Shown here: piece by piece, positions 1 through 64,000 of the stretch
Layout: every line of letters starts with the position of its first letter
How positions within the stretch are numbered: the first letter of the stretch is position 1
IMG/VR virus record: IMGVR_UViG_3300045988_182772
Reading direction: 5' to 3' (one strand)
Length of the DNA: 64,000 nucleotides
Source of the DNA: a virus
Made by a program: the position numbers and the translations under genes
The notes under the pieces: model-generated
Databases searched by the model: none
What the model was told of the DNA's origin: nothing
Seen by the model: only the letters and a program-made list of their open reading frames with translations

Positions 1-1
1 C

Positions 2-1168
2 CAGGAAGAGGAGGCTCCGGCAGAAGAGAACGGTGAGGAAGAGGAAAGTGGGAAAAGGAGGTGGCTGCGCAGGAAGGCCAAATCCGATGTTGAGGATGAA
101 TCTGAGGACGGTAGGAGCAGGTTGGACGCCTTGAAGGAATCTTTGGAGCAGCCGCTATTTGAGAAAATTCCGCTGACCAGGAAGAAGCTGCTTGTCATCA
201 TCGGCGGGATGATGGTGTTGTTCATCATCGGCTCCATTGCGAGCAGTGTGCTTTTCGGCGGCAATGATACACCGTCCAACCCTACGCCGATTGAAAATCA
301 GGAACCCGTGGATGAACCAGACCCGTCCTTGAACACGATACAGGTCATTCAGGTCAAGCAGGACCTGATTCCGGGAGATGTTATCACGGAAGACGTCATT
401 CAGAGCGCCACCATCAGCGCAGAGAGCTACAATCAAATTACTCTGGGCGGAACGAATATCTACCAGTATAACCGTGCTTCCAGCCTTATCGGCAAGTATG
501 CTACCGCATATATCCCGACCGGCCAGTATCTCGCATACAACAATGTGGCGAGTGCATACACGCCGCCGAAGAATCCGTGGGTGAATGAGCAACAGGGGAA
601 GGTCTATGTGACTGCCCCTCTGGACGATGAAACCGCGACCAGCGTTCTCCTCAATTTTGGCGCGAAAGTTGATATGACGATTAAAAAGGAGACTGTCCGG
701 CAGACGGAAGCCCCGGATGATTCTCCGGACATTCCCGGAATGACGCATCAGACGACCATCTATCAAAGTGTTTCCATTGACACCTACGAAATGCAGAATG
801 TCATTGTGTGCGATATCCTGAACGCGGAGCAGGTCAGTATCTACGACGAATATACCAAGCTGATGGAGATTCCTGCTGGTGAACAGCTCAATTACCTCCG
901 TGCGGCGCTTTTGGAAGATGAAACGCTGGCAGATACCTTGACGCCCGCCTATATTCGTATCAAAATCGGCATCGACCAATCGGACGCAATCGGCGACTTG
1001 TCCGATAAGTCCATTTCCATCAAATATAAGCTCCACGACAATTCCGACATTGACACGACGACCGACGCAAAGCGCGAATACGCAGCGCAGGCAAGGGCGC
1101 TGGCGGAGACGATTCGGGATGCCATCCACGCAAACGCTGAGACGGCTGCGGAAGGAGGCGGTGACTGA
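2..1168 (+). CDS. membrane protein, 5'-partial; the frame is open back to the window edge. Acidic N-terminal region, one TM segment.
   Basis: Frame of ORF 122..1168 has no stop upstream to nt 2. TM segment LLVIIGGMMVLFIIGSIASSVLF. Confidence 0.4.
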   Translation, partial: QEEEAPAEENGEEEESGKRRWLRRKAKSDVEDESEDGRSRLDALKESLEQPLFEKIPLTRKKLLVIIGGMMVLFIIGSIASSVLFGGNDTPSNPTPIENQEPVDEPDPSLNTIQVIQVKQDLIPGDVITEDVIQSATISAESYNQITLGGTNIYQYNRASSLIGKYATAYIPTGQYLAYNNVASAYTPPKNPWVNEQQGKVYVTAPLDDETATSVLLNFGAKVDMTIKKETVRQTEAPDDSPDIPGMTHQTTIYQSVSIDTYEMQNVIVCDILNAEQVSIYDEYTKLMEIPAGEQLNYLRAALLEDETLADTLTPAYIRIKIGIDQSDAIGDLSDKSISIKYKLHDNSDIDTTTDAKREYAAQARALAETIRDAIHANAETAAEGGGD

Positions 1169-2274
1169 TGTTTCGAGGTCTGCGAAGGACAGCGCTGGCA
1201 ATTCTTACTCTGGCGCTGATACTGACTTTTCCCGTTACAGCGTCTGCCACTGACGCCGGCTTTTCCGATGTGCCAGAAACGGCACCGTATCATGATAGCG
1301 TTGTCTATCTCTCAGAACGGCAAATCGTCACAGGGACTGGCGTCGGCCAGTTCTCCCCGGACGCCCCCATTACCGTTCGGCAATGGGCGGTCATGCTCTG
1401 CCGAGCCTATGGTGTCCAAATGAAAGGCAATGGATGGATGGAGCAGAGTCAGAGCGGCGTGGATGCTGCTTACGGCAACGGTTGGCTGAGTGAGACTGCT
1501 GTCGTCTCACCAGAAACACAACTCTGCCGGAGTGCGGTTCTGGAAAGTGCGTTCGATGCCGCACAGATACCGGTCTACGACAATGTACTCTATGGAGGGA
1601 AGGCACTTAGCCGTGAGGAAAATGTCCTGCGTGTTGGACAAGAGCTGGGCTTATGTTCTGCGTCCTCGACCGTAGGTGAAAGAGTAACGAGGGGAGAGGC
1701 GGCTGTCTATCTATATGAGACATTGACACATCAATTTGTGGTCGAAGCGCCTAAATCTCCGGTCGTGTGCGAAAATCGCTCTGACGCGAATCTCAACGAT
1801 TATCTTATGGAACTGCGCTATCTTCCGGATACCGTCCTCAATGCGTTCAATGAGCACGGATGGAAGCTCGTTATCGACCATGCGTATACGGCGAAAATGG
1901 GCAAGCTGTATAATGTGTCCTGCACCGGCGTCACCAGCTATCAGGAGCGAACCATTTATGTTTCGGAAGCGGGGGCAGTCCTGCATGAGTTCGGGCATTT
2001 TATAGCAGGGGAACTGCTCAGCTTTCCTGCCAGAAGTCAGGAACTCTTCAACGCAGAAGCAAAAGATGCACCCTTCCGCAGCTATGCCAAAACAAGCAGC
2101 AACGAATATTTTGCAGATTATTTCGCTTATCTGCTGACACATTCGGATGGCAGCAAGTCCATGCAGCTTCTGAAAAAAAGCACGCCCAAAACATACGAAT
2201 ATTTCCACTCACTCACGATAAACGGTGAACCGCTTTTGGGAGGTAGTCATGCCGAAGAAGTCAAAAATTATTGA
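1168..2274 (+). CDS. secreted zinc metallopeptidase (HExxH) with SLH-like cell-wall-binding repeat
   Basis: Signal peptide MFRGLRRTALAILTLALILTFPVTASA. FSDVPETAPYHDSVVYLSERQIVTG matches an SLH-type repeat. HEFGHF matches the zincin HExxH motif. TGA/ATG overlap with the upstream gene. Confidence 0.5.
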   Translation: MFRGLRRTALAILTLALILTFPVTASATDAGFSDVPETAPYHDSVVYLSERQIVTGTGVGQFSPDAPITVRQWAVMLCRAYGVQMKGNGWMEQSQSGVDAAYGNGWLSETAVVSPETQLCRSAVLESAFDAAQIPVYDNVLYGGKALSREENVLRVGQELGLCSASSTVGERVTRGEAAVYLYETLTHQFVVEAPKSPVVCENRSDANLNDYLMELRYLPDTVLNAFNEHGWKLVIDHAYTAKMGKLYNVSCTGVTSYQERTIYVSEAGAVLHEFGHFIAGELLSFPARSQELFNAEAKDAPFRSYAKTSSNEYFADYFAYLLTHSDGSKSMQLLKKSTPKTYEYFHSLTINGEPLLGGSHAEEVKNY

Positions 2275-2812
2275 ATTCCCGCATCTCCGTGCCCTGCTGG
2301 AGCAGGATGACGCCAATCGGGCCGAAAATGCCGCAGGGAAACAGGCTTCGGACTCGGCACCGGAACCGGAGGGGGAGAAGAAATCTATCTGGCAGGAGCT
2401 GCGGGACATCGAGCTGCCGACCGCCTTGCAGTCCAAGGAAGTCATGCTCTGTACGGTCGCGGTACTGATGACGCTGACAGTCATCGTGTTGTCCATCACG
2501 CTTCTATCCGTGCGGCTGCTCATGTTTCTTCTTTTCCCCGTCTATCTTCTATACTGTGCGGTTTCTCTGCGGTTGGATTTTAAGGACGGCACTATTAGGG
2601 AACTGCCGATGATTTGCTACAGCGTACAGACAAACGCAATTTCCAACGGATTGAAAGGCTCCACGAAAGTGTGTTTCCGGACAGACGATGATGTTCCGTC
2701 TTATTTCACCTTTACACTTCCCCGCAAGGTGACGTTTTATCCGAATTGCCCATATCTCGTCTACATCAACGAAAAAACACCGCATCTGTTATATGCCTAT
2801 TTGCAGATGTGA
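2249..2812 (+). CDS. hypothetical membrane protein
   Basis: RBS ggagg then ATG (MPKKSKII...). Two to three hydrophobic TM segments. Confidence 0.4.
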   Translation: MPKKSKIIEFPHLRALLEQDDANRAENAAGKQASDSAPEPEGEKKSIWQELRDIELPTALQSKEVMLCTVAVLMTLTVIVLSITLLSVRLLMFLLFPVYLLYCAVSLRLDFKDGTIRELPMICYSVQTNAISNGLKGSTKVCFRTDDDVPSYFTFTLPRKVTFYPNCPYLVYINEKTPHLLYAYLQM

Positions 2813-2884
2813 GTACATCTTCCAGCGGCATCTATCCATACCGGATGGGTGCTGCTGTTTTTTTGCCGAAACACTCAGGCACCT

Positions 2885-3030
2885 CGGAACTCAGGAACCT
2901 GTATTCCTGTTTATCGCAATTCTGCAAATGGCAAAAAGGCCGGTATGCTGTGACCATACAAAAGAAGTATCGCAAACATAAAGAAAGTTCAGTCAGCATC
3001 CTTTACGGATACTGGCTTTTTATATATCCC
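2885..3030 (+). repeat. conserved leader element copy 1 (hairpin H1 GGTATG/CATAC; terminator-like hairpin H2 then U-tract), directly before the RBS of 3064
   Basis: ccggtatgctgtgaccatacaaaagaagtatcgcaaacataaagaaagttcagtcagcatcc-tttac-ggatactggctttttatatatc. Shares about 80% identity with five other copies. Confidence 0.6.
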
Positions 3031-3063
3031 AAATCACACAAAACAAAAAGGAGAAATGAAAAA

Positions 3064-3249
3064 ATGTTTACAAACGACTACTTTACGAAAGCAATGGGTT
3101 ATGTCATCGACGGCGAATCCCGTGGCAGCAAGGAAAGTGCAATGAAGTACCTGACGGGTTCCGGTTTCATGGAGAGACAGGAAGCGGAGAGTTATCTCGC
3201 GCATCTGTTTCGCGTGTGGCGGAATCTGTCTGCTGCAAACGCCCGTTAA
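3064..3249 (+). CDS. small hypothetical protein (61 aa)
   Basis: aaaaaggagaaatg RBS. The ORF-track 2746..3249 ORF is trimmed to the ATG after the leader element. Confidence 0.4.
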   Translation: MFTNDYFTKAMGYVIDGESRGSKESAMKYLTGSGFMERQEAESYLAHLFRVWRNLSAANAR

Positions 3250-3271
3250 TGAGTGAAAGGAGAAAGAAACT

Positions 3272-5023
3272 ATGAATCACACTTTGAATACGCCGTCTGC
3301 CAGTTGGTCAGTTGCCAGATTCCCGAAAGAGGTTCAGAACTATGCTCCGACAGTAAAGGAGCCAGCTATGTTCTCGGCACTCCGAAACGGTGGCGGCAAT
3401 GTCGCGTTGAACGCATACGCCGCACAGGCGGTTGTGGCATGGATGAAGGGCGAACACGCTGATATGGCGCTGGTCGATGTCGGCGGCTCTACCTACGCAG
3501 CGGAGCTTCCGCAGGCGGATGGTACGGTCCTGATTGCGACGGTGAACCGTCCGGACCCGAACGGCAAGACGGTCCGCCTTCGTGCGGCCATTGCGAAGCC
3601 GGTTGTGGGAACTGCGGACTATACCTTTACGTCGCTCCCCACGATTGACCGAAGCTGCGAGGTCAACCTCGCACCTATCTATCTGTGCCTGTTGCCTATC
3701 GCCACTTCCATTTGGAACGGTGTTGGTACGGACCTCTACGCTATCACGCAGCAGTATAACGCGGGAACGCCTTTTGACGAGGGCTGTTTCCGCCGCATCT
3801 GCGACACGCTGGTGGTGATGCTGAACAACAACGAGGTCGAGGTCAAGGTTCCCGGTGGGAACATTGATATCCTCACGGGAACCAGCGTCAAAAGCGGTTC
3901 TCTGTCCGGCACGGAGCTGTGCGGCAAGGCGTGTGTCCTGTGCGGCAGTATCCGCGTAACAGCAACAAAGGCGCACACATTCGCAAGCGCAAAGAAGCTG
4001 TTTTCCGCGTTCGCAGCCAGTCACAGCTGGTCAGCGGCGGAGCGGGCGCTCATTCCTCAGTTCCCAGACGATTATCCCGTCGCGCCGGAGGCAATCGACA
4101 TTGCCAAAAAGTTCGTGAATACCAGAAAGGATAAGCGTCCCATGAATAACTTCATGTGGCGCGGCATTACCTCCTATGGTAAGTCCACGGGTGTTGAACT
4201 GATGGCTGGGTTCCTGAATATCCCGCTGCTGCGTATGACGTGCAATTCCACGATGGAGACGCAGAACTTCCTCTCCGATATCATTCCCGATACGGATGGG
4301 GCGCACACAGCGGAACTGCCTGACTTCGCGGAAATCGCGGCGGACCCCGCCAGTGCTTACTTCAAGCTCACCGGCGTGGAGGACGAAGACGCGACCTGCC
4401 AGATGGCCCTTGAGGCGTATGGCAAGGCGGCGGCGAGTAACGGCTCTGTGGCGCGCTACAAGTTCGTTGAGTCGAACTATGTCAAGGCGCTGGAACACGG
4501 CTACATCGTTGAGGTACAGGAGATTTCCCGTATCCGCGACGCTGGCGTGCTCGTCGGTCTGAACGAATACGACCGCGCAGGGGCGATGATTCCGCTGGTT
4601 GATGGGCGCTTCGTGCGCCGTCATCCGGATGCGATGGTTGTTTATACCGATAACGTCGGCTATGCTTCCTGTCGTCCGGTTGACCCGTCTGTAATCCGTC
4701 GCTGTGCTTTCGTCATTGACTCTTATGAGCTGACGAAGGAGACGCTGTTGGCCCGTGTTCGGTATAACACCGGTTTCCCTGACAAGGATTTGCTGGAGAA
4801 GATGTATACGGTCTGGCTGGCAATTTCCAAGCACTGCAAGGAGAATGATATTACGGAAGGCTCTATCTCTGCGACGGAGCTTGAGATGTGGGCACAGTCG
4901 GTACAGGTCGATGGCATGAGTAATGTCCGTGAGAACTGCCGCTGCTGCGTCGTGTCGAAGGCAACTTCTGTCGTAGAGGAGCAAGAGGAGATTATGGGTT
5001 CCGTTGTGGACCTGTATCTCTGA
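3272..5023 (+). CDS. AAA+ ATPase, MoxR/CbbQ-like (AAA_5), with an N-terminal extension of unknown function
   Basis: Walker A-like GITSYGKST. Walker B and sensor region VEVQEISRIRDAG...LVDGRF. Followed by a VWA partner gene. Confidence 0.55.
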   Translation: MNHTLNTPSASWSVARFPKEVQNYAPTVKEPAMFSALRNGGGNVALNAYAAQAVVAWMKGEHADMALVDVGGSTYAAELPQADGTVLIATVNRPDPNGKTVRLRAAIAKPVVGTADYTFTSLPTIDRSCEVNLAPIYLCLLPIATSIWNGVGTDLYAITQQYNAGTPFDEGCFRRICDTLVVMLNNNEVEVKVPGGNIDILTGTSVKSGSLSGTELCGKACVLCGSIRVTATKAHTFASAKKLFSAFAASHSWSAAERALIPQFPDDYPVAPEAIDIAKKFVNTRKDKRPMNNFMWRGITSYGKSTGVELMAGFLNIPLLRMTCNSTMETQNFLSDIIPDTDGAHTAELPDFAEIAADPASAYFKLTGVEDEDATCQMALEAYGKAAASNGSVARYKFVESNYVKALEHGYIVEVQEISRIRDAGVLVGLNEYDRAGAMIPLVDGRFVRRHPDAMVVYTDNVGYASCRPVDPSVIRRCAFVIDSYELTKETLLARVRYNTGFPDKDLLEKMYTVWLAISKHCKENDITEGSISATELEMWAQSVQVDGMSNVRENCRCCVVSKATSVVEEQEEIMGSVVDLYL

Positions 5024-5089
5024 TTTTCCACACAATACGCTGAGAATGGGGGCCGCATGGTCCCCATTCTCTGAAAAAGGAGAAAGAAT

Positions 5090-7231
5090 ATGAAATACGA
5101 ACACCAGCTCAGGAAGCTGAGTTCTGAAGAGCGCAAGAACTTGAGTTCCGAAGAAATCTTCCACTCCGCTGAGTTTTCCAGCTATCTGCAAAAGATGGGG
5201 GAGACGCTGTTGCGGCATTGCGGCATCACTAAGCGACTGTCCCTGACAATTCTGCCGACAGGCATTGCACCAGGCTGGACGGACGGAAAGAAGGAGTATC
5301 TCGTACCTGAAAATACCATCACGGAGGCGTACAATGACATCTATGCCAAGTTTACGGCTCTGCTGGGTATCCATTTCCACGAAATTGCACATATCATTTA
5401 TTGCGATTTTGCAGAGGAGCAGAAGGCCATTGATAAAATCAAGGCCGGAGAGTTCTACGGAGAACTGCCGGTGCCAAAGACTCAGGCAGAGGTTGACGCA
5501 TTGACTGAAATGAAGGATGCGCTTCAGAACAGTGCGTACCGGCCGCTGTTTCAGCAGATTTTCAACGATGTGACCAACACCATTGATGACCCGCACGATG
5601 AAGGCAAAATCATCGACGAGTTTGGCGGCATAGTGGAAAAGGGAATCGCAACATCGCGTGAGGCCCTGTTTCGCAGTTTCGATTATGCGGAAAACATCCT
5701 CGCAAATGATAAGGCAACCAAGCTGCAAAAGCTCTATGCCCTGATGCTTGAGTTTGCCCGATTCGAGGATGTCTTCGCAAGAGACCTTGAACAGTGCGTG
5801 TGTGACAACGACATCATGAAGATGGTCATTGACATGGCAAAGCCCTTGAGTCAGGCCAGATGGACAGATGACGTTGCATATCGTTTTACGCAAATCAACG
5901 CAATCTTTCTTATCATGTGGCCCATCATCAAAGAGGCCCTGGATGAAGCGGAACAGCAACAGAATCAGACGGGAGCGGGAAATCCCCAGAGCAACAGCAA
6001 CGGCGATTCCAGCGATGGGCAGACCGGCTCAAACGGAAATCCTGGAAGCGGGAATCCGAACAGCTCCGGCAACACTCAGTCGATGAATCATTCTGCCGCT
6101 GCTATTCAGGCTGTTGTAAACGGCCTTGTTCAGACCGCATCGAATACCGGTGCGAACGCCGCCCCGCAGAACCAGTCCACGTCCAAAGTTGCTTCCGCAA
6201 ATCACAAGCAGGCCCAAAAGGGTCAGCAGGCGCAAGGCGGACAGAAAACTCCCTCCCAGACGAAGGCTTCGGCGAATACGAATGGGACGGACAAGCAAAT
6301 CAAAGAGGCCTTGGAAGCTATCGCACGGGGCATCAGCGACCAGAAGGCGGAGGAAAAGCTGGAGGCGGACATTACGTCCGACCTGATGGCAGAAATCCCC
6401 CAGTTGGAGCTTGGTCCCACGCATCGAGGCCATATCAGGCCACATCGCATCTTAGGCGTTACAGAGCAGGACAAAAAGCTGTATGAGCGGCAGATGGCTG
6501 ACCTGAAGGGATATTCCCGCAGGCTTCAGAAACTCATTCGGGAAGCTCTGGCTGATATCCAGCAGGGTTCTATCCTTCATCACCGCATCATTGGCAACCG
6601 CCTTGAAATCAAGAATGCCTATCGTCCGGACCAGAAGTTCTATGCCAGCAAGAAGCTGCCACAGGACTATCCGTCTATGGCGGTCAGCGTTCTGGTTGAT
6701 ATGTCCGGCTCCATGCAGGGCGCACGGATGAACTCCGCAATGCGGGCGGCCATGCTGCTCTATGACTTTGCGACGGGACTGGGCATTCCAGTCATGGTTG
6801 CCGGCCACAATACCCAGACAAGGGGATGTGCCGAATACTATGTGTTCTCCCGCTTTGATGCCATCGGGAAGCAGGATGCCTTCCGGCTTGCCAAACTGAG
6901 CACAGGGGGCTGTAACCGTGATGGCGCTGCCATCGCAGCCTCCGTTGGCCTTCTGGCAAAGAGACCGGAGGAGGTCAAGCTGATGTTTGTCATCAGCGAC
7001 GGACAGCCGAATGACGGAAACTATTCCGGCAGTAGTGCCAGAGCAGATATCCAGAATATCGTGAAATCCGCACGACGGAACGGTATCGAGGTTTTTGCGG
7101 CAGCTATTGGCAACGACAAGGAGCACATCCAGGCAATTTACGGTGACGGCTTTCTCGACATCACCGACCTGAGCGAATTTCCGAAGATGCTCACAGGGAT
7201 GGTGAAGAAGAGGATTCTGCGCAATATTTGA
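5090..7231 (+). CDS. von Willebrand factor A (VWA) domain protein with a Q/N/G/S-rich low-complexity linker (CoxE/NorD-like partner of the MoxR ATPase)
   Basis: MIDAS motif VLVDMSGSM. FVISDGQPND. Low-complexity region NQTGAGNPQSNSNGDSSDGQTGSNGNPGSGNPNSSGN. Confidence 0.6.
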   Translation: MKYEHQLRKLSSEERKNLSSEEIFHSAEFSSYLQKMGETLLRHCGITKRLSLTILPTGIAPGWTDGKKEYLVPENTITEAYNDIYAKFTALLGIHFHEIAHIIYCDFAEEQKAIDKIKAGEFYGELPVPKTQAEVDALTEMKDALQNSAYRPLFQQIFNDVTNTIDDPHDEGKIIDEFGGIVEKGIATSREALFRSFDYAENILANDKATKLQKLYALMLEFARFEDVFARDLEQCVCDNDIMKMVIDMAKPLSQARWTDDVAYRFTQINAIFLIMWPIIKEALDEAEQQQNQTGAGNPQSNSNGDSSDGQTGSNGNPGSGNPNSSGNTQSMNHSAAAIQAVVNGLVQTASNTGANAAPQNQSTSKVASANHKQAQKGQQAQGGQKTPSQTKASANTNGTDKQIKEALEAIARGISDQKAEEKLEADITSDLMAEIPQLELGPTHRGHIRPHRILGVTEQDKKLYERQMADLKGYSRRLQKLIREALADIQQGSILHHRIIGNRLEIKNAYRPDQKFYASKKLPQDYPSMAVSVLVDMSGSMQGARMNSAMRAAMLLYDFATGLGIPVMVAGHNTQTRGCAEYYVFSRFDAIGKQDAFRLAKLSTGGCNRDGAAIAASVGLLAKRPEEVKLMFVISDGQPNDGNYSGSSARADIQNIVKSARRNGIEVFAAAIGNDKEHIQAIYGDGFLDITDLSEFPKMLTGMVKKRILRNI

Positions 7232-7237
7232 GATAAT

Positions 7238-7266
7238 CCGGGCCTTCTGGCCCGGATTTCTTTTTG
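7238..7266 (+). terminator. rho-independent terminator
   Basis: ccgggccttctggcccgg followed by a T-run. Confidence 0.6.
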
Positions 7267-7295
7267 CCCTTCTTTAGTTCTTGGGTACTTCTATT

Positions 7296-7432
7296 CCTAA
7301 GAACCTATATTCCTGCACAGCGCAATTCTGTAAGCGAGAAAAAGGTCGGTATGCTGAGACCATACAAAGGAAGTATCACAAACATAATGAAAGTTCAGTC
7401 TGCACCCAACGGGCGCAGGCTTTTATATAAAT
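7296..7432 (+). repeat. conserved leader element copy 2
   Basis: ggtcggtatgctgagaccatacaaaggaagtatcacaaacataatgaaagttcagtctgcaccc-aac-gggcgcaggcttttatataa. Confidence 0.6.
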
Positions 7433-7465
7433 CAAAAAAATAACAAGTAAGGAGAATCAGAAAAA

Positions 7466-8413
7466 ATGGTAACAAATGTGATTACCAAGTGTAACGGCAA
7501 GGATAAAGTCGTTGACTTTCGCGACAAGCTGAGCCGGTCGCTGCCTGACGAGTATGCGATGATGCACCAGTCTGGCGGCAAGAAAAATGGAGGAAAGACC
7601 TTTCCCTCTGTCATCGAAATGGTCATCTGTGATTTCACGAAGGGAACGGGCGATAAAAGTGTCACCTGTTCCGTGAATATTGACCCGACCATGTTCGACG
7701 AATGGCTCACCGTTTGCCGCTGCAATGTCGGTACGATGGCTGTTCCGCTGATTGGACGTGTCGCGAAGGATGCGCAGAAGCCATGGGAGACTGTTTTGGC
7801 CCCCAATGCTGTCAATGGTCTGATGAAGTCGATTCATCGCACTGCCAGCGTTGCGAAGGCTTATGGCAGTCTTCTGAGCAAGAGCGTAAGCATTGTGGCC
7901 AAGGCCGTTAAGGGAGCAGAAAAGAAGGATATCCTCATGGCAGCCGGCACAGTTCTGAAAGAAGCCCGCACTGCTATCGCGGATGCGGACATTGGGACTG
8001 CGCTCAAATTTCCGCACCGAATGGACTACCAGTATGCCATGTCCAAGGTCAATACCTACAAGAAAGGCACGGACGGATTTGCACCGGTGTCTATGCTGAC
8101 AGTCACGCATGACAGCGTTCGTCAGGACGGAGACCTTGCAATGTATCCTTGGGTCCTGAAAATCACCAACGGCGATGCCAAGGTGATTGAGCAGGCGACC
8201 GGGGCCACGACATTCGACGGAAAATCCATGCGAAACAAGGTGGAGGTATTTATCCAGGTTTCTGACCGCGATATGTACCGCATGATGTATCGCGTAACAC
8301 GCTTCATCGAAACGTGGGAGAATGCCATGTGCATCCCCGTCATCATCGAAGGAGAGAACAAAAAGGAGGCCGAACGTCAGGAGTATCTGGCACGGCAGAA
8401 GGAAGGAGTTTAA
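7466..8413 (+). CDS. hypothetical protein (315 aa)
   Basis: aaggagaatcag RBS then ATG. No recognisable motif. Confidence 0.4.
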   Translation: MVTNVITKCNGKDKVVDFRDKLSRSLPDEYAMMHQSGGKKNGGKTFPSVIEMVICDFTKGTGDKSVTCSVNIDPTMFDEWLTVCRCNVGTMAVPLIGRVAKDAQKPWETVLAPNAVNGLMKSIHRTASVAKAYGSLLSKSVSIVAKAVKGAEKKDILMAAGTVLKEARTAIADADIGTALKFPHRMDYQYAMSKVNTYKKGTDGFAPVSMLTVTHDSVRQDGDLAMYPWVLKITNGDAKVIEQATGATTFDGKSMRNKVEVFIQVSDRDMYRMMYRVTRFIETWENAMCIPVIIEGENKKEAERQEYLARQKEGV

Positions 8414-8419
8414 TTGTAT

Positions 8420-9208
8420 ATGAGCAATAAGAATATTTTTCAGCGTGTGGCGGCAATCACCGCAGAACTGGGCGCTATTGCCAAGGACCTGACCGTTGGT
8501 GAGGGGGATAAGGCGTACAGCGCAACCTCCGAGGCTACGATTCTTGCGGCAGTCAAGCCGCTGGAAGAGAAGCACGGCGTCTTTTCTTACGCGGTCAGCC
8601 GCACCCTCGACCAGAAAATCGTCGAGAAGCCGTATATGTGGAACGGTGAGCAGCGTTTGGTCCGCTTGGTTATGGCGACGGTAACTGAGGTCTACCGTTT
8701 CGTCAACGTTGACGAGCCGACAGACTGTCTGGAGACCGTCAGCTTCGGCACGGGTATGGATTCCGGAGATAAGGCTCCCGGTAAAGCTATGACCTACGCC
8801 GATAAGTACGCTTTGATGAAGACGTACAAAATCAGCACCGGCATAGCCAATGACCCGGATTCCATTCCGTCTCCCGATGAAGGCGTTGCTTTCGTGGAGA
8901 CGAATCCCCTGATTCCGTCCTCCAAGAATAACCCCATGATTCCGGCGACCAGTCCGGCAGCCAACATCCCCGTCACCCAGCCCACACAGGCTCCGACAAA
9001 TGCGGCTGCGAATACGCAGATGTCTCTTGACGCGGCGAGACAGGTCGTCGTTCCGTTCGGCAACTACGCCAAGAAGACGCTTGGTGAGCTGATGACGATT
9101 GACCGCAGTCTGGTGGAGTTCTACGCAAGCGACCGCTTCTCCCGCAGGGATACTTACCCGCAGCTGCATGAGGCTGCACAGGTCATTACGCAGAGCAAAG
9201 CCGGTTGA
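8420..9208 (+). CDS. candidate phage-type ssDNA-annealing protein (Erf/Rad52-like)
   Basis: ggaaggag RBS. Central GTGMDSGDKAPGKAMTYADKYALMKTYKISTG resembles the Rad52/Erf signature. This is a memory-based weak call. Confidence 0.3.
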   Translation: MSNKNIFQRVAAITAELGAIAKDLTVGEGDKAYSATSEATILAAVKPLEEKHGVFSYAVSRTLDQKIVEKPYMWNGEQRLVRLVMATVTEVYRFVNVDEPTDCLETVSFGTGMDSGDKAPGKAMTYADKYALMKTYKISTGIANDPDSIPSPDEGVAFVETNPLIPSSKNNPMIPATSPAANIPVTQPTQAPTNAAANTQMSLDAARQVVVPFGNYAKKTLGELMTIDRSLVEFYASDRFSRRDTYPQLHEAAQVITQSKAG

Positions 9209-9278
9209 GCGTATCAAACACACAACGGCGGGGGTTTCTACCCCCGCCGCGCAAAAATGAAGAAAGGAGCCTGCTCGG

Positions 9279-10763
9279 ATGGGCTACGATAAATTCAGCA
9301 TTGACATCCGAGAGGTTGTCAAACTGCTTGGCTTAAAGGTGTCTCCGCAATCGGATTTTAATGGGACGTCTTTCAACGTTCGTTGTCCGTTTTGCAATGA
9401 CACCAAATATCACATGAATATCAATACCGTCAAGAATGCGTATTCGTGTGTGAAGTGCTCCGGAGGTGAGAAGGGGCAAGGAGCGTTGGACCTGTATGCC
9501 CGCGTTGCACATGGCGTTCGCTGTGTCAAGGGACAGAACAGCAGGGAAATGTACCGAAAGCTCTGCGACGACCTGCACATCGAAGCCCCAGTTCGCAGCC
9601 GCGTACAGAAAGCACAACTCCCGGAGGTCGTGGAAATCCACCGCGCCAGCGACGAGGTGGTGGATAAGGCGTATCGGAAGCTCTTGGACATCAAGTTCTT
9701 TCAGCTTTCTGACCTGCACCGTGAGAACTTGCACAGGCGCGGCTTTTCCGATGAAACGATTGAGCGAAACGGGTATCGAAGCATTTCGGCCGATTTTCCG
9801 TGGGTCAACCGTTACCGGAAAGCGAAGGAGCAGTATCAGAAGCTGATTCCGTCTATTCGCAAGGACAATATCCTCAAGCGCCGTACCCCAGAACGGCTTA
9901 TCGCAGGTCTCATTGCGGCCTCCATCCTTGCCAAATGCGGATGCGAGCTGCGAGGCGTACCCGGTTTTTTCCGGATAGACGGCGTGTGGTGCTTCAACCT
10001 TGAACCGGGGATGCTGATTCCAACACGAAATGCGGTAGGTCAAATCGTTGCCCTGCAAGTACGGCGGGATAAACCGTCCGACTGGAACGATTACTGCAAA
10101 CGTACCGGTCAGAACAAGGAGTTTCTTCGGTACATGACCATCTCCGCGAAGGGCCTGCCAGACGGCGTTACCACGGATATCAGTCAGGCGCATTTCCCAC
10201 TTGGGAACGATAGCCTGGATGACCCGGAAACCGCTGTCTGCATTACGGAAGGCCCTCTCAAGGCGGATGCGGCAGTTGAATTAAAGGGCAATCGAAAGAT
10301 GTTTTTCATTGCGCTGCACGGAACGTCCAATACCAAAACCTTGCCAGCAATTTTCGCATGGCTGAAAGGCAAAGGTGTTGAAACGGTATTCAATGTATTT
10401 GACATGGATAAGGTCACAAATGTCAATGTCGCAAAGGCGGGAAAGCGTGTTCGAGCTATCGCCGCAGGATGCGGCATCAAACTCGCAGAGAAATGCTGGG
10501 ATGCGGAATATGCACAACAGAAACTCAGCGAACTGAATGCAATCTGTTGTGAGCATGGCATTTTCGTTCCGACCACCTTCAACGTGTTCACAGACCTTGC
10601 AAATGTTTCTCAGGAGCTTGCAAAGCGAAATATCCGGCACAGCCGCGTCAAGAACGCAGATGGGCTGGAAGAGAAACACTACTGGTCTGATAAGACCAAG
10701 GGAATTGACGACTATCTGTTGTCTATCAGAACCGCCACAGGCGGTGAAGGGGCCTCTGCTTAA
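9279..10763 (+). CDS. DNA primase-like protein (CHC2 zinc finger + TOPRIM)
   Basis: N-terminal RCPFCNDTKYHMNIN...YSCVKCSGGEKGQGALDLY is a CHC2-type Zn finger. TEGPLKADAA is TOPRIM-like. Confidence 0.55.
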   Translation: MGYDKFSIDIREVVKLLGLKVSPQSDFNGTSFNVRCPFCNDTKYHMNINTVKNAYSCVKCSGGEKGQGALDLYARVAHGVRCVKGQNSREMYRKLCDDLHIEAPVRSRVQKAQLPEVVEIHRASDEVVDKAYRKLLDIKFFQLSDLHRENLHRRGFSDETIERNGYRSISADFPWVNRYRKAKEQYQKLIPSIRKDNILKRRTPERLIAGLIAASILAKCGCELRGVPGFFRIDGVWCFNLEPGMLIPTRNAVGQIVALQVRRDKPSDWNDYCKRTGQNKEFLRYMTISAKGLPDGVTTDISQAHFPLGNDSLDDPETAVCITEGPLKADAAVELKGNRKMFFIALHGTSNTKTLPAIFAWLKGKGVETVFNVFDMDKVTNVNVAKAGKRVRAIAAGCGIKLAEKCWDAEYAQQKLSELNAICCEHGIFVPTTFNVFTDLANVSQELAKRNIRHSRVKNADGLEEKHYWSDKTKGIDDYLLSIRTATGGEGASA

Positions 10764-10784
10764 CGCAGAGGCTCTTTTTTTTTG
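10752..10784 (+). terminator. rho-independent terminator
   Basis: gcctctgc-ttaac-gcagaggc followed by 10 T. Confidence 0.65.
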
Positions 10785-10990
10785 CGCTCACGGCCTTCTT
10801 AAAGTGTTGCCCATGTGTGGTATAAGGAGGGGCCTGAATTTTGACTTTTTGAGAAAGGGTGGGAAAGTTAGACTAAGAGGAGCGCCGCGTCAAGCACCTC
10901 TGGCCCGGAGCTGGATTCCCCATGTGGGTGAGGGATTTGACTTTGAGCGAAAAATATTCTGGGCGCGAGACAGGAGCGATTTTTCTATAA

Positions 10991-11400
10991 TGAATAGCAA
11001 TCTCGAACAAATTCAAGAGAGACAGCGCGTCCGCGCCCGCATCGTTTCTTTAGCAACGGTCGTGTGCCTGACGGCTGCTATGTTTACCGTCACCGCTTTT
11101 GCGGCGAATACGGACACCGCGCAGGGCTTCCAGCAAATCACGACGGCCGGTAAGAGTATTCTGAAGGGCCTCTGGGATATGCTGCAAGCGATTACCGCGC
11201 CTCTGGCGCTGGTTGGTATCGGCTTCAATGTCGTCAAGGCTCTGATTGGTACGGAGAAAGGCATGGAGAAGTGCAAGGACAACATCGTTAAGATTCTTTT
11301 TGTTGTCGGTGTTATCTTCCTTGCTCCGCTGTTCGTTACGACCGTTACCAGCGCGATTGGCAATATCGCTGACAACTCCACAAACCAAATCTTTGGCTGA
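10991..11400 (+). CDS. small secreted/membrane T4SS protein, VirB2/pilin-like candidate
   Basis: Signal peptide plus two hydrophobic segments. Size and position directly before the T4SS genes. Start uncertain (no clear SD). Confidence 0.4.
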
Positions 11401-11586
11401 TGGCTCAGGCTTCTGAGCCAGTCATCCATCGCTCTTGTTTTGTGGGTGTCAATATACAGAGAGCTTGTCAGGAGTCCGGCCCACACCGGATTCCGCAAGC
11501 CCTCTTTTGTTTTCTATTTTCGGAAAGGAGGACGGGCAGTTCTTCCGCCGGCTTTGTAGGGCGGGGGTATCCTTGCCCTGTTTTTT

Positions 11587-11997
11587 ATGGATGAACGAAT
11601 TCATAGATTTTTGATTCCCATTTTAGTAGCTCTCTGCATCGTGTCGGTCAGCCTGACGCTTTCTGCGCCTGTGTTTGCGGCAGACCCGTGGTCCCCGGAT
11701 GTAGAGTTTGGTACGAATGTATCCGACTCGTCTATGCGGGAGTATCGGGACCGCATCAGCGCAACCTACAAGTTTATTCTCAGCATGGCAGCCCCATTTG
11801 CACTTGTCACGATTACTGTCGGGGGCCTTATTGCTTTTTTGGGGTCTGAGAAAGATGCGGAAAGGGGCTTCTCCATGATAAAGATGTCCCTGATTGCGCT
11901 CATGGCGTTGTACTTATTGCCGCTGGTCATTTCAGCAGCGTACAACTCGTTGAACGGGGTCAAATGGGACCCCGCACATCCAGATTTTACTTGGTGA
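11587..11997 (+). CDS. small secreted/membrane T4SS protein (second pilin-like candidate)
   Basis: Signal peptide ...LSAPVFAADP, then hydrophobic segments. Confidence 0.4.
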   Translation: MDERIHRFLIPILVALCIVSVSLTLSAPVFAADPWSPDVEFGTNVSDSSMREYRDRISATYKFILSMAAPFALVTITVGGLIAFLGSEKDAERGFSMIKMSLIALMALYLLPLVISAAYNSLNGVKWDPAHPDFTW

Positions 11998-12026
11998 CGG
12001 CAGCGGAAGTGGAGGTGAAATAGCTC

Positions 12027-14672
12027 ATGCTCGAAACTATATTTTCCTGGCTGCTCAGTGCGGTCGGAGAAGGATTGCAGTTGTTTGTCAATTTCTTCTT
12101 CGGCAATGGAAACGATGGGGGTCTCCTGAACTTTACCCTGGGAGACCTTTATCAGAATTTTCCATATTTCGGCACAGCCTATGCAATTCTACAAGCCTGC
12201 GGTCTGGGATTGGTCCTTGCCATTGCGGCTGTCAATTTGTTCAAAGTATTCCTCGGCAGCCTGTCCAAAGCGCAGGATACTCCCACGCAAATCCTTGTTC
12301 GAGCCGCACTCGCCACGGTTCTCATTTATCTCGGCGGCTATCTTCTTTCCGCAGTTGTGGGCATCGCGAAAGTCCCATACGACATCTTTGTTGGGTCTGA
12401 CGCTATCACCCATCATTTTGGCATACCTGACAGCCTCTTAACAGACTTGTCCGTTGCCGTAGGTGTCGGAGCTGCTGGGCTGCTTGTCTCACTCGTTCTA
12501 ATCATTGCGATTGCATGGAACCTTATCAAGCTGTTGCTGGAGTGTGTTGAGCGATACCTGATGGTCGGCGTTCTTGTTTATACATCGCCTCTCATTTACC
12601 CGTTCCTGTCCTCTGCCGCGACGGCTACTGTATTTCAACGATGGGTAGGAATGTTCTGCGGTGAATGCGCCCTGATGTCGCTCTCCGTACTCTTTACCAA
12701 ACTGTCTATTTCCGCACTCAGTTCAACGAGCGGAGGAAACTCCGTTATTGCAAAGCTGATTATGTGCCTGACCATGTGCAAAATCGCACAGCGGGTGGAT
12801 TCCTATATGCAGCAACTCGGCATCGGTGTTCCGACGACCGGAGAAGGCATTCTTGGAAACGCTATGGCAGTCGGCTACGCACTCAAGCACGCATTTGGCG
12901 GTGCAGCTCAGAAGGCATCCAAAGGAGACGCTCTTTCCGGCAACAACAGCACGTTCGGCAATCTCTTTCGTGGGAAGCGAGCGTACAATGACGCATTCGC
13001 TCAGGGGAATAGTCCGGCGGACAGCCGTGCCGCGAGAAAGGCGGCCAGGGATTACGCGAAAACTCCTGCTGGAGACTGGGGCATGAACCAGTTCACCCCC
13101 CGCAATGCAAACGCTGTGGCAACGGCAAAACGCTCTCAGGAAAGTGCCGCCGCATGGCAGGAGAAGGTCCAGCGGCAGAGCGGACCCGTCGGAGAGAACG
13201 GCGGAGGCCGTACAGGTCAACAGGATTTCCAGGACAATGCCAAGAAGATGGGTATGTCTGCACAGCAGTTTGCCCGCATGAATTTGGAGACAAACGGTGC
13301 AGGTTGTGCCTTGATTGGACCCGACGGCGACAACAAAGCCAATTTCGAACTGTCTCCGGAAGCCAAAAATGCTGGCCTGATGACCTCGTTCCCGTTTGGG
13401 GATGACAAGGATGGAATGCTGGTTGGCCCGGACAGCGCTGTGGCCGCGCATATTCAGGATAACTTTGATAAGACCGAATTGACTGATTTTGCTCCGGACA
13501 CGGAGTTCCATGACGTCAATCCCGCCAGCCTATCTCCGGAAAATCTGGAAAATATGAAGGCGCAGCAGGAAGACTCGACCAATGCGTATCAGAGCACGCT
13601 TGCGAATACGCTCGCGCATGGCTCGCCTGTTGTCGCGCAGGAAGTCCTCTTCAACGACAGAAAGAATATTTCTGGCAACGATACGCTTGCGCAGGCAGCA
13701 CTCTCCAATACTTTCGGAGAAAATCTCCGCGTAGGCGACCAGTCCGGCACGGCGGCGGCCAGTCGCCTCAGCAATATCCGTGCAGAGACACAGCCCCTAT
13801 ACACTGATGAAGCAGGGAATCAGTGGGGCGGCGGCCGAGTGGTCAGCGGTCTCTGCGCCGTTCCCGGCAGTTCCGGCCGCACCTATGAGGACGGAACGGA
13901 AGTCCCGAAGTTCAAGCGTCTGGAAATCATGGACGAGACTGCCTATAAGCAGATGTCCTCTATCCAGCAGGCTCAGATGCAGCAGATTCCCTCGAAGAAC
14001 GGGGAGATTTTCTATGCGAGAGCAATGGATGTGGACCAGACTCAGGGCAGCGTCGAAGATTGGTCTCGCGCTGTTCAGGAAGGCGGCGGACTTCAGGATA
14101 TCGAGAACCCCAGATTTGAGCAGGGCAGACCTGTCGCACAGAATATTGCTGCAAGTACGCGGTATGAGCCTCGTACGGACGATTCTCTGCCGAATACCGG
14201 CAGAGGAACAGAAAGTTCCCGTACTCACGAGACTCCTTCCAGCGGCGGAGAGACGCGCACTTATGAGCGTCGTTCCGAAGACGCAGGTGGTGCCGCAGGC
14301 GGTGAGCGTCATACTTACGAGACTCCCTCCGGCGGTGGAGAAGCCCACTCTTACGAACCTTCCGCCAGAGATGCGGGTGCTGCTTCGGGCGGAAGCGGCG
14401 GTGAACCTCGGACGGTCACACAAAACACCATCATCAATCAGCCCCCCAGCTATACGCCTGCACAGCGTATCGAGGTTATCAACGACCAGTCGTCCGGTAC
14501 GCCGGCTTCCGGTACGCCGCAGACACCTTCTTCTCCGGAATCTGCCCCGCGCAGCGAAGGCAGGCAGCGGGATGACGGCTCCCGCAATGGCGGAGGAGGC
14601 CCCAAGCCGGAGGAACAGGGCAAGGGTAAGAAGCCTCCTCGCGTAGGCCCCTTGCGCGATAAGCGAAAGTAA
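12027..14672 (+). CDS. VirB6/TrbL-like polytopic membrane protein with a ~550-aa disordered G/S/T/E-rich tail
   Basis: At least six TM helices in the first 300 aa. The tail carries imperfect tandem repeats (SRTHETPSSGGETRTYERRSEDAGGAAGGERHTYETPSGGGEAHSYEPSARDAGAASGG). Confidence 0.55.
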   Translation: MLETIFSWLLSAVGEGLQLFVNFFFGNGNDGGLLNFTLGDLYQNFPYFGTAYAILQACGLGLVLAIAAVNLFKVFLGSLSKAQDTPTQILVRAALATVLIYLGGYLLSAVVGIAKVPYDIFVGSDAITHHFGIPDSLLTDLSVAVGVGAAGLLVSLVLIIAIAWNLIKLLLECVERYLMVGVLVYTSPLIYPFLSSAATATVFQRWVGMFCGECALMSLSVLFTKLSISALSSTSGGNSVIAKLIMCLTMCKIAQRVDSYMQQLGIGVPTTGEGILGNAMAVGYALKHAFGGAAQKASKGDALSGNNSTFGNLFRGKRAYNDAFAQGNSPADSRAARKAARDYAKTPAGDWGMNQFTPRNANAVATAKRSQESAAAWQEKVQRQSGPVGENGGGRTGQQDFQDNAKKMGMSAQQFARMNLETNGAGCALIGPDGDNKANFELSPEAKNAGLMTSFPFGDDKDGMLVGPDSAVAAHIQDNFDKTELTDFAPDTEFHDVNPASLSPENLENMKAQQEDSTNAYQSTLANTLAHGSPVVAQEVLFNDRKNISGNDTLAQAALSNTFGENLRVGDQSGTAAASRLSNIRAETQPLYTDEAGNQWGGGRVVSGLCAVPGSSGRTYEDGTEVPKFKRLEIMDETAYKQMSSIQQAQMQQIPSKNGEIFYARAMDVDQTQGSVEDWSRAVQEGGGLQDIENPRFEQGRPVAQNIAASTRYEPRTDDSLPNTGRGTESSRTHETPSSGGETRTYERRSEDAGGAAGGERHTYETPSGGGEAHSYEPSARDAGAASGGSGGEPRTVTQNTIINQPPSYTPAQRIEVINDQSSGTPASGTPQTPSSPESAPRSEGRQRDDGSRNGGGGPKPEEQGKGKKPPRVGPLRDKRK

Positions 14673-14772
14673 CACCACAAACCCACCCGCCGTCCAGCAT
14701 TTTCACCGGGCGGCGGGTGGCGGTATAGGACACAATCATGAGGCTCATTACAACACGGAAAGGAGTAATTTT

Positions 14773-16098
14773 ATGGATGACAGAAACGAAAAAGTCTCCG
14801 ATTCCGTAGAACGGGATATACAAGGAGCGGTAAAAATGGGTGCGGATGCCGCGAGAACCGCCAAAACATTAGGTAAAGCCGCTGCACACGCTGCGGCTGG
14901 CGATGTGGCAGGAGCGGCAGCAGAAGTAGTAAAGGACCCGGAAACGCTCAAAAAAATTCTCCTTATCTTGTTGATACCTGTCATATCTTTCGTGCTGATT
15001 ACGACCATGTTCCTGTATGCGTTGCCTATCTCCATTTACGAGGGTGTATCGACTTATTTTGCGGATATCGAAGAGCAGTGGGAATCTGACGTCTACGGCT
15101 CTGACAAAAGCACCTTTGTGGCCGGAGTCGAGGCAACGCTGAAGGCAGGCGTAAGATTGTCTGGAGAAGGGCTGTCCCGTATTGGGGACGCTGTTTCCGG
15201 TTGGTTCCGCAGTATCTGGAATGGCTTACAATCTTGGTTCACAAAAGATGATGCCGTTGACGATGAATCAGACATTCTGACTGAAGATGGATATGAATTG
15301 TACGTCACAATGAACGAAGCAAACGAAAAAACAACTCTTGATGAAAAGGTTTCTGCTGCGCAGAAAAAGCTGGACAAACGGGCCGACCAAATTGAGACGG
15401 CGATACACAATGCAGAGCTAAGCATCAACACAAAGCTCGCTCAGATGTATGCCGGAAGCGGTGTTTGGGACGGGGCAACTGTCTGCGTAGTGAAATCGCC
15501 GACCACCAAGAGCGATGCCATTAAGCTGCTCTCCGCCTACACCGTCATGAAAGCCGGCTCTCTGGATAATCAGAAGTTGTCAGATTTTATGAAATGGCTT
15601 GGCTATTATAAGACCTTTGCTGGAAACGGCGTTTCCTTCAATATTGGAGGCGCAAGCGGTGTCAATGGCTACGCAAAGACGTGGTGCGGCACTTTTATGC
15701 CACAGTATCTGGAAGAACAGATGAAACAGGATATTACGGCAAAAAGCATGGAGCTTGCACAGGCGGGGACTCTGAGCAGCAATGAAAACTATGCAAGGGA
15801 TATTCGTGAGGAATATGAGAACCACATGGCTCCGGCAGCAGACCTGCTGTTTGTTGTAACGTCCCCTGATTTTTCTGACTCTTCCGCCATCAATTTAACA
15901 TCGTATGTTGATGATGACGGTATTACACATTATTCTGCTTATTTTTCAGTATCTATCTCCATACGTTCCATAGACGAATTGGCATCAGATATCATGGGCT
16001 TCTGGAGCGGAGATTTGAGCGGCATTGGAGTGTCGCAGTCGGAAGACGATACTTCTCAGGAACCCGAAGATGAACTTGAAGAAGAACCCGCAGCATAA
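14773..16098 (+). CDS. membrane-anchored T4SS-associated hypothetical protein
   Basis: Single TM segment (ILLILLIPVISFVLITTMFLYALPI). Acidic C-terminus. Sits in the T4SS operon. Confidence 0.4.
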   Translation: MDDRNEKVSDSVERDIQGAVKMGADAARTAKTLGKAAAHAAAGDVAGAAAEVVKDPETLKKILLILLIPVISFVLITTMFLYALPISIYEGVSTYFADIEEQWESDVYGSDKSTFVAGVEATLKAGVRLSGEGLSRIGDAVSGWFRSIWNGLQSWFTKDDAVDDESDILTEDGYELYVTMNEANEKTTLDEKVSAAQKKLDKRADQIETAIHNAELSINTKLAQMYAGSGVWDGATVCVVKSPTTKSDAIKLLSAYTVMKAGSLDNQKLSDFMKWLGYYKTFAGNGVSFNIGGASGVNGYAKTWCGTFMPQYLEEQMKQDITAKSMELAQAGTLSSNENYARDIREEYENHMAPAADLLFVVTSPDFSDSSAINLTSYVDDDGITHYSAYFSVSISIRSIDELASDIMGFWSGDLSGIGVSQSEDDTSQEPEDELEEEPAA

Positions 16099-16119
16099 CG
16101 CGAGGAAAGGAGGCTCTGC

Positions 16120-17445
16120 ATGACTACCCATATCTGGAAAAGGATGCTTTCCTCACTGCTGTGCGGTATTCTCTCGGTATCCTGCATGACAGCTACCGTA
16201 TTTGCCATTGACGGCAAGAGCGTAAGCGGCGCATTTGGTGAGCATTGGGATGAAGTCCAGGAATCGTATGAAACCTCCTTCGGCTGGGACTATAATAAGC
16301 ATCTTATGAAGGACTGGACGGATGACGACACCGGAAACGAATATGAGCGGCAAGCAGGGTATCAGGAAGAGTGGTATCGGAATAACATTCTGACCACAAA
16401 GCAATACCTTGGTGTTTCGACTGGAGAAGGCGGAAATGGCAGCAATATCGTTGAAGTCGCGCTCAGCCAACTCGGCTTGGACGATTCCATTGAAATCCCG
16501 CCGAACTCGAATTTTGTCAAATACAATGACTGGTACTATGGCAGCCACCGTTCCGGACAGTGGTGCGCGGCGTTTGTCTCTTGGTGCGCAAATGAATGTG
16601 ACCTTTTGGAAAATACAATTCCAAAGGATGCCAGTTGCTCAAGTATGTTTAAGAAACTCACGGGAAGATACGGCTACGCATACTATCCCGTTCGAAGCAC
16701 AACACCGTTCGGTGGTTCTTATACACCGGTTCCGGGCGACCTTATGTTTTTTTCAGAGACTGGTAATCTAAGACTGGCTAAGCCTTTTAATCACATCGGC
16801 ATCATTGTTGAGGTGGATGAAACCGGATGGTACACGGTCGAGGGCAACACAACTGGCGGCGGGCAAATCCCAGGCGGCGGTGTTGCAAAAAACCACTATA
16901 CAGCATCGACCACATACAAAGCTGCGAAAAACGGCTATATCGTTCATGTAGAATATCCTGAAACAGCATTTTCGGAAATCCAGGGTGGCACCAACAAGGA
17001 GAAGGTGTTCTCTTTCCTGACAGAGGAGCTTGGCCTGAACAATGCTGCCGCCTGCGGGGTTATGGCAAATGTCCAAAATGAATCTGGTTTTAACCCGGCA
17101 AGACATGAGGATAAAAACGCATACGGAGATGGACTGGGCGAAGGTTATGGTTTATGCCAGTGGTCCTATAGCAGAAAGACAGCACTACTGAGTTTTTTGC
17201 AGGAAAATGGTTTTGCTGAAGACTCTATAGAAGGACAGCTCTGGTTTTTCAAGACCGAAATCGAATCTTCGGAGCGTACAGCGTGGAACGCCATCAAGGA
17301 CCTGCCTAATACATCAGATGGCGCGTATGAGGCCGGACTCCTGTGGTGCCTGAAATTTGAGCGTCCGCGTGATGGCGTCGGAGATTCTGTGGAGCGAGGC
17401 AATCTCGCGCAAAATACATACTGGCCCGCTTACGGCGGACGGTGA
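16120..17445 (+). CDS. bifunctional cell-wall hydrolase of Gram-positive T4SS (CHAP/NlpC-P60 peptidase + lysozyme-like domain), CwlT/TcpG-like
   Basis: Signal peptide. CHAP motifs GQWCAAFVSWCA...HIGIIVEV. C-terminal lysozyme-like NNAAACGVMANVQNESGFNP...GYGLCQW. Confidence 0.75.
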   Translation: MTTHIWKRMLSSLLCGILSVSCMTATVFAIDGKSVSGAFGEHWDEVQESYETSFGWDYNKHLMKDWTDDDTGNEYERQAGYQEEWYRNNILTTKQYLGVSTGEGGNGSNIVEVALSQLGLDDSIEIPPNSNFVKYNDWYYGSHRSGQWCAAFVSWCANECDLLENTIPKDASCSSMFKKLTGRYGYAYYPVRSTTPFGGSYTPVPGDLMFFSETGNLRLAKPFNHIGIIVEVDETGWYTVEGNTTGGGQIPGGGVAKNHYTASTTYKAAKNGYIVHVEYPETAFSEIQGGTNKEKVFSFLTEELGLNNAAACGVMANVQNESGFNPARHEDKNAYGDGLGEGYGLCQWSYSRKTALLSFLQENGFAEDSIEGQLWFFKTEIESSERTAWNAIKDLPNTSDGAYEAGLLWCLKFERPRDGVGDSVERGNLAQNTYWPAYGGR

Positions 17446-17453
17446 GGAGGTAA

Positions 17454-19730
17454 GTGACCATGACTCAACAACAGCAGAATCTGATTCGCAGACTGAAAAT
17501 CGCATTGCTGGTAGTCCTCGTATTGTCCATTTACATGACGGGGATTGTTCTCAGCATTTCCGTAGTGAAGTCCACGCTCAACCCGTTCCGTTTGATTCGC
17601 CTCTTCGGTGAGTACGGCTTTCCGTGGAAGATGTTCCTCGGCTGTTTTCTTTTCATCGGTATTGGCATTTCCATCCTGATGGCATACTCCGCTTCCGAGG
17701 AAGCGGGCGTCGATAAGATGGGTCGCTTGTTTTCCATGGCGATGGGCCGCAAGACATACGGAGAAGCGCACTTTGAGGACCCGAAAGAATACGAGGATGT
17801 CGCCATCATCCAGCATGAGCCGCAGGCAGTTGGCACTATCCTCGGACAGCTGGACGAGACAGGCCGCTACCCCATTGTATTCCGAGAGGATAAAATGAAC
17901 CGTGCGAACCGGCACATCGCCGTCATCGGCGCGTCAGGCTGCGGCAAGACCTATACCTTTACAAAGAACTACGCTTTCCAGGCGGTAAAACGCCGGGAAT
18001 CCCTGATATTCACAGACCCGGACGGCGGCCTTTACGCAGATATGGCAAGGTACTTCATGGACAACGGATATGTCGTGCGACGCTTCGACCTGCACAATAT
18101 CAGCAAGAGCGACGGCTGGAACTGTATGGACTCACTTTTGGCAGACCCGGAACGTATTGGCGAAAATGCAGAGATTTTTGCAAATGTTATTATTTCCAAC
18201 GCCGGAGGGAGTGCTGGCATTTACGAGAGCGGGCCGAAATCTCTTCTGAAGGCGCTCCTTCTGCGCGTTGCGCTTGGACATGACTACCCGCCTGAGAAGA
18301 AAAATATCAACTCTGTCCATCAGATGCTCAAGAACCCAGGGGGAGAGACATATCTGGATATGATGTTTGACCCGGACAGTCTTACGCCGGAGGAACAACC
18401 CTGCGTCGGACCGTACATGACCTTCAAGCAGTCCTCACCGAATCTTCGCGGCAACCTCATTGTGAACCTTGCGGCAGATATCGGGGTTATGGATGACGCA
18501 AAAGTGCGGACGCTGCTCTCCACCCCCTGCATTGATATGTCTCTGCCCGGAAAGCAGCCTTGCGCTTATTTCTGCATTTTCCCTGACAGCCATGACACCT
18601 ACAAATTCATCGTGTCCCTGTTCTTCTCCATGCTGTTCATTACCCTTATCAACGACGCGGATAATAACGGCAAGGACCGTAAGCTCGATGTCCCTGTTGA
18701 TTTCCTGCTGGACGAGTTTCCGTCCATCGGCACGATTCCGGATTTTGACCGAAAAATGGCGACGATTCGAAAGCGTGCCATGAATGTCTGCATGATATTT
18801 CAGGACATCACACAGCTTCAGAACAACTACCAGACAACCTGGGCAACCCTCCTGAGTAACTGCTCGACATTAGTTAGCCTTGGTATCAACGACGAATTTA
18901 CCGCGAAAATGGTGTCCTCTCGTATCGGTGATACGACCGTGAACGTCCGGACCAACCAGCATAAGGCGATGGAAACGCTGCTGAAAAACAACGAGTTCCT
19001 TCACAACTGGTCATCTGGCGAAGGTAAGCGTGCGCTGGTGGGGCTGGATGAAGCATTTAAGATGGGGAAGAACGACAGCATCATTATCTTTCAGGGGCAT
19101 AACCCTATACTTGCGAAAAAATACCCCCACACGCTTCATACAGACGCCAAGAAACTCAGCAATTTTGACTTCCGTGAAATCCCCCCCATCACCGACAAAG
19201 AGGGGCGAGAGCTGTTTTATCAGCGTCAGCAAAATATTCTGGACGCTTTCAATATCACGCATCCGCACATCAACGAGGTAGACCGTTCGTACACGGGGAT
19301 GTGCAACTCGATACCAGTACAAAGCATTTGGGAAGAGAGCAAGGATGCCGTTGTTGCATACGTCAAGGAGATAAATAAGAAAAGCTCCGATGACGATGTG
19401 ATAGAGGTCGAGGACTGCGGTGATGAATACATCGAGGTAGACGAGACAGACGAGGAGCAGGCGGTCGAACCTTCAGCACCACCTGCACAGCAGGAGCCGG
19501 TACTGTCCGTTGACGCAAAGCCGAACGCAGATATCGACTTGGAAAGCGCCGAGGACGAAACAGAACCGCAGCAGGAAGACATAAGCAAACCGAAGGAAGC
19601 CCCCACGCCTGCCGAAGCAAAAGATGTAGCGCAGGGTGGGAAGCGCCCAGCACCGCCGAAGCGCAGCTTCAGTTCTACGCCGACTACAGGGAAACCGAGA
19701 ATGTCGGGGAAGCTGCCGGGGATGCGGTAA
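17454..19730 (+). CDS. type IV coupling protein (VirD4/TraG/TcpA family ATPase)
   Basis: Two N-terminal TM segments. Walker A GASGCGKTY. Walker B VDFLLDEFPSIG. Acidic disordered C-terminus. Confidence 0.8.
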   Translation: MTMTQQQQNLIRRLKIALLVVLVLSIYMTGIVLSISVVKSTLNPFRLIRLFGEYGFPWKMFLGCFLFIGIGISILMAYSASEEAGVDKMGRLFSMAMGRKTYGEAHFEDPKEYEDVAIIQHEPQAVGTILGQLDETGRYPIVFREDKMNRANRHIAVIGASGCGKTYTFTKNYAFQAVKRRESLIFTDPDGGLYADMARYFMDNGYVVRRFDLHNISKSDGWNCMDSLLADPERIGENAEIFANVIISNAGGSAGIYESGPKSLLKALLLRVALGHDYPPEKKNINSVHQMLKNPGGETYLDMMFDPDSLTPEEQPCVGPYMTFKQSSPNLRGNLIVNLAADIGVMDDAKVRTLLSTPCIDMSLPGKQPCAYFCIFPDSHDTYKFIVSLFFSMLFITLINDADNNGKDRKLDVPVDFLLDEFPSIGTIPDFDRKMATIRKRAMNVCMIFQDITQLQNNYQTTWATLLSNCSTLVSLGINDEFTAKMVSSRIGDTTVNVRTNQHKAMETLLKNNEFLHNWSSGEGKRALVGLDEAFKMGKNDSIIIFQGHNPILAKKYPHTLHTDAKKLSNFDFREIPPITDKEGRELFYQRQQNILDAFNITHPHINEVDRSYTGMCNSIPVQSIWEESKDAVVAYVKEINKKSSDDDVIEVEDCGDEYIEVDETDEEQAVEPSAPPAQQEPVLSVDAKPNADIDLESAEDETEPQQEDISKPKEAPTPAEAKDVAQGGKRPAPPKRSFSSTPTTGKPRMSGKLPGMR

Positions 19731-19814
19731 TATCAGCACAGGCCACAGGCACGCCAACATTTCGTTGACGTGCCTTTTTGCTTGCGCCGTTGTATGTAAG
19801 GTCACTTCATTCGA

Positions 19815-19850
19815 TACTTTACAAATAAGATAAAGTGTGGTATAATATAA
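19815..19850 (+). promoter_or_regulatory. promoter cassette P1 (TTTACA-N17-TATAAT with extended -10 TGTGGTATAAT)
   Basis: tttacaaataagataaagtgtggtataatataagcgtaaag. Confidence 0.55.
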
Positions 19851-19872
19851 GCGTAAAGAAGAGGTGATTCCA

Positions 19873-20394
19873 ATGAAAGAACAAAATCTCACCAACCGCA
19901 CTGTATGGAGCCGTGAAGTGCTCAAGGGTTCCCTGGAGGGGCTTATTATCGCTCTTCTTTTGTTCCGAATCCTGTTCAATGTTGTTGTGGTGTCCGGCCC
20001 TTCTATGGTGCCGACGCTTGCGGACAATAGTGTGATTCTGACAAATCACATTAAGCCGAATCTGGAGTTTGAGAGCATTGTTGTTTGCAATTCGAGCGGT
20101 CTGGATGAAAATATCGTTAAGCGCATTATTGGTTGCCCCGGTGATACCATCGACATTGATTTCGAACAGGGGGTGGTCTATCGCAACGGAATCGCGCTGA
20201 GTGAACCGTACACGAATACCCCGACCAACATCGAATATGACGATGGCATATCGTTTCCTCTCACCGTGGAGGAGGACTATTACTTTGTGCTGGGGGATAA
20301 TCGAAACAACAGCCTTGACAGCCGTAGCTCCATTGTCGGATTGATTCCGAGAACGGACATCGAGTCGTCCTATGTACTCACTATCATCGGGTAA
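19873..20394 (+). CDS. signal peptidase I (S26 family)
   Basis: SGPSMVPTL (catalytic Ser box). GDNRNNSLDSRS. RIIGCPGDTI. Confidence 0.8.
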   Translation: MKEQNLTNRTVWSREVLKGSLEGLIIALLLFRILFNVVVVSGPSMVPTLADNSVILTNHIKPNLEFESIVVCNSSGLDENIVKRIIGCPGDTIDIDFEQGVVYRNGIALSEPYTNTPTNIEYDDGISFPLTVEEDYYFVLGDNRNNSLDSRSSIVGLIPRTDIESSYVLTIIG

Positions 20395-20414
20395 TCATTG
20401 AAAAACAAGAAGAA

Positions 20415-20455
20415 GGCCTATGAGCGGGATTCCGTTCATAGGTCTTTTACTTTTG
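20415..20455 (+). terminator. rho-independent terminator
   Basis: cctatga...tcatagg followed by tcttttactttt. Confidence 0.55.
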
Positions 20456-20551
20456 AAAATCCGCAAAAAAATTGACTTTTGAATGAAAGGTTGTAATAAT
20501 AAAAGCGTAGGGCAATAAGATGCCCAAAATAACGCAAAGGAGGCAATAGCA

Positions 20552-21805
20552 ATGGTCAAAAAAGATGGAGCAGCTGCTTCAATCGAGGAAAACGCTGAAG
20601 TGCAGGCTCCCGCTGAGGAACAGAGCAACGTCCAATCCTCCACCGCAGAGAGCGTTGAAACGCAGGCCCCCAATGAGGAGGACGCAGAGATGCAGGCACT
20701 CTTTGAAGGGCTTGATGGAAACGAACCTGAGCAGTCCGGCGCGGAGGAAACCGCTCCCAAAGGGAAGCCTACCCGTGCTGATGTACTGAGGGAGGCAAGA
20801 CGGCGGAGAGCGGAAAGAAGTGAGTCTGTCCGTGCTTATCAGGAGTTTCTTATCGGACTTTCTTCGTTGACGGTCGCAGCCAAAAACCACAGCATCGTAA
20901 ACGGTCTCGTCTCTCATATTGAGCAGCGAAACGATGTGGATTCGGAAGTTCCCTGTGTCATGATTATCGCGCTCGTAGAGGGCCGCTACAAGGTTTCCAT
21001 TCCCTTTGACGAGTTTTATCAGAAGAATCCCATTGATATGGCGACGGTAAATATGGAAACTAAGGCCGGTCGTGAAGAGTACGTCAACCGCTGCGCTACG
21101 ATGGCGGCAAAGTTGTATTCCCTGAATGTGCCGATGGTGATTACGACTATCCAGGTCGATGAAAGCACCGATGCTGAAGCCGGAGTTCCGGCTTATGTCA
21201 TTGTCGCGTCCCGTAAGGCTGCGCTCGACATTATTGAGGAGGCAAATTACGGAGACCGACCTGACGGTGATGGCCCGCGCATTCAGGAAGGCGATTTTGT
21301 TCGTGCTCAGATTACCTCTGTGGCACGCGACAGCATTGCCGTTGTGGTTGGCGGAGTCGATACGCGGGTGTCGCTCCACGCCCTGACTTTCGAGTACCTT
21401 GTTGACGCGAGAACCAAATACAAGGTGGGGCAGGAAATTATGGTTCAGGTAGAACAAATCATCAAAGAGAAAGATGGCCACCACATCGTCGAGGTGAACT
21501 GTAAGCAGCCTGAGTTGGAGCGTGCGAAGCAAATGCGCAGTGCTCTTCCAATCGGCTCCATCGTGTTTGGCATCGTATCTTCCGTGGCTGCGAGTAAGAA
21601 GCAGCCTGGGAATATCAATGTGTTGGCGTATATCAAGATGTACGATTTACCCGTACTCGTGAACAATATGCCTGCGAAATTCCTTGGGAGCGAGCCTCCG
21701 CGTGGTTCGACCGTCCGGCTGAAGGTTCTTAATTATTTGGACAACGGGATGATTCTGTGCCGGTGCATCGGCACCCAAGGCCCCATGAATTTCCCCAACG
21801 CCTGA
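20552..21805 (+). CDS. hypothetical protein with acidic N-terminus (417 aa)
   Basis: Promoter ttgact-N17-tgtaataat upstream. RBS aaggagg. No recognisable motif. Confidence 0.4.
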   Translation: MVKKDGAAASIEENAEVQAPAEEQSNVQSSTAESVETQAPNEEDAEMQALFEGLDGNEPEQSGAEETAPKGKPTRADVLREARRRRAERSESVRAYQEFLIGLSSLTVAAKNHSIVNGLVSHIEQRNDVDSEVPCVMIIALVEGRYKVSIPFDEFYQKNPIDMATVNMETKAGREEYVNRCATMAAKLYSLNVPMVITTIQVDESTDAEAGVPAYVIVASRKAALDIIEEANYGDRPDGDGPRIQEGDFVRAQITSVARDSIAVVVGGVDTRVSLHALTFEYLVDARTKYKVGQEIMVQVEQIIKEKDGHHIVEVNCKQPELERAKQMRSALPIGSIVFGIVSSVAASKKQPGNINVLAYIKMYDLPVLVNNMPAKFLGSEPPRGSTVRLKVLNYLDNGMILCRCIGTQGPMNFPNA

Positions 21806-21816
21806 CGACCGTTTCG

Positions 21817-21860
21817 GTGCGGCTCCCCTCCACTCGGAGTCGGAGCCGCGCTTTTCTTTG
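21817..21860 (+). terminator. rho-independent terminator
   Basis: gcggctcc...ggagccgc followed by cttttcttt. Confidence 0.55.
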
Positions 21861-22000
21861 AAACGGCTTTTTTGAAAGGAGGCTTGCATTCTCGTGAGCG
21901 ATAAGCGTAACGAGGACTTGAAACAGTTCATTATTCCAGAAAATTTTATGGGAGAATCCAGACTATTTCAAGGGCAGTTAAAGACACGCAATGTAGTGGA

Positions 22001-22759
22001 TTGATTTCGGGGGTATTGGCAATTTTCTTTTGGAATGTCATTTCAGTTCCTATCACCACAAAAATATCCCTGGTCATATTCCTTTCCGCACCACTTGGCC
22101 TGCTTGGCTTGTTTGGAGTGAACGGCGACCCGCTGTCCACCTTTATCAAGATTTTCTTTTCATGGCGAAGAAAACGGGGGCTGATGCTGTTCAACAACGA
22201 AGCACGAGCGTTGAAGGAAGCCCCCATTAAGCTCATGATGTCGGAAGATGGCATGGGCGACAAACTCAGGGATTTTCTGGATACCAGAAAGGAAAAGAAG
22301 GCCGCCGAACGGGCGAGTCAGGAGATGGTTGAAGGCAAAACATTCGAGTTTGCACCTGACAGTTCACTTGAGGGCAACTACATTGATGAAGATGACGATG
22401 GCGATGGAACGCCGAGCGGCAGCGCCGGCAATCGCCATAAAACAAAGCACAACCAATCCTTCGTTGAAGTGGAAGTCCTGGAAGAGGATGACGATACCTC
22501 GTTGGAACTGGACGGATTTACGGAGGATATCGACAGCAGCACCGTTGAGGAATCTGGTCTGCCGTTGCCGGATTTGGGCGGGGCCGACGATGTGGAATTG
22601 AGCAACGATGACACTAACGAGATGCCTGACGCCGAGGAATCTGACGATAATCCCCCCGCGTGTGAAACGCAACTGGAGCCTGCGGCAGAGGATAATTCTG
22701 ACGCCGAAGGCGACGCGGATGGGGAAGATGAAGAACTTGACGAGGAGGATTTGTTTTAA
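22001..22759 (+). CDS. VirB3-like small membrane protein with acidic C-terminal tail (precedes VirB4)
   Basis: Two TM segments at the N-terminus. Long D/E-rich tail. Stop overlaps the VirB4 start (TAATG). Confidence 0.4.
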   Translation: MISGVLAIFFWNVISVPITTKISLVIFLSAPLGLLGLFGVNGDPLSTFIKIFFSWRRKRGLMLFNNEARALKEAPIKLMMSEDGMGDKLRDFLDTRKEKKAAERASQEMVEGKTFEFAPDSSLEGNYIDEDDDGDGTPSGSAGNRHKTKHNQSFVEVEVLEEDDDTSLELDGFTEDIDSSTVEESGLPLPDLGGADDVELSNDDTNEMPDAEESDDNPPACETQLEPAAEDNSDAEGDADGEDEELDEEDLF

Positions 22760-25251
22760 TGTCCAGAAAACTGAAGCAAGTAATAAGCTGCCAATCTTTC
22801 TCGCCCATAAGTGATGTCCGTGACGGCATCATCGTCACGAAAGACGGGAAATTTGTGAAGTTGATGGAGTTCTCTCCTATCAACTACGGCTTACGGTCAA
22901 ACGAGGATAAGAACATGATTACGGCACAATATGCGGCCGCAATCCGCTCGTTTCCAAGCGTTGTCCAAATCAAAGTTCTGTCCAATCGCGCAAATGTCGA
23001 ACACTATATTTCCGGCATGGTGGAAAGCGTGCGCCATGAAAAGAATGAAGGAACCCGTGAACTGATGCGGGAGCAAATCGACATGATGTCAGAATTTGGC
23101 GCATCGCAAGGCGTATCCCGTCGCTTCTTTCTCGCATTCCAGTATGAGGAAGAAGAGGGATTCGCACATCGTTCACCATCATGGAATGAAATCAGAAGCA
23201 CCATTACGAGACAGGAGGACGCCATCAGAAGCAACCTTCGGGCCTGCGGCAACATTATGATTTCAAGGCCTCACGATGACGTCTATGTGCTTTCCACGCT
23301 TTACGATATCATGTCCAGAGCACAGAGCGCGAACCACCCGTTTGACGAGAGAATGGCGGATGTTGTTGCCCGATATACGGCGGCAAACATCGACTTCACG
23401 CGAGATAGCGCGGCGCATCTTCCTGTCAATGATGTGCTTGCTCCGTACTGCATTGATACGGAGTCAAGTCCCCGATATATCATCGTGGATGGCATCTACT
23501 ATATGTGCTGCTATCTTCCGAGCAATGCCTATCCTGTGCGCGTTCTTGGCGGCTGGATGCAGCTGCTGGCAGGGCTGGGAGAGGGGATTGATGTGGATGT
23601 TTGGCTTCAGAAGATTTCACCGGAGAAAATTCAAACGGCACTGCATCATGGCCTGCGGTTCAATGCAATGCGCTTCCGCAACACAGAAACCACCAGTAGT
23701 GACTACGATGATGTGAAGGCTGCGGTGGACGCAGGATACTATCTGAAAAGCTCTCTCGCGGCCGGCGACGAATTTGCCTATATGTCTACAATGCTCACTA
23801 TTACAGGCGAAAGCGAGCGAGAAATTGACTACAAATTCAAGGAAATCCGGCGCATTTTCATTGAGAGAGAATTGACTCTCAAGCCTTGTACTTTCCAGCA
23901 AGCAGAAGCGTTTCGCTCCACCATTCCCGTATGTGAGTATGACAAAAACCTATTCCGTAAGAGCCGCAGAAATATTCTGTGTTCTGATTTTGCGTCCACC
24001 TATATGTTCACATCTTCGGAGCTGTGCGATAAGGACGGCGTGATGCTGGGCGTGGATGATGTGTTCAAATCACCGGTTCTGGTCAACTTCTTCGACCGCC
24101 AGCAATACATCAATGCCAACATCAATATTGTCGGCTCCTCTGGCTCCGGTAAGACCTTCACCACGCAGGTTCTGGCTTTGAGAATGCGGGAGAAGGGGGT
24201 TCAAACCTTCATTATCGCGCCGCTGAAAGGCAAGGAGTTCCTGCCGCTTTGTGAGAAGGTCGGGGGCAGTTTCATTGAAATCAAACCTGGCTCCGGACAG
24301 AATATCAATATCATGGAGATACGCAAGAAGGAAGAGGGCAACGTCTACGATGACGATGGTGCGTTGGTCACTTCCGGCTCGATTTTGGCACAGAAAATCC
24401 AGCAGCTTCTCATTTTCTTTAAGCTGATTATCCCGGACATGACGCCAGAAGAGGTGCAGTATGTGGATGACGCGCTGCTGAAAACTTACGGCAATTTCGG
24501 AATTACCCATAAGAACAAGAGCCTGTTGGACCCCAACGACAAGAAGAAATACCGTAAAATGCCTATCCTTTCGGATGTATATTCTGAGCTGGAAAAGATG
24601 GGCGCACCAGCAAATCGTTTGTGCCGTTTGCTGACGCGATACACCACAGGTTCTGCATCTTCGTTCAACGCGCAAACCAATGTGAACCTTAACAACAAGT
24701 TCGTAGTGCTGGATGTTTCCGATGCGCAGAAAGACTTTCTTCCTGTGGCTATGTTCCTTGCATTGGATTATGTTTGGGATAAATGCAAAGAAAATCGGAA
24801 CGTCAACAAGTGTGTTTTCATTGACGAGACTTGGCGCTTGGTCTGCTCCGATGCACCTATCGAAGCCGCCAATTTCGTGGTCGAAATCTTCCGTACTATC
24901 CGAGGCTTCGGTGGAAGCGCCGTCGCTGCCACGCAGAATATCGCAGACTTCTTCTCTGCGGGAATTGGCACCGCCATCATCGGAAACGCCAAAATCAAAA
25001 TGATTTTGCGCAGCGAAAAAGAGGAAGCAAACGCGATTGCGGATGCGATTGGTCTGACCGACGAGGAACTCAAGCGTGTAAAAACCATGGACCGTGGAAC
25101 CTGTCTCCTGACCGCAAATGAGAACCACATTTTCATCAATGTTAAGGCGACGGATACGGAAGAATACCTGATAACGACTGACCCCAAAGCAAGAGCCGCT
25201 GCGAAGCGCCGAATTGAGCAGAAGCGTACTTGCGCTGCCTTCAGGCGCTGA
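22759..25251 (+). CDS. VirB4-family T4SS ATPase (TcpF/CagE/TrbE-like)
   Basis: Walker A GSSGSGKT. Walker B VFIDETWRL. 830 aa. Confidence 0.85.
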   Translation: MSRKLKQVISCQSFSPISDVRDGIIVTKDGKFVKLMEFSPINYGLRSNEDKNMITAQYAAAIRSFPSVVQIKVLSNRANVEHYISGMVESVRHEKNEGTRELMREQIDMMSEFGASQGVSRRFFLAFQYEEEEGFAHRSPSWNEIRSTITRQEDAIRSNLRACGNIMISRPHDDVYVLSTLYDIMSRAQSANHPFDERMADVVARYTAANIDFTRDSAAHLPVNDVLAPYCIDTESSPRYIIVDGIYYMCCYLPSNAYPVRVLGGWMQLLAGLGEGIDVDVWLQKISPEKIQTALHHGLRFNAMRFRNTETTSSDYDDVKAAVDAGYYLKSSLAAGDEFAYMSTMLTITGESEREIDYKFKEIRRIFIERELTLKPCTFQQAEAFRSTIPVCEYDKNLFRKSRRNILCSDFASTYMFTSSELCDKDGVMLGVDDVFKSPVLVNFFDRQQYINANINIVGSSGSGKTFTTQVLALRMREKGVQTFIIAPLKGKEFLPLCEKVGGSFIEIKPGSGQNINIMEIRKKEEGNVYDDDGALVTSGSILAQKIQQLLIFFKLIIPDMTPEEVQYVDDALLKTYGNFGITHKNKSLLDPNDKKKYRKMPILSDVYSELEKMGAPANRLCRLLTRYTTGSASSFNAQTNVNLNNKFVVLDVSDAQKDFLPVAMFLALDYVWDKCKENRNVNKCVFIDETWRLVCSDAPIEAANFVVEIFRTIRGFGGSAVAATQNIADFFSAGIGTAIIGNAKIKMILRSEKEEANAIADAIGLTDEELKRVKTMDRGTCLLTANENHIFINVKATDTEEYLITTDPKARAAAKRRIEQKRTCAAFRR

Positions 25252-25281
25252 TTTCAATGGAAAAAACTATTTACAAGAGAG

Positions 25282-25902
25282 GTGCTGACTATGTTATATG
25301 AAGCTCCTGTTGACAATTTGAAATGTCTCATGAGGTCATGTACTGTGCTGAGTCGAAGCGGGTTGTATCGCTTTTTCTCTTCGCAGCTTACGCAAGCGCA
25401 GGTTGATTTTCTTATCAATGCGCTGGCAAGCCAACGAGTCCTTGACATCGACGAACAGGACTACGAGCTGATTTGGTTTCACCGGATGGGCCTGAAAACA
25501 TCGAGGCTGAGACCTGAATATGTGAAGGCGAAAATCCGTGCGTTTTGGGTGATTGCTCGTGTCGGATGCGACGCTATTCTGGATGTAACCTCGCTGGACC
25601 ATCCGATGCAGTTCTCCTTCATCGCGAACACGTTGGACGAGAACGGTGAGGAGCGGTATATTCCGTATGATATTGCCGTCTGCAACACCGTTGACATCGC
25701 AAAGGCTGTTGTTTACAAGCGAAGCAAATGCGAACGGAGCGCCATTGAGGAGGAAGCTACGCACATCGCACTGGTAAATAATAAGGAAACCGGCGAGGCA
25801 ATTATGAAAGAATGCCTGGACGAAAATAGCCGCCTTTACCGTGGGTTTGACTGTTTCTGTACGCTGGATAATAACAATATTCCGAGGTATGTCTCATGGT
25901 GA
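25282..25902 (+). CDS. hypothetical protein (206 aa)
   Basis: ORF with RBS agaggtg. No motif. Confidence 0.35.
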   Translation: MLTMLYEAPVDNLKCLMRSCTVLSRSGLYRFFSSQLTQAQVDFLINALASQRVLDIDEQDYELIWFHRMGLKTSRLRPEYVKAKIRAFWVIARVGCDAILDVTSLDHPMQFSFIANTLDENGEERYIPYDIAVCNTVDIAKAVVYKRSKCERSAIEEEATHIALVNNKETGEAIMKECLDENSRLYRGFDCFCTLDNNNIPRYVSW

Positions 25903-26714
25903 ATTCAACTTTGCCGGATGAAGAATTCGTGTTGACGCTCATGCAAATCGACGAGGCAAAGTCCGTGGCAGAGGAAGTTGCAGGGGAAGCAAATGCGCTG
26001 AATAACCTTGCAGGAAGTGTGTTGAAGCTGTCTGAAAAAGTGGAGCACGACCACGGCTTTCTTGAACGCGAAGCAAATCAAATCGACGCACAGAAAATTG
26101 TGAAGTCCTTCTACGTTTCAGGACTCGTCCACACACACTCGCTGTATCAAGCAATCATCGCACCGAATACCGCAGGCGGACTTCTTTCGCAAGCAGCTGT
26201 TCAGAGGGAAAACTATCTTGCATTTGGCGCTGAAATCGAGGGAATCCGCACTTTCCTCTCGGAGGGAAAGCTGCTAATAAAGTTGCCGATGTTGCCTGTC
26301 ATTTGGAGCCGAAGTTACGCACTTACACATATCGAAAAGGCCTCTGCTTTGAAGCGGTTCTTCTCCTTTTTTACGCAGTCTTTGCACGAGAGCCTGATGC
26401 TTCTTGACAACGAAATTCCCCCGTTCCCAAGTCAAAGCATCAACTATATTTTTGTGTTTCCTTGCTCGGAAAATATCGTTGTTGACTGCGATAATTTCGA
26501 CACAAAAGCAATCACAGACACCATTTGCCTGCATACTTTTTGCGATGACTCCGCAGAAAAAACCAGCTTTCACATGACGGGTTTTCGCTCCGATGATGTT
26601 CCACGAGGAACCTACATTTGCGTCTGTCCGGACAAATTTTCGTCCGCAAATCCGCACGAAATCATTCAAATTTTCCATCAGAATTTTGCTGATTCACCGG
26701 CAAAAAAAGGCTGA
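25896..26714 (+). CDS. hypothetical protein (272 aa)
   Basis: Overlaps the previous stop (coupled). No motif. Confidence 0.35.
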   Translation: MVNSTLPDEEFVLTLMQIDEAKSVAEEVAGEANALNNLAGSVLKLSEKVEHDHGFLEREANQIDAQKIVKSFYVSGLVHTHSLYQAIIAPNTAGGLLSQAAVQRENYLAFGAEIEGIRTFLSEGKLLIKLPMLPVIWSRSYALTHIEKASALKRFFSFFTQSLHESLMLLDNEIPPFPSQSINYIFVFPCSENIVVDCDNFDTKAITDTICLHTFCDDSAEKTSFHMTGFRSDDVPRGTYICVCPDKFSSANPHEIIQIFHQNFADSPAKKG

Positions 26715-27005
26715 AAAAGCATACAAAAAAATCGACATTCGCAAAAACGGTTTATTTGTATACAAAAAAGCCGCAAAAACCGTGATTTTGCAAAGGCTCC
26801 AAAGCACGGTCAGCGGAATTTTCCGTCATGCTCAGGAGTCAGCGGAGAAAGCAATCATTTTTTGGACTTTTAAGCCATCTGCTGCCATCTTGGTAACTGT
26901 CAGAGAAATCAGGCGCTTATTTCCGCATAGGCAGAGGTCGATAACAGCCGCTGAGCGGCTCGGTAAAAGAGCCTGTAAAAGAATGAAAGAGAGGAGGTCT
27001 CAAAG

Positions 27006-28394
27006 ATGGAGCGATTGACCTGCTATGAAAGCATCCTATACCAACTGCTTGTGTTCAATTATGCGACCAAGAAATCTCTTCTCTTACTCAACTTTTCAAA
27101 AGATGCCATCTATCGTGCTGTTGAACGCGGGTTGGAAGAACGAACCATCAGTGATGGGCGAATGACATACAACATCAAAGGCGTATCTCGCAAACATCAA
27201 CTGACGTATCTCACTATAACACCAATCGGCATTGAATACCTCAAGCAGAAATGCTCACATAAAATCCAATGGCTTTCCAATCTCAGCGTCGAGGAATCCG
27301 AAAGAGTGCAAATCAAAGGCACGCGCTTTTCAACGAATTACGCGGAACGGTTCCTTCGGTCAACAGTGTCAATGCAAATGGCGGTGGAAGCTGGCATCAG
27401 CGGGAAGATGATGTTTATAGTCAGGAGCGAGGCGGAAACGGAGAAGAGCGTTTTAGCCTCCAAACAGAAGATGAACACCGACGAGCAATCCAACCGCTGG
27501 TGGCTCGACGACATTGAGAGCATTCTTGGGGAAGATGGTGCGGACAACGACGAGGACGATTACGAGGAGGAGGAATGCGAAGCCGAGTACGAAGTTGTGA
27601 CCTGCGCAGCAGATGACGGAACGCCATTGATGAAGATGATAATGGAAGCAACTAACGGAAATATAACGATTCGGAACAGAGGGGAAAAGAAAGATGGCCC
27701 CATATTCTATTCGTCCGATGAAGTTAAACGGGTCGAGCTGTCAACGCTGTCCGAGGAGCGGAAGAAGCAGGCAGCACGCGGGCTTATGATGTGCAGGCTC
27801 AGCGGTCTTTTAATCGGCTGTTTTCATAGCTACATTGTCTATCTCGCAAACGCGAACGGCATGGATTGGCACGAGCACATTGTATCCAAGGAAATCACAC
27901 TGAAAAACGGCTTTTCCAGAAACGCGAACAGAGCCGGAACCATCTCTCAGCAAAACAACGGAATACTCATTGTAAAGAACGCAAAAGACCTGGCCGACAT
28001 TTACAGCGATAAGTTGAAAAGGCGAAAGCGGAAAGAGTATCTCGGAAAGGGCTTAGACCACCTTTATGTGCTGACGCTGGATAGAAAGGGCGTTGCACAG
28101 ATGCGGACGCTGGCAGAGACTGACGTCGATGCGGAGGAAATGGACATTATAGAGGCGGCGGTCGAGAGCGGCATCTATACGAAGAACACCGATGTGAGTG
28201 CGAAGCTATTTCCGCTCAAGACCAAAGACGGCTTGTTGATATCCGTGGGAACCATTATGGATATCCGGCGAGTCGATACATTGAAAGCAGTCTCGGAAAA
28301 GACGCAGGTAGAGTATGGAATTCTGTGCGAAGAATGGCAGATACCGTACTATGAAGCAATGGAGCAGGATGTCAAATACATGACAGTCTCTTAA
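27006..28394 (+). CDS. hypothetical protein (462 aa) with a central acidic stretch
   Basis: RBS gaggagg. Preceded by a ~290-nt A-rich non-coding region. Confidence 0.4.
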   Translation: MERLTCYESILYQLLVFNYATKKSLLLLNFSKDAIYRAVERGLEERTISDGRMTYNIKGVSRKHQLTYLTITPIGIEYLKQKCSHKIQWLSNLSVEESERVQIKGTRFSTNYAERFLRSTVSMQMAVEAGISGKMMFIVRSEAETEKSVLASKQKMNTDEQSNRWWLDDIESILGEDGADNDEDDYEEEECEAEYEVVTCAADDGTPLMKMIMEATNGNITIRNRGEKKDGPIFYSSDEVKRVELSTLSEERKKQAARGLMMCRLSGLLIGCFHSYIVYLANANGMDWHEHIVSKEITLKNGFSRNANRAGTISQQNNGILIVKNAKDLADIYSDKLKRRKRKEYLGKGLDHLYVLTLDRKGVAQMRTLAETDVDAEEMDIIEAAVESGIYTKNTDVSAKLFPLKTKDGLLISVGTIMDIRRVDTLKAVSEKTQVEYGILCEEWQIPYYEAMEQDVKYMTVS

Positions 28395-28414
28395 CTGCAT
28401 GAGGAGGATACAGC

Positions 28415-28900
28415 ATGGAACAGAAATATTTAGTACGAATCAAAAGCGATGTCAGGGAAGCCGAGTTCGATGTGACCGGCGAGAACGGAGTGTGTACGAG
28501 CGTAAGACTGAAATCACTCCGCTACCTGAAGGCAAACCCGAATAGTGGACATGGGGAAGTAATGGATGCACACATCTATGAGAACGATGACAGCCCTATG
28601 AACTCCAATATGCTCTATAAGTGGATTGTTCTGTGGGGTAGTATCCCGGAGGTCATCAAAGAAGTCGAAACGAACCTGCCCGTTGTTATGCTGGAAACGA
28701 ATGTGGTGTGGGATGGTTTTGAGGAAGACGAAGGAAAATCGGAAATCTGCTATACCTATCCGTTCTCCCACGCATGGGGTGGCAAATACGCAAAGTACGC
28801 AATTTCCAAGGTACTGTTCAGCGGCCAAGGTGAAATGGTCGCAAAAATGTTCAATAAAAATCTGGAAGATGTCCGTGTCCTCGTTCCCGAATTCTGCTGA
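28415..28900 (+). CDS. hypothetical protein (161 aa)
   Basis: RBS gaggagg. Confidence 0.4.
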   Translation: MEQKYLVRIKSDVREAEFDVTGENGVCTSVRLKSLRYLKANPNSGHGEVMDAHIYENDDSPMNSNMLYKWIVLWGSIPEVIKEVETNLPVVMLETNVVWDGFEEDEGKSEICYTYPFSHAWGGKYAKYAISKVLFSGQGEMVAKMFNKNLEDVRVLVPEFC

Positions 28901-28991
28901 GCGAATGCGAAGCTGCGAAGCCAAAAAGTCAGCTTGTCAGAAACCGAGATATACGGTAGAATGAAGACATAGCTTTTGGGGGTGATTGCTT

Positions 28992-30725
28992 ATGTTGGAT
29001 TCCATCAAAGATTGGTTTGTTGACCGGCTTCATAAGTACATGGATGCCGCACGGGAAATTGTGGAGAACGACGAGGGGATAAGGTCTGCGGAAACATACT
29101 ACAGTACAGTCAAGGCAACACTGAAAAAGGAAGCCGCACTGCTCACTAAGACCTTCTGCATCGGCATGGGCGGAATTCTGGCGACCCTGCTGTGCGGATG
29201 GCTCGCCGAACTGCTCGGTCACGGTATCCTCAAGGTGATTAGCGCTGTGCTCGCACTCCTTTGTGTCTGCATTGTGGCCTTCATTTTGCTGGCGGTTATC
29301 GGTTTGTTGTTAATGCTCCGAACCTTCTTCTTTGCAAACCGCAGCATGGCGGACGAGTGGCAGAAAGTCGTATCGGATGAACAGTATGCGGATTATGTGG
29401 AGCAGAGCAAATTCTTGACCATGACTCGCGACAAAAATCAGAGGACAAAATGCCTTATCTATCTGGCCGCCTACGTTGCGGCCTTCGTCCTGGTCGTCTC
29501 GTTGTGGAAGGCTCTCGGCGTCGTATCCTATGTGTTCTGCTACCTTGGCATTGTCCTGCTGATTCCGTACAGCGCCTATTATGTCTCCGTCCTGCTGAAA
29601 GCCCTGTTTGCGACCGGCAAGATGTACGAGTTCAAACCTGGCGTAAGCGGGAAGACCGCGCAGCATATCCGTGAGGAGCGGCAACGCAGGCAGGAAGAGG
29701 CCAGATGCCGGGAAGCGGAGGCGAAGCAGGCCGAGGAAGCAGCGATTGCTGCGGAGCGAAGCGGCATCATCGCCCATGCGCGACAGTACATCGACACGTT
29801 GGAGCGGACGCATCCGGAGTATTGCTGTGTCAGAGCACAGAAGAGAGCGGAAGTAAAAAGCTGGATAATGGAGAAGTGCAGGCTCAATATCCCAGATGCC
29901 TTCTGCGACGCTTACTCCGACCTTACGCTCGGTGAGTGTGTGCTTCTCGAAAAATCGAAAAACATCTTGCACTTGCGCAGCGAAATAGGGGCCACACATT
30001 TTCAACTCAATAGTCAGCTTAATCTGATACTGGAAAGCGTGACTGGTCTCGCGGAAAGCGTGTGCTCGAACTACCGCAATCAAATCGCCAGCGCGGCGGC
30101 GGAAGCCGCTCGTGTGGAGCAGGAGCAGGAGGAGAGGGAGCGCAAAGCACGAGAACTGGGCGAAGCCGGTGAGAAGGAAGTGAATTACAAACTCAAGTGG
30201 TGGCTTGCAGAGCACAGCGCATACCGCAGCATCGCGGCAGACTGCGTGAGCAAGTACAGCGGAGGATGTATCCGTATTGCCGCGTGGGACTATATGAAAG
30301 AGCCGCAGGAAATCGACCACCTTCTCGTAGGACCAGCCGGCGTCATTCATATTGAGACCAAAAACTACGTTGGAACCATCCGCGTCGATGACACGAACTA
30401 TTGGGACCGGGATATGCGAAATGCAGGGCATTTCACCACAACGGAAAGCCCAGCTTTCCAAGTTAAGCGTCACGCTGCCTTACTGTCGAAAATTGTTGGT
30501 GAGGATGTTCCGGTATGCGGCATCATCTGCCTTGCCAACCCAAATGTAAAATTGCAGGATGCGGACAACAGCGAAATCCCGGTCGTAAAACTCGGCGAGC
30601 TGCCGGAACTGCTGGACGCACTGGATAAATCCACCGCCAGCCCTCTGACTGCACAGAAGGTAACAGAAGTGATTGGAAAAATCGAAAAGGCCAAAGTGAG
30701 AGGGGTCACACAGAATGACAAATAA
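28992..30725 (+). CDS. NERD-domain protein with N-terminal TM region and coiled coil
   Basis: Four TM helices. Lys/Glu-rich coiled coil. C-terminal LVGPAGVIHIETKNYVGTIRVDD...FQVKRHAALL resembles a NERD nuclease-related domain. Confidence 0.5.
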   Translation: MLDSIKDWFVDRLHKYMDAAREIVENDEGIRSAETYYSTVKATLKKEAALLTKTFCIGMGGILATLLCGWLAELLGHGILKVISAVLALLCVCIVAFILLAVIGLLLMLRTFFFANRSMADEWQKVVSDEQYADYVEQSKFLTMTRDKNQRTKCLIYLAAYVAAFVLVVSLWKALGVVSYVFCYLGIVLLIPYSAYYVSVLLKALFATGKMYEFKPGVSGKTAQHIREERQRRQEEARCREAEAKQAEEAAIAAERSGIIAHARQYIDTLERTHPEYCCVRAQKRAEVKSWIMEKCRLNIPDAFCDAYSDLTLGECVLLEKSKNILHLRSEIGATHFQLNSQLNLILESVTGLAESVCSNYRNQIASAAAEAARVEQEQEERERKARELGEAGEKEVNYKLKWWLAEHSAYRSIAADCVSKYSGGCIRIAAWDYMKEPQEIDHLLVGPAGVIHIETKNYVGTIRVDDTNYWDRDMRNAGHFTTTESPAFQVKRHAALLSKIVGEDVPVCGIICLANPNVKLQDADNSEIPVVKLGELPELLDALDKSTASPLTAQKVTEVIGKIEKAKVRGVTQNDK

Positions 30726-31119
30726 ATTCCCTGAGCCAACCTGTACCAAACGGGCATTCATTCACCAAGGTATGCCAGTAGATATCGTACTCAAAGCAGA
30801 CCAGCCGACAGGTAAACTCACACGCGGCGTCGTGAAGCGGATTCTCACCAACAGTCCAACACATCCACGCGGTATTAAGGTCATGCTGGAGGATGGGCAA
30901 GTCGGACGGGTCCAGCGCTTTGCCGGTCCGCAGGAATGCCGCAAGTGTAAAAACCGCATCGTTCTCCACGCTTTCTCAGACGGCTTTTGTCAGGTCTGCG
31001 GCAGACATATCACCTGCGCTGATACTCCGGCTGATGTCCTCTGTGGATACTGCGCTACCATGTCGAACCGTTGTGTGCATTGCGGAGCAGCCTTAGAGCC
31101 GGAAGACTCTATTGAGTGA
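30715..31119 (+). CDS. YwbE/DUF2196-like domain fused to a C-terminal Cys-rich zinc ribbon
   Basis: IVLKADQPTGKLTRGVVKRILTNSPTHPRGIKVMLEDGQVGRVQ matches the YwbE family. Then CRKCKN...CQVCG...CGYC...CVHCG. Confidence 0.5.
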   Translation: MTNKFPEPTCTKRAFIHQGMPVDIVLKADQPTGKLTRGVVKRILTNSPTHPRGIKVMLEDGQVGRVQRFAGPQECRKCKNRIVLHAFSDGFCQVCGRHITCADTPADVLCGYCATMSNRCVHCGAALEPEDSIE

Positions 31120-31161
31120 GACGTGCAAAGGCCGCACATGATTGAAGTTATATGGTTTGGG

Positions 31162-31205
31162 CAGACAGGTGGGACGTGTTCAGCGCCTCACCTGTCTTCT
31201 TCTAC
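31162..31205 (+). terminator. rho-independent terminator
   Basis: agacaggtg...cacctgtct followed by tcttct. Confidence 0.5.
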
Positions 31206-31211
31206 GCTAAA

Positions 31212-31240
31212 TTGACTTGTGAGATTTAAGTGGTATAATA
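31212..31240 (+). promoter_or_regulatory. promoter cassette P2 (TTGACT-N16-GTGGTATAAT)
   Basis: ttgacttgtgagatttaagtggtataat. Confidence 0.55.
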
Positions 31241-31271
31241 TATTTATAAAACAAAACTGGAGGTATGCTTA

Positions 31272-32765
31272 ATGGAAAATCTCGTGAAGCTGCTGCCTGT
31301 AATTGCAGTAGTGGCCCTTGTGGTGATTATCTTTCTTCTTGGCTATGTAAAGGCTCCGCCCGATGTGGCCTACATCATTTCCGGTATACGAAAAAGGCCC
31401 CGCGTTCTGATTGGGCGAGCGGGTATCCGAATTCCGTTTCTGGAGCGTGTAGATAAGCTCATTGTCCGGCAAATCTCCATCGACATCAAGTCGGAAGGCT
31501 ATATCCCGACCAACGACTTCATCGGCGTCGATGTGGACGCGGTTGCCAAGGTCAGAGTCAAGACGGACCCGGAAGGCATCCAACTCGCCATGAAGAACTT
31601 TCTGAATATGCGAGAAGCGGATTTCAGCTGCGCCATCGCGGATTCTCTCCAGGGCAATATGCGCGAAATCATCGGCACCATCTCTCTCAAGGAAATCTGC
31701 AATGACCGAAAGAAATTCGGTGACGAGGTACAGTCAAAAGCACAGACAGATATGAGTGCGCTCGGCATCGAAATCATCTCCTGCAATATCCAGCGTGTCA
31801 CGGACGAAAACAGCTTAATCAACTCCCTCGGTCAGGACAATATGAGCAAAATCCAGAAGGATGCTGCCATCGCCAAAGCTGAGGCGGAGCGTGACGTGGC
31901 TATCGCTCAGGCGCAGGCGGCCAAGGCGTCTAACGATGCCAAAGTCGAGTCCGAAATGCAAATCGCTCAGAAGCTGAATGACCTCTCCATCCGCAAAGCT
32001 GAACTCAAGGTTCAGGAGGATACGAAGAAGGCCGAGGCCGATGCCGCGTATACCATCCAGCAGCAGGAACAGCAGCGCTCCATTGAGACGGCTACCGTCA
32101 ATGCGCAAATCGCCAAGGCGGAACGCGAAGCGGAGCTGAAAAACAAAGAGGTCGAAGTTAAGAAGCAGTCTCTGGATGCGGAGGTCCGCGCACAGGCGGA
32201 TGCCGACCTCTACCGACGTCAGAAGGACGCGGAGGCGCAGCTTTTCGAGCGCCAACGTGAGGCGGATGCAAAGAGAGCGGAAGCCGACGCCGTAAAGTAC
32301 GCCCGCGAGCAGGAAGCTGCTGGTATTGCCGCCGTCGGTGAGGCGGAAGCCAATGTCATTCGTGCCAAGGCCGTTGCTGAAGCAGAAGGTATCGACAAGA
32401 AGGCAGAAGCTATGAAGAAATACGGCGACGCGGCCATCGTTGAGATGATTATGAACGCTTTGCCGGAAATCGCCAAGAATGTCGCTGAACCTCTCAGCAA
32501 GGTGGATAAAATCACGATGTACGGCGAAGGCAACAGCGCGAAGCTGCTGGGTGACATCATCAACGGCACCACACAGGTCACAGAGGGCCTTTCTTCCGGA
32601 ATGGGGTTGGATATTAAGTCTCTTATTGCCGGAGCCATCGGCGGCAAGCTCACGGCCCAGCAGACCTCTCCTGTCATCGTCATGGACAAGCCGGACAATA
32701 CGGCAGCTCCCACACAGCCGCAGGAACCGCCTGCCAAGAATGACGTGGACGGCAAGGCTGAATAA
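31272..32765 (+). CDS. floT: flotillin (SPFH/band-7 family, FloT/YuaG-like)
   Basis: N-terminal TM. SPFH domain. Long A/E/K/Q-rich coiled coil. 497 aa. Confidence 0.75.
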   Translation: MENLVKLLPVIAVVALVVIIFLLGYVKAPPDVAYIISGIRKRPRVLIGRAGIRIPFLERVDKLIVRQISIDIKSEGYIPTNDFIGVDVDAVAKVRVKTDPEGIQLAMKNFLNMREADFSCAIADSLQGNMREIIGTISLKEICNDRKKFGDEVQSKAQTDMSALGIEIISCNIQRVTDENSLINSLGQDNMSKIQKDAAIAKAEAERDVAIAQAQAAKASNDAKVESEMQIAQKLNDLSIRKAELKVQEDTKKAEADAAYTIQQQEQQRSIETATVNAQIAKAEREAELKNKEVEVKKQSLDAEVRAQADADLYRRQKDAEAQLFERQREADAKRAEADAVKYAREQEAAGIAAVGEAEANVIRAKAVAEAEGIDKKAEAMKKYGDAAIVEMIMNALPEIAKNVAEPLSKVDKITMYGEGNSAKLLGDIINGTTQVTEGLSSGMGLDIKSLIAGAIGGKLTAQQTSPVIVMDKPDNTAAPTQPQEPPAKNDVDGKAE

Positions 32766-32806
32766 TACATAGCTGACTGCGGCAGACCCTTCCAAACAGA
32801 AGACAT

Positions 32807-32838
32807 CACTCCCTCGACAACGGGGGAGTGATTTTTTA
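32807..32838 (+). terminator. rho-independent terminator
   Basis: cactccctcg-acaa-cgggggagtg followed by atttttt. Confidence 0.6.
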
Positions 32839-32905
32839 CCGAATGGCGGCGTATAGCCCCTGGATTTATCCATGGGGATATAAGCCGCCCGTCCTCCTTT
32901 TTTCG

Positions 32906-32935
32906 TTGATTATTTCTTGGATTTGTGGTATAATT
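32906..32935 (+). promoter_or_regulatory. promoter cassette P3 (TTGATT-N17-TGTGGTATAAT)
   Basis: ttgattatttcttggatttgtggtataat. Confidence 0.5.
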
Positions 32936-32957
32936 TTGCTGGAAACGAGGTGAGAAA

Positions 32958-34070
32958 ATGGAATATTCGTACAAATTCAGAATTTATCCGAACACTGAGC
33001 AGCAAACGCTCATCCAAAAAACTTTCGGCTGCTCTCGGTTCGTCTACAACCATTTTCTCGCCCAGCGAATTGCGGAGTACAATGCCACGGGCAAAGCCCC
33101 CACACGGTTCCAGCAGGACAAAATGCTAACCTCGTTAAAGAAAGAACTGTTGTGGCTCAAAGAAGTGGACTCCACTGCCTTGCAATCTTCTCTACAAACG
33201 CTTGATTCTGCGTATCAGAACTTCTTCCGGCGGGTAAAGAACGGTGAGAAACCTGGCTATCCCAAGTTTAAGAGCAAGAAGAACCATCGGAAGTCCTACA
33301 AAAGCAAGTGTGTCGGGACGAACATCAAAGTAGTTGGGAAGTGTGTCCAACTCCCGAAACTCGGCCTTGTGAAGTGCCGTGTTTCAAAAGAAGTCAGGGG
33401 CCGTATCTTGTCCGCCACCATCAGTCAGAACCCGTCCGGCAAATACTTTGCGGCCCTGTGCTGTGCCGATGTGGACATTGAACCTCTGCCCTCTACCGGG
33501 GCGGTGGTCGGCCTCGACATGGGCTTGAAGTCATTCGCAATCACCTCCGATGGGGTTGAGTACAAGAACCACCGCTACCTCCGCAAGAGCCAGAAGAAAC
33601 TTGCCCGTCTCCAGCGGCAGCTCTCCCGAAAATCAAAGGGGAGCAATCGCAGAGAGAAAGCACGGGTCAAAGTAGCGAGGCTCCACGAGAAGGTAACGAA
33701 CCAGCGGAACGATACCCTGCACAAGCTGTCCACCTCGCTTGTTCGGGACTATGACCTGATCTCCGTGGAGGACTTAGCATCCAAGAACATGGTGCGAAAC
33801 CACAAGTTGGCCCGGTCAATCTCGGACGCTTCCTGGGGCGAGTTCCGGCGGCAGTTGGAATACAAGGCGGCGTGGTACGGCAAGCGGGTGGTCACAGTTG
33901 ACCGCTTCTATCCTTCCAGCCAGCTATGCTCCTGCTGCGGCGCACAGTGGCCCGGCACAAAGGATTTGGACGTCCGGGAGTGGACTTGCCCGGTATGCGG
34001 CACGGTGCATGACCGTGACCACAACGCCGCTGTAAACATTCTTAACGAAGGTCTACGTCTCTTGGCGTGA
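32958..34070 (+). CDS. tnpB: TnpB (IS605 OrfB family RNA-guided endonuclease)
   Basis: RuvC-like motifs. C-terminal zinc finger [10 protein letters not shown]...[18 protein letters not shown]. 370 aa. Confidence 0.85.
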
Positions 34071-34190
34071 CCGATACATGGTAGGGCGGGACACGCCCGA
34101 ACCCATACGCTCAGGGAGACTATGTAAGACCTCGCAGGTGCAGGCAGCAGTCGCTGAACTGAGAATCCCCTGCCTTTAGGCATGGGGAGT
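34071..34190 (+). ncRNA. candidate TnpB right-end guide RNA (reRNA/omegaRNA) region
   Basis: GC-rich structured sequence directly 3' of tnpB (ggtagggcgggacacgcccgaaccc...). Confidence 0.35.
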
Positions 34191-34569
34191 GTCAATGAGG
34201 AGGAACTCTATGTTGAATGTAAAAACGCTGAAGGTCGTAGCTTTGCTTAACGAACTTGCGGAGAAGGAAAAGAACGGTATTAGGGAATTCAAAAACGCCG
34301 ACGAAGACAACAGAGAGACTTTCCTTTTCTACGATGCCGCGTGCTGTACGCGGCGGAAGGATGGAGCGTTGCTCTACAAGGTGCCGCGCGATATGTGCAT
34401 CATCGACGAGAAAGCGAATAAGCATCACGATATCATCTCCTACTATGGAGACGACGACTACGATGTGGTGGTCGTAGATAATGGCGAAGGAGAGCTTTTT
34501 TTGGAGGTGCATTTCGCCGCCGAGGAAGAGTTCGTTGAATTCAGCAATGGGGAGTGGTACTTCGCGTGA
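34189..34569 (+). CDS. small acidic hypothetical protein
   Basis: ORF. Start may be at the internal Met (34210). Confidence 0.3.
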   Translation: MSMRRNSMLNVKTLKVVALLNELAEKEKNGIREFKNADEDNRETFLFYDAACCTRRKDGALLYKVPRDMCIIDEKANKHHDIISYYGDDDYDVVVVDNGEGELFLEVHFAAEEEFVEFSNGEWYFA

Positions 34570-34601
34570 ATCACGCGAAGGCCGTTTCCATACGCATTAA
34601 A

Positions 34602-34632
34602 TTGACTTTTAAGCTAATGTGTGGTATAATAT
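34602..34632 (+). promoter_or_regulatory. promoter cassette P4
   Basis: ttgacttttaagctaatgtgtggtataatataagcataaag. Confidence 0.55.
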
Positions 34633-34665
34633 AAGCATAAAGTAAACGGAGGATGTGATTTTCCA

Positions 34666-35346
34666 GTGATGTGGAGCGATGTAATCCCACAGGATGTACA
34701 GGCGCTTGGAGCTGAGCTTGCCAAGCGGGCTGCCAGTGAGCGCGAAGCGGGTCGCACAATATACCCGCCGCAGGAGCAGATATTCCGTGCGTTGGAGCTT
34801 ACCACGCCGGAGAAGGTGAAGGTATGCCTTGTCGGGCAAGACCCATATCACGAGGCGGGGCAGGCGAACGGGCTGTGCTTTTCAGTAAACCGTGGTGTGC
34901 TTTTTCCACCGTCGCTCAAAAACGTCTTCAAGGAACTGGTCAGTGACATTGGTTGTCCGTATCCGAAAAGTGGAGACCTGACTCACTGGGCGGAACAAGG
35001 CGTACTCATGCTCAATACCGTACTTACAGTACAGGATGGGACCGCAAACAGCCATAGAAACTGGGGGTGGCAGAATTTCACGCAGGCGGTATTCGCGGCG
35101 TGTGCGAAGCTGCCGCAGCCGATTGTGTTCATCACATGGGGCGGACAGGCAAGAGCCTTTCTTGCCGGAATTCCAATTTCACAACTGCCTGATAAGGGTG
35201 TGGTATTTTCAAGTCATCCAAGTCCCCTTGGGGCGCGAAAAGGAAACGATGTAGTAAAAGCATTCATCGGCAGCAGACCTTTTTCTCAAACTAACAGATT
35301 GTTGGAACAGATGGGAAGCACACCAATTCACTGGGAACTTCCATAG
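34666..35346 (+). CDS. ung: uracil-DNA glycosylase (family 1 UNG)
   Basis: GQDPYH motif. ...HPSPLGARKG. 226 aa. Confidence 0.85.
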   Translation: MMWSDVIPQDVQALGAELAKRAASEREAGRTIYPPQEQIFRALELTTPEKVKVCLVGQDPYHEAGQANGLCFSVNRGVLFPPSLKNVFKELVSDIGCPYPKSGDLTHWAEQGVLMLNTVLTVQDGTANSHRNWGWQNFTQAVFAACAKLPQPIVFITWGGQARAFLAGIPISQLPDKGVVFSSHPSPLGARKGNDVVKAFIGSRPFSQTNRLLEQMGSTPIHWELP

Positions 35347-35366
35347 CCGGACAGGAGGATATCATT

Positions 35367-35897
35367 TTGAACTTTCCGATTATCATGTCCCTTTGGCTTA
35401 TGCGGCAGGGGTTTGATGACGATACAGATACGGACATGACAAACGCCAGCGCACTCGAATCAGCTGCATTTGCGCTTTGCTGTATTGTCGCGGCCGCGAT
35501 TTTGTGCGTTGTATCGGCCTTCGCGTGGGATTTACTTTCAGACTTTCACTTTTTTCTGAATGATTCTATGGCACTTCTTGCGGCGTATATTATCTTTCTC
35601 TTTGTTTCCGTTATTGGAAGCATTGGCTTCGGCGTTTGCGCGGTTTGTGAACTCGTGCATCTCTACCGAGTGCAAACCCCTGAGAGGAAGGTAATTGTGC
35701 AGAGGGTTTTATTTCTGCTTGCGGCTGTGGCTGCACTCATTTGCATTACAGTTTGTGGCAGCAAAGAATCAAATAAAACGGAACCAGACACTCTCACGTT
35801 TCAGGCAGGAGCGCCAATTATTATTTCGAGTGAGGGAGCCTATTCCGTCATTGAGTGCTCAGACGGAGAAATCATCATAAGAAAAGTGGCTGATTAA
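35367..35897 (+). CDS. hypothetical membrane protein
   Basis: Four hydrophobic helices. Confidence 0.4.
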   Translation: MNFPIIMSLWLMRQGFDDDTDTDMTNASALESAAFALCCIVAAAILCVVSAFAWDLLSDFHFFLNDSMALLAAYIIFLFVSVIGSIGFGVCAVCELVHLYRVQTPERKVIVQRVLFLLAAVAALICITVCGSKESNKTEPDTLTFQAGAPIIISSEGAYSVIECSDGEIIIRKVAD

Positions 35898-35923
35898 CTT
35901 TCCACGAAGAGGAGAACGATACT

Positions 35924-36367
35924 ATGCAGGACAAACTCTGGCTCTCTACCATTAGTGTCGGGCGCGAACTCGTGCTCATACCGTATGGCAATTTTGCAAG
36001 GACCGCTGGCGTCAGAACGCCCATCACAAGAGCTGTCACCAAGGTCGGCAAGAAGTATTTCTACATCGGCAACGACGCCTTCAGCCGCAAGACTGGTGAA
36101 TACATCGACCGGAATGAATGCAATGGCGGCTATGTGCTCTATCCGGATATGGCAGCCTATGAGGAAGCGGTTCGCACCGCAGACGAGCGCTCTGCCATCA
36201 AGAAAATCGTTGATGCTGATTTTTACGGATACGACCCATTCAGTTGCTGGCGAACATACACTGTCTCGGATGCGGCTGTCCATGAGATATACCGCATTCT
36301 GGTTGAGTGCGGTGCTATCAAAACCAGTACGGAGGAGGGAAAGCCTGATGGCAAAAGCGCAGAATAG
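35924..36367 (+). CDS. hypothetical protein (147 aa)
   Basis: RBS gaggag. Confidence 0.4.
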   Translation: MQDKLWLSTISVGRELVLIPYGNFARTAGVRTPITRAVTKVGKKYFYIGNDAFSRKTGEYIDRNECNGGYVLYPDMAAYEEAVRTADERSAIKKIVDADFYGYDPFSCWRTYTVSDAAVHEIYRILVECGAIKTSTEEGKPDGKSAE

Positions 36368-36560
36368 TCTTCCTCCGGAGGAGACACGATACCCTGGTGT
36401 GTCCATCACCGCACGGGACGGAGCACACTATGCCATCACACAGAGGCGTGACAATGGCCATACACCAACCTTCACGCTCTGGAGCGTTAGCGAGGACGGC
36501 GGCTACGCCAAACTCAAAAGCAGCACAGACTACGACGCCTTGGGTAGTCTGATTTTCTGA
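36348..36560 (+). CDS. small hypothetical protein
   Basis: In-frame ATG within track ORF 35955..36560, after a gaggaggga RBS. Confidence 0.3.
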   Translation: MAKAQNSLPPEETRYPGVSITARDGAHYAITQRRDNGHTPTFTLWSVSEDGGYAKLKSSTDYDALGSLIF

Positions 36561-36580
36561 AGCACAGGGAGGGACCGACC

Positions 36581-38800
36581 ATGCAGGAACCTATTTACAA
36601 CAACGGCACCGTAAAGGTGGCGAAGGAGGGCGTGAGCGCCTATTTGGCGTGGTATCGCACTCTCTCCATGGCTGACGCAAAAGAGATTTCCGACGTCTGT
36701 TCAAGACTAACGAAAGAGGCGGCAAAGAACGCGGGCGTTGACCTCTACGATATTGGCCGCAACACCTTCAGCTTTTTCGGCCATCAGACGGAAGAAAATT
36801 GGGAAAAGCAGAGAGCATCGGTTTCCGAAAAGATGCTTCAGTTCTTCCACTTCGCGGAGGAGTTTGAACAGCCTATCCGCGCAGCTCTCTGGTCGAAGGA
36901 AGCAGCGTTTTTATACATCGGCAATCCGCAGAAGGGCATCATTGTCATGGAGCCTGAGAAGTACATGACCTATACGCCGGACAGAGACTACTCCGACCTG
37001 ACGCCTGCACAGGCGATGGCGGAGCTTGGCTCGGCGGCCGTCTGCGATATGAGCATCATTCCGGTGGGTGCGGGAACCGCGCTGTCTCAGAAAACGGTCA
37101 AGGAACAGCTTAGCACTCACCAGGCCGAAATTGAGAAGCTGAAAAGTGAGATGAAGGATGTCGAAGGCGCAAAGACCGGCGAACTTGCAGAACTGACAGC
37201 GCAAATTGAGGCCCTCAAGCAGGAGCTTTGGCAGAAGAAAGATAAGCTCATGGCGGAACTGAATCGCAAAATGGAGGAGATGGAAGAGAAAAAGGAACAG
37301 CTGGAGGGACAAATCTACCTGCTGGACTCCCAAATCTATGCCATCCGCTGTTATGCCGGAGAAGTCGTCAATTTCACCCGCATCCGCTCCGGCAAGAACG
37401 CGCCGGACACGGAGCCTATCGTCGTGCATCAGAAACTTCGCTTCCTCGACGAGGATTTAGGGAGGCTCGCGTCCCTGTATGAAATTCAGTGGAATGAGCT
37501 GGATATGTTTGAGAGCTTCCTCAAGCACTCTCCATACGCGCTGGACACCTTCGCACCGAACGAACGCTGCATCATGCTCGTGCGCCTCAGCCGCACCGGA
37601 AAATCCATCGGACGCGCAATGGACAATGAGGGCAGACCGTACCACAATATGCTCGACCGCTACGACTACTACCACGGCAAGACCGTTGGCATTATCATCC
37701 GAAACGGTGAAAATCTCTACCTTGGCTGGACGGATGAAAACCGCGTCCATATCAGTGACGACCTGATTCTCACCAGAGCGCAGGTCGTTACAGAGACTGT
37801 GCCGGAGGAACCGAAGAAATTCGTCTTTGAGTCAGAGCGTAGACAGTATGTGAAAGAGCAGAGAGAACAGCGCAAGCGAATTCTGGACGGCCTTGTATCC
37901 CGCACCTTCGTCTACAACATCCTGCAAGGCGTCGTGGACCACTCCGCACTGCTCCCGCTGCCGAAGGGCGTTACGCTTGCCAAACAGTCGGAGTATGTCA
38001 TCTTCTCCGTTGCGGATAAGTGGATTTCAGACAATAAGTACGGCTCCTTTACGGATATCATCGCTCGATGCAATCAGAAAGTCCAACAGGGAGATATGCT
38101 GCTTACGACACAGCATCTTGTTCCTGAAACGGACAGCCCCACTATCTATCCGCGAGCATGGGAGAATGTGCGTGGACGCGGCGAGCGTAATCGCACACAT
38201 GACTGTGCTGTGGATGATTGTGCGCTATATAAAGCGAATCTGGTCGAATATGACCCGCCGATTGAGATGGTGGAATTTGAACGCCCAAATGCGATGTTCA
38301 AAGGTACGGCAAAAGCGAAATACTTCGAGCCGCAAGAGGGCGAAATCATTCTCCGGCACTATCAGACAGAGCCGGAGCGCCATGTGTTCGTGTCTGCTGA
38401 AAAGAGCGGCAACTGGAATTGGAACCGTACAAGCGCCGCAAAGGCCCGTGCGAACTTCGAGCTATACGATGGCGAGTATATCAACCTGACTTACCTCAAT
38501 TCGGTCTGGCTGGAATATGTGGTCACAAACAAGTCTCTCGGTGACTGGCGCATCGGCGGCATTGCCGTGGACTATGCCTACGCCATCCGCTACCTCAAGA
38601 CGGCTCTTGACCATATCCGTAAGAGGGAAGAGGGGGAGAAAGCCCTTCTGGATGCTATCGACCCAAGCATCTGTCAGGATGCGGAATGGCCGGTGAAGCT
38701 GTCTGAGTGGAAGCTGCGCGCCGGTGTCCGAACCATTACGAAATACCAGGCCAAACGCTTCGCGGCGGCGCTTGGAAAGGAGGCGCAGACGCATGGTTAA
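36581..38800 (+). CDS. large hypothetical protein with a coiled-coil segment (739 aa)
   Basis: EIEKLKSEMKDVEGAKTGELAELTAQIEALKQELWQKKDKLMAELNRKMEEMEEKKEQLE. No NTPase motif. Confidence 0.45.
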   Translation: MQEPIYNNGTVKVAKEGVSAYLAWYRTLSMADAKEISDVCSRLTKEAAKNAGVDLYDIGRNTFSFFGHQTEENWEKQRASVSEKMLQFFHFAEEFEQPIRAALWSKEAAFLYIGNPQKGIIVMEPEKYMTYTPDRDYSDLTPAQAMAELGSAAVCDMSIIPVGAGTALSQKTVKEQLSTHQAEIEKLKSEMKDVEGAKTGELAELTAQIEALKQELWQKKDKLMAELNRKMEEMEEKKEQLEGQIYLLDSQIYAIRCYAGEVVNFTRIRSGKNAPDTEPIVVHQKLRFLDEDLGRLASLYEIQWNELDMFESFLKHSPYALDTFAPNERCIMLVRLSRTGKSIGRAMDNEGRPYHNMLDRYDYYHGKTVGIIIRNGENLYLGWTDENRVHISDDLILTRAQVVTETVPEEPKKFVFESERRQYVKEQREQRKRILDGLVSRTFVYNILQGVVDHSALLPLPKGVTLAKQSEYVIFSVADKWISDNKYGSFTDIIARCNQKVQQGDMLLTTQHLVPETDSPTIYPRAWENVRGRGERNRTHDCAVDDCALYKANLVEYDPPIEMVEFERPNAMFKGTAKAKYFEPQEGEIILRHYQTEPERHVFVSAEKSGNWNWNRTSAAKARANFELYDGEYINLTYLNSVWLEYVVTNKSLGDWRIGGIAVDYAYAIRYLKTALDHIRKREEGEKALLDAIDPSICQDAEWPVKLSEWKLRAGVRTITKYQAKRFAAALGKEAQTHG

Positions 38801-38990
38801 TTCTCCTTGTCTCGACTGTCCTGACCGCGCTCCCGGCTGCCATAACCCGGATATATGCTCTGCGTGGGCGGAGTTTCAGACGGCGCTGGCTGCCGATAAG
38901 AAGCTGATGGAAGACGACAGGAAAATCCGAAACACACTCGACGTCTATAAAGTCGCCGTACTAAAACGTCAAAAGCGGGCTATGCGTTGA
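38793..38990 (+). CDS. small Cys-rich protein
   Basis: ATGGTTAA start/stop overlap with the upstream gene. CLDCPDRAPGCHNPDIC. Confidence 0.3.
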   Translation: MVNSPCLDCPDRAPGCHNPDICSAWAEFQTALAADKKLMEDDRKIRNTLDVYKVAVLKRQKRAMR

Positions 38991-39057
38991 CGCAATGCGC
39001 GGCGTTAATGCCGAGTGCTCCCGTTGCTGGAGCGCTTAGACTATATATATCTACTTT

Positions 39058-39090
39058 ATTGACAAGTAAGGTTAAGTGTGGTATAATAAA
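39058..39090 (+). promoter_or_regulatory. promoter cassette P5
   Basis: ttgacaagtaaggttaagtgtggtataataaagcataaac. Confidence 0.55.
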
Positions 39091-39116
39091 GCATAAACTT
39101 AGAGGGGGTCGCGAAA

Positions 39117-40985
39117 TTGGATTACCACGCTTTTTGTCAAAAATTCAATATTCGCGGCCTCAACGAACAGCAGGAAGCCGCTGTCCGGCGGGTAAATGGA
39201 GCAACGCTGCTCCTTGCTGTGCCGGGAAGCGGAAAAACGACTGTCATCGTAGCGAGGACTGGCTATCTCATGTATGTCGCAGGCGTACAGCCGGAGAATA
39301 TCCTGACCATCACATACACCCGTGCGGCGGCGAAGGAGATGAAAGAGCGCTTCGCAAAGAAGTTTGCGCCGGAACGGATGCCGGCATTCTCCACCATCAA
39401 CAGCTTCTGCCTGTCCGTCATCAATACCTGCGTGAAAGAAAAGTATATCCATGTGCCAAAGCTGGTGCCGAACAATGAGAGCATCATCCGCGCCATCGCA
39501 GCGAAGATGCTCCCGGAGTACCCCAGCGACTCGCAGGTACGGTCACTGGCGCAGAAGGTGTGCAAAGTAAAGAACAAGCTCATGACCTTGCAGGAAATCG
39601 AGGCCATTGAGGAAAACAGCCTTGAGTTCCCCGTGTTTTATCAGGCGTACAAGCTGTATATGAGCGAACACGACCTGATGGATTTTGATGACCAACTGCT
39701 CATGGCTAATGATTTGCTGGATGAATACCCGGACATCTTACAGCGGGCGCATGAGAAGTTCCGCTATGTGAGCGTGGACGAGGCGCAGGACACCTCGTAT
39801 GTCCAGCACCTTATTGTCCGGAAGCTGGTTGGCCGGAACGGCAATATCTTCATGGTCGGAGACGAAGACCAGAGCATCTACGGCTTCCGGGGCGCGTATC
39901 CTGCTGCATTGCTGGACTTCCAGAGCAACTATAACGAACCCTGTATCCTGCGTATGGAGACCAATTACCGCAGCGACAGGAACATCGTCTTAGCGGCCAA
40001 TCAGTTCATTAAACGGAATACGAGGCGACTCGACAAGAATATGCGTGCCCAGTCTCAAAAGGACGGAGCCATCGTCGTGACCTGCATCGACCGCATGGAA
40101 CAGCAGGCAGAGCTTCTGCTGGAGCGCATCCGGAATCAGAAGCCGGATGAATCTCTGGCAATTCTGTATCGGAATAACGACTCTGCTATCCCACTTATCA
40201 ATCTGCTCCAGATGAACGGCATTCAGGTTCAAACCAGAGATGCGACGAAGACCTTCATGACAAACTACGTCATTCGGGACCTGCTCGACTTTATGCTCCT
40301 GGCCCTGAACCCTGCTGACACCACCGCTTTTGGGCATCTGTACTACAAAATGGGACTTTACATGAAGGGTGTCACCGCCAAGCGCATTATCGAGGCGGTT
40401 GAAGAAGGGGAGTGCCGGAACGTATTCAGCGCCGCGATGAAATTCGCGGGCGGCAAGGGAGACACATGGAAAATAGGATGCCTGCCGAGGGACTTTTCAG
40501 ACATTGCGAAGAAGAAGCCCGTCGAGGCTATCGACTACATTCTGTTCGTGCTCGACTATTGGAACAACTGGCTGACGAAGAAAATTGACGCCGGTGCTTC
40601 CGAGCAGTTTATCCGCCTGCGTATCAGCATTTTGAAGATGGTAGCGGAGAAGTATTCGACCATTCCGGACTTTCTTGCCGCACTCAAAAACATCACGGAA
40701 TATAAGGGCTGCGAGGATTCCAATGTGACCGTTACCACCATCCATTCCAGTAAAGGTCTGGAGTTCGATAAGGTCATCTTAATCGACATGGTATCTGGCA
40801 TCATTCCCGGTGACAGCGACGACCGCGACGCGGAGGATGACGAAGAGGATGCACGAGCATTCTACGTCGGAGCGACGCGGGCGCGGCACGAACTGGAAAT
40901 CATCACCTGCCGAAAGATGTACGAAGAAAAACTGGAAGTATCTGAATTTGTGCCGCGCCTGCTGGCGGCGGGGAAAGGAGACTGA
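39117..40985 (+). CDS. UvrD/PcrA/Rep-family SF1 DNA helicase
   Basis: Walker A AVPGSGKTTV. DEAQD box (VDEAQDTS). Motif III GDEDQSIYGFRGA. Motif VI VGATRARHEL. Confidence 0.85.
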   Translation: MDYHAFCQKFNIRGLNEQQEAAVRRVNGATLLLAVPGSGKTTVIVARTGYLMYVAGVQPENILTITYTRAAAKEMKERFAKKFAPERMPAFSTINSFCLSVINTCVKEKYIHVPKLVPNNESIIRAIAAKMLPEYPSDSQVRSLAQKVCKVKNKLMTLQEIEAIEENSLEFPVFYQAYKLYMSEHDLMDFDDQLLMANDLLDEYPDILQRAHEKFRYVSVDEAQDTSYVQHLIVRKLVGRNGNIFMVGDEDQSIYGFRGAYPAALLDFQSNYNEPCILRMETNYRSDRNIVLAANQFIKRNTRRLDKNMRAQSQKDGAIVVTCIDRMEQQAELLLERIRNQKPDESLAILYRNNDSAIPLINLLQMNGIQVQTRDATKTFMTNYVIRDLLDFMLLALNPADTTAFGHLYYKMGLYMKGVTAKRIIEAVEEGECRNVFSAAMKFAGGKGDTWKIGCLPRDFSDIAKKKPVEAIDYILFVLDYWNNWLTKKIDAGASEQFIRLRISILKMVAEKYSTIPDFLAALKNITEYKGCEDSNVTVTTIHSSKGLEFDKVILIDMVSGIIPGDSDDRDAEDDEEDARAFYVGATRARHELEIITCRKMYEEKLEVSEFVPRLLAAGKGD

Positions 40986-40987
40986 AA

Positions 40988-41359
40988 ATGCCGGATGCAA
41001 AGAGCAGCACGGTCGTAGTGCAGCGCGGCGTCTACACGTTGGCCAGAAAAACTGTGGACGCGGAGGGCAACACCATCCGGGAAACACCGCCGCAATGGCA
41101 AGAAGACATCGCCGGCGGCTCTATCATCACCTGTCCCATAGACCCGGAAACGGACGAGCCGCTGTGCGACGCAGAGCTGGTGTCTGCCATGTCACAGGAC
41201 GTGCTTCTCGACAATCTCGGAAAGGCGCTGGGCTTCCACTGGCCGAACTTCGCCGCCATCTTTGAGAAGATGCGGGAAAGCGAGGTGGATTTCTGCCAGT
41301 TCTGCGGCGAGGACCTGAAAAAGTGTATGCTTTGCCCCTTCAATTCCTACAACAATTAG
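40988..41359 (+). CDS. hypothetical protein with Cys-rich C-terminus
   Basis: CQFCGEDLKKCMLCPFNS. Translationally coupled to the helicase gene. Confidence 0.4.
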   Translation: MPDAKSSTVVVQRGVYTLARKTVDAEGNTIRETPPQWQEDIAGGSIITCPIDPETDEPLCDAELVSAMSQDVLLDNLGKALGFHWPNFAAIFEKMRESEVDFCQFCGEDLKKCMLCPFNSYNN

Positions 41360-41384
41360 TCGGCATTTTCAGGAGGAATGAACA

Positions 41385-41987
41385 ATGACTTTTGTTAGTT
41401 TTGCTCTGGAATTAGGGCGGCTCATGATGCCGCAGCTTGCGGTACTCATTGTGCTATGGGTGTTGTGCGATTTCGCCGTGGGCAAGCTCAATGCGCCGAG
41501 ACCGCTGGTGCTTGCGGTTCTGTGGCTATTCCTACTCATTGAAACACTGAACGTCGGCAGCCGCGTGACGCTGTTCTTCCAGAGCCGGGAGTTCCAGATT
41601 CCCAAAGTCTCTCTTGGTATCCAGCTTGTGCTGCTGGCAGTCCTGGTGGGCTTGCCGGCTGCGAAGTATTTCGTGGAGAAGAAGTTCGCCAACTGCGGTG
41701 CTGTGAGTAAGGCGCTCGCTTTATTCTTCCATACCGTTCTTTCCCTCACAGCGGCGATTGTACTGCTGGCAAGCCTGTATTCTGTAGTTATGGCACGGGC
41801 GGATTTCCCTGCGGGTACTGCTGATGCCGTCTGCTTTGTTGTGGCGGTATTGGCGCTGTATCAGCCATTACTTGTGTACTTTGGCGGAAACAGGCTGGAC
41901 GATATCCTGTCGCTCATTCGGCAGGCCAATCGCAACGCGGTGTCTGTCCATCAGAATGATACGAACCATGTCAGCGCAGGTAAGTAA
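41385..41987 (+). CDS. hypothetical membrane protein (200 aa)
   Basis: Five to six TM helices. RBS aggagg. Confidence 0.4.
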   Translation: MTFVSFALELGRLMMPQLAVLIVLWVLCDFAVGKLNAPRPLVLAVLWLFLLIETLNVGSRVTLFFQSREFQIPKVSLGIQLVLLAVLVGLPAAKYFVEKKFANCGAVSKALALFFHTVLSLTAAIVLLASLYSVVMARADFPAGTADAVCFVVAVLALYQPLLVYFGGNRLDDILSLIRQANRNAVSVHQNDTNHVSAGK

Positions 41988-42329
41988 ACACGCGAGGAAG
42001 CGTACAAAACAGCGTGCTGGTCTCGGCAAAAGAGCAGCCGTGCGCAATGCACAGAAAGCCTTTGACTTTGGCGTGAAGCACTCGGAGACCAGAGGCCACC
42101 TGAATGGATACCTTACATCCATCCGCTTCAAAAACAAAACCATCAACAATATTCGAGTATATCACCGGCACGTCTATCTGTTTGCCGGGGATGTCCTCGT
42201 AACGGTGCTCAATCTGCCAAACAGCTTGTGGTCGCAGGCAGAGTCCTGTGAGAAGAGAAAAAACATGAGTCTCGAATGTCCTGTCAATCAGGACGCTGCT
42301 CTTTAGCTTTACCCCGCCGAATGGCGGGC

Positions 42330-42640
42330 GGGTGCGCCGGAAACTCCGGCTCAGCCTCCTGTCATTTGGTGTGGCTTATGACCCGCAAGGGTAGTAAGCC
42401 TCGTCAATAAGCCTCAGCCGCAAGGCTACGATATGCCGGAATACATAGGCACCGGCGGATACTCCACAAGTCCGCCGCTCTGCGGGTGCGTATTAAACAT
42501 CTCTGAGGGGAAGGAGAAGTGTGCGTACCATCAAACCCAGTGTATCTTTGGCGATGTGGACCACAGTAACGCCGTGCAAGCGGTAAGTGCTGATTTACCA
42601 AATTTTTGGTTTTTCTTGAAGCCTGTATCGAAGACTACCA
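42330..42640 (+). ncRNA. candidate tracrRNA-like / omegaRNA-scaffold transcript containing an anti-repeat to the downstream array. Boundaries approximate.
   Basis: cctgtcatttggtg at ~42358-42371 is the exact reverse complement of the repeat core caccaaatgacagg. GC-rich structured region. Weak terminator-like hairpin plus tttttggttttt near 42600-42640. Confidence 0.3.
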
Positions 42641-42651
42641 ACCTACATTGA

Positions 42652-42880
42652 GTTGATACCCCCGCCAAGTAGCTATACCCTATGGCGAATACAGCAATCA
42701 ACTCTCGATTGTTGACGTACCCCACCAAATGACAGGCAGCTATACCAATTTTACCGTCTTATTTCCTTGTCGAATAGTTGACGTACCCCACCGAATGACA
42801 GGCAGCTATACCGCAGCCCCCCCGCAAACGGAGCATCACGCACAGTTGACGTCCCCCACCGAATGACAGGAAACTGCACC
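42652..42880 (+). CRISPR. CRISPR-like mini-array: degenerate repeat (42652-42679), 36-nt repeats at 42711-42746, 42777-42812, 42845-42880, with unique spacers of 31, 30 and 32 nt
   Basis: Repeat 1 GTTGACGTACCCCACCAAATGACAGGCAGCTATACC. Repeat 2 identical except A17G. Repeat 3 GTTGACGTCCCCCACCGAATGACAGGAAACTGCACC. Upstream copy GTTGATACCCCCGCCAAG--TAGCTATACC. Spacers aattttaccgtcttatttccttgtcgaata and gcagcccccccgcaaacggagcatcacgcaca. Confidence 0.5.
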
Positions 42881-42904
42881 CGCAGCGTGAAAGGAAAAAA
42901 TAAG

Positions 42905-44299
42905 ATGCCAGTATGTGTTTTAAGTGCAAACGGTGAACGGCTGATGCCAACCGAAAATTACGGCAAAGTGCGCCATCTGCTGAAGGAGGGCCGCGCTGTG
43001 ATTGCAAAGCGAAACCCGTTCACCATCCAGCTGACCTACGAGACCAGTACCTATACTCAGTCCATCGAAATGTGCGTCGGCACCGGATATGAGCATATCG
43101 GCGTCAGCATTAAGACAAAGGCAAAAGAGGTCGTATCGCAGCAATATGATTTGCTCACGAACGAGCGCTCCCGCCATGACGACTGCCGAGTGCACCGCCG
43201 GACGCGCAGAAACCACCTGCGGTATCGGGCTGCACGGTTCAATAACCGTGTATCCATCAGAAAGCCCGGTTGGATTGCTCCGTCCCTGGATAATAAGGTG
43301 GAGCGGCACCTGGATATTATCTCCCGCTATCTGTCTGTCATGCCTGTCACGGATGTCTTTATCAAGGCCGCAACATACGATACACAGCTCCTTGCGGCGC
43401 TGGAGGCAGGGGAGCCTGTCCCGCAGGGCAAGGACTATCAGCATGGGCCGCAGTACGGCCACGATACGCTGCGGGAAGCGGTCTTTGAACGAGACCACTA
43501 TACCTGTGTGTATTGCAAGAGAGGCCTGAAAGACGGCGCTATCCTTCATGTCCATCATGCCTACTACTGGAAGGGTCTGCATGGGAACAGCATGAGGGAG
43601 CTTGCGACCTGCTGCGAGAAGTGCAACACACCTGCCAATCACAAGGAGGGCGGGAAGCTGTGGGGCTTCGATAAGCCTCTGCGGAAATATACCGGCGAAG
43701 CGTTTATGAATAGCGTGCGCTGGATTCTCTATCAGCGTGCGATGGCCCGCTTCCAGGGTGTTGCGGAAGTACACATGACCTATGGCGTCATCTCCAAGCG
43801 CGTCCGCACCAACCTCGGCCTCCCGTATTCCTGCGCTACGGATGCCTACTGCATGGGCGAGCTGCGTCCGGAAGCCAGATGCGAAACAGAGGTCTTCCAG
43901 AAATACAGGCGAAACAACAGAGTCCTATCCAAATTCTATGACGCCAAATATTACGACACACGGGAAAAGGGAGTTATCCGTTCTGGCAACGAGCTGTCCT
44001 CCGGCAGGACGAACCGCAATCATAACCTTGACGGCGAAAATCTGCGCCGGTTCCGTGGCTGTAAGAAGTCAAAGGGCCGAACCTCGACCAGAAAGCAGAG
44101 ATATGCCATGCAGCCGGGAGATATCGTGGTCTACGGCAATCGCAAATACGTTTCCAAGGGCTGCTCCAGCTATGGCAGGGCATTAAGCCTACTCACGGAT
44201 GGAAAGCCGCTTATGGTCAGCATGAAGAAAATCCAGCTTGTTCGTCATAAGGGCGGCTGGGTGCGGCTTCCCCATGCAGCAGCCGAGGCAAAAAAATAA
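42905..44299 (+). CDS. iscB: IscB-like RNA-guided nuclease candidate (PLMP-like N-terminus, RRxRR arginine-rich bridge helix, HNH), 465 aa. The RuvC-I catalytic Asp is not evident.
   Basis: MPVCVLSANGERLMPTENYGKVRHLLKEGRAVIAKRNPFTIQL (PLMP-like). HRRTRRNHLRYRAARF (RRxRR). HNH CVYCKR...HVHHAYYW...CCEKCNTPANH. RBS aaaggaaaaaataag then ATG. Track ORF 42863 trimmed because the upstream codons lie inside repeat 3. Confidence 0.6.
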   Translation: MPVCVLSANGERLMPTENYGKVRHLLKEGRAVIAKRNPFTIQLTYETSTYTQSIEMCVGTGYEHIGVSIKTKAKEVVSQQYDLLTNERSRHDDCRVHRRTRRNHLRYRAARFNNRVSIRKPGWIAPSLDNKVERHLDIISRYLSVMPVTDVFIKAATYDTQLLAALEAGEPVPQGKDYQHGPQYGHDTLREAVFERDHYTCVYCKRGLKDGAILHVHHAYYWKGLHGNSMRELATCCEKCNTPANHKEGGKLWGFDKPLRKYTGEAFMNSVRWILYQRAMARFQGVAEVHMTYGVISKRVRTNLGLPYSCATDAYCMGELRPEARCETEVFQKYRRNNRVLSKFYDAKYYDTREKGVIRSGNELSSGRTNRNHNLDGENLRRFRGCKKSKGRTSTRKQRYAMQPGDIVVYGNRKYVSKGCSSYGRALSLLTDGKPLMVSMKKIQLVRHKGGWVRLPHAAAEAKK

Positions 44300-44346
44300 C
44301 CACCTGCGGATAAACCGTGGGCGGTGGAAATTGACAAAGCGGGGCC

Positions 44347-44385
44347 TTTTTGGTAAGATAACAATGCTCCAAAAGGAGCCAGAAA
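44347..44385 (+). promoter_or_regulatory. sigmaA-type promoter (TTGACA-N17-TAAGAT) for the small peptide gene
   Basis: ttgacaaagcggggcctttttggtaagataac. Confidence 0.4.
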
Positions 44386-44441
44386 GGCGTTACCATATAC
44401 GGTAGGCGGTCGGCACTTCCCTGTGGAGGGAGGTGATGCCA

Positions 44442-44528
44442 ATGGTTACTTACGAATCGCTTTTTGCGTATTCTCTTGTTATCATCGGCCTTGTGGGTCT
44501 GATAGTTCAGATTTGCAAACGAAAATGA
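44442..44528 (+). CDS. 28-aa hydrophobic peptide with Lys/Arg C-terminus (type I toxin-like)
   Basis: MVTYESLFAYSLVIIGLVGLIVQICKRK. RBS ggagggaggtg 7 nt upstream. Followed by a hairpin atgaccg...cggtcat. Confidence 0.3.
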   Translation: MVTYESLFAYSLVIIGLVGLIVQICKRK

Positions 44529-44682
44529 CCGCCCCTCGCCAAAGGAAGACGGTCATTTCGTTTGACTCTATTCTCTTAGGCTGACCGCTTATCGGTATCG
44601 CCTTTCTGCTTTTATTATACACCAGCAAGCCGCTTTGTCAAGCAAGACAAGGCGGCTTTTGCCGTCGGAAAGGAGTTTTCCT

Positions 44683-45180
44683 ATGAAAAACATCATGCTC
44701 AGCATCCGACCTGAGTGGCTCCAGAAAATCCTGTCGGGCCAGAAGACCGTGGAGCTGCGCCTGTCCAGACCGAACCTTACGCCGCCCTTCATGGTATTTC
44801 TCTACTGCTCCTGCAAGGGTACAAAGAAGCCCGGTGAAATTCTTGAAATCCATAGCGGCGGCAAAATCTACAAGGCAAACGGTCTTGTGGTAGGGGAGTT
44901 TACCTGTACCGAAATTGACCGTGTGGTGCGCGTGGGCTATATGGGCAGCAACGCGCCGCTTCAATACTGTGTCAACGCACAACCTGGAAACTACACCCCA
45001 GCGGGGAAACTGTATGAGGACGCCTGCCTCACCGTGAAGCAAGCAGAGGACTACCTCTGTGGCCGCGTGGGATACGGATGGCACATCTCTGATGTGCAGA
45101 CCTATGACCGGCCCAAGAGCCTCGACTGCTTCGCACTTGCGAGAGCACCGCAGAGTTGGCAGTACGTCCACGATTTTTAA
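44683..45180 (+). CDS. ASCH-domain protein
   Basis: MKNIMLSIRPEWLQKILSGQKTVELR matches the ASCH N-terminal signature. RBS aaaggag. Confidence 0.5.
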   Translation: MKNIMLSIRPEWLQKILSGQKTVELRLSRPNLTPPFMVFLYCSCKGTKKPGEILEIHSGGKIYKANGLVVGEFTCTEIDRVVRVGYMGSNAPLQYCVNAQPGNYTPAGKLYEDACLTVKQAEDYLCGRVGYGWHISDVQTYDRPKSLDCFALARAPQSWQYVHDF

Positions 45181-45195
45181 GGAGGGATTCAAAAA

Positions 45196-45411
45196 ATGGC
45201 AAATTACAGAGTTTGTTTTCGGCTGCCCACATTTGTGGTACAGCTGAGCTTTGAGGCGGCAGAGAGGGATATCTCATACGAGGAAATTGCTGCATCCATC
45301 AACAAAGAGAAGGTCGCGGAACTTCTGTGTCTTGACGCACTGGGCTACAGTGCGGAAGACATAGAAATCATCACCCCGGAAGAGTATGACGAGGAGGTTG
45401 GAGCGGAATGA
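45196..45411 (+). CDS. small acidic hypothetical protein (71 aa)
   Basis: RBS aaggaggg. Confidence 0.35.
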   Translation: MANYRVCFRLPTFVVQLSFEAAERDISYEEIAASINKEKVAELLCLDALGYSAEDIEIITPEEYDEEVGAE

Positions 45412-46670
45412 ACACTGAGGAGCGTTTCCTGCTTCGCTCGTCAGTAGAATGGCGAAAGAATTTGATGCAGGATTGCTTGTGTATGCCGTGTGCTGAGTTC
45501 TCTGACTCTTTCGACGCAGCTGTAGACGCTGCCATCGCCACATTCCCTGAGTTGGAGCGGGAAGCTATCTTAAAACGCTACCGCGACGGTCTTACACCAA
45601 CACAATGCGCAAACGCACTGAAAATTGACATCGGCAAGTTCTACTCTTGCTTCGACCTCGCCATAAGGAGGCTGCGTCACCCCAAATATGCGGGGGGTAT
45701 CCTGAAAGAAATGCGCCGGTTTGCAGGCAGCCCTCTCGCCTCTGCTTTGAAGGAGGCCATTGAGAATGGCAACTGGAAAAAAATCGAGGAGTTGTGCGAT
45801 TCTGTTCCGTTTCAGTGCCTCAATTTCTCGACTCGCACCAAGAACTGCCTTATGTTCAGTGGTGCCCAAAGTATCGGCGATGTTGTTCGACTGATAGAGA
45901 GCGGCAAACTGAAGAATCTGCGCCAATGCGGGCAGGGGACCCTTCAGAATATTATCGACGTACTGGAAAAGGCTCTGCCGTTCCATTTCATCCTTGGAAA
46001 GCCAGCTCAATTCTGTCCGGAAACGAGTGATGCCTTCACCCGGAAGGAACACACTCGCCAGCTCTCTGCCATGCTGGAGCGATACATCGACCCGCGCAAC
46101 GACCCACGCATCTACTGGGCGAGAGAGGTCACATTCGACTACTCTACGAACCACAAAATCCGCGTGGACTATATGCGCTTTCAGCCGCTCAACAATTCGA
46201 CCTCCGGCATTGAGAAGGGGGACTTCTACGCCTACGAGGTCAAGTCCTCTGTGGAGGATTTCAAATCTCCTAACGGGCACAACTTCATCGCGGACTACAA
46301 CTACTACGTTATGCCCGCAGACGTCTTCGAAGCGGTGAAGGATACTGTGCCATACGGCGTCGGTGTGCTTTGCCCGGACGGCGGGCATCTGCGATGCGTG
46401 AGGAAAGCCGTGAGGAAGGACCGAACCAGACCGGTCAGCGAGATGCTGCTCATGCTGTGGCGCAGCTCACGAAGAGATTTTCCCGCCACTGACGTGGCCC
46501 CGGTAATGCACACCCGCTGGGCGCATCTTGGCGGGGACGAGTGGTGTTGCCCTGCGTGCGGCTTTGTCATTACCACTGAGGGCAGTTGGGACAAGCCTAC
46601 CAAAAAATACTGCGAGGATTGCGGGGCCAAGATGGACGGAGGTGCTGACCATGAAGACAGACAAGATTAA
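45408..46670 (+). CDS. regulatory protein with sigma-70 region-4-type HTH at the N-terminus and a C-terminal zinc ribbon
   Basis: ELEREAILKRYRDGLTPTQCANALKIDIGKFYSCFDLAIRRLRH (region 4-like). C-terminal CCPACG...CEDCG. Confidence 0.4.
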   Translation: MNTEERFLLRSSVEWRKNLMQDCLCMPCAEFSDSFDAAVDAAIATFPELEREAILKRYRDGLTPTQCANALKIDIGKFYSCFDLAIRRLRHPKYAGGILKEMRRFAGSPLASALKEAIENGNWKKIEELCDSVPFQCLNFSTRTKNCLMFSGAQSIGDVVRLIESGKLKNLRQCGQGTLQNIIDVLEKALPFHFILGKPAQFCPETSDAFTRKEHTRQLSAMLERYIDPRNDPRIYWAREVTFDYSTNHKIRVDYMRFQPLNNSTSGIEKGDFYAYEVKSSVEDFKSPNGHNFIADYNYYVMPADVFEAVKDTVPYGVGVLCPDGGHLRCVRKAVRKDRTRPVSEMLLMLWRSSRRDFPATDVAPVMHTRWAHLGGDEWCCPACGFVITTEGSWDKPTKKYCEDCGAKMDGGADHEDRQD

Positions 46671-47037
46671 CCAGCCTGAGTTCGCCCCGGAGGAGTGGCG
46701 GAAGGCGGCCATTATGTACGATACATCCTTTGCCTGGTGTAAAAATCAAATTTCAGCCTGGGGTAAGAATCAAATTTCATTTACACCGGGCTTTAACGAG
46801 ATGTTCGATGAAGCGCTGGACACACTTCCTGAGCGAAACCGCGATATCGTCCAAAAGTATTTTCGTGACAGAATGACGTTTTCGCAAATCGCCGACCTGC
46901 ACGGCACCAGCAGAAGCATAGTTCGCCATCTGTGTATCTGGACGGTATGGAGGGTCATGAATTTGATTCTGCTGCGAGAAGGAAGCAACCAAAATGCCGC
47001 GCCACAAACAGGCGGAGGAACTGAAGGTGGGTATTGA
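46651..47037 (+). CDS. small sigma-70 region-4-like HTH protein
   Basis: LPERNRDIVQKYFRDRMTFSQIADLHGTSRSIVRHL. In-frame ATG with RBS overlapping the upstream gene end. Confidence 0.4.
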   Translation: MKTDKINQPEFAPEEWRKAAIMYDTSFAWCKNQISAWGKNQISFTPGFNEMFDEALDTLPERNRDIVQKYFRDRMTFSQIADLHGTSRSIVRHLCIWTVWRVMNLILLREGSNQNAAPQTGGGTEGGY

Positions 47038-47521
47038 CATCAATAGCCTGCCGCTTTCCGCACAGATTCAGGTGCGTGCAAAGCTCGACGAGCAGAAGCG
47101 CGAACAGAACCAGCAGCGAACAAAAAAACAGTCGGAAGCACAGAAAAGGCAAAAACAGCCGAAAGAAGCGGACTCTGCTGAGCCATCCAAATATCGCAAT
47201 GTAAAGGTTTTCCGCGTGGTGGATGGAGAAACCGTGAAATTCCCCAGCAAGCGGGAGGCACGCCGCTTCGATGAACTGTATTTGCAGTACAAGGGCGGTG
47301 CAATCCAGGACCTGCGGCTCCAGCAGGACTTCACGCTGGTCGAGGGCTATACACGGCCAAATGGCAAGCGGGTTCGCCCAATGGTCTATAAGGCAGATTT
47401 CGTATACCTTCGCAACGGTAAACGCATCGTGGAAGACGCGAAGGGAAAACGAACCGAAAAGTATCTCATGAAACGCAAACTCATGTTGGAAAAGTACGGA
47501 ATCGAAATTTCGGAGGTGTAA
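46994..47521 (+). CDS. DUF1064-family protein (phage-type; basic N-terminus)
   Basis: SKREARRFDELYLQYKGGAIQDLRLQQDFTLVEGYTRPNGKRVRPMVYKADFVYL...VEDAKG fits the DUF1064 pattern. Confidence 0.45.
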   Translation: MPRHKQAEELKVGIDINSLPLSAQIQVRAKLDEQKREQNQQRTKKQSEAQKRQKQPKEADSAEPSKYRNVKVFRVVDGETVKFPSKREARRFDELYLQYKGGAIQDLRLQQDFTLVEGYTRPNGKRVRPMVYKADFVYLRNGKRIVEDAKGKRTEKYLMKRKLMLEKYGIEISEV

Positions 47522-47526
47522 TATCA

Positions 47527-48030
47527 ATGTTTGAAAACGGTAAGTTCCCAACGATTGAAGAGCTTTTGGAACGGGGAGAACACCTCATTCAGAAGGCAGT
47601 TGACGGAAAAAGATTAAGCGGCGAGGAAACGCATTTTCTCAAATTGCAAAATATATGGCTTGCGCAAAGGAGGGATGAACAGGAAAAAAACTGCGCGCGT
47701 CCTCTTGTGGAGCAGCTCAAGAAAACAACCCCCTTTGTGCAGGATGTATTCCGCAGCACCGAATATTCCGAGTTCGCCCTCTGGTGCATTGAGATTCTCA
47801 CTACCGCCAGCCGGCACAACGATGACGGCTCAAACGACATCTGCGGTTGTTGGATTACGGCAGACAACAGCACGACCTACGAGGAGATGTGTCGCCGTCT
47901 GGAAGGAGTGAAGACGAAAGCCGATATTCTGGCTCTCTCCACCACGCCAAGTACCGTTGAGGCAATCAGTACGGCCACACCGCGCTGGAGGGCGGAGGTG
48001 GAGCAACTCCGCGCACAACAGCAAAAATAG
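47527..48030 (+). CDS. hypothetical protein (167 aa)
   Basis: ORF with terminator at 48046-48076. Confidence 0.4.
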   Translation: MFENGKFPTIEELLERGEHLIQKAVDGKRLSGEETHFLKLQNIWLAQRRDEQEKNCARPLVEQLKKTTPFVQDVFRSTEYSEFALWCIEILTTASRHNDDGSNDICGCWITADNSTTYEEMCRRLEGVKTKADILALSTTPSTVEAISTATPRWRAEVEQLRAQQQK

Positions 48031-48045
48031 TCTCTCCCATCCTGA

Positions 48046-48076
48046 AAGGCCGTCAGCACATCGCTGGCGGCCTTTT
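48046..48076 (+). terminator. rho-independent terminator
   Basis: ggccgtcagcacatcgctggcggcc followed by ttttg. Confidence 0.55.
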
Positions 48077-48077
48077 G

Positions 48078-48110
48078 ATTGACAAGTAAGCTATTGTGTG
48101 GTATAATTGC
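48078..48110 (+). promoter_or_regulatory. promoter cassette P6
   Basis: ttgacaagtaagctattgtgtggtataattgc. Confidence 0.55.
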
Positions 48111-48129
48111 TTCATTCAGTGAAGGGGGG

Positions 48130-49251
48130 GTGGTTGACATCACGAATACCAGTAATTTAGCCGCTGACCGTGCGCTTGCCTATGAAGCCATTGAAAGGCA
48201 GCCTGAAACAGAAGAAATCGCAGCTTCGAATGAACAGGAGACCGAAGCGAAGCAGCCGGGAAATATCGGCGACCATGTGGCGATGTATCTCAGCCAAATT
48301 GGCAGCATCCCCATTATGCCGCAGGTGGAAGCGAATCGCTGCATTGAAAAAGTGCAGAAGGGGAATGCCGCTGCCGAACAGCTCGAAACGCTGCGGGTGA
48401 TTGCCGAGGAGAGCGGGTATGCAGTTGACCCCGAAATCAAGAAAGACCTGATGAAGGCCATAGAAGCAGGAAGACGGGCGAAAGATAAGGTTGTTGAGGG
48501 CAATCTTCGGCTTGTTGTGTCCATCGCAAAGAAATATATAAACTCAGCCGATTCTATGGTGTTCATGGACCTCATCCAGGAGGGCAACATTGGCCTCATG
48601 CGTTCCATCGACTCTTTTGACATTTCGAGGAATGTGAAGTTTTCCACCTACGCAACCTTCTGGATAAGGCAAAACATCACAAGAGCGCTTGCCACGACGG
48701 ACCCAGCCATTCGCAAGCCCATCTATGTTGCGGAGGGCAGGCGGAGCGTCAATAATGCAAAAGAACAAATGCAACAAAAAGGCTTACCTTGTGATGACCC
48801 TTTAGAAATCGCAAAATACATGGAGGGGGATGCGTGGGATTCCCTTTCAAAAAGGGAGCAGCAGAAAAAACTGCGCATCATCCAACACTCGCTCCAGTAC
48901 CGGAAGCCGGACTCGTTGGATGCGCCCGTCAATTCGGACGCCGCAAGCGATTCCAACACACCGCTTTCGGAATTCATCCCAAGCCATAACGAGTGGGATA
49001 ACCCGGAAATTTCAACGTCAGGGAAGGCACTATGGGAAACGATGGACAAAATCCTGCACGATATGCCCGCACGAGACGCCTGTGTGCTTCGCTTACGATT
49101 CGGATTGGAGGATGGTTGTGCTTATACCCTCAAAGAAATCGGGGACGAAATGGACTTAACGCGAGAGCGTGTCCGTCAGGTTACAGATAAAACACTCGAT
49201 AAGCTACGCAACGGAAAGGCAGGGAAGATGCTTCAGGACTTTCTTGAATAA
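48130..49251 (+). CDS. sigma-70-family RNA polymerase sigma factor (regions 1.2, 2, 3, 4). Start uncertain: GTG 48130, GTG 48277 or ATG 48283.
   Basis: MYLSQIGSIPIM (region 1.2). LRLVVSIAKKY...FSTYATFWIRQNITRAL (region 2). AYTLKEIGDEMDLTRERVRQV (region 4). The track start 48079 would include the promoter, so it was trimmed. Confidence 0.7.
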   Translation: MVDITNTSNLAADRALAYEAIERQPETEEIAASNEQETEAKQPGNIGDHVAMYLSQIGSIPIMPQVEANRCIEKVQKGNAAAEQLETLRVIAEESGYAVDPEIKKDLMKAIEAGRRAKDKVVEGNLRLVVSIAKKYINSADSMVFMDLIQEGNIGLMRSIDSFDISRNVKFSTYATFWIRQNITRALATTDPAIRKPIYVAEGRRSVNNAKEQMQQKGLPCDDPLEIAKYMEGDAWDSLSKREQQKKLRIIQHSLQYRKPDSLDAPVNSDAASDSNTPLSEFIPSHNEWDNPEISTSGKALWETMDKILHDMPARDACVLRLRFGLEDGCAYTLKEIGDEMDLTRERVRQVTDKTLDKLRNGKAGKMLQDFLE

Positions 49252-49252
49252 G

Positions 49253-49282
49253 AAACGCCGCCCAGATGGGCGGCGTTTTTTT
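49253..49282 (+). terminator. rho-independent terminator
   Basis: aaacgccgcccagatgggcggcg followed by ttttttt. Confidence 0.7.
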
Positions 49283-49359
49283 GCTATTCTCCGTTTCTTA
49301 AATCCAATCGAGCAGTTCCGCCAGCGTGAAGCGGACATTGCGCGTGACGATATGTATTC

Positions 49360-49500
49360 TTCGGTTCTCAGGTTCCCAACATTAAAATAGGCGTGTTTCC
49401 ATATTTGCCGGTATGCTCAGAGCATACAAAGGAAGTATCTCAAACACAAAGAAAGTTCAGTCAGCGGTTTTATCATGCCGCTGGCTTTTTATATATCAAA
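49360..49500 (+). repeat. conserved leader element copy 3
   Basis: ggttctcaggttcc...ccggtatgctcagagcatacaaaggaagtatctcaaacacaaagaaagttcagtcagcgg-ttttatcatg-ccgctggctttttatatatc. Confidence 0.6.
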
Positions 49501-49519
49501 AAAACACGAAAAAGGAGAA

Positions 49520-49891
49520 ATGAACATGAAAGCAATGATGTTTAAGAGGGGTTTCGGTGACGAAACAAAGTGGAAAGAGGTCTGCGCGGAGCTTGGGCTG
49601 CCGGAAGATACGGAGCAGGTTGAGTTGTCCGTATCCGCAACAAAGGTCCGTACCAGCCAAAACCGCAGTTGGGAAGCGACCGACGAGGAGATGTCCCGAA
49701 TTTGGGAACGCCTCGGCTCGTATTTCTTGCGCTGCGAGAGCATCTCCAGAACGAACATTCGCGTTTTCTGTGGCGGCGGAGATTCCTTTTCCGTTGTTCG
49801 CGGCACAACGCAGCCTGGATTCGTCGAGGTGGATGGACGGCTGATGGACTATGAAGACTTTGAAGCATGGCTGTACCAGATGGCAGCTTGA
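49520..49891 (+). CDS. hypothetical protein (123 aa)
   Basis: aaaaaggagaaatg directly after leader copy 3. Confidence 0.4.
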   Translation: MNMKAMMFKRGFGDETKWKEVCAELGLPEDTEQVELSVSATKVRTSQNRSWEATDEEMSRIWERLGSYFLRCESISRTNIRVFCGGGDSFSVVRGTTQPGFVEVDGRLMDYEDFEAWLYQMAA

Positions 49892-49904
49892 GAAAGGAGA
49901 AAAC

Positions 49905-50318
49905 ATGAACGCACAGGAAAAAATCGACCAGCTTATGCAAGCCGAGATGGAGCATATCCGTTCCGTCGGCGGCATTTTGAATCTGCCGGAGGCCGACAGT
50001 GTTCTGAACGACCTGAACCGAGAAAAGCTGAAGGCTCTGAAGGAACTGCACGGACATCTCTACCTCGGACGCATCAACATCCACGATACAGCCAAGCGGA
50101 TTCGTATTGTGGAAGGAACCGAAGATGTGTACGAGGAAATGCTGGACCAGCCCCTATACAACTTCTGCTGTGATTTTGCCGTGCCCGTCAAGGATAAAAC
50201 CTTGTCGGATTTGATTCGTGCTTGGAACGCAAGATTCGCGATTCCCGGTATGAAGGACGCGCAGAAAATCACAGAGCGTGTGGAGCAGGTTGGCGGCATA
50301 AATTTGATGTGGACTTAA
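49905..50318 (+). CDS. hypothetical protein (137 aa)
   Basis: RBS gaaaggagaaaac then ATG. Confidence 0.4.
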   Translation: MNAQEKIDQLMQAEMEHIRSVGGILNLPEADSVLNDLNREKLKALKELHGHLYLGRINIHDTAKRIRIVEGTEDVYEEMLDQPLYNFCCDFAVPVKDKTLSDLIRAWNARFAIPGMKDAQKITERVEQVGGINLMWT

Positions 50319-50335
50319 AAAAGGAGAAATGAAAC

Positions 50336-51331
50336 ATGAATAATAGAATCATGCCGAAGTGGAGCGAAGTAAAGGATGTCAATGGCATCAACCTTCACCT
50401 GTTCGACGCCGTACAGGTCATCACCTCCGGCAACAAGCGCAATAACCAGACGGGCAGAATCATTGCCCTTCTGAAGACCAAGCCTTACCTCCAGATGGTA
50501 GAGGTGCTGTTTAAGGACGGGAAGCGTTCAAATTTCCTCACGTCATCTCTTCGTCTCGTTGAAAGCTCAGAGGACGAGAAGGGAAAGGCACTGGCAAAAA
50601 TCGACTCCCTGAAGCTCATGGGAGCAGAAATCACCGACTCCGATTTCTGCGTTGACCGTTATAATAACGATGCTTTCCTATTTGACGATGAAACGCAGAC
50701 GTGGAACGTCATGCTGGAAGGCATTTCCGATGTGGACCGACTATTCGGAACCTTTTTTGAAACGGAGCAGAACGATTCCTACTGTAACATCTATGCGGAT
50801 GTAGACGAATACTGCACCAAGCTCGCAAAGCCATACCTCACGGTATCTCTGTGGCTCGGTGATGTCTGTGTAGAGGCAGTGCGCCCCTTATCAAAGGACG
50901 AGCAGGAAGCAGTGCTTCGCATCATCCGTCCTACCTACGAGAAGATGGACTACAAGAAGCTCCTGAAGGAGTGGGATGCGGAAGAGCAGAAATATGTGAA
51001 CAGCATCATGCTGGAAGACGGCGATGGCTGCTACGGGTACAAATTCGCTGCCGATACCATTGAGGCCGCTAAGGCTGGCTTCCATGAGGTCATCTGGATG
51101 GCGATTGAGCTGAAGCAGTACCGTTCCGGTCAGGATTTCAGCGTCAACTCCTTTATCGAGGACGGTAACGGCAAGTATGTCGAGTCCGACAGGGAAGGCC
51201 ACATCGTCATCAATCGCGTCGTCACAACGCAGGAACCCAGCAAGTATATCAACTGGGAGATGGCTGGCACGCTGCCATTCATCTATACGGTGGACCGCGA
51301 GAAGAGCGAGTGGAAGCTCCACGCGACTTAA
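50336..51331 (+). CDS. hypothetical protein (331 aa)
   Basis: RBS aaaaggagaaatg. Confidence 0.4.
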   Translation: MNNRIMPKWSEVKDVNGINLHLFDAVQVITSGNKRNNQTGRIIALLKTKPYLQMVEVLFKDGKRSNFLTSSLRLVESSEDEKGKALAKIDSLKLMGAEITDSDFCVDRYNNDAFLFDDETQTWNVMLEGISDVDRLFGTFFETEQNDSYCNIYADVDEYCTKLAKPYLTVSLWLGDVCVEAVRPLSKDEQEAVLRIIRPTYEKMDYKKLLKEWDAEEQKYVNSIMLEDGDGCYGYKFAADTIEAAKAGFHEVIWMAIELKQYRSGQDFSVNSFIEDGNGKYVESDREGHIVINRVVTTQEPSKYINWEMAGTLPFIYTVDREKSEWKLHAT

Positions 51332-51340
51332 CAACTGAAG

Positions 51341-51375
51341 CGCCGGTGGATGAAAATATCCGCCGGCGCTTTTTC
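51341..51375 (+). terminator. rho-independent terminator
   Basis: gcgccggtgg...ccgccggcgc followed by ttttt. Confidence 0.65.
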
Positions 51376-51399
51376 CATGTTTTGCCACAATCGAGTTCT

Positions 51400-51535
51400 C
51401 ATATTCTTGGGTTCTCCATCAGGAAATAGGTGATTTTTTCTCTTCTGCCGGTATGCTGAAATCATACAAAAGAAGTATCTCAAACACAAAGAAAATTCAG
51501 TCAGCGTCCGTTGCGGATGCTGGCTTTTATATATA
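51400..51535 (+). repeat. conserved leader element copy 4
   Basis: ccggtatgctgaaatcatacaaaagaagtatctcaaacacaaagaaaattcagtcagcgtcc-gttgc-ggatgctggcttttatatat. Confidence 0.6.
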
Positions 51536-51569
51536 AAAATTTCATAAACAAAAAGGAGAAACGAAAAAA

Positions 51570-52268
51570 ATGAAGAACAAGGCATATCTCTTACCAGCGT
51601 GCAAGACTGCTGACGGCGTTCCCATCGGCATTGGCTCCGAGGTGTACGCAATCACCTTTAAGCAGAAAGTCAACAAATACGGTCGGCTGTATCGTCCGTC
51701 CACGAGAGAGTTGGCGGTCGTAAAAGTAACGGTGTCTACTGTGACCTTCTCCGAATTTGTGGAACCCGGTTGGTTTGGCTGGACGGGCGTTGCCTATTCG
51801 GGAATGACCGAAGTCGAATGCTCTGATGGTAAAACGAAGACGTTTTCCTACTTGCCCGGTATCGAGGTCAGCCAGTACACCATCTTCGCATCCGAGGACG
51901 CCGCAAAGGCCGCCTTGGAGAAGGCGGAGGCGGGCGGCGGTCTCTATACGAGAGCCGGATTCCCGTTGATGCCTTCTTGGCAGATTGGCGAGGTACGGGC
52001 AGCTCTGGAGAAAGCTGAGCAGAGCACTGAGGAAGAGCCTTCCATCGTTCGCAACATCCCTTATGTCTCCGTTTGGGACGGCGGAAATTGCATTGCGGCG
52101 ACAAAGGCAGACGTCTGTCTGGACACAAAGCAGGTATTCAACATTCAGACCATTGACGTTGGAGATTCTGTCAATGTTCTGAACCATGAGTACATCGTGC
52201 TGCACGGAACAGAGTATACCGTTTTCCCGAAGGGCGAAGCGAAAGACGGCGCATACTGGCGTGACTGA
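51570..52268 (+). CDS. hypothetical protein (232 aa)
   Basis: aaaaaggagaaacg...atg after leader copy 4. Confidence 0.4.
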   Translation: MKNKAYLLPACKTADGVPIGIGSEVYAITFKQKVNKYGRLYRPSTRELAVVKVTVSTVTFSEFVEPGWFGWTGVAYSGMTEVECSDGKTKTFSYLPGIEVSQYTIFASEDAAKAALEKAEAGGGLYTRAGFPLMPSWQIGEVRAALEKAEQSTEEEPSIVRNIPYVSVWDGGNCIAATKADVCLDTKQVFNIQTIDVGDSVNVLNHEYIVLHGTEYTVFPKGEAKDGAYWRD

Positions 52269-52283
52269 CAAAAAAGAAGGAGA

Positions 52284-52958
52284 ATGAGAATTATGACTAA
52301 TATTAGTGAGAAAACCACCGGTTCCTGCAAAGACCGCGAGTATATCGTGACAGAGGTCTGCCCGCATTGCGAAGCAGAGGTCGAGATGCGCTGGAATGTG
52401 GCCGCAGACGGCTACAAGGCGTTCTGCCCTCATTGCGGCAATCGGCTGATGCTCTGCGACGCCTGCCAGCATCCGGAGGGCAAGTGCGTGGAGAACTGCG
52501 ATTACAACTCCGAGACCGATACCTGCCGTCATAATCAGCCTGCACAGGAGCTGAAGGTCGGCGATGTTTGTGCCTATGGCTTTGGGACGGAGAACGCTTC
52601 CCGTGCCACGGTCAAAATCGTCAAAATGCTTCCGGATTCCAACGGTGCCGCTGTGATGTTCTTGAGCGTTGAGAAGGACGATACCGGAAACGGTATGTTC
52701 AACTACCTGCTCAAAACCGGAAATACCATGAACGCCAGCTTGAAATACCTGACGAAGATTGAGTGCAGTTCCGACCAGGAACGGGATAACTACGCCGAAC
52801 TGGAGAAGCTGTGTACGGAATGCGACGCGGAGTTCTGCGTCTTCAATCCGCATGGCATCTGCAAGCTGCCCTTCGTCACCGGAAAGGCTCCGAGACTGGG
52901 CGATGACGGCTGCCAGGACTACGCTATGAAGGATTTCATGATGAAGGAGGATTGCTGA
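52284..52958 (+). CDS. Cys-rich hypothetical protein (multiple CxxC pairs)
   Basis: CPHCEAE...CPHCGN...CDACQH...CTECDAEFC. Confidence 0.4.
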   Translation: MRIMTNISEKTTGSCKDREYIVTEVCPHCEAEVEMRWNVAADGYKAFCPHCGNRLMLCDACQHPEGKCVENCDYNSETDTCRHNQPAQELKVGDVCAYGFGTENASRATVKIVKMLPDSNGAAVMFLSVEKDDTGNGMFNYLLKTGNTMNASLKYLTKIECSSDQERDNYAELEKLCTECDAEFCVFNPHGICKLPFVTGKAPRLGDDGCQDYAMKDFMMKEDC

Positions 52959-52959
52959 T

Positions 52960-53364
52960 ATGCAGAAGACTTGTCTCAACTGCACTCATGTGGGCGTGTG
53001 CTCCAAGCGGATGCAGTTCATCGTGAACAACTATCTCGTCAAAAGACACTACGACGAGATTGAGAATGTCAGCAAAACGCTCGATATCTCCGTGAACTGC
53101 GACAGCTATGCAGAAAAGGATTTCTTTTCGTTCATCTGTGCGCGGGTTCGCGACTATTCCGATGGCGAAGTCTGGAGCGATGGGGACCAGATTCTGTGCA
53201 AGACAGAATCTGCCGCGAACGCGCTGTGCGACCTCCTGTGGCAGCTTTACAACGAACGGGGGGAGGCCTTCGACCTCCACACCGGCTACTACGACCCCAA
53301 GGAGGACGAAAGAAATCACGAAGAAGACAGATACACCGGCTGGTGGTATGTGTCTGCCGACTGA
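52960..53364 (+). CDS. hypothetical protein (134 aa)
   Basis: Coupled start (TGATATG). Confidence 0.4.
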   Translation: MQKTCLNCTHVGVCSKRMQFIVNNYLVKRHYDEIENVSKTLDISVNCDSYAEKDFFSFICARVRDYSDGEVWSDGDQILCKTESAANALCDLLWQLYNERGEAFDLHTGYYDPKEDERNHEEDRYTGWWYVSAD

Positions 53365-53375
53365 AAGGAGAAATA

Positions 53376-53579
53376 ATGAAAATCCGCAATATCCTTTGGG
53401 ATACCGATGGCGGCAGGGAGGCTCTTGCCTCCCTGCCGAAGGAAGTCGAGCTGCCGAGTAGATTCGACCAGTCCCATTTTGCAAGTAGGGAAGAATGGCT
53501 CGACACGATTTCCAACTGGCTGTCCGACGAGTTTGGATTCTGTCATTTGGGGTTCGATGTCGGTGATGACGACATCTGA
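53376..53579 (+). CDS. small acidic hypothetical protein (67 aa)
   Basis: RBS aaaggagaaataatg. Confidence 0.3.
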   Translation: MKIRNILWDTDGGREALASLPKEVELPSRFDQSHFASREEWLDTISNWLSDEFGFCHLGFDVGDDDI

Positions 53580-53617
53580 GAATCTACGATTTTTTAACAA
53601 TAAGGAGAAATGAAAAA

Positions 53618-54535
53618 ATGGGAAAAGGTAATGTTTGTGTGAGCGGTCCGTATGAGGGCCTGTTCTATATCGACAACGACTATACCACAGTGCTTCGCCG
53701 CGAGGATGACTGTGAGGATACCATCCTCCAGAAAGACCTCAGCGCCAAGGATTTGTCCGGCAGCGACTGGTTCTTCGATGACGAAGGCAGTGCGAACGAG
53801 CTGGAGGATGTGCTGGAGTGCTTTGTGGAGAACTTCACGCACAGGTATCCCAGCTTTGCGCGTGTCAAGCAGGACAAGTGGCTTGGCCGTAATGTGCGCG
53901 TCATCCTCGAAAGCAGCCTGTTTTACATCGGCATTGAGGACAGCGACTGGGCCTATGCCGTGGAACTGCTTCAGAAGGATAACCCCTGTTCGGAGGGTTT
54001 CCAGAGGAAGCACTACAAGGCGTACCTTGACGGCATGAAAGCAGCCCTGCTGGAGCGCCTGCCAAGCATCGGCACCTACACGGGGCCGTGGACGCATGGC
54101 ACCATCCGCAGGGAGCCTGTCAAGGACAACGACCTCCTCGCCGAGGCCGGCGACCGCATCGACAACGCAGTGTTCGACTTCATCTGCGCGGTTGTCACAG
54201 GCCACAGCGTAAACGGGGAAGCGCCGAAAGAGGCTCTTCTCGCAGCTGTGAATGAGCTTTCCGTGGAACACGTCAACGCGCTTCCGGAGGGCCTCCTGTC
54301 TGACGCTACGGACGAGGCGAAGGAAGCCGCCGGCGAACACTCCTTACAGGAGGATGCCGACGACGGGCTTCCGCTTCGCTGGGATATGGCCGCCATTGGT
54401 CCTGTGGCCGACTATCTGGAAACCGCGCTTTCCGCACGGTTCCGCATCAATACCTGCCACCCCTGGCAGGATGATACCGAGTGCATCTGCTACGCGACAG
54501 ACGAGCGCTGCCCGTACTGCACCCACAAAATTTGA
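53618..54535 (+). CDS. hypothetical acidic protein (305 aa)
   Basis: RBS ataaggagaaatg. Confidence 0.4.
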   Translation: MGKGNVCVSGPYEGLFYIDNDYTTVLRREDDCEDTILQKDLSAKDLSGSDWFFDDEGSANELEDVLECFVENFTHRYPSFARVKQDKWLGRNVRVILESSLFYIGIEDSDWAYAVELLQKDNPCSEGFQRKHYKAYLDGMKAALLERLPSIGTYTGPWTHGTIRREPVKDNDLLAEAGDRIDNAVFDFICAVVTGHSVNGEAPKEALLAAVNELSVEHVNALPEGLLSDATDEAKEAAGEHSLQEDADDGLPLRWDMAAIGPVADYLETALSARFRINTCHPWQDDTECICYATDERCPYCTHKI

Positions 54536-54538
54536 TAA

Positions 54539-54570
54539 AAAAGCGCCGCCCGTAATGGACGGCGCTTTTT
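54539..54570 (+). terminator. rho-independent terminator
   Basis: agcgccgcccgtaatggacggcgct followed by ttttc. Confidence 0.7.
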
Positions 54571-54579
54571 CTTTGCAGT

Positions 54580-54725
54580 TCTCCGGTTCTTCAGTTCTCA
54601 GGTTCCTGGAAGGTGAATGCGGCAATTTCCACTTCCGCCGGTATGCTGAGACCATACCAAAGAAGTATCACAAACAAAAAAGAAAGTTCAGTCAGCGCCC
54701 GCGTGGGTGCTGGCTTTTATATATC
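54580..54725 (+). repeat. conserved leader element copy 5
   Basis: ccggttcttcagttctcaggttcc...ccggtatgctgagaccataccaaagaagtatcacaaacaaaaaagaaagttcagtcagcgccc-gcgt-gggtgctggcttttatatatc. Confidence 0.6.
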
Positions 54726-54750
54726 ACATAACCATCACAAAAAAGGAGAA

Positions 54751-55503
54751 ATGAAAATGGAGATTTATGTAAATTACCTCGCCATTGAGGTCACTCGTCG
54801 CTGCAACATGAAATGCAACCACTGCCTGCGCGGAGATGCGCAAAATCTTGACATCTCAACCGCAGTTCTGTCGGGCATCGCTAAGCATATCCACCCTGCT
54901 TCCGTCATTTTCACGGGCGGCGAGCCGTCTTTGAATGTTCCGGCCATCAAGCGGTACTTTGAGCTTGCGGAGCGTTATGACACGATGCCGGCTGCTTTCT
55001 ATGTCGCCACCAACGGAGCGACGTCGAAGGAGCAGATGCGCGACCTCGCGCTGACGCTGCTGGAGGCATATTCTAAGATGGAAGAGCCAGATATGTGCGA
55101 GGTCGATGTCTCTGTGGATATGTTCCACGAGGCGTTCCGCGACAACGACAACGCGAAAATTCTGAGAGGCTTGTCCTTCCTCGGCCGGGGTAAAAAGCAT
55201 TCGGTCGAGGATGACGATTTGAGTTGGCTGCTCAATACCGGCCGTGCCAACAAGAACGGCATCGGCGTAAGAGCACCGGAGGTGCTCAGGACCGACATGG
55301 ACGAGCTGGTAACGGATTACTCCACAGAGTACAACAGCATTGCCTTCGATACGCTCTACATTGCCGCAAACGGTAATGTGGTAGACGGCTGTGACAGCAG
55401 TTACGAGGATATCGACGACGAGGAGAACGTGATTTGCAAGGTCAACCAGCTTCAGAAGAAAGTGAAAGACTATGTGAAGAACGCCGATTCTCAAATCTCA
55501 TAA
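54751..55503 (+). CDS. radical SAM domain protein (250 aa)
   Basis: CNMKCNHC (Cx3Cx2C) at residues ~17-24. Gly-rich SAM motif FTGGEPSL. Confidence 0.6.
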   Translation: MKMEIYVNYLAIEVTRRCNMKCNHCLRGDAQNLDISTAVLSGIAKHIHPASVIFTGGEPSLNVPAIKRYFELAERYDTMPAAFYVATNGATSKEQMRDLALTLLEAYSKMEEPDMCEVDVSVDMFHEAFRDNDNAKILRGLSFLGRGKKHSVEDDDLSWLLNTGRANKNGIGVRAPEVLRTDMDELVTDYSTEYNSIAFDTLYIAANGNVVDGCDSSYEDIDDEENVICKVNQLQKKVKDYVKNADSQIS

Positions 55504-55515
55504 GGAGGGCTGAAG

Positions 55516-56946
55516 ATGTTTGGTTTAGACAATCTGTTTGCTCAGACATCCGCACAGAAATTCTACATTAGCAGAGACCGAATCGCGGAAATCCTGCGTG
55601 TCAGTCCTGATGCACTGGACGCCTTCGAGAAGGCTTATTCCAAAGCTGCGTTGCAGACTGAGCCAGAAAGCATTTTCGAGGTTAATTCCAGGCAGGCAGC
55701 GGCGAAAAACGAGCGGCTCGGCGACGACAGCCCGGAAGAGCTGAAAGCTCTTACGGAACGCATCGTGAAGGAGCTTATCTGGCAGACGCTGACCTACACT
55801 TATGATGGGCAAACAGGCAAAATTGAAAAATCGCTTTCCAACGCACCGGAGAAAAATGCTCCTGTCACCAATCAGGACCTGCTGCGAATTCCCGCTTCGC
55901 TGCGACCGCAGCTGAGTGGGGAACTGATGAAGCGAGACCTTGACATCACCGCCTCAGCTGTGTTCCTGTTCTACTACGACAAGATGCAGAACGGGAAGAC
56001 GCCGAAGGACCGTCGGGATGCGTATAACCGCTTTCGGCAGGGACTGGACATCCTTGACCTTGATGCGCTGGCCTACCGCATCATCGGGCAGAATCGCAAC
56101 TCCATCGGACATTGGTTCCCGGAGCTTGTGCGCGCCTACCGGGATTCTGGATTCTTCCGGATTCCGGCAACGACGATAGCCAAGGTTCCCCTGACGCTCT
56201 TACAGCTGACTCGTCTGGACTATCACAGCCTAACGCCTTCGACCATCCAAATCGTCGATAACTGGGCGCACGCTGTATTTCGCCTGAATGACGAGCGGGA
56301 TTACTTCGTGAAAACCGGCACCTATTCATCGAAGTTCGACTTCCGGAATTGCCTGGTACACGGAGAAAAAGAGGTTCGAGAGCTTGGCGAGTATTTGCTC
56401 TACATCCACCATCAGGCGTTACAGATGGCCGGTCCCCTTAGCTTTCCCTGCATTTATGGGGTCTCAACGACAAATGAGTGGGTCGTGCGGGAATTCATTC
56501 CAGATAAAGAGGGAAATCCCTGTATCTATCATGGTTTGCCGCTTCATACGGAATATCGCGTATTTGTTGACTGTGACAGCGATGCTGTCATCGGTGTCTC
56601 TCCCTATTGGGAGCCGAAGACTATGCTCAATCGCTTTGGTTCATGCTCGGACGCAAACAGTCCGCATCAGATGCACGATTATGTGATTTTCAAAAGTCAC
56701 GAAGCGACCTTGATGCGGCGCTACCATGAGAATGTCGATTCCGTGGTGGAACACATTCGGGAATTTCTGCCGGCGCTTGACCTGCAAGGCCAGTGGAGCA
56801 TCGACGTGATGCAGAATGGTGACGATTTCTGGATTATCGACATGGCTGTGGCGGAAAATTCAGCGTTCTATGATTGCGTGCCGGAGAGCCTCCGCAGGCC
56901 ATCTGCTGAAAACTGGATACCCGATATTCTGAAGCCCAACAACTGA
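55516..56946 (+). CDS. hypothetical protein with ATP-grasp-like C-terminal region
   Basis: ...PLHTEYRVFVDCDSDAVIGVSPYW resembles the ATP-grasp EYRVFV strand. Weak call. Confidence 0.35.
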   Translation: MFGLDNLFAQTSAQKFYISRDRIAEILRVSPDALDAFEKAYSKAALQTEPESIFEVNSRQAAAKNERLGDDSPEELKALTERIVKELIWQTLTYTYDGQTGKIEKSLSNAPEKNAPVTNQDLLRIPASLRPQLSGELMKRDLDITASAVFLFYYDKMQNGKTPKDRRDAYNRFRQGLDILDLDALAYRIIGQNRNSIGHWFPELVRAYRDSGFFRIPATTIAKVPLTLLQLTRLDYHSLTPSTIQIVDNWAHAVFRLNDERDYFVKTGTYSSKFDFRNCLVHGEKEVRELGEYLLYIHHQALQMAGPLSFPCIYGVSTTNEWVVREFIPDKEGNPCIYHGLPLHTEYRVFVDCDSDAVIGVSPYWEPKTMLNRFGSCSDANSPHQMHDYVIFKSHEATLMRRYHENVDSVVEHIREFLPALDLQGQWSIDVMQNGDDFWIIDMAVAENSAFYDCVPESLRRPSAENWIPDILKPNN

Positions 56947-56974
56947 TTTTCTTGACTCGAAAGGAGACAGAAGC

Positions 56975-57520
56975 ATGAAATTGCTGAAAGACTACGAATC
57001 CTCCTCTCTCACCCTTAAACGGGTTCGGGAGGTCATCGACAGGGCACTGGACGAGCTGGAGTATGACTCCAGGTTCGACGTCAATGTGGCTGCCGAGAAC
57101 GCCTATTATTACTTGGCACACACCGCCTGTTGGGACGAGGACTTGGCCGCATTCCAGGCCCAGCTGGACAACGGCTGCGGTCCTGACGACGGTGCCGGGG
57201 CGCTGACCGCTTATGAGCGCGTCGAAATCCTGGCCGCACAGGTCGAACGACTCCTGAACGACAAGGAGACCTATGCGTACAGCAAGACCATCGACGAAGA
57301 TGCCCTGCTGGACATTGTTGCCAAGACCCATCCAAGGCTGCTGGCTAAGCGGCCAGCCGATATGTCCGTTGAGGATTTCAAACACCTCTGGACTATGGTA
57401 GTTTCTGCCTACATCGTGGGCGGACGCGACTATGCCGAGGACGAGTTCATCAACTATACGGATGCCGTCGGCGCGACGCCAGAGGCCGTCGCTGCGGTTA
57501 TCCGGGCGGGCAATGAATAA
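56975..57520 (+). CDS. acidic hypothetical protein (181 aa)
   Basis: Net strongly negative. RBS aaaggagacagaagcatg. Confidence 0.4.
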   Translation: MKLLKDYESSSLTLKRVREVIDRALDELEYDSRFDVNVAAENAYYYLAHTACWDEDLAAFQAQLDNGCGPDDGAGALTAYERVEILAAQVERLLNDKETYAYSKTIDEDALLDIVAKTHPRLLAKRPADMSVEDFKHLWTMVVSAYIVGGRDYAEDEFINYTDAVGATPEAVAAVIRAGNE

Positions 57521-57549
57521 GAAAAATACGGAAAAAGGAGAAATGAAAA

Positions 57550-58311
57550 ATGATTAAAAGTTTGAACAAAGCATATCAGACCGATTCCATGTATTACTGG
57601 TGTAACGCCGAGGGCGAGGTAAACTATCCCGGTTCTGGGTTTTCGACAGGTGACTCTGAGCGGCTTCCCGCTGCGGTGAAGGAACTGTACGAACACTATC
57701 AGCTCAGCACCGGCTACGACGCAAATCTCTATACGGTCACTTACAGCGGCGAGGATGGGATGCTCCTCACGACGATGTTCAACAGTAACTGGATGGATGT
57801 CCCTGCTGTCAAGGACGCCAAACAGAAGGCGAGGAAAGCGCTCCGCAGCATTGCAACGGAACTGACCAGGCAGTGCAAGCCGTGGGGGACCGTTCTGTTC
57901 GGCGAGGATACCGACCCGGAGGGTGACGAAATTGCCCTGTTTGTCCCTGCGGAGGAGTGTGCGAGTCACTTTGAGGAAGCGGTAAAGCTCTTCGATGCCA
58001 GCGCCTTCTTTGAGCGAGTCAGGGACAAGGTTGCGGAATGCCGCTATCTTGTGTTCCTGAATAGCTCGTATGTGCGCGACGCGCAGGGCTACTTCCCCCA
58101 GCAGCTGTCCGAGGATGCTGACCCGATGGATGAATCTCAGGAGGGCAACTGGGCGGACTGCGGTGGTCCCATGCTCGTCATGGACGTATACGCAGTCTCC
58201 AAGGCCGAGGTCGCCCAGAAGATTGCCGAGGCATATCCCAATGTGGATATGGCAGTCTTCAAGATTCTCCGCTGCGACGGGGAAATGACAGAGGTGACGG
58301 CCCTTGTATAA
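57550..58311 (+). CDS. hypothetical protein (253 aa)
   Basis: RBS aaaaggagaaatgaaaaatg. Confidence 0.4.
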   Translation: MIKSLNKAYQTDSMYYWCNAEGEVNYPGSGFSTGDSERLPAAVKELYEHYQLSTGYDANLYTVTYSGEDGMLLTTMFNSNWMDVPAVKDAKQKARKALRSIATELTRQCKPWGTVLFGEDTDPEGDEIALFVPAEECASHFEEAVKLFDASAFFERVRDKVAECRYLVFLNSSYVRDAQGYFPQQLSEDADPMDESQEGNWADCGGPMLVMDVYAVSKAEVAQKIAEAYPNVDMAVFKILRCDGEMTEVTALV

Positions 58312-58516
58312 AATCAAGAACCTGACGTCTCTGCTGCATACCGTGGAAGCCGGCAGATACGGCAGCCTACCCGTCTATACACTGCACGGGGAGAAGGTCT
58401 GGAACAGAATCGGCGACCGCGTGGAACTGCACCTTGGCAACGGAAATAATGTTCTCTGCTCTGAGAAGGTGTTCCGGAAGGTCGAACCCTTTCTGGAGGC
58501 CATTCCCAAGTCTTAA
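58304..58516 (+). CDS. small hypothetical protein (70 aa)
   Basis: Overlaps the upstream stop. Confidence 0.3.
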   Translation: MYKIKNLTSLLHTVEAGRYGSLPVYTLHGEKVWNRIGDRVELHLGNGNNVLCSEKVFRKVEPFLEAIPKS

Positions 58517-58520
58517 ACCT

Positions 58521-58553
58521 GAGCGCCGCCCCTTTGTGGGCGGCGCTTTTTCT
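58521..58553 (+). terminator. rho-independent terminator
   Basis: gagcgccgcccctttgtgggcggcgct followed by ttttc. Confidence 0.7.
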
Positions 58554-58574
58554 TTTTGTCTTTTCACACTCCAG

Positions 58575-58720
58575 ATTTGAGGTTCCTCGGTTCTTAGGTT
58601 CCAATTTGCAAAATGCGGAGTTTTCCGTGCCTGCCGGTATGCTGAGACCATACAAAAGAAGTATCACAAACACAAAGAAAATTCAGTCAGCGTCCATACG
58701 GATGCTGGCTTTTATATATC
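58575..58720 (+). repeat. conserved leader element copy 6
   Basis: gaggttcctcggttcttaggttcc...ccggtatgctgagaccatacaaaagaagtatcacaaacacaaagaaaattcagtcagcgtcc-atac-ggatgctggcttttatatatc. Confidence 0.6.
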
Positions 58721-58750
58721 AAAAAAATTTCAAAAAAGGAGAATTAAAAA

Positions 58751-59296
58751 ATGGAAAAAATGATTCAAATTGCAGAAAGCTACGGATGGGCAGTCGATAT
58801 GGACAGCGATAGCATCGAATTTAACCAGTGCAGTCCGGCGGGGGAAGATTTCTCCTTCACGGTTCTGACGAAAGACGCATCTGACGCCGAGAGTCTTGCA
58901 GCCGAAGTCCGTTCTTACGCGGACAGCTTCGATACCGAGGAACACGTCAAGATGTTGGTCGATGCGCAGGGCAGCGTGAGTGGTGTGCCAGACATCAAGA
59001 CGTTGGTGGAAGACGCTGACGCCATCCAAGAGATGCTCAACGACCTTGCTGACGCTCTTGAAAATGGCGACGCCAACACAGATGACGAGGAGACTGAAGC
59101 CTGCGGCCTCGAAGGCACTTACGAGTGGCTTCTGAACAACTTCGACATCGACGGCACGGCGGGTCGCATTATCCACAATGTTTTGGAGTATGCCGACCGC
59201 ATGACTGGCGACGAGCAGTATGAGTTCTTGACGGAGATGCTGGATGGAACGATTGGTCTGTCTGACCGCGAAATCAGGAATCTCTGCTGGAACTGA
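58751..59296 (+). CDS. very acidic hypothetical protein (181 aa; DNA-mimic-like composition)
   Basis: High D/E content throughout (DADAIQEMLNDLADALENGDANTDDEETEA...). Confidence 0.4.
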   Translation: MEKMIQIAESYGWAVDMDSDSIEFNQCSPAGEDFSFTVLTKDASDAESLAAEVRSYADSFDTEEHVKMLVDAQGSVSGVPDIKTLVEDADAIQEMLNDLADALENGDANTDDEETEACGLEGTYEWLLNNFDIDGTAGRIIHNVLEYADRMTGDEQYEFLTEMLDGTIGLSDREIRNLCWN

Positions 59297-59311
59297 GTGG
59301 GGGATAACCCT

Positions 59312-59542
59312 ATGAAGAAACTGACTGTTTTCGACTTTTGCAGCCAAATCGGTGCCGCCAGCGATGAAATCCCTGTCGTAGTTCGCGTCGGCTTGCAGGA
59401 GATTGGGCATTTTCGCAGCCTATACCAGATTCCGGCAGTCGCTATGCCGGGTATCCTGGAAGCAAAAGTGACATTCGTGACTGTCAAATGTACGCAAATT
59501 ATCATCCAAGTGAAGACGAAGGATTACAACACAACCATTTGA
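59312..59542 (+). CDS. small hypothetical protein (76 aa)
   Basis: In-frame ATG inside track ORF 59297..59542. Confidence 0.3.
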   Translation: MKKLTVFDFCSQIGAASDEIPVVVRVGLQEIGHFRSLYQIPAVAMPGILEAKVTFVTVKCTQIIIQVKTKDYNTTI

Positions 59543-59564
59543 AAACCGAAAGGAGAAGATTTCT

Positions 59565-59756
59565 ATGTTTTATGTTTTGGATTTCCATTCTCACCGGTTC
59601 ACTACCTGTGAGACCGTAGAGGAAGTGAACGAGAAGCTCAAGCAGCTTCAGGATTCCGGTGTTGCCGAGGACGAAATCTCCGTCATCAATCGACTGGTCG
59701 ATGACTGTGAAATGAGTATCAACGCTTACCGGGATTTTGCACGCAGCTACTGCTGA
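59565..59756 (+). CDS. small hypothetical protein (63 aa)
   Basis: RBS aaaggagaagatttctatg. Confidence 0.3.
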   Translation: MFYVLDFHSHRFTTCETVEEVNEKLKQLQDSGVAEDEISVINRLVDDCEMSINAYRDFARSYC

Positions 59757-59778
59757 ACGCGGAAAGGAGAAGTAAAAA

Positions 59779-60693
59779 ATGAATCAGGAAATGGTAAAAG
59801 CTGAAAAGCGATTCGCAAACCACAAGGCACGCCTCGACATTCTGGACGAAAACGTGCGCGTTCTGAACTGGAGACAGCCAGGGACGCAGGCGTACGCGAT
59901 TCGTGCGGTGATGGACGGCTATCATGTGTATATCACCGGAGACCTTGGCTCTGCGGTCATTTGCCTGACGGAGACTGCCACTTTGAAGGCTCTTTCCGGC
60001 TACTGGAAGAAACCCGGCTATTTCATGGAGAAGTTTGTCTGCACAACGGACGACTACTTCTTTGATTACGAAACGGCCAAGGGTGAGCTTCGTGAGCGCA
60101 AGACCATGTTGCTGGAAGAGTATAGGGACAATCATCCCGATATGCTCGCAAACGGAGAAACAGAGTATCAGGACGACCTCGACGAGAGAGAAACGGACCT
60201 GCTGGGCAGCTTCAACTCTGAGAAGGGCTTCGTGGCAAATCCCGTTGCCTTCTCCGCATGGCTGGAGATGGACGAGGACGGCGTGGAGACCGTCCCGTAT
60301 ATGGGACGAACCATCGCACACCGCATTTGGCTGTGGCTGGCCGCGTTCAAGATGGCCTATGAGGCGCTTCAAGACACCTCCACCGAGCGTTACACGCAGG
60401 AGTACCTGGACGCCATTGAGCGGAATACTCCACCCCGCAACGGCGCACCCATCGGCCGAGACTCCTTCGAGTGGGCCGGATGCGCAGAAGAGTTGAGTGT
60501 CTGCAACGTAGCACATCTGCTGGCTGCCGCCAAGCGGACGCCGGGATATTTTCAGGTTCGTTCCGCGCTCTGCGGTATGCCTGTCATCAGAGAACGTTAT
60601 GCGGACACAATGGCACTGCTCAACAAGGTAAAGGGTACAGACGCCTACGATATCCTTGCCCAGCTGATGCAGCAGGCGGAAAGGGAGGCGTAA
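59779..60693 (+). CDS. hypothetical protein (304 aa)
   Basis: RBS gaaaggagaagtaaaaaatg. Confidence 0.4.
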   Translation: MNQEMVKAEKRFANHKARLDILDENVRVLNWRQPGTQAYAIRAVMDGYHVYITGDLGSAVICLTETATLKALSGYWKKPGYFMEKFVCTTDDYFFDYETAKGELRERKTMLLEEYRDNHPDMLANGETEYQDDLDERETDLLGSFNSEKGFVANPVAFSAWLEMDEDGVETVPYMGRTIAHRIWLWLAAFKMAYEALQDTSTERYTQEYLDAIERNTPPRNGAPIGRDSFEWAGCAEELSVCNVAHLLAAAKRTPGYFQVRSALCGMPVIRERYADTMALLNKVKGTDAYDILAQLMQQAEREA

Positions 60694-60694
60694 A

Positions 60695-61477
60695 ATGAGC
60701 ATGACAATCTTCGATGCGTGGCACATCGGAAAGCCGCAGAGTATCTACGACCTCACGATTATGGCGCGTTGCGTACAGGGTATTCAGGAAGAAACACGAG
60801 CGGCGGATATCGCCGAAGATGTAGTTTCTTCTGCCTTGCTGCCGTGGCTCAGAAGCGCTCTTGAGTTCTTCGGAGATGACGCGGCGGATGAATTTGCCAT
60901 TCTCGTCGGCGGCGCGGTCTACCCCGTCTTACTGCGGAATTCGTGGCGAGCCACATGGTTATTCCCGTCTGAGGAGCGCAAAGGCTTGGAGGAGTTCCTG
61001 ACCAAACATCTGGAAGGGAACGATGTCCCCAATCGTAAAGAAAGCATGGAAAATTTGCAGGCTGTCTGCGAGGCGGTCTACGAATTCTCCGCGCAGTCCA
61101 ATCCGAGCCTCTGCTTCCTGAGCGATTCTGCCGGGAAAGACGTCTATGTAAGGGGTTTTGGCTTAACAAAAAAAGCCACCCAGTACCTTGATTCGCTCTA
61201 TGAGCGTTTCGAGTATACGAACGCCTGCGAAATGGACGAACGCGATTTCCCCGCGTTGAAGAAGCAGCTCGCCGCGTCTTCGGATAAGGCGGCGCTGCTC
61301 AGCAAGGCACAGGAGGAACGCGGTGCGCTCTGGGATGACGCTCTGAATGGCTGTACGCGGTTCAAGGATGCTGCCCTTACTTTCGACCTGGATGACACGG
61401 GAAATAAAGCAAAAAAGGTCGCGGAGCTTCGCAAGGCAGCCAAAATCATTTTTGAAGAAGGTAAAGGAGAAAAATGA
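60695..61477 (+). CDS. hypothetical protein (260 aa)
   Basis: Coupled (TAAAATG). Confidence 0.4.
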   Translation: MSMTIFDAWHIGKPQSIYDLTIMARCVQGIQEETRAADIAEDVVSSALLPWLRSALEFFGDDAADEFAILVGGAVYPVLLRNSWRATWLFPSEERKGLEEFLTKHLEGNDVPNRKESMENLQAVCEAVYEFSAQSNPSLCFLSDSAGKDVYVRGFGLTKKATQYLDSLYERFEYTNACEMDERDFPALKKQLAASSDKAALLSKAQEERGALWDDALNGCTRFKDAALTFDLDDTGNKAKKVAELRKAAKIIFEEGKGEK

Positions 61478-61890
61478 CAATGAGAACACTGGTGCGTTTT
61501 GAGTATGACATTGAGAATGTGAAGCTGTTCGATATCGTGGATGGCGGCGCTGTGCATGGTGCGTTCAATGGCAACCTAACCATTTACTTCGACATGAGCG
61601 AGGATGGGAAGCTGCTGGATGAATCCAAGCAGGCGCTCCGTCTGGAGGCACGGCGCATCTGCCGTGCGCTCAAGAACCGGGGGATGAATGCTACCGTGTC
61701 CATCCTGAACGCCGATACGAAGGCCGTATATGGCCGCGTGTTTGCGGAGCACCCTGAAATCTTCACGCTTCTCCTGTGGAACCACGGGAGAGGGAATGAC
61801 CTGTCGAAGGAACAGCACGCGCTTACGCCGTCCGGCGTATACAAGGCGCTGGAGCGTATCCTCACGGACATTCGTTCCAACGCGGCGTGA
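61474..61890 (+). CDS. hypothetical protein (138 aa)
   Basis: ATGA overlap with the upstream stop. Confidence 0.4.
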   Translation: MTMRTLVRFEYDIENVKLFDIVDGGAVHGAFNGNLTIYFDMSEDGKLLDESKQALRLEARRICRALKNRGMNATVSILNADTKAVYGRVFAEHPEIFTLLLWNHGRGNDLSKEQHALTPSGVYKALERILTDIRSNAA

Positions 61891-61906
61891 GAGGGGAGGC
61901 GGAGAC

Positions 61907-62452
61907 ATGGGATGCTTTTCCTGGCTTTTTGCCGATACTGACAACACACAGAACCTGCGTACTGACCGGGCAGGCTATATTGCCTGCCCGGACGGGACCT
62001 TTATCCACGAGCCATGCTATGAAGGCTACGGCGAGTTCAACGGGCAGGATGTGTACGAACTGGTCGTTCGGTGGAACCGCGCATTCATCGCGGAGAATCC
62101 GGACTTCCTGCTTCCGCATATCCACCGCTTCTACAACGGGAGCGTAAAGCAGTACCGTCTGAAGGATTTCAGATGGTATCCGGTCATTGCAGACCTGTCC
62201 ATCCCGTTTGAGCAGCTGCGTGACGCGCTCGACAAGCATCTGAGGGAACCCGTCAGCTTATACCGGCCCTATAGTGCCGAGCTTCGCGGCATCGGCATCG
62301 ACATTGCCTGCTACAACGAGGACAACGCAGCTCTTCCGTATCCCATCAAGATTACCCGGAAGATGCGGGGCGTCCACTATGAAGACCTTCCAGCAAGCAA
62401 AAATGACCCGGAACAGGGAGCGGGAATCTACCATGCCGTGAGATGGCAATAA
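61907..62452 (+). CDS. hypothetical protein (181 aa)
   Basis: RBS gaggggaggcggagacatg. Confidence 0.4.
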   Translation: MGCFSWLFADTDNTQNLRTDRAGYIACPDGTFIHEPCYEGYGEFNGQDVYELVVRWNRAFIAENPDFLLPHIHRFYNGSVKQYRLKDFRWYPVIADLSIPFEQLRDALDKHLREPVSLYRPYSAELRGIGIDIACYNEDNAALPYPIKITRKMRGVHYEDLPASKNDPEQGAGIYHAVRWQ

Positions 62453-62527
62453 TTTTATCGGAAAGGAGAATGCCGTTTCTCCCCCACGCGCCGAAAGGCG
62501 TGGGGGGAGGAGCGGCCAATATTTTTT

Positions 62528-64000
62528 ATGAACGTGAAAAGAAAATTTACCGCATTTGCTGCGGCTTTTTTGCTGCTGCTTTTCGCGACGCCAAGCTCCG
62601 CAGCATTAGAATTTGAGACCGATACGGAGGTGCGAGACGCAACGTATAACACTGAGCCGACTCAGAGTCTTGAAGCCGGCGTGCCGGACGGTATCCCGGA
62701 AGAAATGCTTGAGACAGAAGGTGAGACCACACGGGCGCAGTTCCTGACCATGCTGGTGAACCTCGCAAACCCGGAGCTTGATACGGTTCAGAGCACATCG
62801 TTCCCCGATGTTCCGGAGAACGCATACTACGCGCTTCAGGTGAGCTGGGCAAAGGCAAACGGAATCATAAATGGCACGGCGGCCGGCGTACTGGAGCCGG
62901 ACACACCGCTGACACGGAATGAGGCCGCTGTGATGGCTGCCCGTCTGGCGAAGGCGATGGGCTGTGACGCCGCTCCGCTTTCATCCCGCACGCTGCTTGC
63001 GTGCGCTGACGCCGCGCAGGTCCCGCTTTACGCGAGAAGAGCTGTGAAATGGTGCATGGAGAACGGCATCCTGACCGCTTCAGAAAAAGGATTCGAGCCG
63101 AAAGGCACGATGAATCATAAAGAAGCTGTCGATATGATTCTCGCACTCGGCTGCTGGCTCCAGAATAACGGACCTGTTGTCCGGACAATCCCGGCGTCAG
63201 CCGTGGTGCAGGCCACAGAACAGCACGCAGCGTTGCAAAACAGAATCAATGCGATTGCAAAAAAGTACGGTGCGGTCGGTCTGTCGATTGCGTACATTAA
63301 GGACGGCCATGTATCAGATACCTTTGCGTATGGAGAGGCGGTTCGCGGAGTATCAGCCATGACAGCAGATACGAAAGTTCGGGCTGCGTCCATCTCAAAA
63401 GTGCTTGTTGGTATGGCAGCGAGCCTTTCCGCAGAAGAAGGAACGATGACTCTCGATACAGAGCTGGACACCTACCTCGGTTTTCCCATCCACAAAGCAC
63501 AGGAAGGAGACCACATTACAGTCCGTTCCGTTCTCACACATACATCTTCTCTCAGGGCACCGGAGGATGTATCAAGAAGCTATGAGGGGATGAAGACGCG
63601 ACTCATGTCTTCGTCTGCGACACGCGAGGTCTGTTCCGGCAACTTGGAAAACTGGCTGTATAACAACTACGCCTTCTCTGCACTGGGGCTTGCGGTCGAG
63701 CGAGCAAACAGCTGCACGATGGACGAGCTGCTTGGACATTACCTCTACCGTCCACTGTCCATCGACGCGGCATTCCGAACAGGGAGTGTATCCGATACGA
63801 AAAAACTGGCGGTGCTCTACCGTGCCGATGGCAGCACGGGCCTGTCCTACCAGGAAATGCTCAAGGCTATTGATGACGAACTGCCCGGTACGGACGGCAG
63901 TGGATTCGCAGGCGGACTCACCATCAGTGCCTACGACCTTGGAAAAATTGTGGCGTTGCTTGCCGGTGATGGCAAATACGAGGGCGCACAGTACCTTTCT
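62528..64000 (+). CDS. SLH-domain exported serine hydrolase (beta-lactamase/PBP fold), 3'-partial
   Basis: Signal peptide. SLH repeats (FPDVPENAYYALQVSWAKANGIINGTAAGV...). SISK (SxxK) active-site motif. Runs off the window end. Confidence 0.55.
   Translation, partial: MNVKRKFTAFAAAFLLLLFATPSSAALEFETDTEVRDATYNTEPTQSLEAGVPDGIPEEMLETEGETTRAQFLTMLVNLANPELDTVQSTSFPDVPENAYYALQVSWAKANGIINGTAAGVLEPDTPLTRNEAAVMAARLAKAMGCDAAPLSSRTLLACADAAQVPLYARRAVKWCMENGILTASEKGFEPKGTMNHKEAVDMILALGCWLQNNGPVVRTIPASAVVQATEQHAALQNRINAIAKKYGAVGLSIAYIKDGHVSDTFAYGEAVRGVSAMTADTKVRAASISKVLVGMAASLSAEEGTMTLDTELDTYLGFPIHKAQEGDHITVRSVLTHTSSLRAPEDVSRSYEGMKTRLMSSSATREVCSGNLENWLYNNYAFSALGLAVERANSCTMDELLGHYLYRPLSIDAAFRTGSVSDTKKLAVLYRADGSTGLSYQEMLKAIDDELPGTDGSGFAGGLTISAYDLGKIVALLAGDGKYEGAQYLS

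Follow-up and report, generated by a model that had tools for sequence, protein, structure and literature searches.

A RuvC-inactivated IscB and its strain-variable, CRISPR-like array in a large mobile element of gut Oscillospiraceae

The iscB locus and its host element

The window, that is, the whole stretch of 64,000 nucleotides analysed here (IMG/VR record IMGVR_UViG_3300045988_182772), contains a non-coding RNA scaffold, a short repeat-spacer array and an iscB gene, one after the other on the same strand. The features of the locus are the following:

42313..42615, + strand: tracrRNA-like omegaRNA scaffold, the block conserved in both scaffold copies of related elements, with HEARO inside it at 42403-42566
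42315..42328, + strand: degenerate repeat-like strand CGCCGAAUGGCGGG, putative cis partner of the anti-repeat (RNAfold MFE, 14 bp including 4 G-U)
42353..42374, + strand: anti-repeat AGCCUCCUGUCAUUUGGUGUGG, exact reverse complement of CACCAAATGACAGG, which is present in each repeat
42375..42398, + strand: hairpin 2 of the scaffold 5' module (CUUA..GCAA..UAAG), from cmscan and the canonical omegaRNAs of L016-18, L013 and L115
42403..42408, + strand: P1 3' strand GUCAAU, partner of the GUUGAC that opens every array repeat (its first 6 nt)
42594..42620, + strand: weak hairpin followed by a U-run ACCAAAUUUUUGGUUUUUC, a possible 3' end of the tracr-like RNA judging by its sequence
42652..42679, + strand: degenerate repeat U0 (GTTGATACCCCCGCC..AAGTAGCTATACC) at the leader end of the array, repeat-like with an internal deletion
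42680..42710, + strand: spacer 1, 31 nt, seen in this window only
42711..42746, + strand: repeat U1, 36 nt, repeat family D1
42747..42776, + strand: spacer 2, 30 nt, seen in this window only, with no IMG/VR match
42777..42812, + strand: repeat U2, 36 nt, repeat family D1
42813..42844, + strand: spacer 3, 32 nt, called 'common' and lying on the trailer side, shared by ~20 related arrays and matched in IMG/VR by the arrays themselves only
42845..42880, + strand: terminal repeat U3, with a degenerate 3' tail (GAAACTGCACC) and an intact scaffold-pairing part
42905..44299, + strand: iscB with an inactivated RuvC site, 464 aa (AF2 model, Foldseek, homologue alignment and selection)
44300..44327, + strand: imperfect hairpin CCACC...GGTGG just 3' of the iscB stop, possibly the remnant of an IS right end

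The ORF at 42905-44299 is a true IscB. Its product, which begins with MPVCVLSANGERLMPT, matches Pfam RRXRR over residues 3-181 (1.7e-39), contains a PLMP-type motif (ERLMPT) and aligns end to end with IscB chains of the PDB (E 5.6e-30 to 2e-28). In Foldseek searches with the AF2 model (pLDDT 75.6) IscB structures rank top, being 8csz_D the best match (E 7e-24), and Cas9 or Cas9d proteins give weak matches (chains E 1e-7 to 1e-4; Foldseek ranks 11 and below). The architecture is that of an IscB: PLMP, Arg-rich bridge helix, RRXRR type, a size within ~400-500 aa and no REC lobe. The large REC lobe, the length of at least ~700-1000 aa and the cas operon of Cas9 are missing from this 464-aa protein, which has no REC insertion and carries PLMP. 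The HNH domain alone reached 15.8 bits in Pfam, under the 21.4 cut-off, and the same happens for most listed relatives. A ribosome binding site, AAAGGA, lies at 42890-95. A longer start at ATG 42863 was discarded, since it overlaps the last repeat and homologues do not use it.

The RuvC-dead iscB is carried by a large mobile element of gut Oscillospiraceae. There is one copy in the window, and the gene occupies the same site in all related contigs; L004, with another upstream context and a 5'-truncated gene, is a chimeric contig and not a second insertion site. We found no tnpA adjacent to iscB, and the marks of residence in an IS200/IS605 element (defined ends, multi-copy or tnpA) are lacking. 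The canonical relatives show clear multi-copy IS boundaries, with a hairpin within the ~60-nt right end of the IS copies. The window also encodes a T4SS coupling protein, a VirB4-like ATPase and a CHAP/lysozyme hydrolase. No capsid or portal match was found in the window, and a 'terminase' match at 22759-25251 is a VirB4-like P-loop. IMG/VR classes the relatives as viral; because conjugation genes are present, calling the element a phage would be unsafe. Also, a PADLOC 'Csx1' match at 32958-34070 corresponds to TnpB.

Catalytic residues, selection and ancestry

Residues were mapped by phmmer alignment to OgeuIscB (7xht_A, E 2e-28), whose published catalytic residues are D61/E193/H340/D343 for RuvC and H247 for HNH (PMC9640706). 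The initial annotation of this DNA, made from the letters, had proposed that the RuvC-I catalytic Asp was lost, with Thr or Gly in its place. The loss is confirmed and the replacement is Gly, not Thr: D61 corresponds to G59 (codon GGC, 43079-81). RuvC-II and RuvC-III had been described as not obvious. E193 corresponds to K154 within VFIK (43364-66) and H340 to C310 (43832-34), and D343 is kept as D313 (43841-43). RuvC-III had been sought at a C-terminal NHNLDGEN and is actually YSCATDAY (308-315). The RuvC fold and its motif positions are present, although the alignment does not yield a full Asp/Glu/His/Asp tetrad: three of the four residues are replaced (G59/K154/C310/D313). In a MAFFT alignment with 120 homologues, the four columns hold D in 113, E in 112, H in 114 and D in 119, and G/K/C is common to the near-identical cluster P0001-P0006 only.

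The HNH motif, which had been called intact, does keep its His pair (H217/H218, 43553-58, equivalent to H246/H247 of OgeuIscB) and its zinc ligands C201/C204 and C237/C240, with the addition that the last metal ligand is N241 (43625-27), a position occupied by His in 112 of the 120 homologues. Cas9 has an Asn at the equivalent position (N863). As H241N alters a metal ligand alongside the RuvC changes, the HNH activity of this IscB is not certain.

Taking as conserved the positions with at least 90% conservation in 113 canonical relatives (n=138), the RuvC-dead IscB retains 126 and changes 12. Eight of these 12 belong to the RuvC site (D59G, E154K, G156A, F158Y, T297S, K308Y, H310C and N312T), 2 of the 39 linker and HNH positions are changed and the C-terminal TAM-interaction domain shows none (0/17); no new acidic residue was found among the changed positions. 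The distribution of the changes is strongly non-random. In other metagenomes about 17 intact copies were found, all with G/K/C/D, HH and N241 and with the CxxC...CxxC zinc ligands and H217/H218 invariant in all copies, and dN/dS is 0.08-0.25 across several sublineages (binomial p 6e-4 to 1e-8). The RuvC-dead iscB is thus under purifying selection, and the loss is the selected state. Damage was seen in three related copies, L002 having a 167-bp deletion, L003 a frameshift and L008 a stop, so that, barring assembly errors, the gene is dispensable in some lineages.

The closest relatives are ordinary multi-copy, IS-borne IscBs, 56-58% identical, and identity to ordinary multi-copy IS copies in Clostridia spans 50-58%. 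In an NJ tree the RuvC-dead lineage is sister to the canonical P0007 and P0015, nested inside canonical IscBs. Both sisters have the D/E/H/D tetrad and an ordinary cis omegaRNA, and P0007 has no array. This nesting indicates that the RuvC loss is recent and derived, and rules against the proposal of a distinct branch between HNH homing endonucleases and IscB.

Other RuvC changes were observed among the relatives. Sporadic single substitutions occur in ~4-5% of ordinary IS copies, which have a normal omegaRNA and no array; ordinary copies with changes include L042 (E to Q), L054 (E to K and H to Y) and L071 (D to N). P0046 is a second, independent RuvC-mutated IscB with two tandem omegaRNAs, a hint that RuvC loss and guide multiplication may go together more generally.

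The repeat-spacer array and the split guide RNA

The 36-nt repeats 5' of iscB form a CRISPR-like, strain-variable array. Between the omegaRNA and the iscB start codon they recur with start-to-start distances of 66 and 68 nt, and the number of such repeat families expected by chance is 0. Related arrays have 36-nt repeats, spacers of 26-33 nt and from 2 to 8 or more repeats, and ~15 distinct spacers occur over more than 30 contigs whose iscB is 95-99% identical. As in CRISPR arrays, the direct repeats are constant and the spacers are unique and of similar length. Unique spacers lie on the scaffold side and shared ones beside the degenerate terminal repeat; in L101 the second array has grown by two spacer-repeat units. 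The scaffold remains 95-99% conserved while the adjoining array varies. A role of the repeats as promoters for sigma factors encoded by the element itself was rejected, as the motif occurs nowhere else in the 64 kb.

No protospacers for 16 spacers were found in the window, all fetched loci, INPHARED phages or PLSDB plasmids, and searches of IMG/VR with exact 20-23-mers of 6 spacers returned nothing beyond the arrays themselves. Also, no cas1 or cas2 was detected in the 69 ORFs of the window (PADLOC and Pfam, top 25 families listed) or among the Pfam hits within 10 kb in L001/L002. The initial annotation, whose reading of the locus holds in part, had overlooked this array, the split of the omegaRNA described below and the fixation at one site of the mobile element.

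Upstream of the array, on the same strand as iscB, Rfam HEARO matches with 87.0 bits (gathering score 83, E 2.6e-17). The proximal and distal scaffold copies of L001/L002 are 95-99% identical, with similarity running from 42313 to near 42615, and the scaffold has an RNAfold z-score of -4.66. Hairpin 2 is the counterpart of the second inner hairpin in canonical omegaRNAs. What is absent in cis is the guide and the 5' strand of P1, the helix being collapsed in the HEARO match (cmscan 'vvvvv'). The hairpin and U-run at 42594-42620 fall where the block shared by the scaffold copies ends; a terminator scan gave no call there, where G-C pairs are too few, and a search upstream of the scaffold and the array gave no sigma-70-like promoter. 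A candidate guide was considered at 42295-42312, immediately before the conserved block. It matches nothing else in the window and differs between copies only as the 3' end of the upstream ORF. The array model was preferred to it, given that P1 marks the start of canonical left ends and the missing strand is found in the repeats only.

The comparison with canonical relatives locates the missing strands. In these, the IS left end begins exactly at P1, with GUCAAU at the 5' end of the omegaRNA, AUUGAC/GUUGAU as the P1 3' strand and the guide immediately 5' of P1. Here the two P1 strands have changed places, equivalent to three compensatory pair changes, and the array repeats alone supply the 5' strand (GUUGAC). 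Each repeat can pair with the scaffold through the 6-bp GUUGAC/GUCAAU helix and, at the anti-repeat, through a 17-bp helix containing one mismatch, and the repeat variants preserve the pairing: A to G gives a G-U pair and C12 to A repairs a C-U mismatch. RNAcofold predicts 14-17 intermolecular bp between repeat and anti-repeat even against the cis competitor, with association energies from -11.6 to -22.8 kcal/mol; the P1 helix in trans is not part of its MFE structure. By sequence, the scaffold is thus a predicted RNA whose anti-repeat is complementary to the repeat, as in a tracrRNA. Since the repeat supplies 5' strands absent from the scaffold in cis, the omegaRNA appears split into crRNA-like and tracrRNA-like parts. 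This split can be followed base pair by base pair: the first omegaRNA hairpin has its loop opened, the 5' strands pass to the repeat and a spacer takes the guide's place. That the repeats are instead DNA targets of the scaffold anti-repeat, in a form of autoregulation, was set aside, given that the pairing mirrors the canonical P1/hairpin-1 topology and the spacers vary.

Proposed function and comparison with known systems

Our preferred interpretation, to which we give a probability of about 60%, is that the RuvC-dead IscB acts as an RNA-guided target-strand nickase used by the mobile element and domesticated from an IS-borne IscB. An IS200/IS605-type IscB element would have been captured at one site of the large gut Oscillospiraceae element and then domesticated, its RuvC active site being inactivated and kept so by selection while PLMP, bridge helix, HNH and TAM-interacting domain stayed constrained. 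The scaffold at 42313-42615, having lost guide and P1 5' strand, would act like a tracrRNA, and each 36-nt repeat of the array at 42652-42880 would supply the absent 5' strands, placing its spacer exactly at the guide position of canonical omegaRNAs. The spacer-repeat unit would pair with the scaffold through GUUGAC/GUCAAU and the 17-bp repeat/anti-repeat helix, and the resulting RNP would recognise complementary DNA beside a TAM. HNH would then nick the target strand only, leaving the non-target strand uncut as RuvC is dead. What the analysis establishes is the identity as IscB, the catalytic substitutions, the purifying selection, the array with its variation between strains and the complementarity of repeat and scaffold. 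We infer RNA expression and processing, the nicking activity and the biological role, which would most likely lie in conflict between this and other mobile elements, or in interference or silencing that depends on a nick.

An RNA-guided HNH-only nickase or non-cutting binder had been put forward in the initial annotation, and this is the reading that the evidence favours: three of four RuvC residues are lost, the HNH His pair remains, as do PLMP, bridge helix and C-terminal domain, purifying selection acts on the gene and HEARO lies upstream. Of the two, we hold the nickase more likely, and its main rival is the pure binder, which would bind DNA under RNA guidance or silence transcription without cutting, as the IscB counterpart of TldR, Cas12c/m and type IV systems. 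HNH would then also be non-functional, either via H241N or because its activation depends on a working RuvC lobe. TldR is a precedent for OMEGA nucleases becoming repressors, and plasmid-borne, nuclease-poor type IV systems silence rival plasmids; here RuvC is dead, N241 replaces in the same lineage the His of most relatives and the element carries conjugation genes. We nevertheless consider it unlikely, since Asn at this last HNH position is the ligand of Cas9 itself, and one would not expect a lineage with no need of cutting to keep the HNH His pair, whereas this pair and the Cys ligands are invariant and the linker and HNH show 2 changes in 39 conserved positions against 8 around the RuvC site.

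More improbable still is a double-strand break or degradation with a partner, where the HNH nick would be processed by another factor of the element or a second RNP would cut the other strand. The candidate is a UvrD-like SF1 helicase at 39117-40985 (Pfam 3.1e-60), two genes upstream of iscB and syntenic with it in L001, L002 and L100, and UvrD-type helicases load at nicks. However, its neighbourhood (primase, UDG, ERF and DUF1064) resembles a replication/recombination module, three unrelated ORFs lie between helicase and iscB, no co-variation or co-loss of the two was seen and the proposal is purely inferential. Finally, a decaying IS remnant, with RuvC changes as random damage and repeats as functionless left-end duplications, could account for the three disrupted copies, the absence of tnpA or mobility signs among our findings and the sporadic substitutions of ordinary IS copies, but is very improbable in view of the low dN/dS, the 17 intact ORFs, the 126 of 138 conserved positions retained with changes concentrated at one active site, the constant repeat length with a narrow range of spacer lengths, the ~15 unrelated spacers gained and lost in order, and the conserved scaffold beside a varying array.

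In a wider sense, the locus may represent a recently born and still evolving CRISPR-like system, independent of Cas9, that combines a captured IscB, a split omegaRNA, a spacer-gaining array and a selected natural nickase, a possibility that we hold tentatively, at somewhat under even odds. How the dual crRNA:tracrRNA and the array of Cas9 originated from omegaRNA is an open question, approached so far from a handful of CRISPR-associated IscBs. If the proposal is true, the locus would re-enact the transition from IscB to Cas9 in living strains, with another enzymatic result and with spacer gain without its own cas1/cas2, and the RNA transition would be directly testable here because canonical relatives 56-58% identical and natural spacer turnover among strains are available. 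Among natural IscB-family effectors it would also be the first in which selection maintains an inactive RuvC beside an active HNH, and a native 464-aa target-strand nickase, an activity whose engineered versions are used in compact base editors.

Compared with canonical IS200/IS605 IscB (OgeuIscB, 7xht/8csz), the protein shares its size, the lack of a REC lobe and the order PLMP, RuvC-I, Arg-rich bridge helix, RuvC-II, HNH, RuvC-III and C-terminal TAM-interaction domain, with HEARO/omegaRNA directly upstream on the same strand. It differs in the replacement of 3/4 RuvC residues, in its single fixed location instead of multiple copies, in an omegaRNA without cis guide and P1 5' strand, and in the array between scaffold and gene.

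CRISPR-associated IscBs were reportedly found by Altae-Tran et al. in 2021. DelIscB, from an aquatic metagenome, is a CRISPR-associated IscB and a double-strand nuclease with intact RuvC and a repeat/anti-repeat RNA, a type regarded as an intermediate from omegaRNA to crRNA:tracrRNA (PMC12660989). Compared by description, both systems have an IscB-sized effector and an upstream non-coding RNA with repeats, spacers and anti-repeat; however, the effector described here is RuvC-dead and resides on a gut mobile element, and its array lies downstream of the scaffold with spacers that vary by strain. The nearest relatives of our IscB have no array, and this suggests an origin separate from that of DelIscB.

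TldR and Cas12c/m/k share with this locus the co-option by a mobile element of an OMEGA-type transposon nuclease, with RuvC off under selection and the guide RNA kept. TldR is TnpB-derived, with a single nuclease site, fully dead, and one fixed guide against a host promoter, whereas the present protein is IscB-derived, keeps its HNH site with the His pair and has a variable multi-spacer array, for which the spacer searches found no promoter target. Huge-phage arrays and plasmid type IV systems are compact CRISPR systems of mobile elements that lack an adaptation module. They have short arrays, with no cas1/cas2 nearby and a reduced or nuclease-poor effector, and a presumed role in competition between mobile elements. 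The likeness consists of the short array, the absence of cas1/cas2 among the genes found nearby, the reduced effector and the presumed role. Their effectors (Cas12j, Csf complexes) belong to families unrelated to the one here, and no compact huge-phage or type IV effector is known to be IscB-derived. With this locus, the pattern set by TldR and type IV systems, where mobile elements put RNA-guided nucleases of reduced cutting to new use, would extend to the IscB branch.

In base editors, IscB/HEARO effectors engineered by mutation of the RuvC site are used as nickases (PMC9755519; PMC12660989). The logic of nOgeuIscB, enDelIscB, HEARO MG35-1 and Cas9 D10A, where RuvC is off and HNH on and the target strand is nicked, is the same that we predict for this protein. 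Those nickases are point mutants made in the laboratory, whereas the RuvC-dead IscB is natural, bears multiple substitutions and is kept by selection.

IscB identity, catalytic residues and descent

The open reading frame at 42905-44299 (+) encodes a 464-aa protein that matches Pfam RRXRR, the N-terminal family of IscB (1.7e-39), and IscB chains of known structure (E 5.6e-30 to 2e-28), while IsrB and Cas9d are far weaker. In a structure search with its AlphaFold2 model (26-sequence alignment, mean pLDDT 75.6), the top matches were IscB (8csz_D, E 7e-24), followed by IsrB and type II-D Cas9. HEARO, the Rfam family of omegaRNA, also matches upstream on the same strand (42403-42566; 87 bits, gathering score 83). 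These results identify the locus as that of an IscB.

The catalytic residues of OgeuIscB, a canonical IscB, are D61, E193, H340 and D343 in RuvC and H247 in HNH (PMC9640706). We found by HMMER alignment that they correspond to G59, K154, C310, D313 and H218 of the window protein, whereas 113, 112, 114 and 119 of its 120 best homologues have D, E, H and D, respectively, in the RuvC columns. The initial annotation was therefore right that the RuvC-I Asp is absent; of the two replacements that it proposed, Thr or Gly, the correct one is Gly. RuvC-III, which it had sought in a C-terminal NHNLDGEN, is YSCATDAY (308-315). The HNH motif, described as intact, is so in its HH pair, which shows no variation across the alignment, but not in its last metal ligand, N241 here and His in 112 of 120 relatives.

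Among the 138 positions that are at least 90% conserved in 113 canonical relatives, 12 differ in the window protein. Eight surround the RuvC site (D59G, E154K, G156A, F158Y, T297S, K308Y, H310C, N312T), a ninth is at the HNH ligand (H241N), and the C-terminal domain has none. The same protein (95-99% identity) is present on metagenome contigs L001-L003, seven IMG/VR contigs, additional human-gut contigs (L099-L114) and in an Oscillospiraceae isolate genome (L012). Seventeen full-length iscB copies are intact, and G59/K154/C310/D313, H217/H218 and N241 are retained in every copy of the protein. Three copies are damaged, by a 167-bp deletion (L002), a 2-bp insertion (L003) and a stop (L008); a supposed odd fourth copy, L004, was rejected as a chimeric contig. 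Nei-Gojobori dN/dS among sublineages is 0.08-0.25 (in one example, 11 non-synonymous versus 18 synonymous differences), with binomial p from 6e-4 to 1e-8. Since intact copies keep these residues at such ratios, the RuvC-dead protein is upheld by selection in most lineages.

The next-nearest homologues are just 50-58% identical and all canonical. In genomes they are ordinary IS elements, for example in a Faecalibacterium MAG (three identical copies) and a Lachnospiraceae MAG (at least 10 copies), and consist of an omegaRNA region of 320-445 nt, iscB and a right end of ~60 nt. Their left boundary is the exact first base of helix P1 (GUCAAU or CUCACU), and the DNA immediately 5' of it is unrelated flank, which constitutes the guide. 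An NJ tree places the RuvC-dead lineage as sister to the canonical proteins P0007 and P0015; its branch is twice as long as the median. The P0007 locus has a normal cis omegaRNA (102 bits) without an array. The suggested placement between IscB and HNH homing endonucleases, as a branch of its own, is therefore rejected. The RuvC-dead lineage is a recent derivative of IS-borne IscB.

Array and apparent split of the omegaRNA

The following features lie upstream of iscB; the repeats follow the HEARO match and precede the start codon:

between 41365 and 41366, site where most relatives carry a second scaffold copy, just upstream of a 200-aa membrane-protein gene
42403-42408 (+), GUCAAU, 3' strand of helix P1
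42652-42679, degenerate fourth repeat of the array
42711, 42777 and 42845, starts of three 36-nt direct repeats

The start-to-start spacing of the three repeats is 66 and 68, 0 such repeats being expected by chance, and unrelated segments of 30-32 nt separate them. The repeat is conserved across over 30 related contigs, in arrays of 2 to 8 or more repeats, but the segments differ and amount to about 15 distinct spacers, 26-33 nt long. The unique ones occupy the scaffold side, and shared ones, such as GCAGCCCCCCCGCAAACGGAGCATCACGCACA, adjoin a terminal repeat whose 3' tail is degenerate. The second scaffold copy (~418 bp, two degenerate repeats, HEARO 94-100 bits) is seen in L001:8221-8638, L002, L006, L007, L009, L012 and L100-L109 and is absent from the window; the second array of L101 has gained two canonical spacer-repeat units. 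Both in anatomy and in how it varies among related contigs, the locus matches a small CRISPR array.

No protospacer was found for 16 spacers in the window, the compared loci, INPHARED and PLSDB, nor for six spacers by exact 20-23-mers in IMG/VR. Neither cas1 nor cas2 is among the listed PADLOC/Pfam families of the 69 window ORFs or within 10 kb in L001/L002, and no sigma-70-like promoter was recognised upstream of scaffold or array. Two different spacers, GCAGCCCCCCCGCAAACGGAGCATCACGCACA and GTCAAGCGCCGCAAACGCTTCCCCACGGTA (window 42813-42844 and L007/L012/L100/L105/L113), have the core CCGCAAACG in common and a similar overall layout; their sources may be homologous sites of two targets that have diverged. 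Assemblies often end 70-400 nt upstream of iscB, in the scaffold/array region (L003, L005, L008, L010, L011, L093), as expected if duplicated scaffold and repeats confuse short-read assemblers.

The scaffold, a tracrRNA-like block (42313-42615), is without the P1 5' strand according to Infernal, and all repeats start with GUUGAC, the complement of its GUCAAU. Compared with canonical P1, where GUCAAU pairs with AUUGAC (L016-18, L115, L013), three base pairs of the window P1 are changed on both strands, which supports the GUUGAC/GUCAAU pairing. Immediately after GUUGAC, a 17-nt stretch of the repeat (CCCCACCAAAUGACAGG) is complementary, apart from one mismatch, to scaffold CCUGUCAUUUGGUGUGG (42358-42374), and repeat variants keep or improve the scaffold pairing. 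RNAcofold forms this intermolecular repeat/anti-repeat helix despite a degenerate cis strand of the scaffold (42315-42328); the association energies range from -11.6 to -22.8 kcal/mol. The predicted three-way junction of P1, the repeat/anti-repeat helix and hairpin 2 (42375-42398) has the topology of the canonical omegaRNA 5' module, although the loop of the first inner hairpin, closed in the latter, is opened in the window scaffold. The spacer occupies the exact guide position of canonical elements. In this sense, the omegaRNA appears to be split in two, with the scaffold as the tracrRNA-like part and the spacer-repeat units as the crRNA-like part.

Mobile element and neighbouring loci

Related contigs are filed as viral in IMG/VR. 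The window holds a conjugation-type module (first three lines) and, downstream of iscB, the remaining genes:

16120-17445, CHAP + lysozyme hydrolase
17454-19730, T4SS coupling protein
22759-25251, VirB4/TraG-P-loop (VirB4-like) ATPase
44683-45180, ASCH-domain gene
45408-46670, RNAP alpha-CTD-like protein
46528-47037, sigma-70 region-4 protein
46994-47521, DUF1064
48079-49251, sigma-70 r2/r4 protein, also a PADLOC MzaA match (1.7e-37)

Primase, ERF, UDG and several sigma-like factors are also encoded, and no capsid, portal or convincing terminase was matched in the 64 kb. Because conjugation-type genes are present and capsid and portal matches are not, we describe the host in general terms as a large mobile element of Oscillospiraceae, for which the name phage would be unsafe. 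A transcription-related cluster (45408-49251) lies just 3' of iscB. A weak fluoride-riboswitch-like match at 45355-45438 (-) is most likely chance (15.8 bits, gathering score 34, E 0.83). A tandem pair of 81-nt copies (14222-14392; 70% identity, 90-nt spacing) sits within a large ORF of unassigned function (12027-14672).

An intact TnpB ORF at 32958-34070 (+) matches Pfam OrfB_IS605, Cas12f1-like TNB and HTH_OrfB_IS605, and PADLOC Cas12f (6e-77); a PADLOC 'Csx1' is this same ORF and was rejected as a separate gene. As L001/L002 have ~265 bp in place of its segment (32840-34195, ~1.36 kb), this is a window-specific IS insertion. One element variant (L098/L010:6685-8068) has another, canonical IscB after window-equivalent position 49247, absent from the window and 35% identical to the dead IscB, with D/E/H/D and HH..H intact and a textbook omegaRNA (HEARO 124 bits); it is an ordinary IS insertion.

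P0046, an unrelated protein within the subfamily, known from one 2.6-kb contig only (L116), carries two RuvC replacements, D to S and E to G, and retains H and D. Upstream of its gene are two complete tandem omegaRNAs (303-570, 642-908), which share ~97% identity but differ in their 5' guide segments. Its tree position, far from the window lineage, makes this an independent RuvC change, likewise with several guides.

Possible activity and known systems

RuvC cuts the non-target strand and HNH the target strand. We consider the likeliest activity of the RuvC-dead IscB to be that of an RNA-guided target-strand nickase (probability about 0.55-0.6), given these strand roles and the base-editor nickases built from RuvC-site mutants of IscB/HEARO effectors (PMC12660989, PMC9755519). 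Among the options of the initial annotation, an HNH-only nickase or a non-cutting binder stays favoured and the distinct branch does not, as the lineage nests among canonical IscBs. A binder or silencer that does not cut ranks second, since H241N accompanies the RuvC changes, and we regard it as a tentative alternative. It is rather improbable that the nick is processed by a partner such as the UvrD-like helicase (39117-40985), which is syntenic with iscB, and a relic without function is very improbable.

Sporadic RuvC substitutions also occur in otherwise ordinary IS-borne IscBs (L042, E to Q; L054, E to K and H to Y; L071, D to N), all of which have one canonical omegaRNA each and lack an array. 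A mutated residue by itself would thus be an insufficient argument for domestication. A group II intron lies downstream of the L042 IscB locus.

The locus is a CRISPR-associated IscB, naturally RuvC-dead, on a mobile element, which bears strongly on the question of Cas9 origin. A literature search of limited reach turned up no published account of a natural RuvC-dead IscB. DelIscB is a known CRISPR-associated IscB, with repeat and anti-repeat (PMC12660989); however, it is an active double-strand nuclease (PMC12660989), whereas the window IscB is RuvC-dead.

What the first reader, a model, noticed from the sequence alone, without database searches (positions are those of the whole stretch)
45408..49251. 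Regulatory hub: full-length sigma-70 factor preceded by two sigma-region-4-only proteins and a DUF1064 protein
Two small proteins carry only a region-4-type HTH (one with a C-terminal zinc ribbon). Then come a DUF1064 protein, a hypothetical protein, and a complete sigma factor with regions 1.2-4 behind cassette P6. The small-gene island starts immediately after the sigma factor's terminator with leader copy 3, suggesting the sigma factor (or anti-sigma-like region-4 decoys) controls the leader-element genes.
Basis: inference. Interest (0 to 1): 0.5.

Follow-up and report, generated by a model that had tools for sequence, protein, structure and literature searches.

The report
SigA-like sigma gene heading leader-cassette operons

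Summary
The genes exist, but two annotations need correcting. The "small region-4 protein with zinc ribbon" is a 420-aa multidomain protein: a weak r4-like HTH, an RNAP alpha-CTD domain, a nuclease-like domain and a Zn ribbon. The sigma ORF start at 48079 lies inside its own consensus promoter, so the true start is about 48130.

The window is a conjugative element with VirD4 and VirB4 genes, integrated in an Oscillospiraceae genome. It is not a phage.

The sigma is SigA-derived. It lacks region 1.1, has clade-specific insertions and keeps the canonical -10 and -35 contact residues. It forms an insulated unit of terminator, TTGACA-17-TGGTATAAT promoter, gene and terminator.

Its small mobile-element-specific clade was sampled in four lineages. 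In all four, the sigma gene lies just upstream of same-strand operon arrays that begin with a "leader cassette". In the distant lineages the cassette is a canonical TTGACT-17-TGGTAnnAT promoter, then GAAGTAT at about +9 to +16, then a covarying terminator hairpin and an RBS. In this element the -10 is TATGCT, the -35 is lost and GGTTCY repeats sit upstream.

A sigma-to-cassette link is therefore plausible. It would work as a SigA-like takeover or booster plus attenuation, not as an alternative promoter specificity. The r4 proteins are lineage-specific, and nothing supports them as decoys.

The parts
44683..45180 (+). ASCH-like gene, the first gene of the tightly packed operon that holds the 'hub' genes. 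It lies outside the finding's coordinates.
   Evidence: Pfam ASCH scores 20.1 bits, just below the cutoff of 21.2. phrog_3136 matches at 1.3e-22. A syntenic ORF lies at L056 188-721 (read from the translation; no comparison was run). No sigmaA-type promoter lies upstream, and a terminator-like hairpin at 44625-44660 precedes its RBS.
45196..45411 (+). 71-aa acidic protein of unknown function.
   Evidence: It has no Pfam or PHROG hit. It has no homologue in L056, L074 or L075.
45408..46670 (+). 420-aa multidomain protein. Residues 38-76 form an r4-like HTH, residues 133-188 an RNAP alpha-CTD domain, and residues 213-353 a phrog_2776 domain that is PD-(D/E)xK-like by motif. Residues about 380-410 form a C-terminal CxxC...CxxC Zn ribbon.
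   Evidence: Pfam RNA_pol_A_CTD scores 28.6 bits against GA 23.8, while Sigma70_r4_2 scores 15.9 against 25.7. There are NCBIfam RpoA hits. 15 of the 21 weak PDB hits are RpoA chains. phrog_2776 matches at 8.5e-17 and phrog_22543 at 7e-7. Only residues 211-358 have a homologue in L056, at 70-73% identity. The AF2 single-sequence model was unusable, with pLDDT 37.
46651..47037 (+). 128-aa protein with a sigma region-4-type HTH at residues about 50-101 and a novel N-terminus. Its start overlaps the upstream gene by 20 nt.
   Evidence: Pfam Sigma70_r4 scores 33 bits against 24.1. The best PDB hit is SigF region 4, at E 0.006. One search places the gene at 128 aa. It is absent from the L056, L074 and L075 neighbourhoods.
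46994..47521 (+). DUF1064 protein, a member of the family PHROGs names as Holliday-junction resolvase.
   Evidence: Pfam DUF1064 scores 71.8 bits and phrog_190 matches at 1.8e-31. It is 59% identical to L056 1194-1622, which is syntenic with the sigma there.
47527..48030 (+). 167-aa soluble protein of unknown function, the last gene of the operon.
   Evidence: It has no family hit. It is not homologous to the gene in the same position in L056.
48044..48076 (+). Intrinsic terminator that closes the upstream operon and insulates the sigma unit.
   Evidence: A 14-bp stem followed by UUUU folds at -25.3 kcal/mol, z -5.5.
48079..48107 (+). P6, a consensus sigmaA-type promoter of the form TTGACA-17-TATAAT with extended -10 TGGTATAAT. 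It is one of seven paralogous 'P cassettes' on the + strand, which start at 19818, about 20472, 31212, about 32905, 34602, 39059 and 48079.
   Evidence: It scores 12 of 12 with TG. It belongs to family D5 and appears in the listing. TGGTATAAT occurs 6 times against 0.2 expected, all on the + strand. The sigma gene also sits directly behind a leaderless promoter of this type in L074 (9936) and L075 (9939).
48130..49251 (+). SigA-derived sigma factor of 373 aa. It has no region 1.1. Regions 1.2, 2, divergent 3 with insertions, and 4 are present.
   Evidence: Searches support this. In the representative search the only closer relative is P0122 at 49% identity, followed by the P0126 and P0128 clade at 37-39%. 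All four share a 2-aa insertion in r2.1, and most share an insertion of about 15 aa in r3.1.
49252..49283 (+). Intrinsic terminator of the sigma unit.
   Evidence: A GC-rich stem followed by U7 folds at -25.6 kcal/mol, z -6.5.
49355..49528 (+). Leader cassette L3. GGTTCY repeats lie at 49363-49376 and the -10 hexamer TATGCT at 49412-49417. The predicted TSS is about 49424. GAAGTAT lies at 49432-49438, the hairpin at 49459-49486 with a T-run to 49490, the RBS at about 49511-49518 and the ATG at 49526.
   Evidence: Supported by the alignments and the anatomy across lineages. The hairpin has 11 pairs, 7 of them with compensatory changes. It was flagged as terminator-like.
2895..3066 (+). Leader cassette L1, with its -10 at 2944-2949. 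GGAAC replaces GGTTC in the upstream repeats.
7301..7468 (+). Leader cassette L2, with its -10 at 7350-7355. It heads the operon that encodes a 315-aa protein, Erf and a primase-like protein.
51395..51572 (+). Leader cassette L4, with its -10 at 51452-51457.
54585..54759 (+). Leader cassette L5, with its -10 at 54642-54647. It heads the operon that contains a radical-SAM gene.
58580..58753 (+). Leader cassette L6, with its -10 at 58638-58643.

Best explanation
The finding lies in the last stretch of the 'core' part of a conjugative element longer than 100 kb, integrated in the chromosome of a gut Oscillospiraceae bacterium.

It has two separate pieces. The first is an operon (44683-48030) of nucleic-acid-processing genes and lineage-specific HTH genes. 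The second is an insulated one-gene unit made of a terminator, a leaderless consensus sigmaA promoter, a SigA-derived sigma gene and a terminator.

Proposed mechanism:
1. Host sigmaA transcribes the sigma gene from P6. (Inferred from the perfect consensus promoter.)
2. The element's sigma keeps the canonical -10 and -35 contact residues. It competes for core RNA polymerase and drives the element's own sigmaA-type promoters, namely the P cassettes and the leader cassettes. It acts as a booster or takeover factor, not as a factor with a new specificity. (Inferred.)
3. Every accessory operon begins with a leader cassette. This is a sigmaA-type promoter (here G-G-TATGCT with no -35), a TSS about 7 nt downstream, an invariant GAAGTAT at about +9 to +15, an unstructured A-rich leader, and an 11-12 bp covarying hairpin with a U-run that should terminate most transcripts after about 65 nt. 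(The anatomy is shown. Termination is inferred.)
4. Expression of the downstream genes therefore needs read-through. GAAGTAT is the only leader sequence conserved across all lineages, so it is the likely control signal. AAGTAT has the A(2) and T(6) of a -10 hexamer at the distance used by sigma-dependent promoter-proximal pauses. The module therefore resembles a lambdoid PR'-pause-tR' unit repeated many times. (Inference.)
5. In this lineage and in L056 the -35 has been replaced by 2-4 GGTTCY repeats that end 35-36 nt upstream of the -10, at about -48 to -70. These probably bind an element-encoded activator or repressor. The 128-aa r4-HTH protein and the 420-aa r4/alpha-CTD protein are candidates, but no evidence links them to the repeats.
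For: Nature of the element:
- T4SS-DNA_transf scores 170 bits and TraG P-loop/AAA_10 scores 86 bits, and few ORFs hit PHROGs.
- It is integrated in a 570-kb Oscillospiraceae contig.

Sigma factor:
- It aligns to primary SigA structures at E about 1e-50.
- Region 2.4 reads FSTYATFWIRQNITRA and region 4.2 reads LTRERVRQV, against housekeeping FSTYATWWIRQAITRA and VTRERIRQI.
- The clade-specific insertions are shared with P0122, P0126 and P0128.
- Only one closer cluster (49% identity) exists among 1.84 billion representatives.

Insulated unit.

Conserved synteny of sigma followed by a cassette array on the same strand:
- It holds in L056, L074, L075, L077 and L078.
- No cassettes were found on the opposite strand.

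Cassette anatomy:
- Distant lineages have TTGACT-17-TGGTAnnAT, then 14-16 nt, then (A/G)GAAGTAT, a hairpin and T5-7.
- Here and in L056, TATGCT or TATACT occupies the same register, 14 nt before GAAGTAT.
- The same locus is polymorphic between TATGCT and TATACT.
- The C(-1)A(+1)T context at the predicted TSS is conserved.

Hairpin covariation: 7 of 11 pairs show compensatory changes across 23 sequences.

Promoter content of the island: no other sigmaA-type promoter lies between 49.3 and 59.4 kb.

Weak co-variation between sigma and promoters: the one lineage whose sigma has lost canonical r4.2 and r2.4 residues (P0122: R586C, Q589R, T440I, R441Q) shows no TTGAC-type promoter anywhere in its 9.8-kb contig.
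Against: - No expression data exist, so TSS, termination and read-through are all predicted.
- A sigma with canonical r4.2 should favour promoters with TTGACA. The leader cassettes of this element lack a -35, so host sigmaA plus an activator would explain them equally well.
- The sigma-cassette association rests on four related lineages of one element family. It may reflect shared ancestry and synteny rather than function.
- GAAGTAT could be an RNA-level signal or an operator rather than a pause element. One cassette (L074 6100) reads GAAGTAG.
- The hairpin could serve mainly to block read-through from upstream, as reported for EGeRS1 in pLS20 (PMC8708921), or to stabilise the mRNA 5' end.
- No Q-like or other antiterminator gene was identified.
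Confidence: 0.42

Rival explanations
1. The element's sigma is an alternative-specificity factor dedicated to the leader-cassette promoters, forming a cascade from host sigmaA to P6 to the sigma to the L regulon. The r4-only proteins modulate it as decoys or anti-sigma-like factors.
For: - The sigma unit sits exactly at the boundary between the P and L regions, and L3 starts about 100 nt after its terminator.
- The L cassettes of this lineage lack a -35 and the T of the TG motif, so they are poor host-sigmaA promoters.
- The sigma's region 3.0 is unusual (IRKPIYVAEGRR against IRIPVHMVETIN) and lies opposite an invariant GCCGG at -17 to -13.
- The L056 sigma has non-canonical r4.2 and its cassettes also lack TTGAC.
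Against: - The canonical -10 and -35 contact residues are kept.
- The sigma's own promoter class is a perfect sigmaA consensus.
- In the sister lineages the same cassettes carry canonical TTGACT-17-TGGTAnnAT promoters.
- The r4 proteins are absent from the relatives' sigma neighbourhoods.
- The r4 proteins have no similarity to known anti-sigma domains.
Confidence: 0.2
2. The sigma and the leader cassettes are functionally unrelated. The cassettes are the regulatory sequences of an establishment or accessory regulon, analogous to EGeRS in pLS20 and p576. Host sigmaA reads them, and an element-encoded repressor or activator bound to the GGTTCY repeats controls them. The leader hairpin serves as an insulator. 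The sigma has another role, such as boosting only the P-cassette core genes or remodelling host transcription.
For: - Many copies of a conserved sequence sit immediately upstream of the RBS of variable small-gene operons. Short direct repeats lie upstream of the promoter and a read-through block is built in. These features parallel EGeRS2 (dual heptamers plus a strong promoter) and EGeRS1 (blocks read-through) (PMC8708921).
- The cassettes recombine and shuffle their downstream operons (Ld26 combines the 5' half of Ld02 with the 3' half of Ld14).
- The -10 keeps T(-12), A(-11), T(-7) and G(-14), so it remains within reach of sigmaA.
Against: - The sigma-then-cassette-array order is conserved in four lineages.
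- No repressor gene has been identified.
- There is no sequence or size similarity to EGeRS1 (420-750 bp, highly structured). Folding the cassettes as ssDNA gives unremarkable z-scores of -0.6 to -2.7.
Confidence: 0.28
3. The cassettes are primarily small-RNA genes, each a promoter plus a terminator that yields an RNA of about 65 nt with a conserved 5' GGAAGUAU segment. These RNAs would act in trans, for example on plasmid copy number, transfer or anti-defence. Their position next to operon starts would be secondary.
For: - A promoter, a conserved 40-nt segment and a strong terminator form a complete short transcription unit.
- The default product of the main model is the same short RNA.
Against: - Every copy is followed at a fixed short distance by ATATA, an A-rich spacer, a strong RBS and an ORF on the same strand.
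- The island operons have no other promoter.
- No Rfam family matches.
Confidence: 0.07

Closest known systems
Primary and group-2 sigma-70 factors (SigA/RpoD)
   Same: The protein aligns from region 1.2 to region 4.2 with primary SigA structures at about 35-40% identity. It keeps the -10 contacts (Q437, T440, Y430, W434) and the -35 contacts (R584, E585, R586, R588, Q589).
   Different: It has no region 1.1. It scores far below the RpoD equivalog cut-offs (229 bits against 555). W433 is replaced by F and H455 by Y. It carries a 2-aa insertion in r2.1 and an insertion of about 15 aa in r3.1, so Pfam r3 is not detected. It is encoded on a mobile element and forms its own small clade.
SigN (ZpdN) of the Bacillus subtilis plasmid pBS32, and phage sigma cascades such as SPO1 gp28
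   Same: Each is a sigma factor encoded on a mobile element that redirects host RNA polymerase to the element's genes. For SigN see PMC6751061 and PMC10601692. The phage cascades are cited from general knowledge.
   Different: Those factors have their own promoter specificities and are not SigA-like over their full length. Here the recognition residues and the target promoters look like the sigmaA consensus.
Establishment-gene regulatory sequences EGeRS1 and EGeRS2 of the pLS20 and p576 family of conjugative plasmids (PMC8708921)
   Same: Multiple paralogous regulatory sequences lie immediately upstream of the RBS of several variable small-gene operons on a Gram-positive conjugative element. 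Short direct repeats sit next to the promoter, as in EGeRS2. The sequences block read-through in one orientation, as in EGeRS1. The downstream genes are exchanged in a mosaic pattern.
   Different: The anatomy differs. This cassette is about 175 bp and consists of a sigmaA-type -10, GAAGTAT and a single terminator hairpin. It lacks the long structured region of EGeRS1, and neither the TTATCCC dual motifs nor an RHH Reg gene were seen. At least 13 copies are spread over more than 100 kb. It is associated with an element-encoded sigma.
Lambdoid late-gene module: PR', a sigma70-dependent promoter-proximal pause, tR' and the Q antiterminator (general knowledge)
   Same: A promoter is followed by a -10-like hexamer (AAGTAT, with A at position 2 and T at position 6) in the initially transcribed region, at about +9 to +16. 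An intrinsic terminator then precedes the genes.
   Different: There are many copies per element rather than one. The terminator is only about 45-75 nt from the TSS. No Q homologue was found. Pausing and antitermination are untested.
Processive antitermination systems of Gram-positive conjugative elements: conAn of pLS20 (PMC8191782) and canT of Tn916 (PMC11658703)
   Same: Conjugative elements of Firmicutes gate their operons with terminators that must be overcome by element-encoded signals.
   Different: conAn and canT are single large RNA elements, with ConAn1 protein in the case of conAn, at the start of one long operon. Here a short cassette that carries its own promoter is repeated in front of each operon.
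Small sigma-region-4-like HTH regulators of Firmicute mobile elements, such as Tn916 Orf7 and the RinA/ArpU late activators (general knowledge)
   Same: The 128-aa protein is a small protein whose only recognisable domain is a sigma r4-type HTH, and it is encoded next to DUF1064- and HNH-type genes.
   Different: No membership in those families was detected. Only generic r4 models hit. It is not conserved in the related elements.

Membership tests
Sigma-70 family, group 1/2 (RpoD/SigA-like) | Region 2 is present (core binding, -10 recognition). | tested here: met
   Pfam Sigma70_r2 scores 64.2 bits against a cutoff of 24. The motif FSTYATFWIRQNITRA is present.
Sigma-70 family, group 1/2 (RpoD/SigA-like) | Region 4 is present with the -35 contact residues. 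| tested here: met
   Pfam Sigma70_r4 scores 51.1 bits against 24.1. LTRERVRQV keeps the equivalents of R584, E585, R586, R588 and Q589.
Sigma-70 family, group 1/2 (RpoD/SigA-like) | Regions 1.2 and 3 are present. These distinguish groups 1-2 (and 3, for region 3) from ECF sigmas. | tested here: inconclusive
   The Pfam r1.2 and r3 models do not hit. However, the alignment to SigA runs through DHVAMYLSQIGSIPIM (region 1.2) and through region 3 with insertions.
Housekeeping RpoD/SigA (NCBIfam equivalogs) | The whole-protein score exceeds the curated equivalog cut-off, and region 1.1 is present. | tested here: not met
   The best score is 229 bits against a cutoff of 555 (NF004208), and all RpoD models fall below their cutoffs. 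Region 1.1 is absent: only 48 residues precede region 1.2. By contrast, housekeeping Clostridia RpoDs carry PF03979 and PF04539.
RNA polymerase alpha C-terminal domain (PF03118), tested on the 420-aa protein | The protein matches the alpha-CTD helix-hairpin-helix domain above the gathering score. | tested here: met
   It scores 28.6 bits against 23.8 over residues 133-188. There are NCBIfam RpoA hits and RpoA PDB hits. Equivalents of R265, N268, C269 and G296 are present in STRTKNCL...CGQGT, read.
Sigma-70 region 4 HTH (PF04545/PF08281) | The protein matches above the gathering score. | tested here: met
   The 128-aa protein scores 33 bits against 24.1. The 420-aa protein does NOT meet the criterion, scoring 15.9 bits against 25.7.
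DUF1064 (PF06356) | The protein matches above the gathering score. | tested here: met
   It scores 71.8 bits against 24.7. phrog_190 matches at 1.8e-31.
Anti-sigma factors or sigma decoys | The protein is homologous to a known anti-sigma domain, or it binds its cognate sigma. | tested here: not met
   The hub proteins give no anti-sigma family hit in Pfam, NCBIfam or PHROGs. Binding cannot be tested in silico. By synteny, a better candidate is the polytopic membrane protein whose gene overlaps the sigma stop codon in L056, L074 and L075. Its window homologue is at 41385-41987.
Lambdoid Q-type late promoter module | A promoter, a -10-like pause element in the initially transcribed region, a downstream terminator, and a Q antiterminator that binds near the promoter. 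| tested here: inconclusive
   The first three features are present by sequence. Pausing is not testable here, and no Q-like gene was recognised among the ORFs scanned.
EGeRS-type establishment regulon (pLS20/p576) | Paralogous regulatory sequences upstream of several variable operons, similarity to EGeRS1 or EGeRS2, and a Reg (RHH) repressor with TTATCCC dual motifs or a long structured region. | tested here: inconclusive
   The multi-copy arrangement upstream of RBSs is met. A long structured region is not met, since ssDNA fold z-scores range from -0.6 to -2.7. No TTATCCC motifs appear in the cassette alignment. Direct sequence comparison with EGeRS was not possible because those sequences were not at hand.
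Conjugative element (ICE) rather than phage | A T4SS coupling protein and a VirB4-type ATPase are present, virion genes are absent, and the element is integrated in the chromosome. | tested here: met
   T4SS-DNA_transf scores 170 bits and TraG P-loop scores 86.5 bits. None of the 30 ORFs scanned with PHROGs gave a capsid or portal hit; two weak terminase-large-subunit hits fall on the T4SS ATPases and two tape-measure hits on the peptidoglycan hydrolase. The locus lies inside a 570-kb Oscillospiraceae contig. The relaxase and integrase were not located.

The most novel reading that the evidence does not exclude
The element-encoded SigA-like sigma and the leader cassette together form a sigma-dependent attenuation switch. 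Transcription started by host sigmaA pauses or terminates at the leader hairpin and yields only a short RNA of about 65 nt. Holoenzyme carrying the element's sigma behaves differently: through the GAAGTAT -10-like element at about +10 and the clade-specific insertions in regions 3.1 and 3.2, next to the RNA exit path, it reads through the hairpin. One SigA paralogue would then switch on more than a dozen insulated accessory or establishment operons without needing a new promoter specificity. This would be a way of using a sigma factor that has not been described before, found in a family of gut Firmicutes conjugative elements longer than 100 kb.
Probability: 0.13. Interest if true: 0.75.

Novelty: new variant of a known kind. 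Interest (0 to 1): 0.5.

Why it matters
The element is very common in human-gut metagenomes. The sigma protein occurs at 99% identity on hundreds of contigs.

If its SigA paralogue and the repeated cassette of promoter, GAAGTAT and terminator form one control system, this would be a simple and portable way for a large conjugative element to keep dozens of accessory or establishment genes silent and insulated in the chromosome, and then to switch them on together.

It would extend the idea of an "establishment regulon" from Bacillus plasmids to gut Clostridia. It would also give a defined cis element (about 175 bp) and a single candidate trans factor for experiments.

The cassettes also act as recombination linkers that shuffle cargo operons between variants of the element. 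That bears on how such elements acquire anti-defence or fitness genes.

Tried and rejected
1. Phage origin. IMG/VR lists these contigs as viral, but PHROG scans of 30 ORFs gave no capsid or portal hits and only weak terminase-large hits on the T4SS ATPases, and Pfam found VirD4 and VirB4. Neither INPHARED nor PLSDB holds a close relative.
2. Frpo-like single-strand promoters. Folding the six cassettes as ssDNA gave only the small hairpins, with z-scores of -0.6 to -2.7.
3. The GTATG-N7-CATAC palindrome as a structural or operator element. It is not conserved in L056, L074 or L075 and shows no covariation.
4. TATRCT as a -35 with GTATC as a -10 at a 17-nt spacing. I rejected this once the relatives showed TTGACT-17-TGGTAnnAT in register with TATRCT.
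5. Sporulation, sigmaB or ECF-type promoter readings of the core. The spacings do not fit (inspection).
6. Rfam. No family matches the leader; only HEARO hits, at 42403-42566.
7. Collection scans for divergent cassettes using the TATACT variant. These returned only variants of the same element or chance matches.
8. The search for homologous proteins with the sigma. The results were saturated by 99%-identical copies. I worked around this through the representative search and by using P0122 and P0126 as queries.
9. An AlphaFold single-sequence model of the 420-aa protein. Its pLDDT was 37, so it was unusable and no fold search was run.
10. Homology between the 167-aa protein and the gene in the same position in L056. 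None was found.
11. NCBI names for the sigma cluster. None are recorded.

Full report
**What is at the coordinates**

The + strand from 44683 to 48030 carries six tightly packed, partly overlapping genes:
- An ASCH-like gene (44683-45180).
- A 71-aa acidic protein (45196-45411).
- A 420-aa protein (45408-46670).
- A 128-aa protein (46651-47037).
- A DUF1064 protein (46994-47521).
- A 167-aa protein with no family match (47527-48030).

A strong terminator follows at 48044-48076. Next comes a perfect sigmaA-type promoter at 48079-48107, the sigma gene ending at 49251, and a second strong terminator at about 49252-49283. Leader copy 3 begins about 100 nt later.

Two corrections are needed. First, the ORF listing start of the sigma ORF (TTG 48079) is the first base of the -35 hexamer TTGACA. 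With the TSS expected near 48114, the CDS must start downstream, most likely at GTG 48130, which gives 373 aa. Database gene calls range from 373 to 392 aa.

Second, the "small region-4-only protein with a zinc ribbon" is a 420-aa multidomain protein:
- Its r4 match is below threshold (15.9 bits against 25.7).
- Its best-supported domain is an RNA polymerase alpha-CTD at residues 133-188 (28.6 bits against 23.8). NCBIfam RpoA models and 15 of 21 weak PDB matches point the same way.
- A phrog_2776 domain follows at residues 213-353, with a D...E-x-K-like motif, and then a CxxC...CxxC ribbon.
- A single-sequence AlphaFold model was too poor to use, with pLDDT 37.

The 128-aa protein does carry a sigma r4-type HTH above threshold (33 bits). 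DUF1064 is confirmed (71.8 bits).

**What the window is**

It is not a typical phage. PHROG scans of 30 ORFs gave almost nothing virion-like: no capsid or portal hits, and only weak terminase-large hits that fall on the T4SS ATPases. Pfam found:
- A T4SS coupling protein (17454-19730, 170 bits).
- A VirB4/TraG-type ATPase (22759-25251).
- A peptidoglycan hydrolase, a signal peptidase, a UvrD helicase, Erf, a primase-like protein and a VWA protein.

The same locus, with the sigma at 98% identity, lies inside a 570-kb contig of Oscillospiraceae bacterium CM18GR_63. The sigma protein occurs at 99% identity on hundreds of metagenome contigs of up to 447 kb. The window therefore belongs to a very common, chromosomally integrated conjugative element. 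Leader copies span more than 100 kb of one 136-kb contig.

**Two promoter regimes**

Repeat analysis shows seven paralogous "P cassettes" of the form TTGAC(A/T)-17-TGGTATAAT. They start at 19818, about 20472, 31212, about 32905, 34602, 39059 and 48079, all on the + strand, and each is followed directly by an RBS. TGGTATAAT occurs 6 times against 0.2 expected.

The second class is the "leader cassette". The window holds six copies (L1-L6, with -10 elements at 2944, 7350, 49412, 51452, 54642 and 58638). The core occurs 6 times against 0.0 expected. The whole element family has at least 13 paralogous loci and 26 distinct variants, always on the gene strand. No other sigmaA-type promoter lies between 49.3 and 59.4 kb. 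The sigma gene is the last P-driven unit before the L-driven islands.

**The sigma factor**

It aligns with primary SigA/RpoD structures at E about 1e-50, from region 1.2 to the C-terminus. It scores far below every RpoD equivalog cut-off (229 bits against 555).

Compared with housekeeping Clostridia RpoD (FSTYATWWIRQAITRA, IRIPVHMVETIN, VTRERIRQIEAKALRKLRH), it reads FSTYATFWIRQNITRA, IRKPIYVAEGRR and LTRERVRQVTDKTLDKLRN. The -10 contacts (Q437, T440) and the -35 contacts (R584, E585, R586, R588, Q589) are kept. W433 is replaced by F and H455 by Y, and region 3.0 is unusual. Region 1.1 is missing.

A search of 1.84 billion cluster representatives found one closer cluster, P0122, at 49% identity. 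Next come P0126 and P0128 at 37-39%, and after them ordinary RpoDs. Ours, P0122, P0126 and P0128 share a 2-aa insertion in r2.1 (…KY.N..SM…) and an insertion of about 15 aa in r3.1 (W[DE].[LM][SG][KE]R…). The P0126 family lacks precomputed Pfam r3 and r1.1 hits, whereas bona fide RpoDs have them. P0122 still has a region-1.1-like N-terminus. This is a small clade that derives from a primary SigA.

**Comparative genomics of the neighbourhood**

- P0122 (L056, 9.8 kb) has IscB C-terminus, ASCH, the nuclease-like domain alone, DUF1064, a 126-aa membrane/Cys protein, the sigma, membrane proteins and then small genes.
- Three of the window's island genes are 64-81% identical to genes in L056.
- P0126 (L074), P0312 (L075), P0316 (L077) and P0314 (L078) lie on contigs of 33 to 145 kb; contigs carrying these proteins reach 234 kb. 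The order there is UvrD helicase ... 658-aa protein, sigma, a small polytopic membrane protein, and then a long one-strand array of small unknown genes.
- The UvrD helicase and the 739-aa protein of the window are 52-56% identical to those of L074.
- The 71-aa protein, the N-terminal r4/alpha-CTD half and Zn ribbon of the 420-aa protein, the 128-aa r4 protein and the 167-aa protein have no counterpart in these neighbourhoods.

The "hub" is therefore not a conserved module. The sigma is the conserved feature.

**The leader cassette across lineages is the key result**

In L074, L075, L077 and L078 the cassettes read as follows: TTGAC(T/G/C), 17 nt, TGGTAnnAT, 14-16 nt, (A/G)GAAGTAT, about 40-55 AT-rich nt, a GC-rich hairpin, T5-7, ATAT, an RBS and an ATG. 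They are canonical extended -10 sigmaA-type promoters followed by a leader and an intrinsic terminator.

In our element and in L056 the hexamer TATGCT or TATACT sits in exactly the same register, 14 nt before GAAGTAT. One locus is polymorphic between TATGCT and TATACT across metagenomes. The G-G at -14/-13 and a C-A-T at the predicted start are conserved.

This identifies TATRCT as the -10 element. It places the TSS near 49424 for L3 and puts GAAGTAT at about +9 to +15.

In our lineage and in L056 no -35 is conserved. Information content at the expected position is about 0. Instead, 2-4 GGTTCY repeats with an 8-nt period end 35-36 nt upstream of the -10, and a GAAT and a TT patch lie between them and the -10. 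In L1 and L2 the repeats read GGAAC.

The hairpin has 11 pairs, and 7 of them show compensatory changes across 23 distinct sequences. The 36 nt upstream of it are predicted to be unstructured. For L3 the hairpin with its U-run folds at -19 kcal/mol, z -4.3.

The cassettes are not Frpo-like ssDNA promoters. They match no Rfam family.

**Interpretation**

The sigma gene is made from a leaderless perfect sigmaA promoter in three lineages: ours at 48079, L074 at 9936 and L075 at 9939. Host SigA should therefore express it. Its DNA-contact residues predict sigmaA-like specificity, which matches both the P cassettes and the canonical cassettes of the sister lineages.

The most economical reading is that the element carries a SigA paralogue that boosts or takes over transcription of its own consensus-type promoters. 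The accessory operons are additionally gated by a leader terminator.

GAAGTAT is the only leader sequence conserved across all lineages. AAGTAT has the A(2) and T(6) of a -10 hexamer, and it lies at a distance from the start that is known (general knowledge of lambdoid PR' promoters) to support sigma-dependent promoter-proximal pausing. The cassette thus resembles a lambdoid promoter-pause-terminator module repeated many times. No antiterminator gene was recognised.

In this lineage the cassettes have lost the -35 and gained the GGTTCY repeats. This points to an extra DNA-binding factor. The r4-HTH proteins are candidates only because they are nearby.

One weak piece of covariation fits the idea that the sigma reads element promoters. 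The single lineage whose sigma lost canonical residues (P0122: T440I, R441Q, R586C, Q589R) shows no TTGAC-type promoter in its 9.8 kb.

All mechanistic steps are inference. There are no expression data.

**Comparison with known systems**

- The protein is a sigma-70 family member of SigA type but fails the housekeeping RpoD criteria.
- Element-encoded sigma factors are known, for example SigN of pBS32 (PMC6751061) and the phage cascades, but those have their own promoter specificities.
- The nearest published concept for the repeated cassettes is the establishment regulon of pLS20-family plasmids. There, EGeRS1 or EGeRS2 sequences precede several variable operons, EGeRS2 has dual heptamer operators next to a strong promoter, and EGeRS1 blocks read-through (PMC8708921). 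The anatomy here is different.
- Terminator-gated operons with element-encoded antitermination are known for pLS20 (conAn, PMC8191782) and Tn916 (canT, PMC11658703). Those are single large RNA elements.

I found no description of this sigma clade or of this cassette.

**Verdict**

A functional link between the sigma and the leader-cassette operons is plausible, and conserved synteny supports it. However, the sigma looks like a consensus-specificity SigA paralogue, the r4 proteins are lineage-specific extras, and nothing supports a decoy or anti-sigma role for them.

By synteny, a better anti-sigma candidate is the polytopic membrane protein whose gene overlaps the sigma stop codon in the other lineages. 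Its window homologue is at 41385-41987.

The finding is a new variant of known kinds, namely element-encoded sigma factors and repeated operon-leader regulatory cassettes of conjugative elements. Its interest is moderate. Interest would rise considerably if the sigma turned out to control read-through at the leader terminators.

Noticed in passing
window 42403-44299: A HEARO (omega) RNA (Rfam 87 bits) lies upstream of an IscB-type RRXRR plus HNH protein (478-aa ORF). Three 39-nt direct repeats at 42708, 42774 and 42842 overlap the annotated start of the ORF. The IscB C-terminus is also present at the same position in the distant relative L056, so this copy is syntenic and not a recent insertion.
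   Followed up: partly
window 44331-44660: This looks like a type I toxin-antitoxin module. A promoter (TTGACA-17-TAAGAT with TG) and an RBS precede a 30-aa hydrophobic peptide ORF at 44436-44528 (Pfam Hol_Tox 16.9 bits, below the cutoff). A perfect TTGACA-16-TATAAT promoter faces it on the minus strand (44641 to 44614), embedded in a hairpin that sits just before the RBS of the hub operon.
   Followed up: partly
window 44600-44700: The operon that holds the 'hub' genes (44683-48030) has no recognisable sigmaA-type or leader-type promoter of its own. It is preceded by a terminator-like hairpin (-23.7 kcal/mol). How it is transcribed is unexplained.
   Followed up: partly
window 32905-34070: A TnpB (IS605 OrfB/Cas12f-like TNB, 370 aa) sits directly behind a P-type promoter (TGGTATAAT at 32926). 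The element thus carries both an IscB and a TnpB, each in the element's own transcription framework.
   Followed up: no
window 41385-41987; L056 3494-4072; L074 11352-11714; L075 11364-11699: In the three other lineages the gene overlapping the sigma stop codon encodes a small polytopic membrane protein, an arrangement typical of sigma/anti-sigma pairs. The window homologue of the L056 protein (29% identity) lies 6 kb upstream of the sigma, which is monocistronic here.
   Followed up: partly
L067 (Ld26), L001-type (Ld02), L031 (Ld14); window 49459-49486 compared with L002/L004/L007: Leader cassettes act as recombination joints. One metagenomic variant combines the 5' half of the L5-type cassette with the 3' half, and the downstream operon, of another cassette. 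The L3 hairpin of this window differs completely from the L3 hairpin of otherwise identical variants of the element.
   Followed up: partly
L074 20931-21368 (minus strand): A second, unrelated ORF with an RNA polymerase alpha-CTD domain occurs in a distant member of the same element family. Stand-alone or fused alpha-CTD domains may therefore be a recurring feature of these sigma-carrying elements.
   Followed up: no
window 19818-39087: The P cassettes share more than the two hexamers. Their spacers resemble AAGTAAG..T.AAGTGTGG and their initially transcribed regions resemble ATAAGC(A/G)TAAAG. They are therefore paralogous copies and may share a regulator. They drive a signal peptidase, an S1-domain protein, a flotillin/SPFH protein, TnpB, a UDG-family protein, the UvrD helicase and the sigma.
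   Followed up: partly
window 1168-2274 and 54757-55503: The cargo includes an SLH-domain protein with an anthrax-lethal-factor-like (ATLF) domain. It also includes a radical-SAM protein as the first gene behind leader cassette L5.
   Followed up: no
window 46482-46642: The only nucleotide-level match to the phage collection is a 161-nt stretch (88.8% identity) inside the Zn-ribbon end of the 420-aa gene, in an unannotated human-faecal 'Bacteriophage sp.' contig (MT836068.1). This suggests that the ribbon module is exchanged between elements.
   Followed up: no

Follow-up and report, generated by a model that had tools for sequence, protein, structure and literature searches.

Four cassettes of small genes, each headed by a common leader element, on a predicted conjugative element

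Gene content and layout

The window considered here is the whole stretch of DNA analysed, 64 kb in length. Its Pfam matches include a VirD4-type coupling protein, a VirB4-like ATPase, a pilin-like gene, a CHAP/lysozyme hydrolase and a primase-like gene, and on this gene content it is predicted to be a conjugative element. Directly behind a sigma-factor gene lies a stretch of ~13 kb (the island) that consists of four operon-like cassettes, each led by one control element of ~165 nt (the leader):

48079-49251, + strand: RpoD-like sigma-70 family gene (Pfam Sigma70_r2 and r4; repeat family D4), directly 5' of the island
~49255-49282, + strand: terminator of the sigma gene, GC-rich hairpin and T-run
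49358-49519, + strand: leader copy 1 (terminator hairpin 49459-49486, with T-run)
49520-51331, + strand: cassette 1, with g1 (49520-49891), g2 (49905-50318) and g3 (50336-51331)
~51340-51373, + strand: terminator at the end of cassette 1
51397-51569, + strand: leader copy 2 (terminator hairpin 51499-51525)
51570-54535, + strand: cassette 2, genes g4 to g8
51570-52268, + strand: g4
52284-52958, + strand: g5, 18 Cys; weak, sub-threshold Pfam Zn-ribbon match
52960-53364, + strand: g6, 7 Cys
53376-53579, + strand: g7, 67 aa, acidic
53618-54535, + strand: g8, acidic, with a Cys cluster at the C-terminus
~54543-54570, + strand: terminator at the end of cassette 2
54587-54756, + strand: leader copy 3 (terminator hairpin 54690-54715)
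54757-55503, + strand: g9, cassette 3, Pfam PF04055
55516-56946, + strand: g10, cassette 3, 476 aa, PHROG 12834
56975-57520, + strand: g11, cassette 3, acidic
57550-58311, + strand: g12, cassette 3, acidic
58304-58516, + strand: g13, cassette 3, doubtful TTG start
58521-58558, + strand: terminator at the end of cassette 3
58583-58750, + strand: leader copy 4 (terminator hairpin 58685-58710)
58751-59296, + strand: g14, first gene of cassette 4 and the most acidic island product
59297-62452, + strand: remainder of cassette 4, with g15 (PHROG 38679), g16, g17 (PHROG 5051), g18, g19 and g20
2883-3056, + strand: leader outside the island, GGTTCY repeats inverted, 9-nt insertion
7272-7465, + strand: leader outside the island

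Between 49520 and 62452 we count 20 + strand ORFs at a coding density of 93%, which bears out the first-pass annotation's picture of some 20 small co-directional genes in 13 kb; its mean length of ~170 aa was too low, the measured mean being 199 aa and the median 181 aa (358 aa is the median elsewhere in the window). A Shine-Dalgarno sequence of AGGAG/GGAG type lies 5-12 nt ahead of the start in 19 of the 20; the sole exception, g15, has a GTG start. Translational coupling, proposed earlier from the overlaps of stops and starts, fits 5 of the 16 within-cassette junctions, where the gap is at most 1 nt (TGATATG; TGAGTG; TAAAATG; ATGA, a 4-nt overlap; and an 8-nt overlap with the doubtful TTG start). 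Since the remaining junctions are spaced by 11-38 nt and have a Shine-Dalgarno apiece, ‘many overlaps’ was an overstatement. The units are terminated as claimed: a GC-rich hairpin with T-run ends the sigma gene and cassettes 1-3, before the next leader. The island ends after g20, and the gene from ~62528 encodes a secreted SLH/beta-lactamase-family protein.

A promoter scan of 47.5-63 kb found a single perfect promoter, TTGACA-17-TATAAT with a TG extension, at 48079-48107; the true start codon of the sigma gene must therefore lie downstream of 48107. The sigma factor looks RpoD-like in regions 2.4 and 4.2, as read from its sequence, so that TTGACA/TATAAT promoters are its expected targets, not the leader.

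The leader element

The leader is a previously undescribed control element of fixed anatomy. In copy 1 the order is GGTTCY repeats, a core (GGTATGCT..CATAC..GAAGTATC), a terminator hairpin with T-run, and an AGGAG ribosome-binding site (RBS); every copy adjoins the RBS of a first gene and is oriented like its genes. Each element carries the module at least 17 times, one copy to each small operon. In the window, the copy at 2883-3056 heads a small ORF, a 583-aa protein without Pfam match and a VWA/CobT-like protein, and that at 7272-7465 heads a 315-aa ORF, an ERF gene (8414-9208) and a primase-like Zn-finger/DUF3854 gene (9279-10763). Elsewhere, leaders precede genes for YqaJ exonuclease with a RecD2-like helicase, NrdD, RecJ, RNase H, an orphan DNA methylase, helicases and a nucleotidase; the regulon therefore reaches beyond anti-defence. 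All copies derive from closely related elements, and their conservation could thus partly reflect recent duplication. One natural variant (L069) lacks the leader terminator and keeps the core and RBS.

The GGTTCY repeats are restricted to leaders and can be inverted: GGTTCY-NN-GGTTCY has five matches (0.15 expected), every one inside a leader and one on the opposite strand. Neither the promoter scan nor a position profile finds sigma-70-like hexamers in the leader, so that its putative promoter is placed from position only; AAT and TTT are conserved at fixed spacing 5' of the core.

Each leader holds a terminator-like hairpin of its own, beside the separate cassette-end terminators. This hairpin is paired in 97.6% of alignment cells (at most 40% when the partner is slid by 1-3 columns), and double-sided changes occupy 58 cells, against 20.6 in shuffles, none of 500 reaching 58. 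Its G.U cells (83) far exceed the non-standard ones (at most 19) and therefore place it on the sense strand; given the compensatory changes and the U-run that follows, it is a sense-strand RNA structure, an intrinsic terminator. When the RNA of the four island copies is folded from core to T-run, z lies between -3.4 and -5.0. The first hairpin (H1) is invariant among 53 representative copies and hence yields no covariation evidence; its changes in divergent copies are of G.U type in five cases and A.C in two, the two A.C cases both at the loop-closing pair.

Enzymes and acidic proteins

Nearly all island proteins lack a recognisable motif, as the first-pass annotation had said of the whole set; the exception is g9, whose radical-SAM match (35 bits, cutoff 29.5) is the only Pfam match above cutoff, the Zn-ribbon of g5 falling below threshold. 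For g1, g2 and g3, Pfam, PHROGs and NCBIfam give no family match. Three island proteins (g10, g15 and g17) match PHROG families; no function emerges from sequence searches of NCBIfam, PHROGs and PDB, and homology assigns a counter-defence function to none of the island proteins.

At least two products, g9 and g10, are predicted enzymes, not mimics. The first appears to be a divergent member of the radical-SAM enzymes, its cluster motif being CNMKCNHC; no curated subfamily fits it, NCBIfam matches lying far under their cutoffs. The second has no Pfam match or name, and its homologues (more than 1950, the best 120 of these at 55-67% identity) mark a very widespread family, strongly conserved on Gram-positive mobile elements. 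In the AF2 model (pLDDT 87, pTM 0.87) the C-terminal ~300 residues of g10 are predicted to adopt an ATP-grasp fold closest to Cdc123, which Foldseek ranks best (E 4e-5), then Ddl, RimK and LysX. That region invites comparison with the Cdc123/R2K clade, whose bacterial R2K families are predicted peptide or protein ligases in phage-host conflicts (PMC4431377). An extra ~200-residue N-terminal region distinguishes g10, which has no match to Pfam DUF4343 (R2K.2) and is a candidate member of the clade only.

Several products are strongly acidic, as had been noted: g14 has a net charge of -35 (-19% of residues) and a pI of 4.05, followed by g7 (-13%), g16 (-11%), g8 (-10%) and g11 (-9%). The median net charge is -4.9% in the island against -2.2% in the rest of the window (Mann-Whitney p = 0.012). 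The suggestion that these are mimics of the Ard/Ocr type found no support, as comparisons of the island proteins by sequence and fold give no relation to ArdA or Ocr. It may be that g14 is a nucleic-acid mimic. Its residues 1-105 form an N-terminal alpha-beta3-alpha2 domain (motif W..SPAGEDF..FD.EEH..GVP), followed by a C-terminal helical domain; we know of no counterpart to the conserved motifs SPAGEDF and FDxEEH. There is a marginal match (10% identity) to AcrIIA4 (PDB 5vzl_C), a phage anti-CRISPR and acidic DNA mimic; a profile search found no relation, and g14 has the helical domain in addition. A stand-alone homologue of the g14 domain, on another element, is the first gene after a divergent HTH regulator pair. 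On other mobile elements, homologues of g10 and g14 adjoin genes for Lar, methyltransferases, LPD and DpnD/PcfM.

A leader-switched regulon and its alternatives

The likeliest way to understand the island, to which we give a probability of roughly 0.45, is as four cassettes of an accessory ‘establishment / host-interaction’ regulon, switched by the leader and carried on a conjugative element; as part of the same explanation the element would be an ICE or megaplasmid of a human-gut Oscillospiraceae bacterium, with contigs up to 159 kb. Cassettes would be insulated by their 3' terminators, and each switched by the common ~165-nt leader. The 8-bp-spaced GGTTCY repeats would be the operator for an element-encoded DNA-binding regulator, just 5' of a non-canonical promoter (AAT at -24 to -22, TTT at -14 to -12); transcripts would begin at the invariant GGTATG or close to it; a conserved 5' UTR would consist of the 5' hairpin and A-rich tract; and the leader terminator would hold the cassette off until an element factor permits read-through. 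At least 17 operons could be co-expressed in this manner, only on demand, for example upon entering a new host. The products, mostly orphans (a predicted radical-SAM enzyme, a putative Cdc123-like ATP-grasp ligase, Cys-rich, presumably Zn-binding proteins and several acidic proteins), would probably act on host factors. Against this reading count the missing sigma-70-like hexamers, the promoter preference expected of the sigma factor, the invariance of H1 and the close kinship of the elements from which the leaders come.

A stricter perspective, in which the island is a leading region that enters the recipient first and defends the element with Ard/Ocr-type acidic DNA mimics, strikes us as somewhat unlikely. 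The first-pass annotation had drawn this likeness, and part of it stands: the context is conjugative, the genes are small, co-directional and acidic in the layout of an establishment regulon, and genes like those beside the g10 and g14 homologues are enriched in leading regions (PMC11541004). By analogy, the island does resemble the gene sets for ‘establishment’ or counter-defence that other conjugative plasmids carry. What found no support is the relation to ArdA or Ocr, the AcrIIA4 match being marginal and without sequence support, and g9 and g10 are predicted enzymes. Moreover, searches of the window, of 10 kb on each side and of ~1.2 Mb of related loci gave no relaxase or oriT; operons ~45 kb away, beyond the T4SS genes, and DNA-metabolism operons are headed by the leader as well, and the regulon is therefore not limited to one oriT-adjacent region. 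It is hardly credible that the leaders are Frpo/ssi-like single-strand DNA promoters or priming sites, active on the transferred strand before complement synthesis, although they do lie upstream of small co-directional genes on a conjugative element, with inverted repeats, and promoters of this type stand ahead of leading-region genes in other plasmids (PMC11541004). The template (minus) strand, treated as ssDNA, folds no better than shuffled sequence (z -1.5 to +0.2; two short hairpins); there are no -35 or -10 hexamers for a duplex; and the excess of G.U over A.C pairs puts the structures on the sense strand, which cannot be the template for these genes. An Frpo-type promoter is largely refuted.

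Were the leaders promoterless, the cassettes would be transcribed by read-through from the promoter at 48079, and the leaders would be nut- or put-like sites where antitermination is reloaded, a processive factor carrying RNA polymerase past the paired terminators. The missing sigma-70 hexamers, the perfect promoter upstream, the sense-strand behaviour of both hairpins and the single direction of the genes agree with this, and bipartite antitermination has a Gram-positive precedent in conjugation operons (conAn of pLS20). We nevertheless hold it to be unlikely: two terminators per cassette and a new RNA site every 2-4 kb are not expected; the inversion of GGTTCY in one copy agrees with a DNA site and not with one in RNA; AAT and TTT stand at a constant spacing 5' of the core; and no comparably strong promoter lies upstream of the leaders at 2883 and 7272. 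A phage or phage-plasmid identity of the element, with the island as its early ‘host take-over’ region under phage-type early promoters, seems quite improbable, since window, flanks and the large ORFs of related loci contain no capsid, terminase, portal or tail gene, the window holds a full T4SS gene set, and megablast returns almost nothing (one 161-nt match in the phage collection, zero in the plasmid collection). In its favour, IMG/VR lists the element's contigs of 27-136 kb as viral, three island proteins have PHROG matches, related cassettes carry NrdD, RecJ, RNase H, ERF, YqaJ exonuclease and nucleotidase genes, and the g14-domain homologue follows a divergent regulator pair.

Relation to known systems

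On pLS20 and p576, EGeRS1 and EGeRS2 repeats adjoin the RBS of variable establishment operons (PMC8708921; PMC6294495). Like them, the leader is one conserved sequence in several copies per element, ending right before the RBS of small operons that are variable and mostly made up of genes without known function (PMC8708921). EGeRS1 lacks a constitutive sigma-A promoter and stops read-through that comes from upstream; in EGeRS2, short direct-repeat operators (TTATCCCnnTTATCCC) lie directly 5' of the -35 and are bound by an RHH repressor (PMC8708921; PMC6294495). No sequence relation to the leader is expected, because host phylum class and motifs differ. EGeRS1 is 420-750 bp long with many inverted repeats, against ~165 nt for the leader; EGeRS2, about five-fold shorter than EGeRS1, has a clear sigma-A promoter, unlike the leader; and what sets the leader apart is a combination of three hexamer repeats with a spacing of 8 bp, a 5' hairpin that does not vary and just one canonical intrinsic terminator. 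A further difference is that no homologue of ardC or reg turned up here.

Delver and Belogurov reportedly described, in 1997, CUP (conserved upstream) repeats under ArdK/ArdR control within the IncN plasmid pKM101's leading region. These direct regulatory repeats reach the starts of several leading-region genes that share one direction, anti-restriction genes among them, and unite these in one regulon, and the leader is likewise repeated ahead of several co-directional gene units. CUP differs in its Gram-negative host, its strong sigma-70 promoter and a region mapped beside oriT; to our knowledge, the repeat contains no terminator hairpin. In phage lambda, promoter-proximal terminators are read through by an element factor (pR'-tR' with Q, nut sites with N). 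The leader as proposed would share the short conserved initial transcript, the intrinsic terminator before the genes and the need for a trans-acting factor; unlike the lambda modules, it recurs, with one copy for each small operon and at least 17 on an element, and no Q- or N-like protein was identified here.

Frpo/ssi promoters sit upstream of early, co-directional establishment and anti-defence genes of conjugative elements, Frpo being a long, imperfectly paired hairpin in the transferred strand whose duplex restores -35, -10 and UP elements (PMC11541004); the leader differs in having neither hexamers nor a stable ssDNA fold, its hairpins lying on the sense strand. On the Bifidobacterium conjugative megaplasmid pMP7017, a 34-bp motif overlaps the -10 box of 19 promoters, so that here too a large Gram-positive gut conjugative plasmid has a plasmid-wide regulon with a repeated promoter-associated motif; that motif, unlike the leader, lies inside a canonical promoter and has no hairpin/terminator module (PMC10832533). 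A g10 homologue is found on pMP7017 within a run of small genes, and two genes from it lies a second ATP-grasp gene, like linked R2K.2/R2K.3 pairs.

Layout of the island

The region between 49520 and 62452 carries 20 plus-strand ORFs; coding sequence takes up 93% of it, and in 19 of the 20 an AGGAG- or GGAG-type ribosome-binding site (RBS) is correctly spaced. The products are short (mean 199 aa, median 181 aa; the median for the window's other genes is 358 aa). The genes fall into four groups, each headed by a copy of a control element of about 165 nt, the leader:

Leaders and gene groups of the island
49358-49519 (+), leader; genes g1-g3
51397-51569 (+), leader; genes g4-g8
54587-54756 (+), leader; genes g9-g13
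58583-58750 (+), leader; genes g14-g20

The spacers between groups measure 221-238 nt; in each, a strong GC-rich hairpin with a T-run closes the previous unit, and the leader then runs up to the next start codon. The island units are insulated by terminators. Within groups, 5 of the 16 gaps are 1 nt or less, just two of them true overlaps; the others are 11-38 nt long, each with its own Shine-Dalgarno sequence. The first-pass annotation had described a run of small co-directional genes in units that are terminated and then re-initiated through a shared leader, and in substance this is what is found: the ORFs, the groups and the terminator-then-leader spacers are all present. Translational coupling is there as well, but the 'many' overlapping stop/start pairs were overstated. 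The leader had been presented as a four-copy feature of the island; all four copies are in place, and two more lie at 2883-3056 and 7272-7465, across the conjugation genes from the island, so the leader is not island-specific. The strongly acidic products that had been pointed out (g7, g11 and g14) are real: the 181 aa of g14 carry a net charge of -35, and g7 and g11, like g8, g12 and g16, stand at -8 to -13%. The island is somewhat more acidic than the remaining window (p = 0.012).

Long related contigs all keep the cassettes in the order g1 > g4 > g9 > g14; replacements are confined to single genes. Leaders of chimeric appearance do occur (L014, L091, L096, L107 and L127), in which the 5' half is like one window copy and the 3' half, with its gene, matches a different one; these may be recombinants at the conserved core or assembly chimeras, and most are on short, low-coverage contigs. 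The idea that leaders are recombination joints for cassette shuffling was rejected on both counts: chimeras come mostly from short contigs, and long contigs keep one order.

A 136-kb IMG/VR contig carries, some 15 kb rightward of the island, a paralogue of g1 (L190:17072-17494); it begins MKLVLAKQDF and has in common with g1 the motif LGLP..T.QVE.S.SATKVRT. Some island genes are thus members of small paralogous families within the element.

The leader as a module

An nhmmer profile of the leader detects 268 copies in related loci that total about 1.2 Mb. The window accounts for six of them and the genome contig for at least 17; the two longest related contigs have 13-14 each. All are oriented with the genes, and each ends at an AGGAG RBS: the leader is a fixed module abutting the RBS. 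Its anatomy was derived from 137 distinct copies, with the first base of the invariant core as the zero-point of the positions:

Anatomy of the leader, 5' to 3'
about -55, -47 and -39, starts of GGTTCY hexamers (8-nt period)
-24 to -22, AAT, with A at -24 in 137/137 copies
-14 to -12, TTT
-3 to -1, GCC
core, GGTATGCT-N5-CATAC-N4-GAAGTATCACAAAC, then an A-rich tract
3' of the A-rich tract, TTCAG, an 11-pair hairpin, GGCTTTTATATA, about 20 AT-rich nt, AAGGAG

The spacing of AAT and TTT to the core is fixed, even where a 9-nt insertion shifts the distal repeats. The pair GGTTCY-NN-GGTTCY occurs five times in the window (0.15 expected), always within leaders; the leader's repeat motifs are absent from all other parts of the window. 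The copy at 2883 has its GGTTCY motif on the opposite strand, the remainder of the leader keeping its usual orientation. A short tandem repeat that is independent of orientation fits a protein's DNA site better than an RNA motif.

No sigma-70-type hexamer pair was found in any leader by scanning, or in the position profile of the 137 copies. Consensus promoters for sigma-70, sigma-54, sigma-D/FliA, sporulation sigma and ECF factors were tried by eye and by scan, and none fits the leader in both sequence and spacing. Within this set, GCCGGTAT was considered as a sigma-D -10 box (GCCGATAT) and rejected: it lies about 4 nt too far from the AAAT block, and the start would fall in the loop of H1, the first hairpin of the leader core, destroying that hairpin. 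No Rfam family matches the leader, at the gathering score for the window or at E up to 1 for the leader core.

Predicted hairpins in the leader transcript

The second hairpin, H2, has an 11-pair stem in which 96.6% of cells are paired, with changes on both sides at 6 pairs. Double-change cells number 58, against 20.6 in column shuffles, and none of 500 shuffles reaches 58; when the partner is slid by 1-3 columns as a control, pairing falls to 28-40%. There are 83 G.U cells and at most 19 non-standard ones (A.C included); with G.U so far above A.C, selection for the helix acts on the sense strand, at the level of the transcript. A GGCTTTTATATAT T-run directly follows the stem in nearly all copies, and the H2 hairpins are among the top-scoring terminator-like sites of the scan. 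H2 with its U-run has the form of an intrinsic (Rho-independent) terminator and is predicted to be one.

H1 (GGTATG/CATACC) is invariant in 53 representative copies, and therefore yields no covariation signal. In 38 diverged copies, five changes keep G.U and two give A.C, both at the loop-closing position; this pattern is suggestive of an RNA hairpin, not conclusive. The RNA from core to T-run exceeds shuffled sequence in stability for the four island copies (z -3.4 to -5.0), and does so less markedly for the two distal ones (z -1.4 and -1.7). A TTCC anti-Shine-Dalgarno pairing with the RBS, proposed by RNAalifold from six copies, is gone with 53 copies and was dropped.

One natural variant (L069:792-1001) lacks a stretch of 63 nt that takes in the entire terminator hairpin; bounded by short CAT repeats, the deletion leaves the conserved core fused to the RBS of the gene that follows. 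Such a loss, seen on a single contig, is as expected of a negative, dispensable element.

Sigma-related genes and a second promoter family

Three consecutive sigma-related genes lie just upstream of the island (45408-49251). The first encodes a protein of 420 aa that combines a sigma-r4-like HTH with a domain resembling the RNA polymerase alpha-CTD; the second, a sigma70-r4 protein of about 129 aa; the third, an RpoD-like sigma factor. A DUF1064 gene and a 167-aa ORF are interspersed among them. A comparable order of DUF1064, sigma and small genes is found beside a homologue of g10 in an unrelated element (L194), where the intergenic region before the small-gene run holds no leader-like sequence. 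A single-subunit or YonO-like RNA polymerase encoded by the element was considered and discarded, the DxDGD-type motif being absent from every large ORF.

A second repeated regulatory family consists of consensus promoters with about 55 nt of flanking sequence in common, upstream of T4SS-associated genes, UDG, UvrD and the sigma gene:

Promoters of the form TTGAC-N17-TGTGGTATAAT (family D4, five)
19817
20471
34601
39058
48078
and, in addition, about 31230

With these and the leaders, the element has two distinct control-region classes.

How the leaders may be read

The preferred account treats the leader as a self-contained control region. The GGTTCY repeats would be an operator, the block from -39 to -1 a non-canonical promoter, and transcription would start at or near the invariant GGTATG; every mRNA would then open with the same hairpin and A-rich tract. 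The leader terminator would make expression depend on a factor of the element.

The main rival dispenses with such promoters: the leaders would be promoterless, and the island would be read by processive antitermination from the promoter at 48079. That promoter (a perfect TTGACA-17-TATAAT before the sigma gene, directly upstream of the island) is the sole perfect one in the scanned region. This read-through account is rated lower, because the GGTTCY repeats are orientation-independent, because each cassette would present two terminators to overcome, and because the distal leaders have no such promoter upstream. A further candidate is an Frpo-type promoter acting in single-stranded DNA; the template (minus) strand, folded as ssDNA, does not exceed shuffled sequence in stability (z -1.5 to +0.2) and has only two short hairpins, and the -35/-10 hexamers for the duplex are absent from every leader, so that this is essentially excluded.

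A more far-reaching reading, which also takes in the functions of the island proteins, is tentative, and we give it roughly one chance in five. The leader would represent a new composite cis-regulatory class (tandem-hexamer operator, non-sigma-70 promoter, 5'-hairpin UTR and intrinsic terminator), read only with factors of the element, for example the two sigma-region-4 proteins and the upstream sigma factor, and would put at least 17 operons under one entry-triggered switch. The island would then supply several new counter-defence proteins, among them a new family of acidic, AcrIIA4-like mimics, represented by the SPAGEDF domain and widespread among mobile elements of Firmicutes, and a Cdc123-like ATP-grasp ligase with a host protein as its substrate.

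Island proteins

Searches of Pfam, PHROGs and NCBIfam with the 20 island proteins, and of PDB with their concatenate, yielded one radical-SAM match and, beyond that, just PHROG families to which no function is attached. The earlier statement that no protein is recognizable by motif therefore holds for most; g9 is the exception. It carries a CxxxCxxC motif (CNMKCNHC, residues 16-23), scores 35.0 bits against Pfam PF04055 (cutoff 29.5) and comes near the cutoff of no NCBIfam subfamily; on sequence, it is predicted to belong to the radical SAM superfamily, outside the curated subfamilies.

The g10 family comprises more than 1950 homologues, the best 120 at 55-67% identity, and has neither a Pfam match nor a name; Pfam DUF4343 in particular is not matched by g10. 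An AF2 model (pLDDT 87, pTM 0.87) gave a Foldseek probability of 1.00 to Cdc123 (E 4e-5), DdlB, RimK and LysX/ArgX. The modelled fold is that of an ATP-grasp protein; Cdc123 is its nearest structural neighbour, ahead of the D-Ala-D-Ala ligases, RimK and LysX. For bacterial relatives of Cdc123, a role as peptide or protein ligases in phage-host conflicts has been predicted (PMC4431377).

Homologues of g10 occur in three kinds of surroundings. One is a small-gene run downstream of RecG, DUF1064 and a sigma factor, at an element end bounded by a serine recombinase; in another, the homologue adjoins PcfJ; the third is a co-directional small-gene run of the Bifidobacterium conjugative megaplasmid pMP7017 (PMC10832533), to which a Lar restriction-alleviation gene, a 2.8-kb DNA methyltransferase gene and a second ATP-grasp gene also belong. 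The pMP7017 segment (Bifidobacterium breve, 120554-149906) is a long co-directional run of small genes comparable to the island; it encodes an RNA ligase family protein, an ASCH domain protein, Lar, a YafQ toxin, two ATP-grasp proteins, an AAA ATPase, the 2.8-kb methyltransferase and TnpB. A conserved enzyme pair of g9 and g10 was considered and rejected, as g10 homologues elsewhere have no adjoining radical-SAM gene.

In one integrated element, stand-alone homologues of the g14 domain have LPD29, DpnD/PcfM, toxin-antitoxin genes and a methyltransferase gene as neighbours; on another element, the homologue directly follows two divergent HTH regulator genes. The suggestion of Ard/Ocr-type DNA mimics finds no support in sequence or fold: none of the 20 proteins has a Pfam, NCBIfam or PDB sequence match to ArdA or Ocr, and fold similarity to a solved mimic of this type was not found. 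What emerged is a marginal likeness of the g14 fold to AcrIIA4, which is absent from the PDB sequence matches of a 36-homologue profile at E up to 10.

Genes behind leaders elsewhere

The 840 ORFs downstream of leaders in related loci form 196 clusters, most of them without a Pfam match. Those with one include DNA functions (ERF, YqaJ exonuclease, RecD2-like and RecG helicases, RecJ, RNase H), nucleotide metabolism and kinase genes (anaerobic ribonucleotide reductase, nucleotidase, P-loop kinase), an orphan C5 DNA methylase, a DpnD/PcfM-like protein, the LPD1 polyvalent-protein domain, a sortase and a serine recombinase. ArdA, KlcA, SSB, PsiB and known anti-CRISPRs are not among the clusters, and neither the window nor the cassette clusters scanned gave a match to ArdC, ArdA or an RHH Reg-like protein. 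With DNA-processing functions and so many orphans, the regulon is wider than 'anti-defence'.

The element

The genes of the window are all on one strand. Encoded there are the following, together with a pilin-like protein, a CHAP/lysozyme cell-wall hydrolase, a signal peptidase and a primase-like protein:

VirD4- and VirB4-type proteins of the window
17454-19730, VirD4-type coupling protein
22759-25251, VirB4-like ATPase

The first-pass reading of a conjugative element holds up. Also encoded are flotillin, UDG, UvrD and a NERD nuclease. The left flank carries topoisomerase III; the right flank, an SLH/beta-lactamase-family protein, a YqaJ exonuclease and a RecD2-like helicase. Pfam searches of all window ORFs and both 10-kb flanks, of the large ORFs in about 1.2 Mb of related loci and of the 10 kb beyond the RecD2-like gene found no relaxase or oriT, the landmark by which the island might be placed in a leading region, as the first-pass annotation had suggested. 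As no virion gene was seen in the same loci, the element is treated as a large conjugative element, an ICE or megaplasmid; its 'viral' label in IMG/VR is unconfirmed.

Among 185,579 genomes the exact leader-core pattern occurs in a single species representative, Oscillospiraceae bacterium CM18GR_63 (JAWQDX01), on a 570-kb contig that is 92-99% identical to the window. The pattern is also present in human-gut metagenomes (contigs up to 159 kb among the matches listed) and, in IMG/VR, on contigs of 27-136 kb. The 42-64 kb stretch has essentially no megablast match in phage and plasmid collections, and a tRNA/tmRNA scan gave none.

Comparison with establishment regulons

By analogy, the closest described systems are the establishment-gene regulatory sequences (EGeRS) of the pLS20 family. 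A plasmid has several of these, and each adjoins the RBS of a small operon whose gene content varies and is largely of unknown function; EGeRS1 has no constitutive sigma-A promoter and blocks read-through, and EGeRS2 has tandem heptamer operators immediately upstream of the -35, bound by an RHH repressor (PMC8708921; PMC6294495). The leader likewise occurs in several copies, each immediately upstream of an operon's RBS; it would block read-through as EGeRS1 does, via its predicted terminator, and has the logic of both EGeRS1 and EGeRS2. It differs from EGeRS, as these are described in PMC8708921, in size, motifs and architecture. Its regulon, unlike those of pLS20 and p576, is without ardC and reg in the window and the cassette clusters scanned. 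The CUP repeats of IncN plasmids are a Gram-negative parallel. In pMP7017, an own motif is repeated at 19 promoters (PMC10832533).

Since the leader shares the logic of EGeRS and differs in size, motifs and architecture, the island is classed, by this analogy, as an establishment-type regulon marked by a repeated regulatory sequence, the leader being undescribed and the gene load orphan. The establishment-like organization of the island holds up in this form, with a repeated leader abutting the RBS of small operons. The leader appears to be a hitherto undescribed element in which control acts at both the DNA and the RNA level.

How conjugative elements of the dominant gut Clostridia establish themselves in new hosts and evade their defences is poorly understood. 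The leader is a sequence tag that flags a whole co-regulated set of candidate establishment genes in one step, a use to which EGeRS sequences were put in the pLS20 family; in each element at least 17 operons are leader-headed, and the copies in public gut metagenomes run to hundreds. As a regulatory element it is clean, abundant and directly testable. The g10 ATP-grasp family and the 'SPAGEDF' domain of g14 have relatives far beyond the element, and are concrete candidates for new counter-defence or host-modifying functions.

Other features of the window

The leader at 2883 heads genes for a 583-aa protein without a Pfam match and a 713-aa VWA/CobT-like protein (3272-7231), the latter with a long low-complexity linker rich in Q, N, G and S.

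Two RNA-guided transposon nucleases are encoded in the window, TnpB and an IscB with HEARO RNA. The TnpB gene (32958-34070, IS605-type, with OrfB_IS605 and Cas12f-like TNB domains) sits between the flotillin gene and the UDG region, and related contigs have a further TnpB immediately to the left of the window (L181). The HEARO RNA (Rfam RF02033, 87 bits; 42403-42566) is the sole Rfam match in the window. The IscB-like RRXRR gene, in 42403-44299, has its likely start near 42905; between RNA and gene are three 39-nt direct repeats (42708, 42774 and 42842), 66-68 nt apart and 79-95% identical.
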